Assembly: GCA_965649825.1 (NCBI GenBank)
Contig: OZ287708.1
Coordinates: 267,411-331,410 of the forward strand
Reading direction: 5' to 3'
Length of the DNA stretch: 64,000 nt
From: Penicillus capitatus
Lineage: Eukaryota > Plantae > Chlorophyta
A program made the translations under genes and the position numbers. This document shows positions 1 to 64,000 of this stretch, in pieces (within the stretch, counting starts at the first letter, position 1; each line of letters starts with the position of its first letter). The notes beneath the pieces are model-generated. The model was not told where the DNA came from and made no database searches. It was given only the letters and a program-made list of their open reading frames with translations.

Positions 1-46
1 CGGGATATCCGTAGTCCTCTTCTGTGAACATGCGTTCGTCAGCCAT
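1..46 (-). CDS. Exon 1 of a third copy of the module Pro-rich gene (partial)
   Basis: The reverse complement from the ATG at 46 reads MADERMFTEEDYGYP, identical to exon 1 of the R3 copy (22426-22374). Confidence 0.75.
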   Translation of the reverse strand, partial: MADERMFTEEDYGYP

Positions 47-131
47 TGTCTTCTTCTTCGCTTGAGCTCTGGAAAGCAGGAAGGCGGGAGTTCAAACAAC
101 TCGACAGTGCGGAAGGGTCTGCGACGCGACC

Positions 132-137
132 TTTATA
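132..137 (-). promoter_or_regulatory. TATA box (TATAAA) of module gene copy R1
   Basis: CCTATAAAG on the minus strand, ~86 nt upstream of the ATG. The same element is at 10316-10321 and 22512-22517. Confidence 0.6.
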
Positions 138-1859
138 GGCCGCCTCGGTTGCCGAGCGCGACCTGCGGGTGGCGGCTGGGAACCGTGGCCGTTTGGCGGC
201 GCTGCGTGCGCCGCCGGACAGAGAATCGGCCGCCAGACCTCTAGAAGCGCAGAGTACTGTCGTCGGAATGCGCGTCGCGAAAGGGAGAGCACTTCTGGAA
301 GCTTTTCTAAGTGTTTTACAGAAGAGATTCCTTACAGTCTGTGCGCAAGCTCCTCTCAGAGTGTAACGCGCATGCGTTCTCTGCAGTTGTTCCGACGCGA
401 TTCTCCGAACGGCAAACCGCTCGGCTCAGCTCCGCGTTGCCTGGACAGAGGAATGAGGCGGTCTCTCTCGTTCGCAGGATCGGAACGGACTCTGCGTCTG
501 GACGGCCGTCTGTTTCGGGCGTCTCCGCCGCAAACGCCGTCGACAGAGCGTTCTGCGCGGTGTAACGCGAGTCGGTTCGAGGAGTCACCGTTGGTCCTAA
601 CTCCCTCGAACATGGAAGGCAGAACTGAACGACGCCTCTCCGAGGACCAGACGGCCACGGAGTCGTTTTTTCAGTTAATGCTCGTGCACAGCGCCGAGGG
701 AGTGTTTTGGAAGCGCCGTTCGCTCCGATAAACGCAGTCGGGTCGCGTTTTGCATCGGCTGTGCAAGACTGCTGTTCTGTCTGCAATGCCATCGATCAGA
801 CAGCTTCAAGAGCAACTTGTGCGATGGCACTGTAGATCGCGGCAGATGCCAGTCGCGATCCGATGCCATCGCCTACCTTCTCTCCTGCGTATTGCACAGT
901 GCAGAGCGCACCAAAGTGGCGAATTGTCATTGGAAAGGGATAGTTCTGCTGCATCCTCATTGGAATCGTCCACGCCGTTCCGTTCTAGTGTCCTGCGAGT
1001 TCTGATGCTGTGGTGGCTGTGACGGAGAACGTCCGTCTTCTGTTCCGAGACCACTTGTCGAACATCTCTGTAATGAAAGACGAACAACTTCCGCCGAGTG
1101 TTCTGTGCGCGCGGGGCGTTCCTGGACGATGTCGTCAGTGCTGTCCGCGTGCTCTTGGACAGTAAGTGCACTGTGGAATGCATGAACGGCAGAGACTGTA
1201 GTCACGCCTGCTCTCGGCTCTGCCGTTTGGACTGTGACTCGGCATTCCTCGCAGAACACCGAGATGCCTGTCGACGTCGACGCGTTGGATCGAATCCGAT
1301 GGATGCATCCGCATAACAAAGCGTCCTCGAAACAACGGTGCGAGAGAACATACATTACGTGATGCGGCTCTGCAGACGGTAAAACGATTTCAGATGCGAG
1401 AGAGTTTGTTCGGATGCTAAAAGAATGCGACTGTCCACTCCTCGATGTTTCGGCTGGCAAATCGAGACGAGACAGAAGGGATGAATCCAATCGCGGATTC
1501 AGTTCCTACCTTTCACTGCATCTACGCGAGCATCCTGCACAGAGAACTGATGGATCTCGATATCTTTACGAGGCCAAACCTCCTGCGCTGAGAGCACGAC
1601 GATTGACCGGTGAATAGGAAGAGGAGCGAGAGATGCAAAGGCATCTGGAAAGAGCTAACGCCGACCTCGCTGAACGCAGGCCTCACTTCAACGAAAGAAC
1701 AGCGAAAACGAGCGCGTGGCGAGAGAGCATGCTTCGGTCGTTCGAGAACTGAGAAGCAATGTGCGTCTCTGTGGCTCTCGTGTGGAGGGATCGCGAATGA
1801 TGTGGCGTGCGTGCCTGCCTGCTTGCATGATCAGATTCTACGCGAGAAACGCAGAACGC

Positions 1860-3493
1860 GAGAAATGGAGATGCGATTCGTAGCAGTCTTGCAAGAGAGT
1901 CTCGCCAAGCTCGTGGTTTACTCGACCGAACGACGCAAGAGATCGACATCGTTGGCAGCGTGGTGTGACGGACCGTCACCACTGTACCAGGTTTGCATCT
2001 GCCAATGATGACCAGCGTGTGTATACTATGTGCTTGTCTGCCTGCTCTAGCCTACTTCAGTGATTCTCAGAGACAGGCCAGCAAAGATGCCGGACATATT
2101 GCTGGATTGGAAGTCATGCGTATCATCAATGAACCGACGGCAGCTGCATTGGCCTATGGTGTCGATAAGAGAGAGGGATCGGTGGCCGTTTATGATTTGG
2201 GTGGTGGCACCTACGATATCTCCATCCTTGAGATCACAGGTGGCGTCTTCGAAGCGAAAGCCACAAATGGAGATACCTTTCTGGGCGGCGAGGATTTCGA
2301 CAACACCCTGCTGACGTACATCATCGAGGAATTCAAAAAAGATCAGGGGATCGATCTGACAAAGGATCGTTTAGCCGTTCAGAGAATCAGAGTGGCGGCA
2401 GAGAAGGCGAAGATTGAGCTGTCATCGACGACAACGACCGATATCGATCTTCCGTTCACTACAGCAGATGCATCCGGCGCCAAGCACCTGCATCAAACCT
2501 TGACGCGGGCAAAGTACGAATCTCTGGTCAGTCAACTGCTGGACCAAACAAAACAGCCCTGTCAAAACTGCCTCAAAGATGCTGGGGTCTCCCGTGCTGA
2601 TATCAACGACATCGTTCTGGTGGGCGGCATGACGCGTATGCCAAAGGTGCATGAAATTGTCAATGGCATTTTTGGCAAGGACCCATCTCGAGGGGTCAAC
2701 CCGGACGAGGTGGTGGCCATGGGTGCTGCCATCCAAGGTGGTGTGCTGTGAGGTGACCGAGGTGACCTCTTGCTGCTGGATGTCACTCCTCTGTCGATGG
2801 GAATCGAGACATTGGGAGGGGTGATAACCGTGATGATCCCCCGTAACACCACTGTGCCGACCAAGAAGACCCAGACCTTCTCTACTGCCGCTGACATGCA
2901 GACCCAAGTGGGGATCAAGGTCTTCCAAGGCGAAAGACAGATGGTTACCGACAACAAACTTCTCGGAGAGTTTGAGCTCGTCGGCATTCCTCCTGCATCC
3001 AGAGGTGTTCCACAGATTGATGTGACGTTTGACATGGATGCGGACGGTACATGCACGTCTCTGCCAAAGACAAAGCCACCACCAAAGAACAGAAGATCAC
3101 TGTTCAGTCCTCTGGTGTCTCTCCGAAGAGCAGATCCAAGATATGGTGCGCAAGAGTGAGCAGTTTGCAGAGGAAGACAAGAAGAGGAACGAGCTTGTCG
3201 AGGTTAAGAACAATGCCGACTCCCTCTGCTATACAGCCGAAAAGAACCTGGAAGAGCACAAAAGCAAACTTCCTCAGAATATCACCGACGATGTCAATAC
3301 AGCTATGTCAGATCTGAGAGCCGCCAAAGAGAAAGACGACCTCGAAAACATCAAGATGGCCATTCAGAAGCTGAATCAAGCGCTGATGAAGATCGGTGAG
3401 GCGATTTATGGCTTATCCGACAAAGGCAGCAGCGAGGGAGAACCTGCAGCGGGAGGAGATCAAGAAAGGGCTCCAGGACAGAGAAAAGAGTGA
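1860..3493 (+). pseudogene. mtHSP70: Mitochondrial-type Hsp70 (DnaK family) pseudogene, 5'-truncated
   Basis: Motifs [70 protein letters not shown] and LLDVTPLS. In-frame TGA at 2749-2751, frameshifts near 3050 and 3115, and decayed upstream remnants (NGDA ~1865; VTTVP, intron, AYF). Confidence 0.92.
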
Positions 3494-5639
3494 CAAAGGT
3501 GTCCGTCAGTGTCAAAAGTGCGAGATGCAGAAATGCCATGTTTCTATGTTTAACTCTCTCGCTAACTGTGGTTGCTTGGATCGCACCAGCCACGACCTCT
3601 TCTCCACATCGCAAAGTTTGGTCTCGCATCAATTCGCAACTGTCCGTCTGCCGATTCCAGTTGTTCTGCAATGGCGTCGTCCCAGCGAACACAACAGGCG
3701 CGAGGCGCATCACGCGATTCGGGGCAATTGTGCAAGGGGATCCTGTGAAGGCTCATGCTCGACTCGACCGATCGAGAGATCGACCGAACCTTGCAGCGCC
3801 TATCGGAACTGCGCGCACAACCTGAACAGAATATCAAGGGCTGCCACGCTGGGTGGGTATGCACGCGACAGCTGTCTCGTCCATTTAGGTACCTGTGAAT
3901 GCGGTCGGATGCTTTGAATGTTGTGCTGCAAGCAGAACGTGTTTTCGTCGATCTTGGCTGTCAATACGTGGTCGAGTGCTCGGCATGTGAAGCTGAGGCC
4001 ATTCTCACACGCAGGCGACATTCCCGTGGTTGTGCTCTCTGTCATGGACTCGATGGAAATGACGTGATCGTTGCAGAGCCATCAAAGATCACATGCATAT
4101 CGGCGGAGGCCGATGCGTGTCAGGAACGGGGAGCAGCCGTCCAAGCCACGTCGACTGAACGAGGTTACAGACTGCAGACAGAGATCTCTTCTGTGGGATC
4201 TTCTTCTATCGTCAGAGATGAAGAGTGGCATGACAGATAATGGAATCGAATCGATGCTGGATCGCTGGAGAGACTCGAGAAAGTGGCCGAAGCCAATCTC
4301 GGCAAGGTACCCCCACAAAGAAAGTCAGATGCTTTGACAGAAGGGTACGTGTCCTCGATAGCTAAAGCTGAAACCAAGAAGGGATCGAAGAAAGGATTCC
4401 TGTTGCCAAGACAACAACAAAACGCTCAGCCATCTGCAAAACCGAAGGCTGTTCACTGCTCTCTCCCCGTTTCTCTCGAATCAGGGACAGCGTCGGCGAC
4501 GACGACTCGGCATAAGAATGAACAGTCCGTCTGCGTCTCGGATACGGTGCGAGAGAGGGACACCCGAACGGAGGAGAGCACAGAGGACACTGGCACCGAG
4601 AAGGTAGGCATCTCTGAATCGGCCAATGCATAACGATCTGTGAGGTTCACCGCACTGAGTCATCATGCTATCTATCCCCTTTGACTCGATGGCTGAGATG
4701 TGTGCCGGTTTCGCTTATCAGTTTTCATCATGCTTCCCCATGCAGCACCCATTACTGTTCCCTTGATATGCTTTGTTGCCGTCTGTCAGATCGCCGAGAG
4801 TTGCTGACGCCGAGATTCCTGTCTAGACTGAAATTAAGAACTGCATTCGGTTGTCGCGTGCATTGAGTTTCTATTCATCGATATCTGGATGTCCGAGCGA
4901 TCCTTCAGCTGGCACAATCTATGACAGCCATCTCCTGCATGCTCTAAGACTGTAAAGTTGTTCTTGATGTTGTTTATTGTACTTCATCAGGTTGATATAC
5001 CTTGTTCATTCTTAACGCTGTGTTCCTGACTGTTTGTATCGAATCCGACACGCACATATTGAACGTTGACGTCACACACATTAGACCATACACACATTGT
5101 AAACGTCAACAACATTTAAGAAGAAGAATTGAACTCGATCACAGTGGTGGTGTAATACTCTCTCATTCGCGAGCACACGTCGTTATCTCTGTAGGACAAG
5201 ATAGGTTGGCGGCGCCGCCATGCTGCATTCTATTCTGCGGAGGCAATCTCCATCTGAGATAAAGGCGCTGGGGGCTGAAGTTTTTTAAAAATCGTCTAGC
5301 GCATTCGACACAGGGAAGATTACGTGCGTTCTCTGACAGCAGTTCATTTCTCCGCTATATCACTCTTTCTAAAACTAAGAACTCTGATGTCACACTTCAT
5401 TGAATAAAGCAAAAAAAAGGTAGAAAGATAATAGAGAGCTTTGACAGCAGGTCTTCCTCAAGACATGTTTGCTGAACGAATCTCTACAACTGAAAACAAT
5501 GTTTTCATATTGTCTCTGTCTCTGCAGACTGTGACATTGTTTAGAAAAGAGATTGTGTAAAGAATAGCTAACCTGTAGATCACTTCCTTAAAGTGAGAGG
5601 ATGTTGATCTGCGAGGCAGACTCAGATTTGGCCGCTTGC

Positions 5640-8600
5640 GCCAGCTTCAATCCAGAACTGCCTCCACCGACAGCCAGAGCAGAAGGATGGCCTCCAGTGA
5701 CGGCCAGAGCGGTCAATAGTGTGCCCTGGCTGCCTCCACTGGCGGCCAGAGCGTCAATAGCGTGCCCATGGCCGCCTCCAATGGCGTCCAGAGCGGTAGG
5801 TAGGGGGTGCCCTGGCTGCCTCCACTGGCAGCCAGAGCGTTGGGCTGGACGCCTGTGACCGCCTCTCTCTCTCCGGCGGCTGCCAGACGTCAGGTGGACG
5901 CCTCCATATGTCCCCGTGTGATATGGCGGCGGCCAGACGTCAGGTGGACGCCTGTGACCGCCTCTCTCTCCGGCGGCGGCCAGAGCGGTAGGTAGGGTGC
6001 CCTGGCTGCCTCCACTGGCAGCCAGAGCGTTGGGCTGGACGCCTGTGACCGCCTCTCTCTCTCCGGCGGCTGCCAGACGTCAGGTGGACGCCTCCATATG
6101 TCCCCGTGTGATATGGCGGCGGCCAGACGTCAGGTGGACGCCTGTGACCGCCTCTCTCTCCGGCGGCGGCCAGAGCGGTAGGTAGGGTGCCCTGGCTGCC
6201 TCCACTGGCAGCCAGAGCGTTGGGCTGGACGCCTGTGACCGCCTCTCTCTCTCTCTCTCCGGCGGCTGCCAGACGTCAGGTGGACGCCTCCATATGTCCC
6301 CGTGTGATATGGCGGCGGCCAGACGTCAGGTTGAACGCCTGTATTTGTCTTCGGCGGCTGCCAGACGTCATGTGGACGCCTGTGACCGCCTCTCTCTCCG
6401 GCGGCGGCCAGAGCGGTAGGTGGGGTGCCCTGGCTGCCTCCACTGGCAGCCAGAGCGTTGGGCTGGACGCCTGTGACCGCCTCTCTCTCTCCGGCGGCTG
6501 CCAGACGTCAGGTGGACGCCTCCATATGTCCCCGTGTGATATGGCGGCGGCCAGACGTCAGGTTGAACGCCTGTATTTGTCTTCGGCGGCTGCCAGACGT
6601 CATGTGGACGCCTGTGACCGCCTCTCTCTCCGGCGGCGGCCAGAGCGGTAGGTGGGGTGCCCTGGCTGCCTCCACTGGCGGCCAGAGCGTAAGGGTCGAC
6701 CTCCAGCGACGGCCAGATGTCTAGTCAGCCAAAATATCCGCCTCCACTGGCGTGCAGAGCAGGTAGGTAGAGTGCTCTGGCTGCCTCCACTGACAGCCGG
6801 AGCGTGAGGGTCGGTTTCCAGAGACGGCCAGATGAGTGTCGGCCGCCATTGCCGCCTCCACTCGCGGCCAGAGCGGTAGGCAGGGTGCCTAGGCCGCCTC
6901 CACTGGCGGCCAGAGAGGTGGGCCGGCCGCCCATTGCTGCCTTCAATAGCAGCCAAAGTCTGGCTGGCCTCCAGTGACGGCCAGAGATTAGGTCGTCCGC
7001 CATGGCTGCCTCCAATGGCAGCCAAAACGGTGGGCCGGCCGCCCATTGCTGCCTTCAATAGCAGCCAAAGTCTGGCTGGCCTCCAGTGACGGCCAGAGAT
7101 TAGGTCGTCCGCCATGGCTGCCTCCAATGGCAGCCAAAACGGTGGGTTGGCCTCCATCGGCGGCGAGACGTCAGGTGGACGCCTCTTTGTGTCTCCAGTG
7201 GCTGTGAGACGTCAGGTGGGCGCCTGTGACCGCCTCCATCGGCGGCCAGGCGTCAGGTGGGTGCCTGTATTTATCCCTATCGGCGGCGGCGAGACCTCAG
7301 ATTGGACGCCTGAGACCGCCTCCATCGGCGGCCAGACGTCGGGTGGACGCCTGAGACCGCCTCCATCGGCGGCCAGACGTCGGGTGGACGCCTGAGACCG
7401 CCTCCATCGGCGGCCAGACGTCGGGTGGACGCTTGAGACCGCCTTTCTTTTCGGCGGCGGCGAGACCTCAGATTGGACGCTTGAGACCGCCTTTCTTTCC
7501 GGCGGCGGCGAGACCTCAGATTGAACGCCTGTCTCTGTCTCCGGCAGCGGCCAGACAATGGGTGGGCCCAGACGACGGTCTCCAGCAGCAGCAAGAGCGG
7601 CAAAAAGATCGTCCGTGACGGACTCCAACAGCCGCCAGATATCAGGTAGGGCGCAGACGGCGGTCTTAAATGACAGCAGGGCAGCTAACAGATTATCCCT
7701 GAGGGCCAATGACAGCAGCGCAGATAACAGATCATCCATGGAGGTCTCCAGCATCCATTGACATTAGGGCACCTAACGGATCATCCATGAGGAACTCCAG
7801 CATCCAATAACAGCAAGAACGGCAAGTAGATCATGTGTAACGGCCTCCAGTACCCGCCTTACGTCAAGTGGACAATCGACGAATGTTTCCAATCGCAGCA
7901 GAGCAAATAACAGATCAACCCAGACTACCTTCTACCTCCAATAATGGCATATAGATCACCATGAGGCCGTCCATCCTCCAACCACAAAAGGTAGTACACA
8001 GCCTACTCCAGCCTCCGACAGCAGCAGTACAGCAGGTAGATCATCAGAGTCGGCCTCCAGCCTCCGACAGCAGCAGTACAGCAGGTAGATCATCAGAGTC
8101 GGCCTCCAGCCTCCGACAGCAGCAGTACAGCAGGTAGATCATGTGAGACATCGTCCAGCATCCAATGGCAGCAAGTAGAACATATGTGTCGGCCTCAGGG
8201 CCTCCATCAGCAGCCAGTCAGCAAATAGATCGTCAGGGATGGTTCCAGACAGCCTCCAGTCACTGCAACCGTCAAACTGATCATCCGGGGTGCCTCCAGC
8301 CTTCAATCACAGCAAGAAGAACATCCATGACAGCCTCCGTTCGCAGTAATATAGTATTAAGACATCTGAGACAGTTTCCAGCCTCCAATGGCAGCAATAC
8401 AGCAGGTAGATCATGCGAGACAGCCTCCAGCCGCCTTAGCAGCAAAACATCAGGTAGGACACTCCAGCCTCCAATGGCAGCAATACTGCAAGAACATCAT
8501 CTATGTCGGCCTCCAGCCTCCGAGAGCAGCAATACAGCAGGTAGAACATCCGAGTTGGCCTCCAGCTTCCAGTCACAACAGAGCCGCGAGTAGATCATGC

Positions 8601-8850
8601 GAGACGGCCTTCTATTTCCAATCGCGGCAAGACAGAATGTAGATCATCCATGACAGCTCCATCTTCCAATCGCAGCAGAGCAGCTAACAGATCTTCCCAG
8701 ACTGCCTTCTATCTCCAATAACGGCATATAGATGATCATGAGGGCGTCTAGCCTCCAATCACAGAAGGTAGTACACAGCCTACTCCAGCCTCCAAATCGC
8801 AGCAAGACATCAGGTAGGACAACCCAGCCTCCAAGCAAAAAAACAGCAAA
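5640..8850. repeat. Compound GC-rich minisatellite region of R2
   Basis: Units of 190/190/238/232 bp (starts 5807, 5997, 6187, 6425), a ~113-bp duplication (~6920-7140), ~39-bp units (~7300-7460) and 43-bp units x~3 (~8010-8140). The GCCTCCA core recurs throughout. Confidence 0.93.
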
Positions 8851-9022
8851 TCAGCTTCCGACAGCCTTCGTGCAAAAAAAACAGCCAACACAGAGCCAAC
8901 CACAACAAAGCGAAGGTGGAATGGCAGAGAAGCAGCAGAAAAAAAGAAAACAACCCCTTCATTATTGTTTTTTATTTTTTGTTTTTTTTCATCTACCCCC
9001 AAGGAAAACAGCTTGGAAAAAA

Positions 9023-10219
9023 TTAACTAGATCTGGCCCCCCATACAGGCCAATTCTGGATAGAAATCTACACAGCAAACAAACCATAAGAGAGACTAAA
9101 GAATAGTTGAACTTACACATTGTCCCGACATAAAGAAGAGACGTTCTGGGATGACTGGCTGGCAGATCTGAATGCACTGGCCAGAAAGGAAATAGGGCCT
9201 GGGAGGAATACCTAGGGGGCCGACCGAAAAGATGAATGGACGGGGTGGGATGACAGATGGGCAGGTGAGAGAATACAAAGACGTGCGTTCTGGAAAGGCA
9301 GGTGGCCGAGAATGGAGGGAGAGGAAAAAGGGACGTGAAGGAATTGAAGGAGGGGGGGATGCAGGAATGCAGTATACTTGTGGCCGGGCAGGAAATAGAG
9401 AGGACTGGGCAGGTTGGGAGGCTGAAGGCGCGGCTGGCGGAGCTAGGGAACACTCCATGTGGTGAGACTGGGCAGGCTGCGAGTCTGGCGGAGGAGGGGC
9501 TGGTTGAGATGCTGGCGGCACTGCCGTCTGGGCAGGAGACCACTCCATATGGAACGGATGGAAGAATGGCTCCGAGGGTGGCGGCTGGAGAGGCGGCGTG
9601 GCCGGCTGAGTAGGCGGCGGCGCGGAGCTCTGGGAGGCGGCATGCTGCGAAGCCATCGGCGGCATGCCATGCTGCTCGGAGGGAGATTGCTGCTGGGGAG
9701 GCGGCGATGCGGTCCGGGCGGGCGGAGGGGCTGCAGGCCGGCCCTCTTGGGCCAGCCGCGCTCTCCTCCCCTCCGAGGAGAGGACCCTAGCGCGCCGTAC
9801 CGGCCGAGGCTGTGGGGTTTGGACCCTATTGGGTCCAAACCTCACAGGAGGGGTCTGCGCCGCGAGGTGCTGCTGACCCCTCTGAGCAGTTGTCTGGGCT
9901 TTCAAATCCCAGTACAACTGCTCACGCTCGGCCGGACTCATGCCCTGGAAGGCCCTAGGCGGTCGGTCGCCTAGGACCTCCGGCAAAGTCACTTGGGAGA
10001 ATCTACATAACACACAAGGGTCAGAGGTGTCTCGAAGAGCAGACGCGCCGCGCGCTACGGGGCTCCTCGACTGCAGCCGGACGCATGCGTGCGATGAAAA
10101 GCGTTCTGGCCGCAGTCGAGGAGCCCCGTAGCGCTCGGCGCGTCGAAACATGGCCAGTGGACTCACGGTTTGCCTGGATATCCGTAATCGTCTTCGGTAG
10201 CCATGTGAGCATCAGCCAT
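9023..10219 (-). CDS. Module Pro-rich protein, 3 exons (10219-10167, 10002-9117, 9067-9023), ~327 aa
   Basis: GTGAGT donor, CTGAC branch-like site and TAG acceptor for intron 1; GTAAGT...TAG 49-nt intron 2. Splice phases match the R3 copy and the frame stays open. N-terminal domain FSQVTLPEVLG...LYWDLK...TPPVRFGPNRVQTPQPRP is conserved. Confidence 0.8.
10042..10144 (-). ncRNA. Long intronic hairpin (structured element in intron 1)
   Basis: Perfect 23-bp inverted repeat (10052-10074 / 10112-10134), extendable to 10042/10144. It covaries with the R3 copy. Confidence 0.7.
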
Positions 10220-10315
10220 CGTGGTCGTTGAGGTCGCAGAAAACAACAGCAAGAACTCAGAAAACAGAGCGCAAGAACTCGGAAACTCGAGTGCGGAAGG
10301 CTCTGAGACAAGACC

Positions 10316-10321
10316 TTTATA
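10316..10321 (-). promoter_or_regulatory. TATA box of module gene copy R2
   Basis: CCTATAAAG ~97 nt upstream of the ATG at 10219, conserved in all three copies. Confidence 0.6.
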
Positions 10322-12354
10322 GGCCGCCTCGGTTGCCGGGCGCGGCCTGCGGGTGGTGGGTGGGAACTGTGGCCGTTTGGCGGCGCTGCATGCGCCGCCG
10401 GACAGAGAATCGGCCGCCAGACCTCTAGAAGCGCAGAGTACTGTCGTCGGAATGCGCGTCGCGAAAGGGAGAGCACTTCTGGAAGCTTTTCTAAGTGTTT
10501 TACAGAAGAGATTCCTTACAGTCTGTGCGCAAGCTCCTCTCAGAGTGTAACGCGCATGCGTTCTCTGCAGTTGTTCCGACGCGATTCTCCGAACGGCAAA
10601 CCGCTCGGCTCAGCTCCGCGTTGCCTGGACAGAGGAATGAGGCGGTCTCTCTCGTTCGCAGGATCGGAACGGACTGTGCGTCTGGACGGCCGTCTGTTTC
10701 GGGCGTTTCCGCCGCAAACGCCGCGAGAGAGCGTTCTGCGCGGTGTAACGCGAATCGGTTCGAGGAGTTGGCGTGCGTCCTAACTCCCTCGAACAAGGAA
10801 GGCGGAACCGACGACGCCTTCTGCGAGGACCAGACGGCCACGGAGTCGTTTTTTCAGTTAATGCTCGTGCACAGCGCCGAGGGAGTGTTTTGGAAACGCC
10901 GTTCGCTCCGATAAACGCAGTCGGGTCGCGTTTTGCGTCGGCTGTGCAAGACTGCTGTTCTGTCTCCAATGCCATCGATCAGACAGCTTCAAGAGCAACT
11001 TGTGCGATGGCACTGTAGATCGCGGCAGATGCCAGTCGCGATCCGATGCCATCGCCTACTTTCCGGGCATGTTCTCTATTCTGCAGAGTTCACTAGAACG
11101 GTGGATCACGACTGGAAAGGGATGGTATGCTGCTGCGTCCTCGTCGGAATCGTCCATGCCGTTCCGTTCTAGTCTGGCGAGTTCTGATTTTATGAGGGCT
11201 GTGACGGAGAACGTCCGTCTTCTGTTCGGAGACCACTTGTCGAAGATCTCTGTAATGAAAGACGAATAACTGCCGCCGAGTGTTCTGCGCGCGCGGGGCG
11301 TTCTAGGACGATGTCGTTGGCGCCGGCGATGTTCTCTCGTGCGGCAAATGCTCTGTGGTACGCTTGAACGACAGACTCTGCAGTCATTCCTGCTCTTAGC
11401 CCTGCCGTTCGGACCAGCGACTCGGCATTACTCACCGAGCGCCGAGATGCGTGTCACCGTCGACGCGTTGGATCGAATCCGATGAATGCATTCGCCTAGC
11501 AAAGCGTCCTCAAAACAACGGTGCTAGAGAACGCACATTGAGTGTTGCGCTCTGTAGACGGTCCAACGATTTCGGATGAGAGAGAGTTTGCTCGCGACGA
11601 ATGGGCGCGCCGACGGAGTGCGACTGTTCGCTCCTCGATTTTTCGGCTGACAAATCGGGGCGAGCTAGAAGGGGATGATGCCTGTCCTGGATTCAGTCCC
11701 TACCTTCCGACGCAGCTGCGCGAGCACGATGCTCTGGGAGCTGACGGACGTGGATTCGACGCGCGAATGCGCGTCAAGTACTCTGCCTTGCCACTGCCGT
11801 GCGTCGTTGTGGACTGTGGCAGCTGCCCGCCGTCTGTTTCATCGTCCTCCTCACTGCTGTCAGTGATCTCTCAACGCATCCATCCGCGCAGCGCGCTGTA
11901 CGCCTGAGCATCTTGCGCTTTGCGTCTGTGCCTTTCAATTAAATCCGCGTCGTGCTTGCGTGCTTTCTTCATCTGTGCTTGATCTTCGGAAAGCAGTAGC
12001 CCAGTGCAAGCATCTTAATCTATCACTGTACTACGGACGGTCGGCGAGGAAAGACGACATCGCCGTTCGCCAAACAACAAGTTGTCTTCTCCTCGACACG
12101 ACGACGGCAACAGACGCCTGAGCTGCATCGCATTCCACGGTTAGGACAGCTCGCTCTCAGACGTGACCAGGTGCCGTTTTATTCAGCAACCGATATATCA
12201 CTGGGCGGAGCACGAGGGAAAGAGCGAACTCTGAACGCGCGACGCGCGTCGGCAGCCGCCGCCACAGTCGTGCTCTTGTCAGGAGATGCATGCTCATCTT
12301 GCCGTAGAGCATTTTGAAGATTCGTCAAGCGTTGCATTACGGTCGCCGCCGAGA

Positions 12355-12987
12355 ATGGCCACTGGAAAAATCATCGCTCGTCTCAAGAACGCGACGCCGA
12401 TCGCCGTCGCTTCTCCGACCACCGCCAGCGTCACGGACTTCTTCCGAGCGGTCGGCATCTCTCCGTGACGCTCCCCACACCAACCACCCTGTGCTTCTTG
12501 CCTTTCAGTGCTGCCGCTGCGTTCCTTACGTTCTGCAGGCGTATCAGCTCGACGAAGTGGCAACGCCTCCAGTCGTGCGCAAGAAGATCGCCCAGAAAAT
12601 CAGAGACCACGCTCACGTGAAGGACACACGAGTACATGTCCCTGCCCACGACTGCCACTGTCATGATCGTCTGCATTAGGCCATCAGCAACCTTCTTGTG
12701 AAAGGCAACGAGGAGCTTTCGGTACACCGCACGCCTTGAGTTATCACTCTTTACCTGACCGAACGTGTGACTGTAGCTGATCATGAATCACTTCAAGCAG
12801 AGACACCACCTGGTACGGGGATGATTGGAGCGAGCGAGGGGATTGAATGGCTGTCGCGGTGCAGATGGCGGAGTATGTCGATACCATGGGAAAGCCAAAA
12901 CTCGTTGTCAAGAAGTCGACGGACTCGCCGTTCCTGCAGAAGTTCTACCAATCGAACTACGCCCACCGCAAAGAGCTGCTGTCATGA
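12355..12987 (+). CDS. NDUFA6: Complex I subunit B14 / NDUFA6 (LYR family), 5 exons
   Basis: The spliced product reads ...VTDFFRA-CCRCVPYVLQAYQLDEV...IRDHAHVKDTR-AISNLLVKGNEELS-LIMNHFKQRHHL-MAEY...SPFLQKFYQSNY. This matches plant B14 motifs. All introns are GT-AG and the frame is intact. Confidence 0.85.
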
Positions 12988-13084
12988 GGCAGTTCCACTG
13001 AACAATGGACACTGTATCTGTCTGTCGGTTGTTTAACGAGGGCGCGGCTGTAAGGAAACAGATGTCCTGGATGTCCCTTTGATA

Positions 13085-13776
13085 TTACATCGAGATCCCG
13101 ATTGTTTTTCGTGACAGAAGAGAAACGGCATTTGCCATCTTCGAACGACTGGATCCATCACGTCCTCCACAACATACGCACGCGTGCTGTCTAACGAGAG
13201 GCCTCTTTGTTAAAACGAGCGGCCGTCGCTGCGTCTTCCATCTGGACAAGGACGACAGAGATCTCGCATCCAATAGCCGTGCCATCATAAAGAGGCAGAG
13301 GTACTTTCAGAATGTAGGTTCTGTTGATGGTCATCATTCTGGGACTGATGCCCTTGAGGATCTGGCATGTCTCGTCGAGGCACAGTTCCAGCAGCACTGT
13401 GGCGTCTTGCGTACGAAACACCATGTGTCCCGCATCGCCCGACGCTGCGTAAAGGCAGATGTGTACATCGGCTAGTGCCTGCGGCGGCCAGGGCCACCGC
13501 ACTTGGCACAACTGGACGGCAGCCGTCCACGAGAGACGATGGTCTCCGTCGCGCAAACCCTCTTCTATAGCCAGCAGACACAACACATTCGCCATTTGCC
13601 GTGTTTTCGGAGCACTGCCTGCGACCTGTGCCTGGCGGAGGTGTTATTTCTGGTGTGCCGCCTCTGATTCGAACGCTCTTCTCGTCTCTTTTCTCCCCGG
13701 AGTCGTCACGTGGACACGCGCGTTTCCGCGTTTGCGGCTTCGAAGGCGATGCGGTCTTCTCGATACCACCCAACAT
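13085..13776 (-). CDS. Hypothetical protein (probably spliced)
   Basis: Overlapping minus-strand ORFs 13285-13776 and 13191-13595 with protein-like composition; no family recognised. Confidence 0.3.
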
Positions 13777-14096
13777 CGATCCAGCGATTCTGGCGTAACC
13801 ATCGTACGCATCTCTTCGACGACATCAACTGTCGTACAGTGTCTCCGCGCGAGGACACCCTCATTCAACGTATCTTCCCATGGAGTAAGTCGACGGAGCC
13901 AAGCGTCTGCAGAGATTTGTCCGTCTGTAGTCCCTTGCATGTGAGATGCGTGGACCGCCATGACTGTTGGGTTGCTCTCCCGGCCAGTATTGCTCATCAG
14001 ATTGTATCGGCTCATGATTCCGAGCCCTTTCCTTTTGTTCTCAATCTCTGCAGCGTCGGACCCGTCAAACGCATAGGACTGGTGTGCTGGACAGGA

Positions 14097-15652
14097 GATA
14101 TCATCCATACGCACGATACTCTGGAGCTATCCACCAGTCTCGCTGCAGTGCTGGAATTGGAGGATGACCAAGCCATTCCAGAGATTGCGTCATTTGAAGC
14201 AACTCGGCTTTTCTTACTATGTCTACTCCGGTGCCTCGCATAATCGATTTGAGCACTGCTTGGGTGTTGGACATCTTGCTGGAAAATGGGCCAGATCACT
14301 CATGCAGTGTCGTCGATTACCTCACGAGGAAATGGATCGCTGTGCCACTCTTGTCGAAATTGCCGGTCTGTGTCACGATCTGGGACATGGACCTTTCTCG
14401 CATGCTTGGGAACAGTCCATTCTCCCGAGCCTTGGCGTTCGCAACTGGTCTGCATTCGTTTTTCCTTATGCTTTGTCCACCGGATGGTTGTCAGGTGCCA
14501 CGAGAAAATGAGTTCGACGCTGGTGGAGTACATCTTTGACCGACACGACATTGAAGATCGTTTCGATCTGAATCGCCACGATATGGACACGATACTGAAT
14601 CTCATCGCAGGAGAGAAGCCCACACATGCGGAATACTACAGCGGACTGCCCGTTTATCTGTTTGATATTGTGAATAACCGTTGCAGTGGCATCGATGTGG
14701 ATAAGATGGACTACCTGCAAAGGGATGCGCTTCACAGCCACGTCACTGTTTCTGCACCTTACGGCCGATTCCTCGACTATGCAAAGGTAGCTGCTTGACA
14801 GGCCCTTCATCAGGGACCGATGCAGCCGTGGTCCGATCGTAGACGGATGATCGAAGTATCCTCTTCCGGATGCGTGAGCTCGGCAATTTTGTTGAGATGT
14901 TCAAAGATCGAATGAAAATGCATCGCGTCGTTTACAAGCACAAGTCCGATCTTTTGTGGCGATGATGTAGTCTATGACATCATTGCTTTTAGGATAACTG
15001 TTGCCATTGGATTGATGGTGGCCGATGCTTTGCATCATGTGGGACATGAACCGCAGCTGCCGGCTCGAAGTCACAATCCCGATGCGTTTCTCAAACTCAA
15101 AGATTCGCTGCTGGAATACGTCTACGAACACTATCGGTCGAACTCGCCCGGAGCTCAAAGAGCAAAGGAGCTGTGCAGAAGGATTGAGTCGAGACGACTG
15201 TACACACTCTGTGGAGAAATGGCCATTCCCGAGAACCACATTTCTTGGTTCCTGACAAACAAAGTGACTGCCAGTGATATCACCACTCGACAGAAAACCG
15301 ATGGCCAGGTGAGACCCTGATAGACGACAGAGATGTCTGCCATGCCCAACAGGTCGATCTGAGGCCAGAAGACATTCACATATCCTACAACTATGCAGAC
15401 TGTGGAATGAAGGACAAGAATCCGATTCGCAGAGTCAAGTGCTATCAAGAGCGTTTCGAGGAGATCGGCATCATGGCAGAAGAAATCGAACCCATTCAAC
15501 GACTATCCATCCGAGTCTACTGCAAGAACAGGGAACATGAGGGCGCTGTGAGAGCTGCTTTCGGATCATTCGAGAAATCATTTGCGCCCGAGCTGTCCAC
15601 TCCTGACCGCAATGAGAGGAGGTCCTTGGACGCGCAGTACTTGTCTGAATGA
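14097..15652 (+). CDS. SAMHD1: SAMHD1-like HD-domain dNTP triphosphohydrolase (apparent +1 frameshift near the 5' end)
   Basis: Motifs FQRLRHLKQLG, SHNRFEHCLGV, GLCHDLGHGPFSH, NNRCSGIDVDKMDYLQRD, MHRVVYKHK and GMKDKNP, joined by GT-AG introns. An extra G at ~14166 separates ...ED from TKPFQRL. Confidence 0.88.
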
Positions 15653-17744
15653 AATTGGCGGCGCTTCGCTGACGTGCATGCAAGTAGACGTCGTGACAGT
15701 CATGACCAATTTCGTTTTCCATTCGTTTTCTTTTCTGCTGCTTGTCGTCCGCGACCAGCAGCGTGCATTGATTCTTGACTCTTGTGATGGAGGGCTGGGT
15801 CAAAAACATATCACTGGACCTATTATGAAGTGGGGATGTGTCAAGGGAAAATGATATAGTGTTCCACGAAATCAAGCCAGGTGGACGCATATGTTCTCTG
15901 AACCCCTTGACGGACTGCAGCGTTAAATATGCGTCCATCTTTCGCTTCTCTTTCACAAGTGTTCGTGTCGGGTCTCGATTTCATTTCATAGAGTCCGCGA
16001 GATCACGGGAATTTGCATATTCTTCGATCCTTGGCTGATGCAGTTAGGCACTCCTTCGCTGAATGGGATACTGGTTGAGGATTCGGGACCTTTTGGCTTT
16101 GGGATTCGTGAATTGTAAAAGCGAATGCCTAAGAAATGTGGATCTCTCGAGTCAGAAGCGCGCCAAAAACCACACCGCCCAGAGCTATGTTCTCTGTCCT
16201 GCCGACCGCTGAGCTCTCTCAATGCTGTCAGCAGTGACGACAACAAATACGACATCGATCCATTGACATTTCAATCTCGAAGCAACGCATACGGGATGCA
16301 CGATCTTGCAAAAAGAGACAGGCGCGATCCGACTGAGGAAAAACCATTCCCCGTTATCTATTGTGCCTACTGCTCTCGGATCGTTCAAGGTGGAAAGCTG
16401 CATATACCTTGTGTCGTGAAGAGGGATCATTGGAAAGGGCAATCGCGTCTGTCGTTTGTTTTGCCGTCGGAGATATTCTTGAAAGAGCCTTTTCGTTGTA
16501 CGTGTCGACATTTTTAAACAAATGACGGCGAGAAATTGAGCGGATCATTCGCCACGATGCATAACGATCTGTGATGCTCACCGCACTGAGTCATCATGCC
16601 ATCTATCCCCTCTGACTCCATAACTGAGACGTGTGCCGGTTTTGTTTACCAGTTTTCATCTTGCTTCCCCTATTACTGTTCCCTTGATATGCTTTGTTGC
16701 CGTCTGTCAGATCGCCGAGAGTTGCTGACGCCGAGATTCGTATCTAGACTGAAATCAAGAACTGCATTCGGTTGTCGCGTGCATCGAGTTCCTATTCGTC
16801 GATGTCTGGATGTCCGAGCGATCCTTCAGCTGGCACAATCTATGACAGCCATCTCCTGCATGCTCTAAGACTGCGAAGTTGCTCTTGATGTTGTGAACTG
16901 TACTTCATCAGGTTGATATACCTTGTTCATTCTTAACGCTGTGTTCCTGATTGTTTGCATAGAATCCGACACGCACATATTGAACGTTGACGTCACGACC
17001 ATTACACCAAACACATATTGCAAACGTCGACAACACTTCAATCAGAACTGAACTCGATCACAGTGGTAGTGTAATGCTCTCTCATTCGCGAGCACACGTC
17101 GTCATCTCTGTAGGACAAGATAGGTAGGCGCCGCCGCCATGCTGCATTCTATTCTGCGGAGGCAATCTCCATCTGAGATAAACGCGCTGGCAGCTGAAGT
17201 TTTTTAAAAATCGTCTAGCGCATTCGACACAGGGAAGATTACGTGCGTTCTCTGACAGCAGTTAATTTCTCCGCTATATCACTCTTTCTAAAACTAAGAA
17301 CTCTGATGTCACACTTAATTGTATGCAACAAAACAAGAAAGGTAGAAAGAAGACAGAGAGCTTTGACAGCAGGTCTTCCTCCAAACATGTTTGCTGGACG
17401 TATCTCTACATCTGAAAACGGCGTTTTCGTCTTGCCTCTATCTCTGTAGATGGAACATTGTTTAGAGAGGAGATTGTGTAAAGAATAGCTAACCTGTAGA
17501 TAGCTTCCTTCGAGTGAGAGGTGTTGATCTGCGAGGCAGACTCAGATTTGGAAGCTTGCGCCAGCTTCAATCCAGAACTGCCTCCACTGGCGGCCAGAGC
17601 ATCAGGTAAGGTGCCCTGGCCGCCTCCACTGGCAGCCAGAGCGTTGGACTGGACGCCTGTGACCGCCTCTCTCTCCGGCGGCTATCAGACGTCAGGTTGG
17701 ACGCCTGTCTTTTTCTTCGGCGGCGGCGGCCAGAGCGGTAAGTA

Positions 17745-18990
17745 GGGTGCCCTGGCTGCCTCCACTGGCAGCCAGAGTGGTAGGTTGGCCTCCAGCGGCG
17801 GCCAGAGCGGTAGGTTGGCCTCCAGCGGCGGCCAGATGTCAGTCGGCCGCCCATTGCCGCCTCCATTGGCGGCCAGAGCAGGTAGGTAGAGTGCTCTGGC
17901 TGCCTCCACTGGCAGCCAGAGCGGTAGGTTGGCCTCCAGCGGCGGCCAGATGTCAGTCGGCCGCCCATTGCCGCCTCCACTGGCGGCCAGAGCAGGTAGG
18001 TAGAGTGCTCTGGCTGCCTCCACTGGCAGCCAGAGTGGTAGGTTGGCCTCCAGCGGCGGCCAGATGTCAGTCGGCCGCCCATTGCCGCCTCCACTGGCGG
18101 CCAGAGCAGGTAGGTAGAGTGCTCTGGCTGCCTCCACTGGCAGCCAGAGTGGTAGGTTGGCCTCCAGCGGCGGCCAGATGTCAGTCGGCCGCCCATTGCC
18201 GCCTCCACTGGCGGCCAGAGCAGGTAGGTAGAGTGCTCTGGCTGCCTCCACTGGCAGCCAGAGTGGTAGGTTGGCCTCCAGCGGCGGCCAGATGTCAGTC
18301 GGCCGCCATTGCCGCCTCCATTGGCGGCCAGAGCAGGTAGGTAGAGTGCTCTGGCTGCCTCCACTGGCAGCCAGAGCGGTAGGTTGGCCTCCAGCGGCGG
18401 CCAGATGTCAGTCGGCCGCCCATTGCCGCCTCCACTGGCGGCCAGAGCAGGTAGGTAGAGTGCTCTGGCTGCCTCCACTGGCAGCCAGAGCAGTAGGTTG
18501 GCCTCCAGCGGCGGCCAGATGTCAGTGGGCCGCCCATTGCCGCCTCCACTAGCGGCCAGATGTCAGTCGGCCGCCCATTGCCGCCTCCACTGGCGGCCAG
18601 AGCAGGTAGGTAGAGTGCTCTGGCTGCCTCCACTGGCAGCCAGAGCGGTAGGTTGGCCTCCAGCGGCGGCCAGATGTCAGTCGGCCGCCCATTGCCGCCT
18701 CCACTGGCGGCCAGAGCAGGTAGGTAGAGTGCTCTGGCTGCCTCCACTGGCAGCCAGAGTGGTAGGTTGGCCTCCAGCGGCGGCCAGATGTCAGTCGGCC
18801 GCCATTGCCGCCTCCAGCGGCGGCCAGATGTCAGTCGGCCGCCCATTGCCGCCTCCACTGGCGGCCAGAGCAGGTAGGTAGAGTGCTCTGGCTGCCTCCA
18901 CTGGCAGCCAGAGCGGTAGGTTCGCCTCCAGCGGCGGCCAGATGTCAGTCGGCCGCCATTGCCGCCTCCACTGGCGGCCAGAGTTCAGGT
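17745..18990. repeat. 114-bp minisatellite x~10 (30+41+43-bp subunits)
   Basis: AGAGCAGGTAGG recurs at 17875, 17989, 18103, 18217, 18330, 18444, 18599, 18713 and 18867. Two units carry an extra ~41-bp subunit. Confidence 0.95.
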
Positions 18991-19168
18991 AAGACGTCCA
19001 TGACGACGCGCCAGCAGCCACTAGACATTAGGTAGGGTACGCATGACGGGCTCTAATGACAGCTTGAGCAGTGGGTATGACGTCCACGAAGTCTCTAGTT
19101 ACGGCCAGTATCAGATAGGTCGCCCACGATGGCTTCTCTTGGCATCCAGTCGTGGAAAGGAGATCGCT

Positions 19169-20202
19169 GACGGCCTCCACTAGCCGCCAGCAGGCAGACG
19201 GATCGTCAGGGGCATCCAATACAGCAGCCAGTCACAGCGAGACGCAGGGATAGGTAATCCAGGACGGCCTCCACTAGCCGCCAGCAGGCAAACGGATCGT
19301 CAGGGGCATCCAATACAGCAGCCAGTCACAGCGACACGCAGGGATAGGTAATCCAGGACGGCCTCCACTAGCCGCCAGCAGGCAAACGGTTCGTCAGGGG
19401 CATCCAATACAGCAGCCAGTCACAGCGAGACGCAGGGATAGGTAATCCAGGACGGCCTCCACTAGCCGCCAGCAGGCAGACGGTTCGTCAGGGGCATCCA
19501 ATACAGCAGCCAGTCACAGCGAGACGCAGGGATAGGTAATCCAGGACGGCCTCCACTAGCCGCCAGCAGGCAAACGGTTCGTCAGGGGCATCCAATACAG
19601 CAGCCAGTCACAGCGACACGCAGGGATAGGTAATCCAGGACGGCCTCCACTAGCCGCCAGCAGGCAAACGGATCGTCAGGGGCATCCAATACAGCAGCCA
19701 GTCACAGCGACACGCAGGGATAGGTAATCCAGGACGGCCTCCACTAGCCGCCAGCAGGCAGACGGTTCGTCAGGGGCATCCAATACAGCAGCCAGTCACA
19801 GCGAGACGCAGGGATAGGTAATCCAGGACGGCCTCCACTAGCCGCCAGCAGGCAGACGGTTCGTCAGGGGCATCCAATACAGCAGCCAGTCACAGCGAGA
19901 CGCAGGGATAGGTAATCCAGGACGGCCTCCACTAGCCGCCAGCAGGCAAACGGTTCGTCAGGGGCATCCAATACAGCAGCCAGTCACAGCGAGACGCAGG
20001 GATAGGTAATCCAGGACGGCCTCCACTAGCCGCCAGCAGGCAAACGGTTCGTCAGGGGCATCCAATACAGCAGCCAGTCACAGCGACACGCAGGGATAGG
20101 TAATCCAGGACGGCCTCCACTAGCCGCCAGCAGGCAAACGGTTCGTCAGGGGCATCCAATACAGCAGCCAGTCACAGCGAGACGCAGGGATAGGTAATCC
20201 AT
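19169..20202. repeat. 94-bp minisatellite x11
   Basis: GACGGCCTCCACTAGCCGCC recurs every 94 bp from 19169 to 20109. Confidence 0.97.
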
Positions 20203-20203
20203 C

Positions 20204-20570
20204 ACGGCCTCCAGGCCTCCAACAGCAGCAAGACATGAGGTAGGTAATCCTGTACGGCCTCCAGGCCTCCAACAGCAGCAAGACATCAGGTTGGTAATCC
20301 ATCACGGCCTCCAGGCCTCCAACAGCAGCAAGACATGAGGTAGGTAATCCTGTACGGCCTCCAGGCCTCCAACAGCAGCAAGACATCAGGTTGGTAATCC
20401 ATCACGGCCTCCAGGCCTCCAACAGCAGCAAGACATCAGGTTGGTAATCCATCACGGCCTCCAGGCCTCCAACAGCAGCAAGACATCAGGTTGGTAATCC
20501 ATCACGGCCTCCAGGCCTCCAACAGCAGCAAGACATCAGGTTGGTAATCCTCGACGGCCTCCAGGCCTCC
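20204..20570. repeat. 50-bp minisatellite x~7.5 (two variants)
   Basis: ACGGCCTCCAGGCCTCC recurs at 20204, 20254 ... 20554. Confidence 0.95.
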
Positions 20571-20890
20571 AGCCTCCAATGAGATAGACAAACAGTATAG
20601 GCCGCCTCCAGCCTCCACTGAGATAGACATAAAGTATAGGACGCCTCCAGCCTCCACTGAGATAGACATAAAGTATAGGCCGCCTCCAGCCTCCACTGAG
20701 ATAGACATAAAGTATAGGCCGCCTCCAGCCTCCACTGAGATAGACATAAAGTATAGGCCGCCTCCAGCCTCCACTGAGATAGACATAAAGTATAGGCCGC
20801 CTCCAGCCTCCACTGAGATAGACATAAAGTATTGCAGCCTCCAGCCTCCACTGAGATTGACAGTCGGTATAGGTGCAGCCTCCAGCCTCC
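20565..20890. repeat. 39-bp minisatellite x~8
   Basis: GCCTCCAGCCTCCACTGAGATAGACATAAAGTATAGGCC in tandem. Confidence 0.95.
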
Positions 20891-21126
20891 AAGTAAAAAA
20901 CAGCTAACACAAGGCCAACCACAACAAAGCGGAGGTGGAATGGCAGTGAGACACGACAAGAAAGAAAACAGCCCCTATTAATCTTTTTTTATTATTATTT
21001 TTTCTCACACTTAAAAAGGTGTGAGATTATTGACAGAAAAAAAAATTTTTGTTCCTTTATCAATTTTTGTTACCCTTGAGAAAACAGCTTGCACAAAAAA
21101 CTCCAGTGATCGGCCCCCGATTCAAG

Positions 21127-22426
21127 CTAATTCTCAATAGAAACCTGCAGAACAAACAGAGCATGAGAGAGACTAAAGAAGTGAGCGGGTTGCTTACACA
21201 CTGTCCCGACATGAAGAACAGTCGTTGCGGGATGACTGGGGGGCAGATGGTGATGCACTGGCCGGACATGAAAAACGGACGGGGAGGGAATCCAGGTCGT
21301 CTGACCGGAAAAATAGAGTTGCGGGGAGGGATAGGAGGTGGCTGGTTGAGACAAAAACGCGATGTCCGCTGAGGGAAGGGAGATGGACGAGCCGGGAGGG
21401 AGAAAAAACATGGGCGAGAAGGAATTATAGGGGCAGGAGAGGCAGGAATGCAAAACACAGCCGGCCGTGGAGGAAACAAAGGAGTTCGGCCATGCTGCAC
21501 AGAGGACGGGGAGAAGTCGGGCTGCGGACAGGGAACCGGGGCCCACTCCATGTGAGGAGACTCGACAGGGTGGCATGCGGGCTGCTGGGATGGCGGCTGG
21601 AAAGCAGGCGATGAGGCAGGCAACCACTCCATGTGTGCCTGTTGGCCGGTCTGGGATGCCGGCGGCTGGGTTGGCTGTTGGGTCGGCGGTGGAGGTGCGG
21701 CCGTCTGGGCCTGAGAAGGCGGTGCGGCCGTCTGGGAGGCCGTCGGAGGTGCGGCCGTCTGGGAGGCCGTCGGAGGTGCGGCCGTCTGGGAGGCCGCAGG
21801 AGGTGCTCCAGGCCGGGGGACGGGCGGCTGGGCTGGCGACTGGCGGCTCGGAGGCGGCGCGGCAGGCTCGGAGGCCGGCTGCGAGACAGGCGGCGGCGCA
21901 TAGGTCGGGACTCGCTGGGGCGGCGGAGGTGCAGCAGGCTGGCCCTCTTGGGCCAGCCGCGCATTCCTCTCCTCGGTGGAGAGGATCCTTGCCCGCCGCC
22001 CGGGCCGCGGCTGTGGGGTTTGGACCCTATTGGGTCCAAACCGCACAGGAGGGGTCTGCGCATCGAGGTGCGCTTGACCCCTCTGGGCAGTTGTTCGGGA
22101 TTTTAAATCCCAATACAACTCCCGGCGCGCGGCCTCGTCCAATCTCACGAAGGCCCTGGGCGGGTGGCTTCCCAGGACCTCCCTCAACGTGACTTGGGCG
22201 AAACTGGGAACACACAATGGTTAGAGATCAGTCGAAGAAGAGTTCGTCGAAACGTCACGCGCTGCAGAGCTTCTCGACTGCAGCCGGACGCATGCGTGTT
22301 CATGGAGAGTGTCCAGCCGCAGTCGAAAGGCTCTGCAGCGCGCGACGTTTCGACGAATGGCCAGTGGACTCACGGTCTGTCGGGATATCCGTAGTCCTCT
22401 TCTGTGAACATGCGTTCGTCAGCCAT
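21127..22426 (-). CDS. Module Pro-rich protein, 3 exons (22426-22374, 22203-21198, 21144-21127), ~358 aa
   Basis: GTGAGT donor, CTAAC branch site and CAG acceptor; GTAAGC...CAG 53-nt intron 2. Same phases as R2. Contains internal 9-aa TAAPPxASQ repeats. Confidence 0.8.
22243..22357 (-). ncRNA. Long intronic hairpin (R3 copy)
   Basis: ~47-position stem (22243-22289 / 22311-22357) with few non-Watson-Crick positions. Confidence 0.7.
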
Positions 22427-22511
22427 TGTCTTCTTCTTCGCTTGAGCTCTGGAAAGCAGGAAGGCGGGAGTTCAAACAACTCGACAGTGCGTAAGGGTCT
22501 GCGACGCGACC

Positions 22512-22517
22512 TTTATA
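22512..22517 (-). promoter_or_regulatory. TATA box of module gene copy R3
   Basis: CCTATAAAG ~86 nt upstream of the ATG at 22426. Confidence 0.6.
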
Positions 22518-23544
22518 GGCCGCCTCGGTTGCCGAGCGCGGCCTGCGGGTGGCGGCTGGGAACCGTGACCGTTTGGCGGCGCTGCATGCGCCGCCGGACA
22601 GAGAATCGGCCGCCAGACCTCTAGAAGCGCAGAGTACTGTCGTCGGGATGCGCGACGCGAAAGGGAGAGCGCTTCTGGCTGCTTAACGAAGTGTTTTACA
22701 GGAGAAATTTCTTACAGTTTGTCGGCATGTTCTGCCCTTAGTGTAACGCGCATGCGTTCTCTGCGGCTGTTCCGACGCGGATCTCCGAACGGCAAACCGC
22801 TCGGGTCAGCTCCGCGTTGCCTGGGCAGAGGAATGAGGCGGGCGTTCTCTTTCGCAGGAGCGGCACGGACTCTGCGTCTGGACGGCCGTCTGTTTCGGGC
22901 GTCTCCGCCGCAAACGCCGTCGACAGAGCGTTCTGCGCGGTGTAACGCGAGTCGGTTCGAGGAGTCACCGTTGGTCCTAACTCCCTCGAACATGGAAGGT
23001 AGAACTGAACGACGCCTCTCCGAGGACCAGACGGCCACGGAGTCGTTTTTTTCAGTTAATGCTCGTGCACAGCGCCGAGGGAGTGTTTTGGAAGCGCCGT
23101 TCGCTCCGATCAACGCAGTCGGTCGCGTTGTGCAGCTGCTGTGCAAGACTGCTGTTCTGTCTGCGAATCCGTAGATCGGACAGTTTCGAGGACAACCTGC
23201 GTGGTGGCGCTGTCGATCGCGGTAGAGGCCAGTCGCCATCCAATGTCATCGCCATCTTTATTTCCGGCGTATTCCACAGTGCAGAGCGCACCAAAGTGGT
23301 GAATTGCCATTGGAAAGGGATAGTTCTGCTGCATCCTCATTGGAATTGTCCATACCGTTCCGTTTCAGTGTCTGGTGAGTTCTAATGTTATGAGGGCTAT
23401 GATAGAGAGCGTCTGTTTTCTGTTCGGGGACCACTTGTCGAAAATCTCTGTAATGAAAGACGAATAACTACCGCCGAGTGTTCTATGCGCCATCTCTTCA
23501 CACAATGTCCCTTGTGACTGTGCCGTGATTTCTTTGACGCACAG

Positions 23545-24413
23545 ACTTTGACGAAAGATAAATTTGCCGCGCTGCAGAAATCAAACAACAACGGACCGAA
23601 CTCTTTCCTCCATGCCATCCTTTCCGACCAATATGTCTACCATACAATGCATACCATACACAGAATGGAATCAAGGATCGCAGGCCGGAGAGGAAGTGCA
23701 GTTGTTCAGTCTGTTTCTGAACAATGTGCGCGTATCGTTAACATACGTGACAAAGCTACAGTCTGAACTTCGAGGCGCATATCACAGACGCGTTTCGGAT
23801 CTCGAACGAAAGAGAAATCGCATCTTCGCTTTTGGTCGCGTTTCGAGAACAAGAGCATCGACATTTGGAACGAGAAGAGTGTGAATCGGCAGATGATCTG
23901 CAACGATGGTCAGAGGCCTTGAGCGTCTGCTTTCTGCCAAGAGTGGCCATCTTAGCGACGCTATGGTGGCAAAGCTCATGCCAGTGTGGCAAGAGATCGC
24001 AAGCACTGACTGTCGACTCAATGAGACGACGTTCGAGCAGCTCGCCGACAGCGAGACCTGCGCCCGTCGCATTGTCGCCACTGTTCGCAGCTTGTCGGCA
24101 GCTCTCGAGGCGGTGTTCGTCCCTGACAACCACTTGGAGGTCACGCGCTCGCTTCTTTAGAAAGAGAAGAGACTCTATTGCTTTGTGCAGATCCTGAATC
24201 TCGTGCTGCAGTCCTCTGTCTCCAGATGCGAAGCTTACTTCATGCAGAAGACGTTTAACAGTAAGGAGGCCTGCAGTTCGACAGAGACATCCGACTGCTA
24301 CTTTCGCACTTCTCCGCGATCTATCAGAGTCTGTTCGAGAGAGATTCGCGCGTCTGACGCAGATGGCTACCATTTTGTGTTTTGAGAGCGTGGAGGAGAC
24401 GTTGGATAGATGA
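23545..24413 (+). pseudogene. COG4: COG4 C-terminal fragment, frameshifted
   Basis: Pieces LFLNNVRVS, MQKTFN, GGLQFDRDIRLLLSHFS and VRERFARLTQMATIL match the COG4 C-terminus but lie in different frames (shifts near 24260 and 24328). The N-terminal part is absent. Confidence 0.75.
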
Positions 24414-24616
24414 GAACCGTTTTTGTGTTTCTTAATCTCTCACACATTCCACTTGAAACCACTGCCACTTGCACATAGACTTCCAGCAAGGTCCAATCCT
24501 TTACAAACAATGGTACACAGTCAGAATTCATTGTTGATGCGCAAAAAAGAAGATAAAGGAGAGATTAAAATTCCGATCTGCCGCTATCTGTTCGCTGTAC
24601 GGCAATAGGTTTCTTC

Positions 24617-25995
24617 ATGTTGTCTCCGTCCTTACCACCAGCTTCACAGCTTTGTCACCGTGTCTGGCGTCCTGTGACACACAGATGGACTGTCCGTTGT
24701 CCAAAGACCTCGTTTCAGGAGTCGAGTGCGTACGACGAGCTCGTGCGTCTGGCCGTGGCAGCCGATCCTTCACTAACTTCTCTAGCAAAACGGCACGTGA
24801 AGAAGAAATCACCACGGCACTTGATGCTCGGGCCGGACCCTGATGCCTCTCCCGTCAAAAACAAACCGCCATGGTTGCGGCAACGCGGGGCTCAAGGAAC
24901 GAAATACCACGATCTGAAGGAACAACTGTCTCAGTTGAATCTCGCGACTGTCTGCCAAGAGGCACAGTGTCCCAATATCGGCGAATGCTGGAATGGCGAC
25001 ACGGGCACTGCCACGATCATGATCATGGGTCCGTCGAATACCACCGCCGTATCCATTCCACCGTGGAAACGCAGGGGACACCTGCACACGTGGCTGTCGA
25101 TTCTGTGCTGTGAACACCTCCCAACGGCCTGCCCCTCTTGATCCGACGGAACCTGAAAAGACAGCAGAGGTCGTGATTGTCGATCGATGAAGGCAGCAAT
25201 GGTGTGCATGACTTAGGCTGTTGCATCGTGGGGTGTGGGCTACATCGTGCTGACATCTGTGGATCGAGATGATTTGGAAGACGGTGGCGGTTCCCATTTT
25301 GGCCAAACAGTGGAAAAGATCAAGGAACGCCGACCAGATATCTTTGTCGAATGCCTGACGCCAGATTTCGCTGGAAATCTGGATGTCGTGCGCGATCTTG
25401 CCACGTCTGGATTAGATGTCTTTGCACACAACATCGAGACCGTCGAGAGATTGCAGGTGTTTCTAACAACGATCCATCTCGCTAAGCATCGCTCCATCAG
25501 ATATGTCTTTTCAGAGACGTGTGCGCGACCCCCGTGCAAACTACTTTCAGTCACTGGCTGTCTTGAAAAAAGCCAGGGAGTGCGGTGTGGTCACAAAGTC
25601 GTCTATCATGTTAGGGGTGGGTGAGACCGATGAAGAAATCATCGATACGATGTTGGATCTTCGAGACAACGGTGTGGAGATTCTCACACTGGGTCAGTAT
25701 CTTCAAGTATATGTCCTTTTCCACTGCTTGCCCTCTTTCACGTTGTCTGCGGTAGCCAACGGAGCGACATCTTCCTGTCCATCGATTTGTCACACCGGAT
25801 GCCTTTCAGCATTGGAAGACGTTTGGCGAACAGAGAGTTGGATTCAAGTCAGAGATCTACTGTCACAATGAGTGAGAAAGTGTGATGGTTGTGGTCAGGT
25901 ATGTTGCTTCAGGTCCGTTGATTCGATCCTCCTATCGTGCGGGCGAGGTCTTCATCGAATCCATCCTCAGGCAGAAACGGTTGCGAGATGCGTAA
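24617..25995 (+). CDS. LIAS: Lipoyl synthase (radical SAM), spliced
   Basis: Motifs [73 protein letters not shown] and [16 protein letters not shown]. Confidence 0.95.
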
Positions 25996-26826
25996 CGCAT
26001 TCCTGTCGCTTCGGGGTTGTCATAACGAATCGCTGTGTACGAGCGCGCACGCGTTCATCGTCGTCGCGCAGGTCGAGAGACGACAACGAAAACAAAGAGT
26101 TCATATTCATCGGTCGTCCTTGTATAAATTAGCGTGTCTTGTCTTTCAAGCAAAAGATGGAGTGGTGGCGAACTCCTTTATTCGCGGTCGTCTGACAACG
26201 CAGCCGTCCGCGTCAATATCTTCCACACAATTCGCAGTAAGCAACGTCATTAACAGTGCGTTATCCGATAGTTATTAAAAAGAGATCCGTGTCAGAACAG
26301 GTTCACTCTGAAGCTATCTGCAGGGACTGCGTACGGACCAGCGAGAGATCTTGTCCATATCCAGAAAGATAGCGAGCAGAGGGGATGAATGGCAACATGC
26401 GTTATTCAAAGCAAAACTCGAAGCAGATGAATTATTTATGCTCAAAACGAAGAAGAGCATCTTAGAGATGGATGCTGGCAATGGTGGATTCATCTTGAGA
26501 GAGAAGTTTATGAATAAAGGCTTCTCCTCTTCTTACATCCGTGGTCCTGTCATTCTTTCGACTTATGTACAACGAGATCGACAAGAATGCTAATATGCCA
26601 GTCGTGGAAAAAAGCATTTGTCACAACACAGGCGACGACATGGCAGAGAACGTGCGATCTATCAAGAGAACTCGATGCTTTGACGGCATCCACGATACAG
26701 ACGCCAAAATTATTAGAATAGAAAGCATCACATCCTTGAGGTCGCTCTAAGAAGGGTGCTGGAATAAAATAAGGGCTTTGCTTAGATCTTAGCTAAGACG
26801 CCTGGCCGATTGCTGTGTGGTGCCAA

Positions 26827-28122
26827 TCACACCTGTGTCTCTTCTGTCATGGTAGGGATGGCTGTGGTGTATCGGAGACGACGACCCAAGGAATATGGAC
26901 CAGACGCCGCCGTGTCATCACACACCACACCATCTTGAATGCGGGCGGCGAATCCGCCGTCCTGAGAGTACATATAAGAGCACTTTGGACTGGCACATCC
27001 TGCAGCTTCAGGGCCTGACAGCAAAGAAGATGCACGGCAGGAGAGGAAGGCATAGATTTTACCAGGCATTCTCATGACGAGTTCTCTTTTTGAATTCAGG
27101 GCATCGACGAAGGAATTGCTGAGGGATCCATCAAAACTGAACTCTGAGCTATCCAGTTGCAGCACTTGGATATATCCCTCTTTGTTAAAAATCGTCACAT
27201 AGATCATCTCCTTTCCGATTGGACGCTCAAACTTGTATGCTGTTTGGTCGCTATAGGCGCCCTTGAACGAATAGATGGATGTCTCGACCTCAGACTTGCG
27301 GTTCTGTTCAGTAACTACTTCCGCAATGTCCAGTTCACCGCATCCACCTGGACTGCCGACGCCGCGACAGTTGCAGAGGTCTGGAAAATGGTAATTCGCG
27401 GTTCTCAGTACACTGGCGTGAAGATACCACAGGGCAGGGGAATTGTGAATGTTTCCTTGCGTGTATCTCAGCTTCACGGCGAACATTTTGGAACCGCCAG
27501 GTCCATCCCAGCCTTTGTGACCCAGACCCCGATAGAATCCGCAGCCCCCGGATTCGCATGTTGCTTTTTGCATGATATTGACTTCGACCGTATCTTCCAG
27601 CTTCCCACCAAAATGTTTGATCGTCTTGCTAGCGCATTTGCCATCTGGCGATATGTACGACGTGTTGAAGCCATGACACATAAAGTCATCACCATTGACG
27701 ATCATCGCAGCGTGTTCCCCAGGCATTGAATGGCAGGATGATTCATCGACTGAATGACCATCCGTCGATCTCCCATAGTTACCCATGAACACAATGTTGT
27801 CCATGACACCAGCTTGATTGTAATAGGAGACTCGATTCCATGAAGCACCACCTGGATAGTAGACACCGACCTCCATGATATCCATAGGACCACGGAGCTT
27901 CAGCGTCTGCTCTTCGTCGAAAGGCGCAAGGCAGCCTGTCACTTGTTTTTGTCTTCGAATGCACTGAGGATGAAGACCGGAGCCGCAAGGCATGCTCACG
28001 ATTTCATCGTATGTTCCCGAGCCGCCAACGCCAATGATGGTCTTGGTCCTGACAGGAACAGCAGCGCGGAGGACGCCGACGGAGCACGCGAGAAAGAGAA
28101 GAAAAAATGCCGTGCGGACCAC
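26827..28122 (-). CDS. Secreted TOS1/YJL171C-like (GH16-related) putative glycosyl hydrolase; start and 3' exon uncertain
   Basis: Hydrophobic N-terminus, PALWYLHASVLRTANY, CNC...GCGELDIAEV (ExDxxE motif) and IYVTIF, resembling the TOS1 family. Confidence 0.7.
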   Translation of the reverse strand: MVRTAFFLLFLACSVGVLRAAVPVRTKTIIGVGGSGTYDEIVSMPCGSGLHPQCIRRQKQVTGCLAPFDEEQTLKLRGPMDIMEVGVYYPGGASWNRVSYYNQAGVMDNIVFMGNYGRSTDGHSVDESSCHSMPGEHAAMIVNGDDFMCHGFNTSYISPDGKCASKTIKHFGGKLEDTVEVNIMQKATCESGGCGFYRGLGHKGWDGPGGSKMFAVKLRYTQGNIHNSPALWYLHASVLRTANYHFPDLCNCRGVGSPGGCGELDIAEVVTEQNRKSEVETSIYSFKGAYSDQTAYKFERPIGKEMIYVTIFNKEGYIQVLQLDSSEFSFDGSLSNSFVDALNSKRELVMRMPGKIYAFLSCRASSLLSGPEAAGCASPKCSYMYSQDGGFAARIQDGVVCDDTAASGPYSLGRRLRYTTAIPTMTEETQV

Positions 28123-28890
28123 TAATGCACAGCAGAGACGTCTTAACGACAGACGCGATTGTTTGCGAAGGGCTTACTTCTGTCTAACTTGAAGCGCGGG
28201 ACGAATTCTTGACAACTCGCGTGTCAGACGGTAGGAACACGTTACTGCGCTGTGGAGTTCTGGCTGAAAATGTGGTAAATGTTCTTAAGTACTCAGGCGG
28301 TTAGCGGCAATCGCTTTGATAGACATGAATTCTCGCGCCGCGTCTGTGCGGCGATCGAATTTTCGATCGCGTTTCTTCAGCCGCTTCGAAATTACATGGA
28401 AGATTCACATCGTCTTCAAATTCTGCAACGCTTTGCTAGTTTTCTTCGCTTCTCGATGCGTTATACAACATAAATGGTGAGAAACATTACCAACGAAGGA
28501 CGCAAACGCAGAAACGAACGAATCCCAACAGAAATCCCTTAACGCAAAAGTTGCCCGTGGAATAATACCCAGCGCATAAATATCGCAGGGATGAAAAAAC
28601 GCACCCAACCAACCAACAATATATAAATGGAAGATCTGAATCCCACTGCAGACGAAACAAGCAGTAACAGCTGCTTCACCACAGATAATTTTGACGCTCC
28701 GGCAGTTCACGCAGACATCAAAGCCGACCATAAAATTGAGAGCATGCATCTTCGTCACCACTCAAATATCGTCGTCAGTTGTTTCTTTTACGCTCTTGGT
28801 TGACTTGTTCATACGTATGTCAAATTCGACCATATCTTGCACTAGCATACCAACTTCGCTCTACACAACCAACCAGACACACACGTCAGA

Positions 28891-30183
28891 TCACTTGACA
28901 GGGCTGTGATGCATCGATGGTGTTACAGATCTGTGAACGGAGTAAGGAAGTAATGAATCGTTGGTATTGTCTGCTGCGTCCATCCGCATTTCTGTGGGCA
29001 AATCAGCGACGCTCATATGTCCTTCGTAACCCGTCATCTCCAATCCTTGTGCTAGATACTGTCCGTGGGCTAAATGACTGCTCTTGATCTGATTCAGTCT
29101 CCGCGATTCTCTCTGTAGCGCAAGGGATTCGTTTTCTATATGCAGATTGCGGCCCCTGTTTTGCTCTTTTCCGTTTCGTCTCTCGAGTCTCTGTTCTAGA
29201 CTCGTTCGACGTTCGCGTTTCTTGCCAGTAATGTCTGTCATCTCTTCTTCCACCTCTGGAACATGATTCAGATACTTTTCTAACCCGTCAGAAAATGGAT
29301 CCTCGTGCGCCCAAAATCCATCGGACATCAATCCGGTTGTAGGCACGACCTCTTCCTTCACAGGGAGCAATCCTGAATCCAGCGCATCCAGCTGACCAAC
29401 ATCGGTGAAGAACTTGCCAAAATCCATACTAAAATCCGAATCCAGTCCCACTTGAGCCATAGCCATCGTCGGCAGTTCCCCATGATTACCATAAATCAAA
29501 CTGTCAACAGAGTCCAACTCAGGTGTCAGGTCCTGGTGAAGCAGTCCTCCTGTCTGCGGTCTTTGAACGGGAAGAAAGAACTGATCAAAATCCAGAGCCA
29601 TCCAGGAGACCGGGACTCCCAAAACCGTAGACGTACTGTCTGGTCTTCCCATTCTACAACACCGTGAAACCCATCACCACAACAGCGACAGAATTTCGGC
29701 GTACTCCATGGGGATATCACGTTCAGAAGGTGCGGTGATTGAAGTGGATGTGGATGTGGAGGTGGCTGTCGGAGCTGTACAGCCTGCACGTTTCCTTCCC
29801 TGCCGACAACAGCACATCGCCCCCGCTCACGCTCTTCGGTCTTGTCGCACTTTCAAAGCTCGTCGTTTATCCTGTTGCGATGCGGCGTGCTTTCCTGCTG
29901 CGCAACCGACGTGGTGTCGACCTGGTTTTAGCTCCGCGCCGCATTTTGGACACGAACTGAGCTCAGCGCCGTGACCGCGTTCTTTGCCACTTCCCCTGAC
30001 ATCGGGAGCGGCTCGGTAATGCACCTTAAGGCGCCATAACTCCGCGAAGCTGCGATTGCATCCGGGGTAAGGACAGTAAAACCGATTTGGATCCTTCTTG
30101 GCAGGAGGACCTTTAGTTCCTGCTCGTCTATGTTCTGCAGGTGTTGAATCGACGGTCGATGATGATGCACCGGTAAAAAGCAT
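28891..30183 (-). CDS. C2H2-like zinc-finger protein with acidic/basic C-terminal region (spliced)
   Basis: CPYPGCNRSFAELWRLKVHY...GHG...CPKCG...HHVGC in 29827-30183; 253-aa ORF 28891-29652 on the same strand downstream. Confidence 0.65.
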
Positions 30184-30260
30184 GTCACCGAGTCACCGCG
30201 AAAAGACGAAATTCGGAAGAATGCCTTTTAAACGTCCTAAACGCTACAATTACGCCAACC

Positions 30261-32927
30261 GTGCTTATCCCCCACCCACCCTATACCGCAGCTATGTGGC
30301 TCCTGCAACTTGTGGAGACTATCAACGAGGCAGAGAACGATATAGAGCTCCTGGAAATCCTCCAGTCGACTTACTCACGTTATGTACAGCAAACGGCCGC
30401 CAATAAAGACAACGAAGCGACGGGGAAGAATCGTACAATCTCCGTTACGTCCTCTCTGTGCAGTCGAAAAGAGTTTCTGCGAGGATACCTGCGTCCGTAT
30501 GGTCTATTTCCACAAACCGTACTGACCTTGTCGTACGATCGCGAAAACGGAAAGCAGAATGAGGAATTGCAGAGGTTCGTAGACAGATTCTTTCTGGACG
30601 TTCATCCCATCTACGCCGTGGACGCTCTGACGACGTACTTGGCTCAATCTTCCCGCCAGAACGCAACAACGGCCTGTCACATCAGTCACTTGCTAAACAG
30701 AATCCTTCTGGCGGATTTCGACCGTGAATGTGTATGGTTATGGGATGCCGAGATCTGGAAGGAGATATTTCCAGACAAGTCATGGGAGCAATGTTGTGAT
30801 TGGATGACAGGATGGTTTGTCACACTGATGGAGATGACACCGAGCAGAGATCAGGACTGCTCTGCAGGTTTTGATTTCTCCCACATGGTCCCGAGAATCG
30901 TCGAGGCACTGATGAAGGAAAAGGATGACGATGTGCAAGATGCCGAGAAGCTCCGAAAGCTGCAGCTGTTGGGTAGTTGTCTCAGACGGCTCCTCAACCG
31001 TGCTCACGGACTTCCCTGGATGGCGGCTGTGTTGGAACAGAGCCAGACACTTATGTATGCCACAGTGTCCCTCTCTCAACTCGTGCAATATGTTCGGGAC
31101 CTGCATGCCAAAGAGAAGTTTTTTCAGAAATTGCTTCTCCTGTTGTCGGAGGATTTCGAGGAAGAGACAGCTCTCAGACTTCTGTCCTGTTTTGTGGCAG
31201 CCTCGAACAAAACAGAGAGAATTGCAGACGATGTTTACTACATTCTATTCCGTCGATTCTTGATCAAAGAAGAGTTGTCACGTAAAGTGGCCCGATGGAT
31301 CATTTCTGTCTTGGCAGGCGAAGAAGACAGACTCATGGAGATAGCACAGCAGGTGGCAAGACTCTGGGCAGACCCCAAAGCAATTGATCATCTACCTTTG
31401 CCTCGTCAGGCTTATCTTACCTTCCTCTTAACTTGTTTACTGGAACGTCTTCCTGGAGTCTTTGCCGAGGTCGGAGACAGTACGCTCTGCCGTTCTTTGC
31501 TAGACGGCGTTTCAAATCGTCTCGAAAACTGCATCGAGACGGTACGCTGCCAAGGAATGCGAGTCGCCCATGCTATGGCTGCTCGACAGCCCAATACAGA
31601 GCCCGTCTTTTCACATGTGAAGTTGGATTTCCAGTCGCTGCGAAGAGAAGAAGAGTGGGAGGCGAGATCTGAGAAAGCAGTTCAGATTTCCTCCGACTCT
31701 CCGACAGAAGAGGTGGTGGATAGCGACGATGCATCAGACTTTAGTGGCTTTTCAGACGAAGACGACCCTTTGGAGCAGCCGAATCTCTCAGAAACAGACG
31801 CTGTCTTGATGGGCAAGGAACATCCGATCACACTCATGGAATTGCATCAAGATCTCAAGAGATCTGAAGAACCTCTGAAAGTCATCACTGCCTTGAAGCA
31901 CCTGTCCGTTCTCATCAAAGAGTGTCCCTCGGAGTTACCTGGTTTGGCAGCAGAACTAAGTCGAACAGTGGTTCATGTCCCGTTGCCTGATTGGATTGGC
32001 GAGGAATTGAGAAAGGACGATGCCTGTGCTCTGAAGGGATTAAAGTCATCCAGCGCTGTCCGTGTCTGCTGTCTCGCACTGCTCCTGGAAGCAGCGCCAA
32101 TACATTGTGGAGATTCCATTGCCATGATGATTTGCTCTAAACAAGTTGCAGAACATCAACGCCTTGAGATCTTGGAGGCATTAAGAGAAGCTGCCAAGAA
32201 GCTATCAGCCCCTCCACAAGTGTCAGCGATCGACGTAGATTCCCCAGAGGTGATCGGAAAATCACGCACGTGGGGTGTTCGTTCGATTGCCGCAAGAAAG
32301 AAGAGCCTACAAGTCTGGAGGAATCAATACGTTGACGTGGCTGGACTGTGGATCTCTTCTTTGCTGCTCGCCTGTAAACGTGTGACACACGGATTCAATA
32401 TCATGGAACGCAGTCCCATGGTTCTGGGCGCTGTTCTCATCACCCTTGCCACCTTTGCAGAATGCGCATCACAGTCGATTGTGTCCACATCGTTGGCCTT
32501 ATCGGCATTTCCTCTGATTCGATTCGTTGCCGAGCAAAAAGGAGAGAACTGTTACTTGAGACGGTGCAGTTTGCAAGCAATGACAGCCATGATGCAGTCC
32601 TTACCCATTGGCCGCCTCTCTGTGATCCTCTGCGAGGCAAATCTGACAGAGATCGACGATGAAACAGACAGAGCTTTGAGAAACATGGTTGTATGGATCC
32701 GAACACAAGGAGAGCGCATTCTCAAGTCAGATCAAGACGAAACCTGCAAACACTTGGCAGCACATTGTATACGTGTCTGTGCCCATGCCTCGAAGGCAGC
32801 CCTGGAATTGAAAGACAAGGAAGATCGTCCAGCTCTTCACCCTCAAAAGATTCACTATCGCATTCCAGAAAGACAACCCGTTCTTCCATCCGACAAGAGG
32901 GAGGCCTCTTCATTTGAACTTGAATAG
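30261..32927 (+). CDS. TELO2: TEL2/TELO2 (TTT complex); exact start uncertain
   Basis: 888-aa ORF with LLDGVSNRLE...VRCQGMRVA, an acidic DxxDDD segment and the Tel2-type helical block PITLMEL...ELPGLAAELSRTVVHV. Confidence 0.8.
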   Translation: MLIPHPPYTAAMWLLQLVETINEAENDIELLEILQSTYSRYVQQTAANKDNEATGKNRTISVTSSLCSRKEFLRGYLRPYGLFPQTVLTLSYDRENGKQNEELQRFVDRFFLDVHPIYAVDALTTYLAQSSRQNATTACHISHLLNRILLADFDRECVWLWDAEIWKEIFPDKSWEQCCDWMTGWFVTLMEMTPSRDQDCSAGFDFSHMVPRIVEALMKEKDDDVQDAEKLRKLQLLGSCLRRLLNRAHGLPWMAAVLEQSQTLMYATVSLSQLVQYVRDLHAKEKFFQKLLLLLSEDFEEETALRLLSCFVAASNKTERIADDVYYILFRRFLIKEELSRKVARWIISVLAGEEDRLMEIAQQVARLWADPKAIDHLPLPRQAYLTFLLTCLLERLPGVFAEVGDSTLCRSLLDGVSNRLENCIETVRCQGMRVAHAMAARQPNTEPVFSHVKLDFQSLRREEEWEARSEKAVQISSDSPTEEVVDSDDASDFSGFSDEDDPLEQPNLSETDAVLMGKEHPITLMELHQDLKRSEEPLKVITALKHLSVLIKECPSELPGLAAELSRTVVHVPLPDWIGEELRKDDACALKGLKSSSAVRVCCLALLLEAAPIHCGDSIAMMICSKQVAEHQRLEILEALREAAKKLSAPPQVSAIDVDSPEVIGKSRTWGVRSIAARKKSLQVWRNQYVDVAGLWISSLLLACKRVTHGFNIMERSPMVLGAVLITLATFAECASQSIVSTSLALSAFPLIRFVAEQKGENCYLRRCSLQAMTAMMQSLPIGRLSVILCEANLTEIDDETDRALRNMVVWIRTQGERILKSDQDETCKHLAAHCIRVCAHASKAALELKDKEDRPALHPQKIHYRIPERQPVLPSDKREASSFELE

Positions 32928-32931
32928 GAGA

Positions 32932-33599
32932 TCAGTCCATTCTGCCTCTTAGAGACTTGGCGTAGGTTTTGTCTTTTGTAATGATGTACACCATTGCTCC
33001 CCATCCTGACAAGGCATCTCTGTCCAATCCAGCTAGCATGCATTTGGCTGTGATCTCAAAGAGCTCCTCTGCCTCCAAATCTGGACGCCAGAGAGATTCA
33101 CAGATTCCCATAAGTGCTTCCGGCATAGTGCCTACATATCCATAACACGCTCCAAATGATAGAGGGCGACGTTTGAAGAGGCACCAGAACAGACGAAATC
33201 TTTTGCCAATTCCTGGGCACCAATGCTATCCATGGATGACAGATAAGGTGTTCCATCTGGCTCCAATCCAGCAATGACAGGTGAAACGAAGTAAGATCCA
33301 AAACGCTTTTCGTAAAGGATAGAGGAGACGAAGTTTGCAAAGGTGGTGGGACGCATGTTTCGTTCCTCTCTGAGTCTGTAGAGGTTGTGGCGAAACCTGA
33401 AGAGGTTGGTCAAGGTCTGGGCGTCTGTTCCTAGTCCCGCCAGTCCGATATAGAGCTGATCGTGTATTCGGTGCACTTTCTTGTAGTCGGTCGAAATTGT
33501 CTGACGTTGCACGCCGAAACGCAGATCGCAGCCGATGGCGACGCATTCTTTTCCAGCCATGGCAATGATGGCTGCTCCATTGTATTCAAAAATCGACAT
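32932..33599 (-). CDS. PSMB3: 20S proteasome subunit beta-3
   Basis: MSIFEYNGAAIIAMAGKECVAIGCDLRFG...YEKRFGSYF...MDSIGA...ESLWRPDL...DRDALSGWG...LRGRMD; one intron. Confidence 0.96.
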
Positions 33600-33684
33600 G
33601 TCTTTGTAGCAGAGTGAATACCGCAAACGCAAAGTTGTTTGTCTAACGACGCCTTCCGAAGATGAGTAAATTATACGATAACGT

Positions 33685-36600
33685 ATTGGATGTCTGTCTC
33701 TCTTTGTTACTGGATTCGCCTACAGCAGTGCATCCAATGCCATCGGAGTCATGAAATGACAGGTCGAGTGAAACTCTGTCAAGAACAGTGTATTAGGAAA
33801 GTTCTCTCGGCCACTGAGAACATCCTGATCACCCACCATCACACCTTCGGTCTCTCTGGCTGAAAAATGGACAGATGAGAAGGGAGAAAAGATATTGGTG
33901 AGAATGACCCAAACGTCAGGCGTTTCTACTTCTGCCTCGCCCGTTGCGCAGAGGCATCTGGCAATTGGTCCCTCTAATGAATGGATCCTGGGAGAGTTCA
34001 GCTTCTGAGTCGGATGGTCAGGAACCTGTTCCATTTCTTGAGAACCGAGAGGCATTTTGAGGCTCGACGATTGCCGTCTATGGGCTGCGATAAGATTCTC
34101 TAAGATGTGTTGACAGCAAGTGCGGGTGCTGTCGACAATCCTGTCATGAACCACACATGGGTTCCACCCATGTGGCCACGAGGAAGTCAGCGCCTTGAAG
34201 ACGTGACATCTGAAAGGACGTGCTTTTGACGGTTCACGTATGCAGCCTGAAGACTCGAGCGACTAGGCCATGTCCTACCCACACTATGCAACGTCGGCAT
34301 CTTCGCAGCGATCTTTTCATAGTACTTGCTCAGGCTCGCTGCAAATGGACTGTCAGCCGCTCTACGTCCTCTGTGGCAGTGATACCATGGCTTCCACCGA
34401 GAGAATCTAAACGCGGTCTTATCAATTGGATTTCGGTTACTGCCTCGAAGGCGACGGATAATGCCATGTATTTATTCTGAGGGCGCTCTTACATCCACTC
34501 ATATTACAGCGTATAAGGTTTTATTCTTTCGTCGACTCTCTCAAGAATTTTCGAAGCTTTCTCCGACGAACCGCTTGAACATGGCACTCATCAGAGGTGC
34601 ACGCAGCGCCCGCTTTGCGTGTTTGTTACTTACCCGTACTGCTTGCAGGCTTAGTCACCGCGTTGGCAATCCTTTGCATCACTGCGGCAGAAGCGGGCAG
34701 AACTCCTGTACAAGGGTCGCCGAATGCCACAGTATCCGATTGTTCGCCGCCTCCCACAGGAAACTGGCTCGTTGTACACAACCTTCCATCGGCGCCAAAA
34801 GAAAATACGCTGTTCGCACAAGCGCGTACGGTTCTGACCATCACGACGACAGCTATTCCAGGAGTCTACACAGGTAGAGTGTTTGCTGTCTCTATCGAGA
34901 CTCCGTATCAAGCTGTGTTTCTTTGCTGTTCAGGAATTGGCGGGGGGATTTTTGCGAATTCCCTAATTCCAGTCATTCCCGTTGGGTCTCCCCTGATCTA
35001 CTCAATGATCGGCATATTCAACGAAGAGCTCTGTGCCATAACGGGCACTCTGACTGACTCTATGGCTCCTGTCGTCGAATCATTTATTTGGTACTACGAT
35101 GGAGAGGCCACAATGACAGGACCCTATGTCACCCGCAACAACGGCACTCTGCCGTTCACAACACTCTCGCGACACGACCTCCAGTATATCGGCTCGTCCT
35201 GAGCATCAGCTCTGTCGATATATTCACAGTTCACCACTGTGTTTTCTGAATGGCTCAGCATTCTTTTAATGGTTTCCCTTTCGTGTATTTTAACTGGGCT
35301 ATGATGCTTCTTTCAATCTCCTTAGAGGTTGTCCCAGTGATTGTTTAAGAAAAAGTACTTTCAGAATGCGTCGGGTCCGCAGGAAGCTTCGCTCGCCGAA
35401 CTTGCGCGTTCGTTCTATGAGATGCGTCTGCTCAAGTGAGTGGACATGACGTCATCCGGCGTGACGCAGACTGTTCCATTCTTCGCCCAGTCTGCGAGCT
35501 CCCTCCCATGTACAGCGACCGTGAGTCCGCAGCGCGCAAGCGCGATCGCCCGCGCGGCGACGAACGCTTTCTCGACCGCGGAGATGCTCACAACCAGCGA
35601 CGCCGTGCCTACGAGCGCAAGAGTCGCATCTTCAAGCGTAATCGGGCGCGCGCCGTCCCTACGGCCGAGCAGCGCGTCGTTCAAATCCTTCTCGAACTCA
35701 ACAACGTATTCCCACCCTCGCCTTGGCCTCTGAAAGGGCGTCCTGCAGAAGAACCAAGACGTCAACGAGCAACGCCTCTCGGCACTCGTCCAGCAGCTGC
35801 AGGAGTTCATGGCCAGTCACAGAGAGACGGTAACGTCCAGCCCTCCTGTGGTACGTCGGCATCAATTTTCGTCACAACAGGTGCACGAATGCCTGGTGGA
35901 CTGTGTGGTCGAGCTGCCGTCGAGGACGCCCCATTACGCATCTCTGATAGGTCAGTTGCCCCACCCGGCTGCAATGAACCAACGATAGAGGGTCTTTCAG
36001 TTTCTTTGTGGCGCAACGGGCACCGCGAATGGGTGACGGGGTTGCTTGAGAGAATGAAGGCGGTGTTCTGCTCGGCCATGCAGGATTCCGACCGCATTCG
36101 ATCGCGGATGCTCTTGCGGTTCTTTGTGCATCTGGCCTCTGTCCAGGTGCTGGATGCAGTCTGCGTGCGGGCGCTGCTCAACCAGATAGTGGACTCAGCC
36201 ATGGCGATCACTCAGACTGCCGATGATGCGAGTGGACGTTCCTGGCAGCCCTACACGGACTTTATAGTCTACTCAACGCTCATCTCTCTTCCATGGGGCG
36301 CGTCAGCAGTCTTCGGCGCCGACTCTGACGAATGGAATGCCTTCTCGGCGAAGATCGACGCCTACATATCGCAGAGGCCTATCCAGAGGGACAGCTCCAC
36401 GAGTCCCTTTCTGGCGTCTCTCAAGGAGAACGATGTGGCCGCACAGTGAGAATGGACCGCATCTTGAAAAGTGATCCTCACGTGTGTGGGATGCAGGAGC
36501 GACAGCGGAGGACCCAGTTTCGTCGCGGAACTATGGTCCGCCATCAAAGATCTCCAGTCCATGAATCATTGGCAATGCAAATCCATTCCCTCTGTCCAGA

Positions 36601-38722
36601 CTCACCCACCAGAAAGCGTACGATTCCGTCAATCCCACTGCAGAACGGGACCTGTGTGTCCTTTGGTGTTCAGGTGGAGGGCGGGGCTCGGATGTCCATC
36701 GAGGGATTCGCGTTTCCAATCTTGCCTCCCGGTTGCTCGGATCAGATGTCCGTCGCTGAGCGCGCGGCAGAGATCTCCCGGCGCTATCCTCCGAGAGGCG
36801 GTATCCAGCTGCTGGAGGCGCAGCACACGCATCCGGACGCCCTGGACATTGACAAGGTCGTCGTCGAGGAGTACATCCTGGACACACTCCTCGTCTACAG
36901 GAACAGCCGAGTGGACTGCGTCGAGAGAATCGCCCAGGAGATCCCCTCTCCCTTCCCCGTCTGTCCCCTCGTAGCGCAGACGCTGTTCTCTCAACTCCTT
37001 CTGCTACCGAAGCCGCCCATGCAGCCAGTCACCTATGCCTCCGTCATTATCAACCTCTGCAAGGTTGCTGTTCGCTCCGTCTCCGCATTCTCAGTATGTC
37101 TGTCCTGTCTCTAAGGTGGGGGAGGATGCATGGAGTGTGTTTCCCCGAGGCCTCAGCGCCTGCGTGAGGGAGGTCTTTGCGCGTATGTCCGTTCTCGATC
37201 CGGAGTTGGCCCATCGGACGGCAGACTGGTTGTCCCTGCATCTGTCGAACTTGGGGTTTATGTGGCCCTGGGCCAAGTGGAGGAAAGTCGTTGATGCGCC
37301 ACCGTACAGCGCACAGAGACTCTTCGTCCAGCGCGTGCTGCAAGGACTTGTCGACCTCTCTTACCGCAAACTCGTGCAGACCGTAAGCATCGTGCTTCTT
37401 AAGACCATACGCAGACGCTTTGATGGTAGAACCTCTCTCCTCCCGAGTTCCATGCTCTGTTGCCGCCTGAGCCAGACGCCAGGCCTTTCGCCTTGATGTT
37501 CGGCGCCACATCTGTCCCGCGGGAGAGGGATGAGGATCAGATGGAGGTGGAGGATGCGGCGGCAGATCGGGAGGCACCGTCTCCAGAGACGGCCAAGCTA
37601 CATCGTCTGGGAGAGATGGTCTCTTCGAAGGAGTCTGCTGAGGCCATCCGGGACGCCTTCGACGCGGAGTTCTCCAGTCCTCCTGATCAAGCGACCTCTT
37701 TTGCGGAGGCAAGGACGCCAGAATCAGCGACGGCAAATTGAATCTGTTCTGCTACAGGCGCTGTGTCGGATACTGCTGCTGTGCGGCGACAGGAACGTGA
37801 CACACACGTCGATGATCCTGACGCGCTACCGGCCGCTGCTGGCGGAGATCGCTGGCCACGTCGGTGGTCGAAGCGAGGAGATCTGGGTTGATGCGGTCAT
37901 GGACGTCTGGAGCACGTCCATCCACAGAGCCTCGCTGGTGCTCACCCTGCTCATGAGGGAAGAGATGCTCCAGGCGACCACCGTCGTCCAATGGTCTCTC
38001 CAACACATTCGGCAGGACCCACAGCGAGAGGACCGTTGCGTGGCGCAGTGGTTGGACGTTCTGCAGTGCGGGTTGTCGTTCGGAGAGTCCTGCGTCAAGG
38101 AGGCCGAGAGCGAGAGAGCGGCGGCCATGGTGCGCGTGAGGCATGCGAGGGAGAGCGCCCAGGACGCTGCCGCCCGGGCGGCCGAGGCAGCTGAGTGTCT
38201 CGAGTCCGGGGCGACGGAGAGTGTGCAGGACACGATCGACGCCATCAACGATGCGAACGTCGCCGAGGAGAAGGCGAGGGTGGAGGTCACCGACGCCGAG
38301 ACGCATCTGCGGGAGACGCAGGACAGCGGAATCAACGACGCGCTCAGTCGCTTTCAGGCGGTGTTCATGACGGTAGTGCCGCAGCGTCGTAGTCTCGATG
38401 ACAGGATGCCGTTTCCTAGATGTTCGAGGGCTTTCTGGATCTGCTGAGGGAGAAGCCTGAGCTTCTCGCAGACGAAGCAGCGTCGACGGATGCGTGCAGA
38501 GTCTACTACCGCACCCTCTCTCGACTTGGCGCCTTCTGCCGATCTTACGCCGATCGAATCGTGAGGGTGCTCGACGAAGTGGAGCGAGCGTTGGATGCCA
38601 AACAAGCGAACGAGACAGTCAAGAAGGTGGTGTGGGGCAGCTTGCGTCTCGGAAGAGGCCACTTCAGCTCGGAATCCGTCTACGATGCCGCTTACTTTGT
38701 CAAAAGAAGAGACCCGCAAGCT
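33685..38722. repeat. Left arm of inverted segmental duplication
   Basis: 33685-~36330 is the reverse complement of ~54040-56688. ~37525-38722 matches ~51978-52565 with deletions. Confidence 0.93.
34581..35202 (+). CDS. Unknown secreted protein, copy 1 (exons 34581-34596, 34649-35202; 189 aa)
   Basis: Signal-like MALIRGLVTALAILCITAAEA after removing a 52-nt GT-AG intron. The ORF is intact and conserved with copy 2. Confidence 0.75.
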
Positions 38723-38758
38723 GTTCGATTGTCGGAGACATCGGTGGATGCCTCTTGA
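35508..38758 (+). CDS. NCBP1: Nuclear cap-binding protein subunit 1 (CBP80), multi-exon
   Basis: Motifs VELPSRTPHYASLIG, RSRMLLRF, WQPYTDFIVYSTLISLPW, VEEYILDTL, TYASVIINLCK, RTADWLSLHLSNLGFMWPWAKW and LVDLSY. Confidence 0.9.
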
Positions 38759-39272
38759 GTCGCCAACTTCATAGATACGAGACTCTTGTCGAACCTTGGA
38801 AGAGGAACAGATCTCTCTCTTATAAACGTTGCGAGTTCGTCGTTATCCTCTCGACTGTCGAAAGAGCGCCCAACGTTAGTCGTTGTCTCTACGCAAATGA
38901 AGCGCCATCGTAAAACGAAAGGTTGGCAGTTCTTTGTATCTGTCGGTTTCCACTCTTACTGCGATGCATACTGGTTATTTATTACGTTCAAATGGCGTTT
39001 GAGTTTACAAGTATCATGTCCTCTTCAAAGAGAAATCTAAACAGTTCAGGCAGGGAGTTGTGTACAGAGCACCTAAAGATACTGTTTAACTTAGATCGCC
39101 ATACGGACGGGTACTTTAAACCGAAATAAATGGCGACGGTCTTTATGGGGTAGATGACTGATATACGTTTCTCTTATAGTGGAAGTAAGGAACTTATCCC
39201 GACTTTGGAAATGTCTTTTCGCCTTTCTGTCACGAACATCTTACTTTTTTCGCGTTTGGACGGATAGCTCAA

Positions 39273-39965
39273 TTGGCCCTTAATTTCGAAACGTCAATAA
39301 TCAAACGCATTTGCGTTCGCGTCGAATTCGGGTTAGACGTGGACGATCCGATTGCTGAAGTCATGGGCTCCGATCATTTTACGCAAGAAGAGATCGATCG
39401 TATAAGGAGAGGAGAGTTTCACGGTTTGGCTGACGCAGCACGTCTGATGCAGAAAACACAACCCGGCCGCCCCAAAGTTGTTGGAAGATGGGACTGGCAT
39501 GTCTGGATGTTTATCGTGACGACTTGCCTCCCGTGCTTTGGTCTCTACTGCTTGACAATGTGGGTTCGAGCAGGACTTTGGAAAAAACACGAAAAACGAG
39601 AAGCCATGGAAAAACAGAAACCACCCTCACCTTCTTCAGCTGCACCCTCACGTTCACAGATCTCTGCTCTGGAGCAGGAGATACAGAAAATGAAGATGCT
39701 GCTCCTGGCAAATGGGAAAGGCCTGCCTAGACTGTCTCCCGAATCGTGGCAACGGATTTTTGAGAGCGGAAAAGTGAAGGAGACAGAGCCGAGTGAAAAG
39801 CCTCTTGCGTCTAACAGCGGCAAAGGGCAAAGCAATCTCAAATTCTCTGACAGAGTGTGGAATTCAGTGAAGCCTTGGTTGCCCTTCTATGTCGAGCCTT
39901 ATTTCAAGAAGAGGGAGGGACCTCCTCCTAAGACAGATTTTACAACCATCGTGAAAGACGTCTGA
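39273..39965 (+). CDS. Hypothetical single-TM protein with coiled coil (start uncertain)
   Basis: 230-aa ORF with the hydrophobic stretch WHVWMFIVTTCLPCFGLYCLTMW followed by a charged helical segment. Confidence 0.55.
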   Translation: MALNFETSIIKRICVRVEFGLDVDDPIAEVMGSDHFTQEEIDRIRRGEFHGLADAARLMQKTQPGRPKVVGRWDWHVWMFIVTTCLPCFGLYCLTMWVRAGLWKKHEKREAMEKQKPPSPSSAAPSRSQISALEQEIQKMKMLLLANGKGLPRLSPESWQRIFESGKVKETEPSEKPLASNSGKGQSNLKFSDRVWNSVKPWLPFYVEPYFKKREGPPPKTDFTTIVKDV

Positions 39966-40024
39966 CCATTAATCCTTGCAAAGTGCTTTTTTTATCTATA
40001 GACGGATTGCCACTTCACTCACAG

Positions 40025-40808
40025 TCAGTCATCAAAATCCGAGTCTTCATCTGAAGCCGTCTTTTGGAATGCCAAGCCCTTCGTCACGGACGACTTCATG
40101 ACGGCGCTTGGCGCCGGCACCTCATCGGCAAACAGCAACTCGCTCCTGCGACGATGACATAGAACGCGTCTTTCATGTTAGATAGAGTCAGGTGGACTTG
40201 ATGAGACGTTCTTCCAATGTCTTAGTGCCGAAATCGTCGCGCCCTCCCAGTTCATCAAATCCCACCACATAGTCATCCACTTTCCCATTCTTGATGAGTG
40301 CCAACGTTGGCAGGACGACAATTCGCAGCCGCTCCGTCAAGAACGGCGATTTCTCAGCATGGACCTACGAACTCGATTTCTCCCCATGATGCCGAGCTCT
40401 TTCGCCATCCTACCTTGACAAACCTGGTCTCGATGTGCTGACGACTCAAAAGATCCAAGTGCTTATCCATTACCTTCACGACGGCATTCTTGTCCTCTCC
40501 ATAAAGGACATTGGATATTTGGTGCCTACCTTACATGGCCAGTTCTCCCTATAGAAATGACAGACGACGCGTTCCGACGCCTTGACCTCTTTGAAGAAGT
40601 CTTGCTCGCCGATGTCTTGGTATTCGCCATGTCCTGCTCGCATCCATTCCTCCTTCTTCGCAGCACGCTTCTTCAGTTCTTCCACCCTCTGTTTGCGAAT
40701 AGACTGGAGTTCCTTTTCGGTCAGGTTATCGAGTTTAGAGATTTCGTCGTCGACTTTGTCTTCAAGTTGTTTCGCGACCGACAAGACTGTTTGCTGGAGA
40801 GAGTCCAT
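40025..40808 (-). CDS. TXNDC9: Phosducin-like protein 3 / TXNDC9, spliced
   Basis: Motifs QLEDKVDDEI, GHGEYQDI, RVVCHFYR, AEKSPFLTERL and VVGFDELGGRDDF, plus an acidic tail. Confidence 0.9.
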
Positions 40809-40903
40809 GACAATCCGTCACAACAAATGAAGTGTATGACGCGCTTTTCTGTTTCGCATCAATCTCCGCCGTCTTTTCTCTCAGTTCGGTCCTCTACGGT
40901 ACC

Positions 40904-42128
40904 ATGGTAAAGTCTGCCCTATGTGTCGTCGACGCGTCGGATGCGCTGTGGCTGTCAGTTTGGCAAGGCCGGATTGTTGGGCATCGGTGCCCTAAATTGT
41001 CGCGTGGATTTAACTTTCAAGAGCACCGATAATCAACCTTTCCGAAAAGCCAAGATAAGAGCGAAGGGAGATGACCCGAACGCCACAGAAGAGCTACCGC
41101 TTTACAGCTCGAAGGATACCATTATGGGAGAGGTATGGCAATTTTGTGACCGGACGGCGGCAAAAGGCCGTTGCTCTCAGGTTCGTGTCTCGCCGCAACC
41201 GGGACGGAAAGTCGATCACCTGGGTATCACGGTGCAACTCATCGGTCAAATCGAACTTGCGGCGGAGAGAGGACGATTCTACGATTTTCTTTCCATGAGT
41301 AAGTCCCAATCTTTTCATCATCAGTCGGAAACATCCCTGACGCTATTTTGGACGACAGCTCGAGAGTTGATCCCTCCTGGCGAACTGAGCATGATCGAAA
41401 ATCAGACATTCGATTTCAGCAACGTCGAGATGCAATACGACTCCTATCGTGGAAAACAGGCCCGTTGCCGGTATCGACAGTTTGAAAGATATCGTCGCGG
41501 GGAGGAACCGCATGGGTTATGGTTTAGGTATCTATTGCGCGTGACCATTCGTGGCAAGGGTCTGCAACAGAACTGCGTCAAAGATTTTCCGTTTTGGGTA
41601 CGGAACTATGAAGTCTCTGCGGCAGATGATCTACAGAACATCAAGATGGAAGTCGGCATCGAGGAATGCTTGCACATTGAATTCGAGTACAAACGCAGCT
41701 GGTATCATCTCAAAGATATGGTGGAAGGTCACATCAATTTTCTCCTGGTCCGCATCAAACTCAAGTACATGGAGATTGAACTGAGACGCCGCGAAACAGC
41801 CCGTGTCGGTTCCAATCCCCACAACGAATCCGAAATCATTGGAAAGTATGAGATTATGGACGGTGCTCCTGTCCGCAGCGAAACCGTTCCCATCAGGTGT
41901 GACCTGTCATGCATCTATCACACTTCCAGCCAATACAATGTACTGTGCAGAATGTACTTAACACCTTATGATCTCACACCTACCTACGAGAATGTGCACA
42001 ACAAGTTCAGCGTGAAATATTTTCTGAATTTGGTGCTCGTGGATGAGGAGGATCGCCGATACTTTAAGCAGCAAGAGATTCGACTCTATCGAAAGAAAGA
42101 GGACGAGAAAAAAGCATCTGAGGAGTAA
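40904..42128 (+). CDS. VPS26: Retromer subunit VPS26 (first exon appears to be the ATG only)
   Basis: Motifs HLGITVQLIGQIEL, FDFSNVEMQYDSYRG, IKMEVGIEECLHIEFEY, YEIMDGAPVRSE and YFLNLVLVDEEDRRYFKQQEI. Confidence 0.95.
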
Positions 42129-42194
42129 TACTGATGATGTCCCAGATGAACGCATTTTCATCCTTCTTCGCTGCATTCTAAGACGTTTGCGTGA

Positions 42195-42869
42195 ATGGGT
42201 CGTCTAGCCGTGCGGCAAATTCTGCGCGTGCCGAAGTACATCGGCGAAATGGTCGTGATTCGGAGTCAGGATCAACTAACACCGGAAGACTCGCGCACCT
42301 CATCGCGGTTCGGCAGTCCATTTGAACTCAATCTCAGTGGCTGGTCACGATTCGTCCCAAAGCCAACGCTGCGCGAACTGGTGGAAGGGCCGCTATCGCC
42401 GAACCCACTCAGCGATGAAGACGCTAAGGCATCGCGCTTCGGTCGCGTCGGATCTCCCCATAGGATCGATCTGCAACGCGCTAGACGTCGAGCGAAGTAC
42501 TTCACGCACATCACGACGATGACGGGCGGCCTGTTCGCTAACTGGAAGCAGTTGTCCAAGACAGTCGTCGTCTATCGCGATTTTCTGCACAATCGTATGG
42601 AGTACGAGCTGGAACGCAAGCCAAGGGTTCCCATCGAGATCACGCATGCCAACAATGCCGTACAACGCCGTGCCTTCGCGGCGTCTCGAGTAGAGACTGA
42701 GAAAGACGACTCGACGTCACAGGACAGTCAAGCAACGCACAGGGCGGAGTCGTTGCGTCTCATGCGTCTGCACAACCGTCTGCATGGGATGATCGACGAG
42801 ACAAAGGTCATATCAAAGAAACGGTTTTCTGATATGAACCGAATCCTTCAGAAATTTCCTCTAGTTTGA
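42195..42869 (+). CDS. Hypothetical protein
   Basis: 224-aa ATG-initiated ORF in a gene-dense context; no family recognised. Confidence 0.5.
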   Translation: MGRLAVRQILRVPKYIGEMVVIRSQDQLTPEDSRTSSRFGSPFELNLSGWSRFVPKPTLRELVEGPLSPNPLSDEDAKASRFGRVGSPHRIDLQRARRRAKYFTHITTMTGGLFANWKQLSKTVVVYRDFLHNRMEYELERKPRVPIEITHANNAVQRRAFAASRVETEKDDSTSQDSQATHRAESLRLMRLHNRLHGMIDETKVISKKRFSDMNRILQKFPLV

Positions 42870-42873
42870 TAGA

Positions 42874-43269
42874 ATGGCCAAAAAGCGATTGGTTCGTATA
42901 CAAAGCAATCACGCTGCGGAGATTCGACGCGAACGGGAACAGCAACGGCGAGAGGCAGAACGTCGCCGTCGTCGCGAAGCAAGAGGACACGTCGAGAAGA
43001 GACAAAAACGCGTTGTCTTACGTTACCGACGGCACATGCGCATCAATGGCGTCGTGGCGAAGAACAAGCGTCATGCGAAGGAGCTCTTCTATGAAAGACT
43101 TGAGAAACGTGGTCGAGAAATGGAGTGGGAAGCACCCGATGAGAGCCGGCCCAAAAAGAGACGCCTCGTGGAGAAGCAGCTGCCGGGTGACGAGACGAAG
43201 CTAGTGGCGGTGACAACGCTCACAGATGGGGCTGAGCGATTTGATCATTTGAACGCAAGTCGTATGTAA
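42874..43269 (+). CDS. Hypothetical small Arg/Lys/Glu-rich protein
   Basis: 131-aa ATG ORF, highly charged, starting 4 nt after the previous stop. Confidence 0.45.
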   Translation: MAKKRLVRIQSNHAAEIRREREQQRREAERRRRREARGHVEKRQKRVVLRYRRHMRINGVVAKNKRHAKELFYERLEKRGREMEWEAPDESRPKKRRLVEKQLPGDETKLVAVTTLTDGAERFDHLNASRM

Positions 43270-44010
43270 AGAAGACTTCCATCCACTGACCCGCGCACAG
43301 TTAACTAAGTAGAAGGAAAGCTTCTGGGGGATGTCATTCCGCTGCTAATATTTGTACAAACGACATTATCCATTTCGACATTGCGAAGATGCCAGCGATT
43401 GACGTTATGTGTCGGTCCACGAAGTACGCGAACCGGAGTCGCCATCGAGACGTCTGATCGCTGTCTCGAGACATTCCACTCGAAGAAGATCTGAAGGAAG
43501 GCAACGAGAAATGTACAGACACTACTTACTGGACGCCCTCTCTCTCGTTTTCGTTGTCGAATCATGATCCATGGCACAACACGATCTTGTCCATAACGTT
43601 TCTTTCGAGGATGTGCATTTACATAGAGAAGATGCTGTCGCAGAGACCTCCAGCTTTACAGGGATGTTTGCCGTCGACATCCTTTGATTCGATTGCACAT
43701 GTGTAAGCGCGCCAGCGCTATGGCAGCGAGCTCGAATGCGTGTTTCACAGCCCTCTGTTTGAATGGGTTTCGAAGATCGGTTACCGAAGTGCCGGTTTTG
43801 ACAGAACAGAGTTACGGAAATTGATGTAGCCAGTTAGTTCCTTTTTAACTGTGTGTCTTAGGCGATGGCACTGTCCAGAATCTCGCCGAAGTGACCAAAA
43901 CCAAATTCACGATAGTGGCTGCCTTGGGTACTGTATGGAAAGCATCGGAAGCTGTCGAGCTCATCGCTGAAGGATGCGATGAGCTGAACGACAAGAACGA
44001 AGAGCTGATG

Positions 44011-45456
44011 TTACGCGTCTTTGCTAACCGCATCTTTGTTCATGTACCCGATGGCCGTTTTCTTGGCCGTGGCTTTTAGAACGGCTTTCGTTCCTAATCT
44101 CGATGACTGAACAAAGGCATTGGTCGAGTGACCCACCGCTTCCATGCCATCTTTGGCCACCTGACCCGCCTCAGTGCCATACCTAAGAGAGGGAACGGTA
44201 TTATGTGGTGCTTAAGTACTGTTAGGTTGACGCCACTTGTGAGTGATCACTTCTCCGGCTGCATCTGCCGTTTTCTGGGAAACGACAATTGCTGCCTCTA
44301 CCATTCCTTCGTAGATCTCCGCTGCAGAGATAACGACGGCTGCGGCCACACGTTTCACTTTGCTGCTTGTTTTCTGCGGATCACCAATCTTTGCATTCCC
44401 TGAATTGCTCACATCTCTGTATGCAAGGATGGGCGATGCATTAAGCATACCAACAATGGTGTCCGCTGCCTTAGCTGTGAAGACAGAAACAGCTTCGACG
44501 GCTGCACTAGTCAATCCCGAGGCCATTTTTGCTGCTTCCTTTACCCTCTGCACACTGAACGGCAACAAAGTGCGTATCGAATGGAGTGCATGGTTTCGAG
44601 ATGTTGATCATCAACCGTTGCTTAGTCTTTTCGCTGATGGGTTTTGGCTCTTCGCAAGATTTGCTTCGCCTTTTTATGCTCTCGGCTCCTTTCAGCAGTG
44701 CATCGCCGACGTAATTGGCAGCTGTCGACATTCCTTTGACAGCACCTGTCGTTGCCTTTCCGATGCCATCGACCAGCTAAAAGGCATCTGGCATCTCGTT
44801 CGATGCTCAAAATCCATACAGGACGCTTACCCGATCCGTACGGGATGGCAGCTCCTCCTTTGCAACTTCGAACGTTGTGAAAGCCTGTAATGTTGCTTCC
44901 AGTACCAAGACATCTTCATGACGTGCGTCTAAACATCCAGTTACGATAGAAGAGCGCATGAGTGGTGCATAAATTCACCTTGAGGTATGTTGAGGTAGTA
45001 GAACAGCGAGTTTTGAGGATCGATAGCAAAGACGTAGGAGGTCTCTGAAGCTTTCAGACAATGCATAGCAGAATTTAATCTCCATGAGATGCGTTCAACC
45101 TATTCCTTGCTCAGCAATGGACAGTTTGAAGAGAATGAAAGCGCACATTCGAGGTGACCACCACATTGTCGCGTGTGATGTGCCAATCGCCCGTCACCAG
45201 AAGCTCTTGAATGTTGGCCTCCACCTGCGAGCTTGTGTGACGTCGTGAGAGGCAACACTCGACGATGCTTCCCGTCTACCTTCCATAGTTCGACGCTCGG
45301 TAGCGTCACAACAGTTTCGACAGGCTGCAATTCTGTTGACGACAGCATGTTGTGAAGCGTTGTCGATTCGTACATCAATGATGTCTTGATGTTCAACATG
45401 AAATTGCGGCGTGGATGTGACAGCTCGCCAGTCTCCCATGTTTGGTGCATGCCCAA
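44011..45456 (-). CDS. Senescence/spartin-associated domain protein (ERD7-like); 5' end uncertain
   Basis: Ala/Val-rich amphipathic helices (AKMASGLTSAAVEAV..., SAAEIYEGMVEAA...TADAAGEVITHK, VLKATAKKTA) and an N-terminal LPSVELWKVDG/LLVTGD segment. Confidence 0.65.
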
Positions 45457-45789
45457 AGGTATGTGTCAAATGCAATGTCCATGTTATATGGACACGATGT
45501 CACCCACAAGGATTGATTGAGTATTCGATCGGGCGATCATAAACGCCAAAAACCGCTGGCTTCGTTGTTCTGCCAATAATAGTGACGCTGCCTCAAAGAC
45601 CACTTGAAAAGCTTCGTCAATCGTTTCCGCAGGGGTTGGGAGCTTTGCGCGTAGAGTTTAGGCGGGACGTTTTTTGTCGGTCCATTATCGATGAGACTTC
45701 ACCGGATGCTTCTTCTATCCCAGAAACGCAGTAAACGAGTTCAATCTCATACCCCTATCGTCGTTTGCCAACGATCGATTGCTAGTCGA

Positions 45790-45915
45790 TGACTTCGATT
45801 GTACGCTACCATACTTCGACGATCCTAGCGTTGCAATCGATCGGCCTCCAACGACTTCGATTGTACGCTACCACGTTGCAATCGATCGGCCTCCGACGAC
45901 TTCGATTGTACTCTA
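45790..45915. repeat. Short imperfect tandem repeat (44-64-bp units x~3)
   Basis: GACTTCGATTGTAC recurs at ~45790, ~45854 and ~45898. Confidence 0.8.
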
Positions 45916-46374
45916 CTGTAGTACGGGGTGGGCGCCACAACTATTGGGATAAGGCTCGATACGATCAATTGGCTTCGATCGCGTCGATCGGCTGTTGCAA
46001 GTTGACATTAAATCGCTCTTCCGTTGTGACGATGTCAGTCGCTCGTCAACAGATCTTTCGTAATTACAGCACGTTACAAACGTGTCCATCACGACCAACG
46101 CAATCCAGATCTTCGATGCACGTGGCCTCATCTGTCTCCCTTTAAAAACATAATAGACTTGTTACACAAGGCTTCTTATCATGGTATACTCTAAATGTGT
46201 GGCCTTTAATGTTTAGATGACTCTGTTCCTCTTCGAAACCTTTTTAAATGGCGATAAAGAACGGAAGTTCTTTACAAGGTCGAATGTCGCCAAGCACGTG
46301 CGGTACGCGCACCGTGACTACAGACATGTTGTCGTTACCATTGTCTCGTCATCAGCCGAGAACGGTTTTCGACG

Positions 46375-47748
46375 ATGTCGTTGAATCTGAGGCTGTCTCC
46401 GACAGGCACTGCCGCCACAAAGTCGCGTTTCTTTCGATACCGCATTCCAGTCGCGCGAAAACCACGCACAAAACGTCTCTTGCCTCCAACCGTCGTCTGT
46501 TCCACTTCTAAAATGAAGACGAGCACCTCTACGACTCAACTCCAGCGCCTTCGCGAGATGAGTACCGTCGTCGCAGACACTGGTGAAATCGACCTCGTCA
46601 AAAAATACAGACCCGTCGACTGCACAACCAACCCAAGGCACTTCCCCTCTGCTTCCTCTTCATCCGCTTGATCTTCTCCTGCAGTTTGGTCCTGAAAGCC
46701 GTGCAGCAGAGCGAGTACGCACACTTTCTGCAGAAGGCCGTCGACGAAGAGACAGCAAATCCTGGCCCTGCCTCAAAAGAACGTCCTTATGCGAGCATCG
46801 CAGATCGTTTGGCAGTGCTGATGGGATGCGAATTACTCGATATTGTTCCCGGTCGCGTCTCGACCGAAGTCGATGCGCATCTCTCTTATGATACCGACGC
46901 AACGATCGACAAGGCACGTCGTATCGTCGAGCTCTACAAGGAGAAGGGCATCACACCTGATCGACTCTACATCAAGATCGCGTCGACATGGGAAGGCATT
47001 CGCGCGTGCGAAAAACTCAAAGCAGATGGCATTGACTGTAACATGACACTACTCTTCTCTTTTGCTCAAGTAGATCTCAGTTTGGGATCCATGGGAGTAT
47101 GTGATATCCTTCTTCCTTTAGGCAGTGGCATGTGCGCATGCAGGAGCGGAATTGATCTCGCCCTTCGTTGGACGCATTTTGGACTGGTACAAGGCGAACA
47201 CTGGCAAAGACTATGTGCCTGAAGATGATCCTGGGGTGATTTCAGTTAAGAGAATCTATCGTTACTACAAGGCATACGGCCACAAGACGATTGTTATGGC
47301 GGCTTCGTTCAGAAATGCTGGGGAGATTCGAGAACTGGCAGGGTGGAATGGACAACCACTTCCATCCTTTACGATTGGAATGTGCCACTCTTAGGTGTGA
47401 TAACATCACCATCTCTCCTGCATTGCTTGAGGAATTGGAGCAGTCGACGGAACCACTGCCGCGAAAACTGAGCCCGGACATGTTGCACTGTTTTTCAATG
47501 AGGTCTTTTCGAGTGATTCATGTCTTCTACCTACAGGGGCGGTGCCGAGGATAGCGAAATTGCCAAAATGGACGAGAAGCTCTTCAGGAAAATGCACGAA
47601 GCCGATAAGGTTAGATCGTTCTGATCATGAATGGATGCGATGTGACCGTCGAGTCTCTTAGATGGCGTTTGAGAAGCTCACGGAAGGCATCGACCGTTTC
47701 GCCGCCGATCAGAGAAAGCTCGAAGAGATAATCGGAAAACTCATCTAG
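46375..47748 (+). CDS. TAL: Transaldolase with transit-peptide-like N-terminus, spliced
   Basis: Motifs [65 protein letters not shown] and [11 protein letters not shown]. Arg/Ser/Thr-rich N-terminal extension. Confidence 0.95.
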
Positions 47749-47959
47749 ACTCTTCATTTGATGCAGCCTGTCGATGTTCTTCGAACGACCATGTATCTCC
47801 ATGATAAGCTAGCTAGCTGTGTGGTATGTCATGGATAACGACGACGACCACATATGCTGCTGCTGTAAACGAACGATTGCATGTATGCGTCTCATCAGTC
47901 ATGCACATGAGCCGTGCTTGTAACAGCGTCACAATCGATGACTTGAAGGACGGTCACAC

Positions 47960-48655
47960 TCAGCCATTCCATTTCCAGAGTCCATCGTTAAGATAATGCA
48001 CCACCTCCACACCAATCCCTTTGTTCTCTTGTCGGATCGCTTCCGTCGAGAGTTTCATGAGTCCGAGTGCCATGGCATGTTCTTTGTTTTCACCGTAGAT
48101 CGAAACAGGCTGATTCACATCCACCTGTACACAGTTCGAGATACAGCAATCTCGACAGGAAAGGACAACAACGTCACCTCATCATGGATGGTAGCTCCAG
48201 GAGATGTCAATCCCGGACACATAATATTGGCACCAGACAACACAAACTTGATGGCGCCGGTGTCCGTCCTCAGACGCGGTATCGCCTGAGGATAACGATG
48301 CACGAGTCGCAGTGTGAGAAACCAAGGACCATCTCTCTGGCAGAAACAGAGGGGAACATCTTTCAGGTAGAGGATCTGGATGTGATTGTGACTAAAGAGC
48401 CTTTCCATGAACATAAGAGAGAGAAAGCTTCGAGACAGACCACTTGGCCAACATAATAGGTTCCTTCTTCGGCAGGATCTCATCGATGACGCCGTTCTCT
48501 TGAAGGAAAGGATAGGTGTCGCACAGCTGCTCTGAGATGGACGTCTTATCCGTGCAGACCAACCAATGGTAAGTCTTACGGCGAATGTTCCGCACGACAG
48601 AGGACTTGACTTGATTCGTATTGGAGATGTCTTCTTTGGTGAATTTTTTGAACAT
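47960..48655 (-). CDS. MCTS1: MCTS1/Tma20 (PUA domain) translation reinitiation factor, spliced
   Basis: Motifs [47 protein letters not shown] and HYLNDGLW. Confidence 0.93.
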
Positions 48656-48817
48656 CTTCTTCGGCACTTTGCCTCACAGAAGCGCGATGGGACTGACGTC
48701 GTGTTCGAACGCGAATACGTTTGTCGTCGTCGACGAAATAAATGCGCCCATCAAACAATAGAAGAGTGGTGGGTCTAAATTCCACAAGGAATCGTCATCG
48801 GAAAAACGATAGAGACT

Positions 48818-50132
48818 TCAAAACAAATGAACGATGCCATCGTGCACACGAGACTTCTGATCTTGGGCCACACATTCGGCAATCCACATGATATTGCGGA
48901 TCTCTTGCTCGCGAAGCTTCATGTAAGAATAGAAGACGCCATAGTGAAACTGCTGTTCGTATCCATTCATGGCTCGATTCACCTCCTCTTCATAAAGAAG
49001 CTTGTCCAACATCTGGCTCTCTCCAAATCCCATCTACATCCATCACCATAAATTCAAACAGCATACACAAGTGAAGGGGGTACCTTGTCGAAGATAGGCA
49101 GGTATGCTGGGCATTTCTGCATTGCCGCTCTCACTTGCTCAAAGTCTTCAGCTGTTGAGAGTTCGTGGTGGCCATGAGGAAAGAGCAATCCGAAGTTGGA
49201 GTAGAGACCACGACGGTCATCGAAGGTCAGGTCTGTGCCAATGCTGTTGAGCGTGATGTTCAGTGCTCTGCGGTCCGCCTCAAAAGACAACAACTCTCCC
49301 ATCACCTCTCCTGTCGCACCTCCCAGTGTCGTGCAGAAATTGTAGAAGTCGTCCAAGTAGGACTTATAGAGGGTATTTCGCATAATCTCGACATTCATCT
49401 CATCCAAGTCTTCGGACGTAAGCGTCATAGAGAAGTAAGGAGCCAGTGGAGAATCCACAAGGACAAGCCGATAGAGTTCACGCATGTTTGTGGCAACAGC
49501 CAAAGTGGCAATGCTGTCGAACATTCCCAAAGGATGGCATTTCTCCAAAAGCTCCTATAGTAGGAAACACCAATGCATCGCATAACTAGAGGGTCTGTCA
49601 GGATTTGTACAGCGTGGTCTCTGTCGTGCATGGTGCCCGTCACAATCAGAACAACGTTGTCGATCATGTGCCCGTAGGTACAGTAATCCAAGAAGGTAGC
49701 CAGAGGTTCGTCCGCCTAGATCATATGCCAACAAGACTGATGCCGAAAGGGAGTAAGGGGTGCGAACATTGGAGCGCATTTTTTTCCAGTCGTCCACAAG
49801 CTTTTGTGTGCATCGCTCAACGATCGTACTTGTCATAAGAGGCGACGGTAAATCTGCCAAGTACTTGCCATAGTCTGTCGCCGACTAGACAACAGACTGC
49901 CGTTGCCAAGACAACGGCGAAGACGGAGCTTACGAGGTTGAGTTTGATATCTTCTAGAGACTCGCACTGGCAAAGGTTGTTATAGTCGAGATGCGTTAAC
50001 AGCCCCGACTTGTGACCGCGGACGATGGCCTCTGCGCATACAAGTGGATGGAGGGTTGGCTCGTAGAGGAACGGGGTTACCCAAGTAGCCGTCTTTGATG
50101 TTAAACGTGAGGGCCTCGAAGCCGGCAGACAT
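48818..50132 (-). CDS. VHA-d: V-ATPase V0 subunit d, spliced
   Basis: Motifs [54 protein letters not shown] and [13 protein letters not shown]. Confidence 0.96.
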
Positions 50133-50287
50133 GGCGTTTTCTAGGCAGACGGATAAAAGACTGTGACGCGACGAAGGGGCTGATGCATGAAGAGACTTGT
50201 GGATGGTGACCACCACTTCGAATACATCTCTGACGCCAAAGCGACCCTCCTCGACTTCGGTACTCCCGGAGTTGAAACGTTCGTCTG

Positions 50288-50900
50288 CTACTCAATATCT
50301 CTCTTGTGCGCCGCATACGAAGGAAGGATTTTGCAGGGGGAGGATGTCGGGGTAGGATCGGACGACCAAAGGGTTTGCTGTTGGGGGTTAGACGTGTGAT
50401 CTATGGTACGCCTTACAGATCTATTGTCTGCTCGGCAAAAGCACTCTCCACTGCAAAAACGAAAACCGTCGAGAAAACCGCCTCTCAGCCCACAGAAGGG
50501 ACTTCGATATGGACAACGGCGGCGCAGTTCATGCATCGCTGTGGCAACAGATGTCTTTCAGTAAGAGATCGGATCCAGTCCGATATGCAGTCCGTCGATG
50601 CAGAGGCAATGAAGCACATCGACAGCCGGCACGCGAAATGCTGAATGTCCAAATCTGTAGGCAGTCAATGCTCAGATCAAAGAGTCCGTCAAACACATGC
50701 GGATAATGGCCGTTGTCCTCCCTTTTGCATCGACGAGCGGCGTGCATGCTCTCATTCTCGTCACTAAAGCAGTCTCCAGTTTCATCAACGTCAACTCCTT
50801 TGTTCATCTGCGAGATCTGTGCCGATGATGTGACTGTTGTCAGGTCTACCTGCTGCTGTTGTTCATCCGCGTGCTTCTGAGTTGGTTCCCCACCTTTCAA
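50288..50900 (-). CDS. Possible Cys-rich hypothetical protein
   Basis: Two consecutive minus-strand ORFs (50529-50900, 50288-50536) with clustered Cys; no family recognised. Confidence 0.25.
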
Positions 50901-51977
50901 TGGGACAAGAATCCATGGATCATTCTGAGACAGGTCGAATAAATGCTCACCGATCTTCGCTTCTTGCAGTCTGTCTGCCTGTTGTAGGTAACGGATCCTT
51001 ACTTAAACTTGTTTCGTGGGCTCATACCGCCTCTTCTCGGGACAATCGATTTCACACCACTACTCGGCTTCTTTATTCTCCAGTGGTTATCTGGAAGTCT
51101 GACACTCAGCAACGAAGAGGAATATTGGTGAAGAGAATCTAAAATCGGTGGACAGATGATAATCTGATCGCAACCTAAAGTGAAAACGGCCAACTCCACT
51201 TTTCGCGTTTGTTTCAAGTGACAGTGTCCTTGAATTGTATCGGACATGTTTAGAGAACAGCATATTCTGCAGAGTCTCCTGACATAATGGTCGTAGGCCC
51301 TTTCACTTGTGGAAGTGATCCTTAAAGATTTAGATGACTTTCTTTGTCTTTGGTGTTGCGATAACATGAGAGCAACATGCGTTTATACCAAAGACACAGT
51401 TTTGTTAGGAACCAAAATAGAAGAGCAGTAGAAAAGGCAAAGATAGACGAAGTGCAATCGCATTGTGCATAAAGTGAGTGTCTTTTCTCAGACGCGCCGA
51501 TTGAAGCGCCGAACTGTTCTGTCGATTCCCCTTTCACTTCTGTCTCAGCCTATCTATCGTCGAAGACGGAATGAGGTGACTTGCTTTCTTTGACAATGCA
51601 GACAGGAGAAATAGTAATCTGTGGCGAATTACAAATATGCATGGACTATCGGCGATGGCAATTCGAATGCAAAGAGACGCGGGAATATAAACAAGGATAG
51701 AATATCTTTCGCTGTCAAAAACTGTACAAAAGGTAAAGAACGTCGTGTGATCCACTTGCATACATGAAAAAATGACAAAAAAGGAAATGACATGCTCGCG
51801 CAAATAAAATCGATGAACAAATACATGAATGACAAAAGTCCCGTGTTTGTATAAAATCAGCCACTCAAGAGGCATCCCCTACGTCTTCCACAGTAAGACG
51901 TCAGCTCAATATCACCGCTTACGTAGACAAGTCCGATACCTTTCGGCCCGTGAAACTTGTGTGCTCAACCTACTGTG

Positions 51978-54858
51978 CAGCCTGAGGGTCTCTGCTTTTG
52001 ACAAAGTAAGCGGCATCGTAGACGGATTCCGAGCCGAAGCGGCCTCTTGAGACGCAAGCTGCTCCACGCCATCTTCTTGACTGTCTGGTTCGTCTGTTTG
52101 GCATTCGTCGATGCTGATGCTGCTTCGTCTGCGAGAAGCTCGGGCTTCTCCCTCAGCAGATCCAAAAATCCCTCGAACATCTAGGAAACGGCCTCCTGTC
52201 ATCGAGACTGCGACGCTGCGGCACTACCGTCATGAACACCGCCTGAAAGCGACTGAGCGCGTCAGAATCATCGACGTGTGCGTTACGCTCCTGTCACCGC
52301 ACAGCAGCAGTATCCGACACAGCGCCTGCGACAGATAAGATTTATTTTGCCGTCGCCGTTTGTGCGTGTGGGATCTTTGCCTCCGCAAAGGAGGTCGCTT
52401 GATCAGAGGAACTGGAGAAGTCCGCATCGAACGCATTCCGGATGGCGCCGATCGACTCCTTCGAAGAAACCATCTCTCCCAGACAATGCAGCTTGGCCGT
52501 CTCTGAAGACGGTACCTCCCGACCTGCCTGCGCATCCTCCACCTCCAGCATATCTTCATCACGATGACGTCCATTGTCGATAGACACGTGAACCAGTGTT
52601 CGCAGCGGTGGCCCATCGCCAGCGTCGACAGTGCGTCACCGGCGTACATAGCGCAGCCCAAAGCGAGCAGTCCGCCTGCGGGTCATCCACCAAACCCGAT
52701 CCTGCCGCGGCAGATGCGGCCGATAGAAATCGTAGCCGCTCGGCACAAGCCAATGAGATCTACGCGGTCGAGAGAGACCATGGCCAGCAACGACAGAACG
52801 TTGCCTATATGCTGCGCCGCCGCCCAAAAGCGAGCAGTCCGCCTGCGGGTCATCCACCAAACCCGATCCTGCCGCGGCAGAAGCGGCCGATAGAAATCGT
52901 AGCCGCTCGGCACAAGCCAATGAGATCTACGCGGTCGAGAGAGACCATGGCCAGCAACGACAGAACGTCGCCAATCTGCTGCGCCGCCGCCCAAAGCGAG
53001 CAGTCCGCCTGCGGGTCATCCACCAAACCCGATCCTGCCGCGGCAGAAGCGGCTGATAGAAATCGTAGCCGCTCGGCACAAGCCAATGAGATCTACGCGG
53101 TCGAGAGAGACCATGGCCAGCAACGACAGAACGTTGCCTATATGCTGCGCCGCCGCCCAAAAGCGAGCAGTCCGCCTGCGGGTCATCCACCAAACCCGAT
53201 CCTGCCGCGGCAGAAGCGGCCGATAGAAATCGTAGCCGCTCGGCACAAGCCAATGAGATCTACGCGGTCGAGAGAGACCATGGCCAGCAACGACAGAACG
53301 TCGCCAATCTGCTGCGCCGCCGCCCAAAGCGAGCAGTCCGCCTGCGGGTCATCCACCAAACCCGATCCTGCCGCGGCAGAAGCGGCTGATAGAAATCGTA
53401 GCCGCTCGGCACAAGCCAATGAGATCTACGCGGTCGAGAGAGACCATGGCCAGCAACGACAGAACGTTGCCTATATGCTGCGCCGCCGCCCAAAAGCGAG
53501 CAGTCCGCCTGCGGGTCATCCACCAAACCCGATCCTGCCGCGGCAGAAGCGGCCGATAGAAATCGTAGCCGCTCGGCACAAGCCAATGAGATCTACGCGG
53601 TCGAGAGAGACCATGGCCAGCAACGACAGAACGTCGCCAATCTGCTGCGCCGCCGCCCAAAGCGAGCAGTCCGCCTGCGGGTCATCCACCAAACCCGATC
53701 CTGCCGCGGCAGAAGCGGCTGATAGAAATCGTAGCCGCTCGGCACAAGCCAATGAGATCTACGCGGTCGAGAGAGACCATGGCCAGCAACGACAGAACGT
53801 CGCCAATCTGCTGCGCCGCCGCCCAAAGCGAGCAGTCCGCCTGCGGGTCATCCACCAAACCCGATCCTGCCGCGGCAGAAGCGGCCGATAGAAATCGTGC
53901 TGCGGATGTTCAGCTCAAGCCTCGGCAGGAAATGGAATTCGGAAAGCAGGAGGTCTGCTGTAAAGCGACCAAGCATAGATGAAGGGGATGTGATACTTAC
54001 GTGCTGCGCAAATTTGCAGTAGAGAGGCAGGACATCTTCAGAGTCAACGCCGAAGAAGGCCGCGCCTCCTCACGGAAGAGCGATGAGCGTCGAGTAGACT
54101 ATGAAGTCTGTGTAGGGCTGCCAGGAACGTCCACTCGCATCATCGGCAGTCTGAGTGATCGCCATGGCTGAGTCCACTATCTGGTTGAGCAGCGCCCGAA
54201 CGCAGACTGCATCCAGCACCTGGACAGAGGCCAGATGAACAAAGAACCGCAAGAGCATCCGCGATCGAATGCGGTCGGAATCCTGCATGGCCGAGCAGAA
54301 CACCGCCTTCATTCTCTCAAGCAACCCCGTCACCCATTCGCGGTGCCCGTTGCGCCACAAAGAAACTGAAAATCCGTCTATCGTTGGTTCATTGCAACCG
54401 GGTGGGGCAACTGACCTATCAGAGATGCGTAATGGGGCGTCCTCGATGGAAGCTCGACCACACAGTCCACCAGGCATTCGTGCACCTGTTGTGACGAAAT
54501 TTGATGCCGGCGTACCACGGGAGGGCTGGACGTTACCGTCTCTCTGTGACTGGCCATGAACTCCTGCAGCTGCTGGACGAGTGCCGAGAGGCGTTGCTCG
54601 TTGACGTCTTGGTTCTTCTGCAGGGCGCCCTTTCAGAGGCCAGGGCGAGGGTGGGAATACGTTGTTGAGTTCGAGAAGGATTTGAACGACGCGCTGCTCG
54701 GCTGTAGGGACGGCGCGCGCCCGATTACGCTTGAAGATGCGACTCTTGCGCTCGTAGGCACGGCGTCGCTGGTTGTGAGCGTCTCCGCGGTCGAGAAAGC
54801 GTTCGTCGCCGCGCGGACGATCGCGCTTGCGCGCTGCGGACTCACGGTCGCTGTACAT
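51978..54858 (-). pseudogene. NCBP1: Disrupted NCBP1 duplicate
   Basis: TGG to TGA in LPW (54070-54072). The middle ~1.2 kb is replaced by unrelated sequence including a tandem repeat. 517-bp and 105-bp deletions relative to the left copy. Confidence 0.9.
52652..53897. repeat. 167/166-bp alternating tandem repeat (333-bp higher-order dimer), ~7.5 monomers
   Basis: CACAAGCCAATGAG recurs at 52744, 52911, 53077, 53244, 53410, 53577 and 53743. Confidence 0.96.
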
Positions 54859-55165
54859 GGGAGGGAGCTCGCAGACTGGGCGAAGAATGGAACAGTCTGC
54901 TTCACGCCGGATGACGTCATGTCCACTCACTCGAGCAGACGCATCTCATAGAACGAACGCGCAAGTTCGGCGAGCGTAGCTTCCTGCGGACGCCGACGCA
55001 TTCTGAAACTACTTTTTCTTAAACAATCACTGGGACAACCTCTAAGGAGATTGAAAGAAGCATCATAGCCCGTGTCAAAATACACGAAAGAGAAACCATT
55101 AAAAGAATGCTGAGCCATTCAGAAGACACAGTGGTGAACTGTAAATATATCGACAGAGCTGATGC

Positions 55166-55787
55166 TTAGGACGAGCCGATATACTGGAGGTCGTGTCGCG
55201 AGAGTGTTGTGAACGGCAGAGTGCCGTTGTTGCGGATGACATAGGGTCCTGTCATTGTGGCCTCTCCATCGTAATGCCAGACAAATGGTTCGACGACGGG
55301 AGGCGTGGAGACAGTCAGAGTGCCCGTTATGGCACAGAGCTCTTCGTTGAATATGCCGATAATTGAGTAGATCAGGGGAAACCCGACGGGAATGGCTGGA
55401 TTCTGGGGATTCGCAAAAATCCCCCCGCCAATTCCTGAACAGCAAAGAAACACAGCTTGATACGGAGTCTCGATAGAGACAGCAAACACTCTACCTGTGT
55501 AGACTCCTGGAATATTTGTCGTCGTGATCGTCAGAACCGTACGCGCTTGTGCGAACAGCGTGGTTTCGTTCGGTGCATTTGGAAAGTTGTGTACGACGAG
55601 CCAGTTTCCTGTGGGAGGCGGCGAACAATCAGATACTGTGGCATTAGGCGACCCTTGTGCAGGAGTTCTGCCCGCTTCTGCCGCAGTGATGCAAAGGATT
55701 GCCAACGCGGTGACTAAGCCTGCATGCAGTACGGGTAAGTAACAAACACGCAATGAGGGAGCTGCGTGCACCTCTGATGAGTGCCAT
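55166..55787 (-). CDS. Unknown secreted protein, copy 2
   Basis: Same exon/intron layout as 34581-35202; intact; 19 substitutions counted by eye over ~189 aa. Confidence 0.75.
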
Positions 55788-56712
55788 GTTCGAACGGCTC
55801 GTTAGAGAAAGCTTCGAAAATCCTTGAGAGAGTCGACGAAAGAATAAAACCTTATGCGCTGTAGTATGAATGGATGTAAGAGCGCCCTCAGAATAAATAC
55901 ATGGCATTATCCTTCGCCTTCGAGGCAGCAACCGAAATCTAACCGAAAAGGCCGCGTTAAGATTCTCTCGGTGGATGCCATGCATGGTATCACTGCCACA
56001 GAGGACGTAGAGCGGCTGACAGTCCATTTGCAGCGAGCCTGAGCAAGTATTATGAAAAGATCACTGCGAAGATGCCGACGTTGCATAGTGTGGGTGGGAC
56101 ATGGCCTAGTCGCTCGAATCTTAAGACTATATATGGACCGTCAAACGCATGTCCTTTCAGATGTCACGTCTTCAAGGCGCTGGCTTCATCGTGGCCACAT
56201 GGATGAAACCCATGTGTGGTTCATGACAGGATGGTCGACAGCACTCGCACTTGCTGTCAACACATCTTAGAGAATCTTATCGCAGCCCATAGACGGCAAT
56301 CGTCGAGCTTCAAAATGCCTCTCGGTTCTCAAGAACTGGAACGGGTCCCTGACCATCCGACTCAGATGCTGAACTCTCCCAGGATCCATTCATTAGAGGG
56401 ACCAGTTGCCAGATGCCTCTGCGCAACGGACGAGGCAGAAGTAGAAACGCCCATACCTTTGGGTCATTCTCACCAATATCTTTTCTCCCTTCTCATCTGT
56501 CCATTTTTCAGCCAGAGAGACCGAAGGTGTAATGGTGGGTGATCACGATGTTCTCAGTGACCGAGAGAACTTTCCTAACACACTGCCCATTGGCAGTATT
56601 TTCACTTGACCTGTCATTTCATGACTCCGATGACATCGGATGCACTGCTGTAGGCGAATTCAGTAATAAAGAGAGACAGACATCCAATCGAAGTTTTTTA
56701 CACGTTTTTCAG

Positions 56713-57089
56713 TCAACGTGCAGATTTTGCCGAAGGCGTCTCCGGAATGGACAAGTAACGATGCATAGATATTCGGTGATGCAGCCGCGGATAAGGAATA
56801 CCGTAATGCATGGCCATTTCCAAACGGCTCTCTCCCTCAAACAACTAACTGACCACAGTGCTTCATGCTGCATTCTGTCGTCTTACTTTTTGCGCGATCT
56901 GATCCGGGTCCGTCAGCGACCGGTTCTCGCGAAACCGTGCCCGAGCTTCGTCAAGAATATACGCCTTCTCCTAGCTTTAACTTCACGAGTGGGGAGATTT
57001 TAAGCAAAAGGACCTTCGGAGGACCCGTCCACGTTTGTCGCGCTCTCAGAATACGACGAAAGAGTGAGAACACCTGTGCTCGTCCCATG
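56713..57089 (-). CDS. LYRM1: LYR-motif protein LYRM1, 3 exons
   Basis: The spliced product reads MGRAQVFSLFRRILRARQTW...-EKAYILDEARARFRENRSLTDPDQIAQK-LFEGESRLEMAMHYGIPYPRLHH. Confidence 0.85.
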
Positions 57090-57154
57090 GACGAAGGACT
57101 GCCGAAAACGATGAACGGCGATAGGACGTGTGGGTACGTTCGGTTCCTCACCGT

Positions 57155-60100
57155 ATGGCGGGTCCCGTTGAATTTGTAGCCTTTGACGACACGACGCGCC
57201 GTTTCGATGTGCGCCAGGGAGCACTGGATGTCCTTCGCGCCATCGACGGCCCTATTGCCGTCATTTCCATGAGCGGCCGAGCCCGCGAAGGAAAAAGCTT
57301 CATCCTGAATCAACTTCTTGGCCAGAACGGAGCTTTTAAGGTCGCCTCCACTCAACGTCCCTGCACCAAAGGGATCTGGCTTTGGTCCAAACCCATTCCA
57401 CGTTTCACGAACGACGGCTTTGGATTTCATCTCGTACAATCATGCATTGCTCTCACCGTATCGTCATGGCGGTATGCAGGTTCTCATGGATACTGAAGGA
57501 GTCGATGCTTATGATCAGGTGTGATGTTTGGGTGCCTAAGCGATTTTTCAGGATTCTATGGTAGACAGGACAGTATAGCACGCAAGTCTTTTGCCTAGCC
57601 GTTTTGCTGGCAAGTATCTTTGTATTCAATCAAATGGGTCCAATCAATGAATCCTCGCTCAATCAGCTCTCACTTGTCTCTGAAATGACAAAGCGCGTAC
57701 GGAGTCGTGCTGATCAAAGTGGCCGTCCCTCTATTCTGTGGCATCTGATTTGGAGAATGTTCGATAGATTCTGCGGAGCAGCAGGCCCATCAGGAATTCG
57801 CCCCTGCATTCATTTGGCTTCTTCGCGATTTCTACCTGGATCTGAACGAAGGAGGCGAGAAGGTGCGGCCGTCTTCTCTCTGTTTTATTGTTAAATCGAG
57901 TGGAAAGCATAGATTGAGCCAAAGACTTATCTGGAGATCGTATTGCGACATATCGAAGGAGGCGGTGACGGAGTGGCAGCGAAGAACCAGATTCGCGAAT
58001 CCATCAAGTCACTCTTTCCTGATCGAGATTGCTGTATGCTGGTCCGTCCTGTCAGCGACGAATCGCATCTTGTCCAGCTCGATGCCTTGCCGCAATCAGC
58101 ATTGCGGCCAGAATTCCGCGATGTCTGTACTGCAGATCGCTGTTGTGAGTCTGCATCCCAGAGTGGTATTGTGATAGGGTTTGCAGAATCTCATGTCTAT
58201 GTTGCAAGCGAAGACGCAGCCAAAGAAACTGGGAAACACGTTCGTGACGGGGAGAATGTTAGCTGGTCTTGCAGAGGCTTATGTCAAGGCCATCAATGAA
58301 GGTGCTGTGCCATCCATCTCTTCTGCATGGATGGTACGTCTTCCTGGCTAATGGACGGATTCTCTTCTACTTAAGCTTCACTCAGAGCGTGGCGGATGCG
58401 GAGACCCGACGTGCAATGGACGCTGCGGAGAAAAAATACGACGAAGCATTTGACACATCGATTCAAGCTGACGAGAGTGTCCTTCATACAGAGCACCAAG
58501 TCTCAAATCCTGGCATCTGTATGCGACGAATGCTAATCCATTTATGTTCTCAGAGATGTCTTGCTCTGGCAAGAATGGTTTTCGATGAAGTGGCTATTGG
58601 AGACGATGCTATGAAGAAGACATACGAGACCAAACTTTTTCACACTATCGGGAAACGTTTCGACCTTTTCAGAGAGAAAAAATATGCTGAAGCTGCTGCA
58701 CAGATGGATTCGATGCTCATGCAAATTGCGGCCGATCTTACACAGGTATTGCATCTGCCAATCTCGTCCGTTTGCAGGGCACGCATCTTGACAAGACTGT
58801 TTGCCTTTGCAGACGGCGACTGAGATGAACACCAGTGACTGGTGTCAGCACGGCAGGCAACTTTTGGATAAGTTTGAACGTACGGCAGTCAGTCCCAGTA
58901 AATGGGAAAAGCTTTCAGGATTTGTCATCAACCATTTCGCAGTACTGTTGTGTCAGAAAGCCACACAGGCAGAAAATGCAGCAGCATCTGCCAAAGAAGC
59001 CCACCAAAAAGTACAGACGCATAAAGCGATCCCCTGTAGTCTTAGTGAGCGTGGTTTTTAGGTTTTGGACGATTTACAGAAACAGGCAAAAGACGAGGAC
59101 CGTCGTTTCGAAGAGATGGAGGCAAACTACAGCGAACTCCACGCTTGCCATACATCCTTGATTAATGAATCCGGCCGAGACAAGGCCGAATTAGAGAATC
59201 TAAAGACGAGTCTACAGTCTATAGAACAGGAAAAGGCGCAGATTCAAGAAATGCTCCAGCATTCACAGATTGACCTCGACAAGATATCCAAGGAACAGAC
59301 CATGCTGAACGTCAAACTGGAGCACGGGACCGTTCAGTTCAAGCAGCAGCAGGAAGCGCTCCGTAAGTGGATGAATTGATTCTTGCGTGTTGTTCTGAGC
59401 CATGTGTATCAAGATCAAGCCCAAAAAGATGCAGAGGCCGCTCGACTCTCTGAAGAATCTCAACGACGTGACAGCCACGTGGAGTTGACGAGATACCAGA
59501 CACAGATCGATGAGCTACAACGGGAAAGAGATCAGCTGAGAGATGGCTGGAACGATGAACGACAATCGACAGAACATAGAATCAGCATGGGACAGATGCA
59601 ATTAGTTCGTGCTACTCATCTGCCGGACACAACCAGAATCGGTGTGGTGCAGGATCAGCTGACGAAAAGATTGGACGAGGCATTGAAAACGAATGCGGAT
59701 TTGCAACAACAGATCAGTCATCTCCAGTTTGCCTCTCAGAGAACAGAAGGGAGGCAGCGTTCGTCCGTCGATGGCAGATCCGAGATGGAATTGGAGTTGG
59801 CCCGGGTGACAAAGGCCCTTCGAGATGCAGAAGAGAAGATCAAGATGCTGGAAGAAGGCTCATGGACTCAACCAGCTGAAAACCGTGGCATGCCCAAAAA
59901 CGGCAAGTAACCTGCATGAGTCAAATGTCTTTTGATTCCGGCGTACATTAGATGCATCCAATCGGCGCACACGCCCTTCTGTTGCCGCATCTGCAGAGGC
60001 AAGATCGAGGAGAATGCTTGAGGAAGAGGTGAATGGAATGACGATTGCTGAATTGAAGGACTGGCTCATGCAGCATGACCATGAAGAGATCGTATGGGAA

Positions 60101-60163
60101 ACGCAAAGAGGTGGTCAGCCTCGCAAAGCGGAGTGGATCCGTCTCGTTAAAGAACGCTTGTGA
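57155..60163 (+). CDS. Guanylate-binding protein (GBP/GBPL), multi-exon with long coiled coil
   Basis: G1 GRAREGKS, PCTKGIWLW, G3 DTEG, RDCCMLVRP and AYVKAINEGAVP. Long helical C-terminus ending in MTIAELKDWL...RKAEWIRLV. Confidence 0.9.
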
Positions 60164-60320
60164 AAACGTGTATCAATGACGCAAGTGCGTCACTTTCTGT
60201 AAGAAATGCCGTGGTTAGGAGAGAGATAGATTTAAGTCTGCTTTCGTTTCTTACTAAGATCTGTCTACAGGAGCATCATTGCGTTTTGCATTGTGTGCTG
60301 CTGCATGTTCGTTTTGAATT

Positions 60321-63110
60321 TCACGTGTGAACTCTGGAAGAAGCTGCTGTGTGTGGCATGGCCTTTCCTTCGGGTGGTTTTGAAAACTGCTGATTCTGTA
60401 GGTACGTCTGCAGCCGACTGTACACGGCCTGCGCCTCCATGTTCTTGCTTGTCGCCAAGCCCACCAAAAATCGGCTGTGAATATAGAGCAGTACCTTGTA
60501 GAACTGCCTTTTGTACTTCCTGTACAAAGAATAGCCTGCCACCTGTACAAAACAGCCACTCAGATGATAACTGTCGTTAAGTGCTTGAAACGGCATACAC
60601 TGAGGAAGCTCATAAGGGCGGACGCTGTTATCCGTGTAGGCGGCAAGTTGTTAAGCATTCTTGAGAGATAGCTCCATCCGTATGCCAATCCATGAACTGT
60701 GCTATCCAACTAGAACAGGACTTGAAGAGTTGATGTGGTTTGAATGAGCATTACTTCGATAATGGCAGCATAGAATCGAATATAGCCAGACTGGCGCGCG
60801 ATGAATTCATCGGCTGTTTCTTTGCGCATATGCATTCCTGGGATATCTCGAAACCCAAGACTCTCCAGCAAGTTCTCATGAACAATCTCAGCAGAATAAT
60901 ACTTGGGAACAGTCAAAATACTCACCTACACCATCTGCCATCAACAACACTGTGGAACATTGCTTTCCTCTACTTCATGAAGGAATGAGAGGAGAATACT
61001 GAGCAACTGAGGGTGCCGTTGCATGACACCGACAGCCGTCTTGGCAACGGCAAAGACAAGAGTATCTGATATTCCAGCGCATTTGCTGACGAGATACTTC
61101 GCAAACTGTACATAAGCATAGGTCACTCCTGGCAGTCCTTCTACTTGTGATATGGTATGCAAAATGCTGTTGATCTTGGTATTAATCTGCAAGGCGGATA
61201 TAGGATCAACAGAAAGGAGGTAGTCACATCGCACCTGCGATTCTTGAGAAGATATCTGACTGACATCCAACTTCATATTCCGAGCAATGTCTTTGCAGAT
61301 CCGTTTATTGGCATCGATGTTAGCATAGTCTCCCATACTGTGCACCATCTGCTGAGCAATGCGTTTGTGATAGGCTTCGAACTCCATGGCCGTCCTCGCT
61401 GCATGCAATGCCACCTTTTCTTCTTCCTTGATGGGTTGGGAATCATCCACAGAGAACAGTGTCTCTGGAGGAGGACACGAACACGGAATCTCTAGCTTTA
61501 CTGACATCTCAAGCAACTCATTGGACGGCAATGCCTGAATAGGAGTCCATACAAAACCGTATACCCGACGGTCTTGTCACAGACATGAGTGCACCTCACG
61601 AGAAGCTGTTTGCTGCGGTTGCTCAGAGGTGGATGGCCCCTGTTGAACGACAGGAAGTTCTTGAGGATGCGCTGGTGGTGGCACAGGAACTTGCGGAAGC
61701 GTTGACTTTGTTGCTGCGACAGATGAAGACGCCACCGGTACAGTTGTCTCTTGAGTCGCTGGCTTTTCTGCCTCTCGGACACAGGATTCATCATCAGCGC
61801 TGGTGTTCCGTGACGGTTGGGGTGGATAGGAATGCGGTGGTGCAGTGTCCACAACAGACGTATCCACCTTCTGCATTCCATCCTCCAATCTCACTTCACC
61901 TTCGGGATGCTGAGGAGGGGATGACTGAACCGGAGGTGTCGTGACAGATGGGTCATCTGCATTCGGAGCCCCTTGACTTGAAGACTTGGCTTTTGTCTGC
62001 GCCGCTATCTCTGAACTCTGCCCCACGCCGGATTCTGCTGGCGGCAATGCTTGAATTGGAGATTTAGATGGAGGTACCGTCTCTTTAGCGGTATCCTTTG
62101 AAGATTTCTTCAAGTCCTCTCCTGACGCGGTCTCCTGAGGAGTCGCCAGCTTCGGAGCAGAAGCATCTGGATTGTGTGCTGCTGGCGGCGTTATCTGATC
62201 CGAATGTGGCACAGCTTCACTCGTTAGCTCTGATTTGCCCTTTGCGTCATCTTCCACCTTCCTGTCCATTTTCCCTCCATTCTCCTCTGGAACATCGCCG
62301 GAAGCGGTTTGTCTTTCTTCAGATCCTGGCGGAATGTCTTCCTCGTCTTCGGCATCGTCTGTCACTGTCGCCTCTTCAGAAACAGATGCAGTCGCCATCG
62401 AGCTTGTTGGTTCTGGTCTTGTTTTATTGTCAACTTCTTGCCTCCCTTGCGTAGCACGTTGCTTTTCGTCTGTGTATGTCAACATGGCCGTCATCTGAGC
62501 AACAACAGCATTTTTGTACCATAATGATATGATGGCGTGTGTCTACGGATCGGGTGAGATGCTCCTGTTCGATCTGCCACATGTTTTTGTTTCGCTTTGC
62601 CTCCAACGAAGACATCATAACGTCAAAATGCAATGATTTCTTCAGCATCTGCATAAAGGCATCCATACTTTAAACACCCTCGCACTCCACCATTCTCACA
62701 TTCTCTATCTTTTGGCAATGAAATACATAATCCTGATTGTTCTTCGGAATTGAGGGCTTCGAGAACGGCACATGTGTTGCCTTGTCCTCGTCATCGCCAT
62801 CTCCGAGAAAGAAATCAGATTCGCTTCGCGTGTCGGAATTCGTCGACGAAGCGTCGCTGCTGAACGGCGACTCCAACGCTGATGCATAAGCCGTCGTCGC
62901 CGTCTCGACACTGTAGACTGAGGCTTCTTCTGCTTCTTTCTCTGCCCATCTCTCGACGGAGCTATTGCACGAGTCCTCCGAATCCGCTACGCCCATCACG
63001 CCCATCACAGCCGATGCACCAAACGTACACACCTTACAAATATAAACCCCCAGGCCGAGACGCGAGGGTAGAACGAAAAGATCCACTTCTTCGCGCTCTC
63101 CTTCCATCAT
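60321..63110 (-). CDS. GLE1: mRNA export factor GLE1 (5' exons uncertain), with a long low-complexity middle region
   Basis: C-terminal GLE1-like motifs FAKYLVSKC, ILTVPKY, ESLGF, ARQSGYIRFYAAI, GYSLYRKYKRQFYKVL, SRLQTYL and PPEG. Confidence 0.8.
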
Positions 63111-63139
63111 TTTGAAAAATGCGTAAAGAATGATAGTGG

Positions 63140-63688
63140 CTAGAATCCATGATTCTCTTCTGTCCATTTATCGCCCATTAAGGGCTCAGGAGTGGCGGAC
63201 AATGTCCCCGATGCGCCCTTCCATTCGGTGACTCCCAGTGAATATCCCCAATCACTTTGGGTTTCGATCACGACGTCGCTTGTCGGCCGTGCCATACACA
63301 GTAATGCCATGCCGTCTTCGATCTCGTCCTCACTCAATGTAAATGTGAGATCAGGAATGTCGCTCATATCAACAGTGCCTTTAACGATGCGTCCCACACA
63401 TGCGCCGCAAATGCCTCCTCGACATGTACAGGGCAGATCCAGTCCTTGCTCTTCAGCCTGGATCAGAATATACTCGTCGCCCGTCATGCGGCACTCCGTC
63501 TGTTGGCCATTTTTTCCGAGAAATGTTGCTGTGAAGTGTTTGGCCTTCGATGCGTCGGATGGAGGCTTAGGAAGTGCGACTTTGTCGCGACAGAACTCCG
63601 TTTCTTCTGTTCCAGCTCGAAAACGAGACGGCTTGCGTGATCGGTAGATCGCCAGTCGGTGAGTGAAAGGCCGTGTCAGGGAGGCCAT
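63140..63688 (-). CDS. Plastid-type [2Fe-2S] ferredoxin with C-terminal extension (resembles algal FDX3 type)
   Basis: Cys pattern CTCRGGICGAC...ALLCMARP, a transit-peptide-like N-terminus and the SDWGYSLG extension. Confidence 0.9.
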   Translation of the reverse strand: MASLTRPFTHRLAIYRSRKPSRFRAGTEETEFCRDKVALPKPPSDASKAKHFTATFLGKNGQQTECRMTGDEYILIQAEEQGLDLPCTCRGGICGACVGRIVKGTVDMSDIPDLTFTLSEDEIEDGMALLCMARPTSDVVIETQSDWGYSLGVTEWKGASGTLSATPEPLMGDKWTEENHGF

Positions 63689-64000
63689 TGCGCAGGTAAG
63701 GGGTGAACAGACGAGAGCACTCTTTTGTCGACTGTTCTATCGTCTGATGGGATTGGGTCACGTCGTGACTTGTACATACCATCGAAACCCACTCGAAAGC
63801 GCGTCATGTCGTATCCGATGCTGCGTCTCGGCGTTGCGTCTCTCCCGACGCGGCCTCCGTTAGCTCGCCGCAGTCGACGAAGGAAACGGCGATGCGTCAA
63901 AATTCGTGCGGCGATCGAAACCGCATCGACTCCGTGGACGGCCCAACGATTGAAACATGTCGTCGAGGCGCAGCAGTTTTGCAAGTCGTCGCTCAAGACG

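Follow-up and report, generated by a model that had tools for sequence, protein, structure and literature searches.

A 7-kb gene-bearing module as the probable core of segmental duplications in a green alga

In a stretch of 64,000 nucleotides from Penicillus capitatus (contig OZ287708.1; hereafter the window), a unit of about 7 kb is present in two full copies (R2 and R3) and one partial copy (R1), all in direct orientation. It is probable that this module represents a lineage-specific gene locus in the nuclear genome of a green alga, that it forms the core of a segmental duplication system, and that it is not a transposon. The gene in the module is conserved as a host gene would be, duplicated segments run across the borders of the module, and an old home locus of the module can be recognised in related genomes.

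Organization of the module in the window

Self-BLAST and a repeat finder bore out the three direct, colinear copies described in the first-pass annotation of the window. The matches, all direct, join 1-1532 with 10284-11726 (88% identity), 1-1110 with 22381-23490 (91%), 4626-5681 with 16557-17601 (90.6%) and 9716-11286 with 21918-23484 (82%), and the spacing of the copies is about 10-12 kb. On the minus strand the unit runs from an upstream block through a TATA box, a spliced Pro-rich gene and about 3.2 kb of TGGAGGC minisatellites to an AT-rich distal block, the GC content of which is 0.44-0.46 as against 0.51 for the whole window (Table 1). Every part that had been listed for the module was found, and R2 and R3 are complete. 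R1 is seen in the window as a promoter and the first 46 nt of its coding sequence only; the rest of this copy is visible in a counterpart of 96% identity (L006; loci of related genomes carry L numbers), where it has an R3-like gene and the long hairpin intron. For R2, which had been placed at 4626-11760, the start holds and the end lies at about 11726.

Table 1. Coordinates of the module parts and of the host-gene pieces in the window
Feature	Position	Strand	Remarks
R1 CDS start, Pro-rich gene, first 46 nt	1..46	-	ATG at 46; seen in R1/R2/R3 alignment; remainder beyond left window edge
R1 TATA motif CCTATAAAGGTC	128..139	-	
R1 conserved non-coding upstream block	140..1532	-	Homology to R2 until 1532, to R3 until 1110, to L001a until 1978
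R2 distal AT-rich non-coding block	4626..5657	-	GC 0.44; outer end ~4626 is the sharp recurrent module end
R2 minisatellite zone	5658..8833	-	40 TGGAGGC cores, periods 41-232 nt, all on the gene strand
R2 3' region	8834..9116	-	Putative small intron 2, short exon 3, A/T-rich stretch, ~100-nt piece kept in all copies
R2 exon 2, Pro-rich protein	9117..10002	-	295 codons
R2 intron 1, ~50-bp near-perfect hairpin	10003..10166	-	MFE -98.3 kcal/mol, z -9.1
R2 exon 1	10167..10219	-	17 full codons + 2 nt, phase 2
R2 TATA motif CCTATAAAGGTC	10312..10323	-	
R2 conserved non-coding upstream block	10324..11726	-	
R3 distal AT-rich non-coding block	16557..17579	-	GC 0.46; sharp end ~16557
R3 minisatellite zone	17580..20891	-	79 TGGAGGC cores; arrays of 114, 94, 50 and 39 nt
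R3 3' region	20892..21197	-	Conserved ~100-nt piece, A-rich stretch with small hairpin, putative intron 2 and exon 3
R3 exon 2	21198..22203	-	335 codons
R3 intron 1, ~50-bp near-perfect hairpin	22204..22373	-	MFE -98 kcal/mol, z -11
R3 exon 1	22374..22426	-	
R3 TATA motif CCTATAAAGGTC	22508..22519	-	
R3 upstream block	22520..23490	-	Cut at 23490 by junction with COG4 fragment
Truncated mitochondrial-type Hsp70 (HSP70C) pseudogene	1975..3717	+	Starts inside Hsp70 intron; one in-frame stop, two frameshifts
COG4 3' end/downstream homologue	3760..4635	+	87% to L001 5112-4235
SAMHD1-like HD-domain dNTPase gene, R2-R3 spacer	14164..15652	+	Appears intact over catalytic core
COG4 internal fragment	23489..24407	+	89% to L001 6189-5269; N-terminal ~1.8 kb of gene missing

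The Pro-rich gene and its upstream block

The exon-intron layout of the Pro-rich gene is identical in all copies, the intron phase and splice sites are kept, and codon-periodic substitutions are confined to exon 2. Pairwise dN/dS was 0.19-0.47 for the N-terminal domain and 0.10-0.41 for the C-terminal repeats, and positive selection was not found in these pairwise comparisons. Judged by its substitutions, this is a real protein-coding gene under purifying selection, which supports the earlier claim that the module has a protein gene of its own. Frameshifted copies do occur (L009/L001b and L004). No Pfam domain was found in the protein, and its structure model is mostly disordered (pLDDT 56). 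Only 26-28 members of the family were recovered among 1.8-5.8 billion proteins, all of them from a few metagenome assemblies, and there were no relatives in IMG/VR or in the JGI metagenomes. The family is an orphan that is restricted to one poorly sampled algal lineage, and a viral origin of the module was rejected given the result in IMG/VR. A TGTTTGTT motif near the 3' end of the gene had suggested Blastocystis as the host; the motif is not enriched (3 matches, 1.85 expected), and this host was rejected.

The TATA motif lies 82-93 nt 5' of the ATG in R1, R2 and R3. The conserved non-coding block upstream of it measures about 0.7-1.4 kb per unit, and about 670 nt of it are kept in every copy, including that of the distant genome. 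Between R2 and R3 this block has changed less than synonymous sites have (K 0.10 vs dS 0.40-1.08), and by this measure it is under constraint. That the upstream and distal blocks might conceal a coding sequence was rejected, as they lack codon periodicity, carry stops in every frame and are equally similar whichever frame is compared. A structured RNA in the upstream block was also rejected; an RNAz-style scan flagged the window of a GC palindrome alone, whose pairs are invariant and show no covariation.

The hairpin of intron 1

The structured intron that had been noted at first inspection was strongly confirmed. In R2 and R3 intron 1 forms a near-perfect hairpin of about 50 bp, and 11 compensatory pair changes between the two copies preserve it. 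This comparison of two copies shows that the hairpin is maintained by compensatory change. The stem of about 50 bp is found in one sub-lineage only, and the other copies retain just a core stem of 13-16 bp. Long near-perfect hairpins that serve as small-RNA precursors, some of them intronic, are known in green algae and plants (PMC5511227, PMC3661559). The intron resembles them in having a long near-perfect stem, the pairing of which is kept by compensatory change, within a region that is presumably transcribed. A search for known RNA families and tRNAs gave nothing at the gathering score. In a permissive Rfam search the hairpin gave matches of miRNA shape, a weak likeness to the covariance models of miRNA precursors, but they stay far under threshold (47 vs 83 bits). 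The module also differs from established small-RNA precursors in that the long stem is confined to one sub-lineage and that, among the sequences examined, no target of the hairpin arms in trans was found apart from the family's own introns.

The minisatellite tract

TGGAGGC occurs 131 times in the window where 9.6 occurrences are expected, and 119 of the 131 lie within the two minisatellite zones (3.2 and 3.3 kb), all on the minus strand. The core is conserved and the repeat unit is not. It had been suggested that these are stem-loop arrays; this is true of the GC-rich 41/114-nt arrays, which fold with z of -2.3 to -4.1, but not of the 94-, 50-, 49- and 39-nt arrays, which are unstructured (z about 0). 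Tandem units of about 10-250 nt with a short common core, together with a tract length that varies between relatives (2.5 kb in the window vs 1.6 kb in the 96% counterpart), are the properties of a minisatellite. The hypervariable GC-rich "core" minisatellites of vertebrates are likewise arrays that have a short core in common. As in those, units of differing length and sequence carry one short G-rich core on one strand, and the tract length changes among close relatives. Unlike them, the tract is a constant 3' component throughout a gene family, and its position is kept across diverged genomes.

Host-gene pieces between the modules

Pieces of host genes lie between the modules. Among the genes that had been described as broken, this holds for Hsp70 and for the two separated COG4 pieces; the SAMHD1-like gene seems intact over its catalytic core. 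The spacers have no second copy in the window but do have copies elsewhere in the genome. The closest named relatives in the Hsp70 comparison are Ostreobium and Bryopsis, both green algae. The Hsp70 pseudogene is 95% identical to an intact gene on the same contig in a relative, and positions 1975-5111 as a whole are a partial copy (86-95%) of the Hsp70 locus. A processed retrocopy was rejected, since intron sequence is kept and the copy starts within an intron. A complete COG4 that adjoins a module (L001) contains the two COG4 pieces as neighbouring segments. Intact Hsp70 and COG4 adjoin modules in another array about 400 kb away, and the alignments show that the pieces in the window are truncated duplicates of those intact genes.

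A one-sided comparison of filled and empty sites was possible at Hsp70. The intact locus of a distant genome (L008) is without a module. In a closer genome (L009) the same 11.7 kb of upstream synteny is followed by a module that begins 236 nt past the Hsp70 stop codon, only the near side of this insertion being seen.

Copies in related genomes and their mosaic structure

The relatives were compared through pieces of about 20 kb, about 230 kb of related loci in all, which makes the catalogue of junctions a partial one. One metagenome mixes several related strains (contigs at 41x, 36x, 9x and 7x), and this blurs orthology and paralogy for some comparisons. At least 12 copies of the Pro-rich gene are present in one metagenome, on several contigs and with many on one contig of 572 kb, on which at least five Pro-rich proteins were called. 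This supports the amplification of the unit that had been proposed earlier. On the 572-kb contig the array equivalent to the window lies at 125-146 kb, and another array, at 541-572 kb, reaches the contig end. An independent metagenome contig is about 96% identical over two long stretches, 1-5840 and 8379-18991 of the window, and repeats its layout, the broken Hsp70 included.

The downstream flanks of L003 and L004 are syntenic between two diverged genomes, and this points clearly to an old single-copy home locus of the module. Home-type copies (L003, L011, L012) are without the distal block entirely. Window positions 9716-17601 are collinear with L007; the match starts within one module, crosses a host gene and runs into the next module, so that duplication does not have the module as its unit. 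Within this segment 12112-17601 is paralogous to L007, about 70 kb away in the relative, over 5.5 kb at 95.5%, and elsewhere 1975-3894 matches L009 over 1.9 kb at 95%. The upstream block of R2 is closest to that of R1 (K 0.04). Its coding region is closest to L007 (dS 0.015), yet the upstream K to L007 is 0.17. Different nearest relatives for parts of one copy indicate gene conversion or recombination. Synteny breaks coincide with modules, as in the orders COG4-module-Tmemb_14 (L011), COG4-module-bromodomain (L001) and NSUN2-module-Tmemb_14 (L003). The earlier suggestion that host sequence is rearranged is upheld in that modules sit at such breakpoints beside truncated host genes.

An ordinary expansion of a tandem gene family by unequal crossing-over, selected for the dosage of the Pro-rich protein, would account for the direct orientation, the spacing of the copies in the window and the purifying selection on the gene. 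The module would then have no destabilising role, and its sharp distal end would be a founder boundary altered by later indels, with which the nested sharing in one class of distal flank (class B, 33 nt common to four copies and then divergence) agrees. This explanation is unlikely: there are also interspersed copies, at distances of 70-400 kb and on different contigs, the same end is found against three classes of flank, synteny between close genomes breaks at modules, and some copies are frameshifted.

Ends of the module and the question of mobility

The distal end is sharp: in seven copies it falls within about 10 nt of one point, and the flanks that it adjoins are of at least three unrelated kinds. 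It reads ...GATGACTCAGTGCGGTGAGCATCACAGATCGTTATGCAT, and an imperfect 8-bp hairpin (GATGACTCA...TGAGCATC) lies about 17 nt inside it. On the 5' side the copies end raggedly, and four or more breakpoints can be told apart. Inspection by eye showed no TIR or TSD at either end. As in the earlier reading, the module showed no transposase, RT or Rep, nor was a transposase or Rep-helicase seen in the window or in about 230 kb of related loci. The first-pass annotation had preferred a mobile or amplifying element and had set against it the case of local copies with ragged ends; the ends are indeed partly ragged, and the copies are not only local.

Helitrons have the termini 5'-TC...CTRR-3' with a 3' hairpin, insert at an A|T target and depend on a Rep-helicase partner. 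A non-autonomous element of this or another replicative kind, with a defined 3' terminus, could carry the Pro-rich gene as a passenger and capture or transduce host flanks at its variable end. The module resembles such gene-capturing rolling-circle transposons in its one sharp end with a small hairpin just inside and its variable other end, in having no recognised TIRs, in the host-gene fragments beside its copies and in its direct arrays; copies on several contigs, and a module beside Hsp70 in the closer but not in the distant genome, would also fit. Unlike a Helitron, it has no CTRR-3' at the distal end, no A|T target was seen, and the 5' end is too ragged for a 5'-TC terminus to be assessed. 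The duplications that cross module borders, the mosaic, conversion-like similarity, the home-type copies without a distal block, the ancient syntenic home locus and the host-like conservation of gene and promoter all speak against mobility of this kind. A transposon-like element is thus quite unlikely, and what survives of that proposal is the sharp, recurrent distal end.

Another quite unlikely alternative is a self-amplifying, gene-carrying element of an undescribed kind with one defined terminus. In it, hairpin-forming DNA (the intronic palindrome and the hairpin minisatellites) would trigger template switching or rolling-circle-like copying, by which the unit would spread and transduce host genes, and its own control may use the intronic hairpin, together with the TGGAGGC arrays on one strand, as small-RNA or protein-binding parts. 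It is highly improbable that the unit is an assembly artefact or a repeat of pericentromeric or subtelomeric type: one array does reach the end of the 572-kb contig in a satellite-rich region, but the array equivalent to the window lies well inside that contig in a gene-rich region, among intact housekeeping genes (LIAS, TELO2, Vps26 and transaldolase), and an independent assembly gave this structure again at 96% identity.

The module as the probable core of segmental duplications

Our data are best explained if a lineage-specific gene locus is the core of the duplications. The promoter block, the TATA box and the three-exon gene are probably a single expression unit, in which the constrained block of about 700 nt with its GC palindrome and the TATA box would drive the Pro-rich gene. 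In one lineage segmental duplications, both tandem and interspersed, would have arisen repeatedly around this locus as their core, each taking along variable amounts of flanking DNA. The copies would later recombine with and convert one another ectopically, and this would leave truncated neighbour genes such as Hsp70 and COG4 between modules and put modules at synteny breakpoints. We infer that the duplications are driven by the minisatellites or the hairpin, whose DNA would favour breaks or switches of template; roles for the Pro-rich protein, the hairpin and the TGGAGGC core are proposed in the same conditional sense. Against this explanation counts the sharp distal end in seven copies, which random duplication breakpoints do not predict.

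Segmental duplications are recognised by a length of at least 1 kb at an identity of at least 90%, and besides the matches of 5.5 kb and 1.9 kb, segments of 1.0-1.1 kb at 90-91% are found within the window. Core duplicons are known from primates, for example LCR16a with the NPIP gene family (PMC7419210, PMC6920530). As in these, the core bears a lineage-specific gene family that has been copied repeatedly, largely along one chromosome, and that expanded from an ancestral single locus. Differing duplicated host segments form a mosaic around its copies (Hsp70, COG4, SAMHD1-like, bromodomain, NSUN2 and Tmemb_14, as pieces or copies, in varied combinations), and the copies are tied to rearrangement breakpoints. 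It differs from the primate cores in its size (7 kb vs about 20 kb) and its green-algal host, in the 3-kb strand-specific minisatellite tract and the hairpin intron, and in having no known boundary repeats of the Alu kind. Its gene is under purifying and not positive selection, the latter being typical of primate cores but optional.

Interspersed segmental duplication around a core has been described mainly in primates, and the module would be a compact, 7-kb example from a green alga. With a clear ancestral locus, identifiable donor and acceptor sites and several close genomes in the same samples, it offers a tractable case for asking what makes a segment prone to duplication. The unit joins three features that can be tested by experiment, namely a slowly evolving promoter block, a compensated intronic hairpin and a minisatellite with a conserved core.

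Organization of the repeated unit

The window carries two full copies (R2, R3) and one partial copy (R1) of a composite unit in direct orientation, as confirmed by self-BLAST and a repeat finder, and the description in the first-pass annotation was thus essentially correct. In self-BLAST, R1 1-1532 matched R2 10284-11726 at 88% and R1 1-1110 matched R3 22381-23490 at 91%, while R2 4626-5681 matched R3 16557-17601 at 90.6% and R2 9716-11286 matched R3 21918-23484 at 82%. The copies are spaced ~10.2 and 12.2 kb apart, and R1 comprises only the promoter and the initial 46 nt of the CDS. That the module structure might be an assembly artefact, as the annotation had allowed, was excluded by an independently assembled 572-kb contig: window 1-5840 and 8379-18991 show ~96% identity to its 125-146 kb, and it has the same layout, broken Hsp70 included.

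Parts of the unit in transcriptional order
Part	Feature	Window position	Strand
1	Conserved upstream block		minus
2	Motif CCTATAAAGGTC	128-139, 10312-10323, 22508-22519	minus
3	5' UTR, variable, ~80-90 nt		minus
4	ATG	46 (R1), 10219 (R2), 22426 (R3)	minus
5	Exon 1, 53 nt, phase 2		minus
6	Intron 1, 164-170 nt, GT[AG]AG...YAG		minus
7	Exon 2, large, Pro-rich	10002-9117 (R2), 22203-21198 (R3)	minus
8	Small second intron and short terminal exon, probable		minus
9	A/T-rich stretch and ~100-nt conserved piece		minus
10	Satellite tract		minus
11	AT-rich distal block, ~1 kb, GC 0.44-0.46 (window 0.51), non-coding		minus

Ordinary housekeeping genes fill the remainder of the window, and no tRNA or Rfam family was found in it at gathering score. 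An inverted partial duplication (94%, 85-96%; 33685-36331 versus 56688-54035 and 37529-38723 versus 52560-51978) carries an NCBP1/CBP80-like MIF4G gene, which in the inverted copy has a 166/333-nt tandem array (52652-53898; 7.5 copies, 97-99% identical) in place of its central part; the array makes a 431-aa ORF.

Upstream block, gene and intron hairpin

Upstream of the TATA box, ~670 nt are retained in every copy, even in a genome that is clearly more distant, and diverge several-fold more slowly than synonymous sites (K 0.10 versus dS 0.40-1.08 between R2 and R3; K 0.32-0.40 versus dS 0.7 to >2 against the distant copies). Comparison of codon periodicity among copies showed the block to be non-coding, and the only hint of structure in it is a GC palindrome with invariant pairs. 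It is accordingly interpreted as a region under constraint, either a promoter or a site of DNA binding. The motif CTGGCGGCC lies in this block (10324-11000 and equivalents; alignment A3 columns ~640-720) and also within many satellite units of related copies, such as GTCTGGCGGCCAGTGGAGGCCGTC in the metagenome loci L001 and L002, which hints that one DNA-binding factor could recognise both ends of the module.

Codon-periodic substitutions among copies were seen in exon 2 only, with pairwise dN/dS of 0.19-0.47 over the N-terminal ~88 codons and 0.10-0.41 over the C-terminal repeats; intron position, phase and splice sites are identical in all copies examined. The encoded protein opens with a conserved N-terminal domain, continues through a variable Pro/Ser/Gln-rich stretch and closes with IPxRPxF repeats bearing SGQC motifs; no Pfam domain matches it, and most of it is predicted to be disordered. 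A profile word search gave 28 family members, against 26 from an exhaustive HMMER search of 1.84 billion representatives; all are metagenome proteins, and neither viral contigs nor JGI metagenomes yielded a member. Exon 2 of R3 contains 4.3 copies of an in-frame 27-nt tandem repeat (21691-21806) that codes for repeated (A)PPTASQTA units; R2 lacks it, so the variable middle of the coding sequence is itself altered by repeat expansion. Some members, probably pseudogenes, carry frameshifts within the C-terminal repeats (L009 19484-18183, the L001b copy; L004 10001-10720); the frame-shifted stretch of L004 has become a 33/66-nt tandem repeat. Just 3' of the gene, a small conserved hairpin in the A-rich stretch (window 21000-21030; L004 11261-11445; L005 11287-11463) has arms CTCACAC...GTGTGAG in R3 and GTCACACT...AGTGTGAC in the distant copies L004 and L005, and may mark the transcript 3' end.

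Intron 1 of R2, R3, the counterpart of R1 and the paralogous locus L007 folds into a near-perfect hairpin of ~50 bp (MFE ~-95 to -98 kcal/mol; z -8.5 to -11). Comparison of R2 with R3 shows 32 unchanged stem pairs, 2 with a one-sided difference and 11 in which both bases differ yet still pair; swapping arms costs 24-30 kcal/mol. A core stem of 13-16 bp is found in all copies, distant ones included, the long extension being confined to one sub-lineage. The two-sided changes, the arm-swap penalty and the ubiquitous core stem together argue that complementarity is actively maintained, by selection on RNA or by arm-to-arm conversion. Stem-derived 21-mers found no targets beyond the family's own introns, and Rfam gave only sub-threshold miRNA-shape matches to the hairpin.

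Minisatellites

Each full copy contains ~3.2-3.3 kb of minisatellites between conserved blocks. The window contains 131 occurrences of TGGAGGC (9.6 expected), 119 of them within the two satellite zones, on the minus strand without exception. Units of 39, 41, 49, 50, 94 and 114 nt and compounds of these vary in length and sequence between and within copies, but the TGGAGGC core on the gene strand is common to all arrays; the GC-rich 41/114-nt arrays alone are hairpin-rich. The same pattern was found in the isolated copy L003 and, in reduced form, in the distant genome (L004, L005), and the window and its 96% counterpart have tracts of unequal length. Remote from any module, a two-copy 45-nt tandem repeat (45829-45916) has a GGCCTCCA core.

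Origin of the copies

Downstream flank synteny common to L003 (closer genome) and L004 (distant genome) indicates that an old home locus exists. The distant genome has an intact Hsp70 locus without the module (L008); in the closer genome, L009 has an intact Hsp70 with 11.7 kb of L008-like upstream synteny, and homology ends 236 nt past the Hsp70 stop codon, where a module starts, tail-to-tail. The intact Hsp70 is mitochondrial-type, nearest to Ostreobium quekettii (80%) and Bryopsis (78%), followed by other chlorophyte HSP70C proteins. This places the host among the green algae, probably as a relative of siphonous ulvophytes. At 86-95% identity, window 1975-5111 partly duplicates the L009 arrangement, ~400 kb off on the same contig; its Hsp70 piece begins within an Hsp70 intron and has one stop and two frameshifts. 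Both COG4 pieces of the window correspond to neighbouring segments of one complete COG4, which adjoins a module in the other array. Window 9716-17601 takes in half of the R2 gene, the upstream block and a SAMHD1-like gene and reaches into the R3 distal block. A locus 70 kb away is collinear with this stretch, which crosses module borders, so the duplicated unit is not the module. The 5' module ends are ragged, with at least 4 breakpoints. R2 is a mosaic whose promoter is closest to that of R1 and whose coding region is almost identical to that of L007, a pattern that points to conversion or recombination between copies. Synteny between the genomes of close relatives is broken at modules, the order being COG4-module-Tmemb_14 at L011, COG4-module-bromodomain at L001 and NSUN2-module-Tmemb_14 at L003.

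Could the module instead be a transposon-like mobile element? Its distal end resembles a transposon terminus, being common to 7 copies and sharp within ~10 nt (...GATGACTCAGTGCGGTGAGCATCACAGATCGTTATGCAT), with a small hairpin just inside and at least 3 unrelated flank classes beyond. However, a matching 5' terminus is absent, the distal end is without CTRR, no TIR or TSD was recognised by eye at the module ends, and no transposase or Rep-helicase partner was found in the window or in ~230 kb of related loci. Duplications cross the module borders, home-type copies are missing the distal block, and gene and promoter show host-like conservation. Transposition is therefore improbable. The home locus, the Hsp70 and COG4 pieces, the border-crossing segment, the ragged ends, the mosaics and the synteny breaks together fit core segmental duplication, and the mechanism best supported by sequence comparison is one of segmental duplication with recombination, centred on a gene locus prone to duplication. 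Segments around the core would have been duplicated repeatedly, in tandem and interspersed, followed by ectopic exchange among copies. Of the amplifying element that rearranges host sequence in the earlier proposal, the outcome thus stands, and the mode shifts from transposition to duplication and recombination. We infer that hairpin-forming DNA may cause the instability; any function assigned to the protein, hairpin or TGGAGGC core is likewise an inference. The closest described parallel is with the core duplicons of primates (PMC7419210, PMC6920530).

In metagenome ERZ25074695, contigs of L002, L011 and L012 have coverage of 7x-9x and those of L001, L003, L006, L007 and L009 36x-41x; this metagenome appears to comprise several algal strains or species that are close relatives and differ in abundance. 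Module neighbourhoods differ among them, and they thus offer a natural comparison set for recent rearrangements.

Follow-up and report, generated by a model that had tools for sequence, protein, structure and literature searches.

A three-exon gene family of proline-rich proteins in green algae, one branch of it duplicated together with its flanks

In a stretch of 64,000 nucleotides from the green alga Penicillus capitatus (contig OZ287708.1, positions 267,411 to 331,410 of the forward strand), hereafter the window, the segment between positions 9023 and 10219 had been read in an earlier note as a three-exon gene of an unrecognised proline-rich family, coding for a protein under selection and possibly related to the Gag or ORF1 proteins of retroelements. 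The locus raises the question of whether these open frames are a gene at all, whether such a gene belongs to the host or to a mobile element, and what its product might do beside the repetitive arrays that accompany it.

The copy in this segment, here called R2, lies on the minus strand, and its three predicted exons, joined unaltered, give a product of 327 amino acids. Exon 1 (10167..10219), with the ATG at 10219, has 53 nt, that is 17 codons plus 2 nt, and is followed by intron 1 (10003..10166; 164 nt, phase 2, GT...AG), exon 2 (9117..10002; 295 codons plus 1 nt), intron 2 (9068..9116; 49 nt, phase 0, GT...AG) and exon 3 (9023..9067; 14 codons and the stop). Exon 2 encodes an N-terminal domain (N-domain, 9738-10001), a variable linker rich in Pro, Gln, Ala and Ser (9402-9737) and a C-terminal domain (C-domain, 9117-9401), all on the minus strand. 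A TATAAA box stands about 100 nt upstream of the ATG (10316..10321, minus strand). A second complete copy, R3, occupies 21127..22426 of the same strand (exons 22426-22374, 22203-21198 and 21144-21127) and codes for 358 amino acids; its introns of 170 nt (phase 2) and 53 nt (phase 0) are also both of the GT...AG type. The third copy, R1, is cut by the window edge, which leaves the first 46 of the 53 nt of its exon 1 (1..46, minus strand). Its intact orthologous copy is L001b, and the locus L001 is the counterpart of the left 20 kb of the window, with 98% identity outside the arrays. The spliced lengths given in the earlier note, about 327 and 358 residues with R1 as an exon 1 fragment, were thus reproduced, and both R2 and R3 carry the two HMEW/HMEC motifs and the two SGQC repeats that it described. 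Its statement that the gene had been missed by the list of open reading frames holds for the start in exon 1, the short exon 3 and the lack of a name, but not for exon 2, which makes up 90% of the protein and lies within the plain ORFs 9096-10166 (356 aa) and 21060-22217 (385 aa).

The gene model was compared among ten copies, namely R2 and R3 from the window and eight from two metagenome assemblies; the eight loci fetched came from the samples ERZ25074695 and ERZ26696514, the second of which contributes one of the ten copies. Identity to R2 at the protein level is as low as about 50-55%. In all ten the ATG is present, exon 1 measures exactly 53 nt, the donor is a phase-2 GT[AG]AGT and the acceptor an AG, in agreement with the conserved splice phases claimed before, while intron 1 varies in length from 163 to 257 nt. 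At residues 11-15 of exon 1 the amino acids are invariant in the ten copies and each is written with two to four synonymous codons. In the expanded subfamily (subfamily A), intron 2 was found in 8/8 copies, with a GTAAG donor right after the last Cys codon of exon 2, a length of 47-53 nt and a YAG acceptor, and it is followed by an exon 3 of 5-14 codons and a stop, which was read only in the copies whose acceptor was located (five codons in R3, L001b, L003a and L003b; eight in L004b and L005). Exon 2 is open in every subfamily-A copy lying wholly inside its locus. A second subfamily has an extra intron immediately 3' of the N-domain. In relatives called as ORFs, the similarity starts exactly one residue past the acceptor AG and the sequence upstream is unrelated. 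The TATAAA box, also noticed earlier as conserved, is present about 100 nt 5' of the ATG in seven of eight aligned copies, being intact in R1, R2, R3 and four of five aligned relatives, with one substitution in L006. The three-exon model is kept among copies that differ in about 40-50% of their protein sequence, and the shared structure far exceeds chance.

A comparison of dN/dS between copies, which the earlier note had suggested, was run by the Nei-Gojobori method. In correctly registered pairs the values were 0.12-0.45 over the N-terminal 88 residues and 0.05-0.27 over the C-terminal 95 residues, not near 1, with 0/200 bootstraps giving pN ≥ pS in nearly all of these pairs; pairs with L005 were left out of the N-domain calculation, and pairs of L004b or L005 with other copies out of that for the C-domain, their register being off by one codon. 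For R2 and R3 compared over the whole protein, dN/dS was 0.30. Since the C-domain dS exceeds 1 in most pairs, the copies are old and yet have been kept intact. In neighbouring copies the 3' half is more diverged than the 5' half, as in L003a and L003b, whose dS is 0.13 in the N-domain and 1.7 in the C-domain, and the lower divergence of the 5' half points to local homogenisation or mosaic copies. Taken with the conserved splice sites and TATA box, dN/dS values well below 1 support the view that the product is a protein under selection, and the copies form a protein-coding family under purifying selection.

How far the family extends was followed by database searches. A search with R2 gave 23 matches, all of them ORFs without a name in metagenome assemblies of ENA. 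When an N-domain profile (88 residues) was compared with 1.84 billion representative proteins, it matched 27, of which about 23 were true relatives, all of them unnamed ORFs on algal metagenome contigs, and the other four weakly matched repeat proteins. A corresponding profile of the C-domain retrieved no sequence, known members included, probably owing to composition filtering. Ten further relatives that we looked up were all in ENA, one also in NCBI, and none was named. The family comprises no fewer than about 35 ORFs, spread over 20 or more contigs from two or more metagenome assemblies. Its copies are both tandem and dispersed: on one contig they are separated by about 70 and 236 kb, and many further contigs carry copies. 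The JGI metagenome contigs gave no relative, the literature search on the family returned nothing relevant, and neither the window proteins, spliced or unspliced, nor a transcript-derived copy of the spliced protein were found in the protein collection searched. By hmmscan, Pfam had no match at E ≤ 1 for R2 and R3 and none for four divergent members; sequence searches of the PDB, one of them with the C-domain, gave no match, and Foldseek gave 0 matches against the PDB and BFVD (viral structures). The family is unrecognised, as had been stated, in Pfam, in PDB sequences and in fold searches. A weak lead is a likeness to the ExoX-like_C and QSregVF_b domains (PF20600, PF12843), which consists in a short helical module around a conserved Trp. 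The ExoX-like_C protein P0160 was picked up weakly by the family profile search, and residues 10-39 of the N-domain aligned with its repeats over 30 columns with an hhalign probability of only 40% (E = 3e-4); the Pfam model PF20600 matches no family member tested, and the family is not treated as a member.

The Pfam scan of the window ORFs identified TELO2, Tos1, Vps26, a mitochondrial-type HSP70 and MIF4G, and the best matches of the Vps26 ORF are all in Chlorophyta, with identity no higher than 59% (an EukProt entry at 59% and Bryopsis sp. at 56%, ahead of many chlorophytes), which makes the host a chlorophyte without a close relative among annotated genomes. R2 is an ordinary nuclear, intron-containing gene and a member of a taxonomically restricted multigene family, which is known so far only from a few green algae without annotation.

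The encoded protein begins with an acidic stretch, since exon 1 has a pI of about 4.1-4.2, and its hydrophobic runs reach at most 2 residues there and 5 over the whole protein. The N-domain that follows has 88 residues aligned without indels and 28 invariant columns in 17 sequences, in keeping with the conserved N-terminal domain of the earlier reading. Its pI is about 11.6-11.8 and many of its Arg are invariant. In the family Arg is far commoner than Lys (23 and 2 in R2, 31 and 1 in R3). Proline makes up 21-23% of the protein and 30% of the linker. The linker, already described as variable, changes among copies in both length and sequence, its length through short coding repeats, and carries one or two (H)MEW motifs. 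A 27-nt coding minisatellite of 4.3 copies (21691-21806) in the R3 linker explains in part why R3 and R2 differ in length. The C-domain has 95 residues, 42 invariant columns and, as the only indel in either domain alignment, a single-residue gap in 3/13 sequences. It consists of six proline-arginine-aromatic repeats (IPPRPFIFS and IPPRPYFLS are examples in R2), the last two terminating in ...SGQC, and carries four near-invariant Cys; each of the 13 C-domains contains 3-6 PxxPx[RK] and 5-8 [ILF]PxR patterns. No CCHC or retroviral-type knuckle was found among the Cys and His of R2 and R3 when read by eye.

The AlphaFold and Foldseek analysis, also suggested beforehand, was run. The model has a pLDDT of 84-93 for residues 1-40 and below 60 for most remaining residues. 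The confident region, approximately residues 1-50, contains a short helix, a 3-residue helical turn and a 27-residue helix, and these helical residues had no PDB or BFVD match. The strictly conserved Arg-rich stretch comes after this predicted part of about 50 residues; a further short helix is predicted at residues 76-86, and disorder past residue 90. The conserved C-domain, predicted to be disordered, might alternatively become folded on binding a partner or a metal, and AlphaFold, with only 13 sequences, would miss such a fold.

The best account of these features, which we consider reasonably probable, is that the protein is an adaptor, restricted to one lineage and disordered over most of its length, which docks by a basic helical module and carries six proline motifs in its C-terminal part. 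Such a protein would work in a multivalent manner: the very basic N-terminal module would dock on a partner, either nucleic acid or protein, probably in the nucleus, and the six proline-arginine-aromatic repeats may be linear motifs recruiting proline-recognising domains, a role suggested by pattern matching and by analogy with proline-motif ligands. Formin FH1 regions and WASP/WIP-type proteins are proline-rich ligand scaffolds. Like them, the family has a disordered chain with several regularly spaced proline motifs; on the other hand, its repeats add an invariant aromatic residue, Ser and Cys, and no homology is detectable. The class II SH3-type ligand core PxxPx[RK], present 3-6 times per C-domain in the region of pLDDT below 60, is likewise a functional analogy only.

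The genes do not stand alone. R2 and R3 sit in mutually similar units of about 7.7 kb, and R1 is the edge of a third. The order within a unit is a conserved non-coding upstream block of at least 0.7 kb, the gene, co-oriented hairpin minisatellites and a 1-kb tail. On the minus strand, the variable 5'UTR of R2 and its upstream block span 10220..10965, with homology to some copies reaching about 12345, and the upstream conserved blocks of R3 and R1 span 22427..23490 and 47..1554. The AT-richer distal segment of the R2 unit (4626..5657, minus strand) is common to R3, L001, L002 and L003. About 0.7 kb upstream of the TATA box shows 73-89% identity among paralogues, including the copy from the other sample; this block is conserved above synonymous sites and above the 5'UTR, and the 5'UTR between it and the ATG is far more variable. 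We read the block as a putative regulatory region under unusual constraint. In the window it lies at 10322-10965, about 22530-23170 and about 150-790, and it holds several GCATGC-centred palindromes.

Other readings of this region were rejected. A second gene is not supported, as neither of the ORFs 316-792 and 957-1490 stays intact in R2 or R3 and there is no codon periodicity. For a structured RNA, the RNAalifold covariation term was unfavourable (+7.27), with any double change in 10/169 pairs. A heat-shock link through co-regulation with HSP70 was also dropped, as an HSE-like element at about 10470-10500 is not conserved among copies and the neighbouring HSP70 is a fragment beside R1 only. 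This mitochondrial/DnaK-type HSP70 copy (about 1969-3500, plus strand), between the R1 and R2 units, is 5'-truncated, starting at about position 137 of the Pfam model, has one in-frame stop and is probably a pseudogene fragment. Elsewhere in the window we observed an inverted duplication of 2.65 kb with 94% identity (33685-36331 and 54035-56688, about 18 kb apart), and an unrelated 166-nt satellite (52652-53898; 7.5 copies, 97% matches) with a 431-aa ORF running through it.

Palindromic sequence also marks the interior and the 3' side of the gene. In R2 and R3, intron 1 is almost wholly a long, near-perfect hairpin centred on a GCATGC palindrome. In R2 (about 10042-10144) it has an MFE of -98.3 kcal/mol and z = -9.2 against dinucleotide shuffles; in R3 (about 22215-22360) the MFE is about -98 kcal/mol, as in R2, and z = -12.8. 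The sequence of the arms differs between R2 and R3, and their complementarity is kept. Near-perfect hairpins of about 35-55 bp occur in R2, R3, L002a and L003a (z from -7.7 to -12.8), and the hairpin is eroded in L003b, L004b, L005 and L006. Past the stop codon there is an A-rich stretch with AATAAA-like signals (about 8935-9022 in R2). A small CACAC/GTGTG hairpin accompanies this stretch in R3 (about 20990-21060), L006 (11278-11463) and L008 (6740-6957), not in R2, and an element of about 70 nt after the stretch is conserved, with 77% identity between window positions 8876-8948 and L008. The A-rich hairpin and the 70-nt element may be a 3'-end signal.

The arrays start about 0.1-0.6 kb past the stop in all nine copies of the expanded subfamily A that were checked. 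Downstream of R2 (all minus strand) there is a proximal minisatellite of about 49-nt units (8006..8900) and a distal hairpin minisatellite (5658..7555) with units of 41-232 nt, the TGGAGGC motif and an AGTGGA loop; the arrays downstream of R3 cover 17580..20891. In the window arrays (5658-8900 and 17580-20891) strand polarity is strict, with GCCTCCA on the plus strand only. The unit sequences differ between loci. The arrays were rejected as coding DNA, since unit lengths of 41, 49, 50, 94, 115, 190 and 232 nt are not multiples of three. They were also rejected as antisense of the proline-rich coding repeats and a source of small RNAs, since they share with those repeats k-mers of 11 nt at most; their antisense excess is modest and consistent with opposite C/G skew, and one locus shows the opposite. 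Rfam gave 0 matches at the gathering score over the whole window and 0 at E ≤ 0.1 over 4500-12500, and the search for tRNA genes found none.

The constant vicinity of these arrays could mean that gene and arrays are a functional module, in which the Arg-rich N-domain binds the neighbouring hairpins, as DNA or RNA, and the module persists or spreads thereby. Besides the position of the arrays in the nine copies, the 7-mers TGGAGGC and CTACCTG occur in 8/8 subfamily-A arrays, co-oriented on the gene strand, and do not occur elsewhere in the window; many units form hairpins whose loop contains GTGGA, on two stem types at different loci; and the basic N-domain with its invariant Arg would suit such binding. 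By contrast, no arrays accompany the divergent members L007 and L008, a point against any obligatory pairing of protein and array, and the subfamily-B copy L006 has only a small one, without a hairpin; the L003b array forms a different hairpin; no known nucleic-acid-binding fold was matched; and DNA-level processes can maintain the arm symmetry of palindromic minisatellites without selection. The idea that the protein would bind the arrays is somewhat weakened by these data, and we hold the module to be unlikely. The persistence of the same two 7-mers in the same orientation nevertheless exceeds what simple hitch-hiking predicts. A stronger form, in which gene, intron-1 hairpin, upstream block and arrays constitute a self-maintaining "gene plus satellite" module whose Arg-rich protein recognises its own GTGGA-loop hairpins, seems to us distinctly improbable; if true, it would be a cis-linked pair of protein and binding array of a kind not described in algae. 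On the adaptor account, the arrays would be co-duplicated neighbours, possibly drivers of the duplications, and not a required substrate of the protein.

The same units could also be read as a mobile element that encodes, in this protein, a structural or chaperone component of the Gag or ORF1 type. The family is indeed multi-copy, dispersed and tandem, its N-terminus is basic, and the R2 unit has at its two ends, 12345 and 4626, similar 12-nt direct sequences (GACCGTAATGCA and GATCGTTATGCA, gene strand). The 5' end at about 12345 is common to L003b and L004b, but the 3' end differs between copies and the boundaries change from one pairwise comparison to another; the sharp end at 4626 was rejected as an element end, being a feature of R2, the query, and not of the family. 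Neither terminal inverted nor long terminal repeats were seen. Moreover, all copies compared retain both spliceosomal introns, an unexpected outcome if they had passed through RNA, and the precomputed Pfam annotation of called genes within 10 kb of six loci records no reverse transcriptase, integrase, endonuclease or transposase. It lists host-type domains only (HSP70, PAP2, choline kinase, COG4, Tmemb_14, NSUN2, protein kinase and others). For a DNA transposon or Helitron the signs are mixed: the similar 12-nt sequences of the R2 unit and the shared 5' end stand against the differing 3' ends, the lack of a transposase-type domain on record at the six loci and the lack of inverted termini. Retroelement Gag and LINE ORF1p share with the family a basic protein, many copies and repeat-rich DNA; the family differs in keeping spliceosomal introns without a partner polymerase gene, in lacking a knuckle, coiled-coil or RRM architecture, and in having no sequence or fold match to viral or solved proteins. 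The age of the copies, still intact and constrained, also speaks against a mobile element. The Gag/ORF1 reading of the earlier note is largely refuted by the retained introns, the missing enzymatic partners and the missing fold and Pfam matches, and we give it very little probability.

An equally slight chance is left to a non-functional origin, in which GC-rich repetitive DNA, recently duplicated and gene-converted, would have given rise to the open frames incidentally. Segmental duplicates abound in the region, which also contains the broken HSP70 copy, and the 5' halves of L003a and L003b are homogenised; however, dN/dS is well below 1 even where dS exceeds 1, all subfamily-A copies wholly within their locus are open through exon 2, five consecutive codons of exon 1 change synonymously only, and the frame-preserving conservation ends exactly at the splice sites. 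Least probable of all is a secreted cell-wall glycoprotein rich in hydroxyproline, a type common among green algae. The high proline content and the green-algal host would suit it, but it is opposed by the acidic N-terminus without signal peptide or membrane segment (composition analysis of hydrophobic runs), by the absence of extensin-typical Ser-(Pro)n blocks on reading R2 and R3 by eye, uncounted, and by an Arg-rich basic domain atypical of such proteins.

We conclude that the genes belong to the host and that DNA-level segmental duplication amplified one branch of the family along with its flanks; the expanded subfamily spread as DNA, not through RNA. The divergent members L007 and L008 lie among housekeeping genes, without arrays and without the conserved upstream block, and L008 keeps the 3' A-rich hairpin region. 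The family resembles other orphan multigene families of disordered proline-rich repeat proteins in having no homologue outside a narrow lineage, in its short conserved domains around a fast-changing low-complexity linker, in its many tandem and dispersed copies and in its expansion by segmental duplication. It differs from them in that the expanded copies carry the conserved 0.7-kb non-coding upstream block, the long intron-1 hairpin and the co-oriented downstream hairpin minisatellites.

The family shows that a constrained set of dozens of genes can escape protein-family libraries and named proteomes entirely where the host lineage is known only from unannotated assemblies, and that gene calling by ORFs alone misplaces both the start and the end of every member on such contigs. 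No long-standing open question is touched unless the link between protein and arrays is real. The family illustrates clearly that a protein can be disordered over most of its length and yet strongly constrained at both ends, and its duplicated units, which tie gene-family expansion to minisatellites, are useful for work on the way in which genes carry tandem arrays and long conserved promoters along with them.
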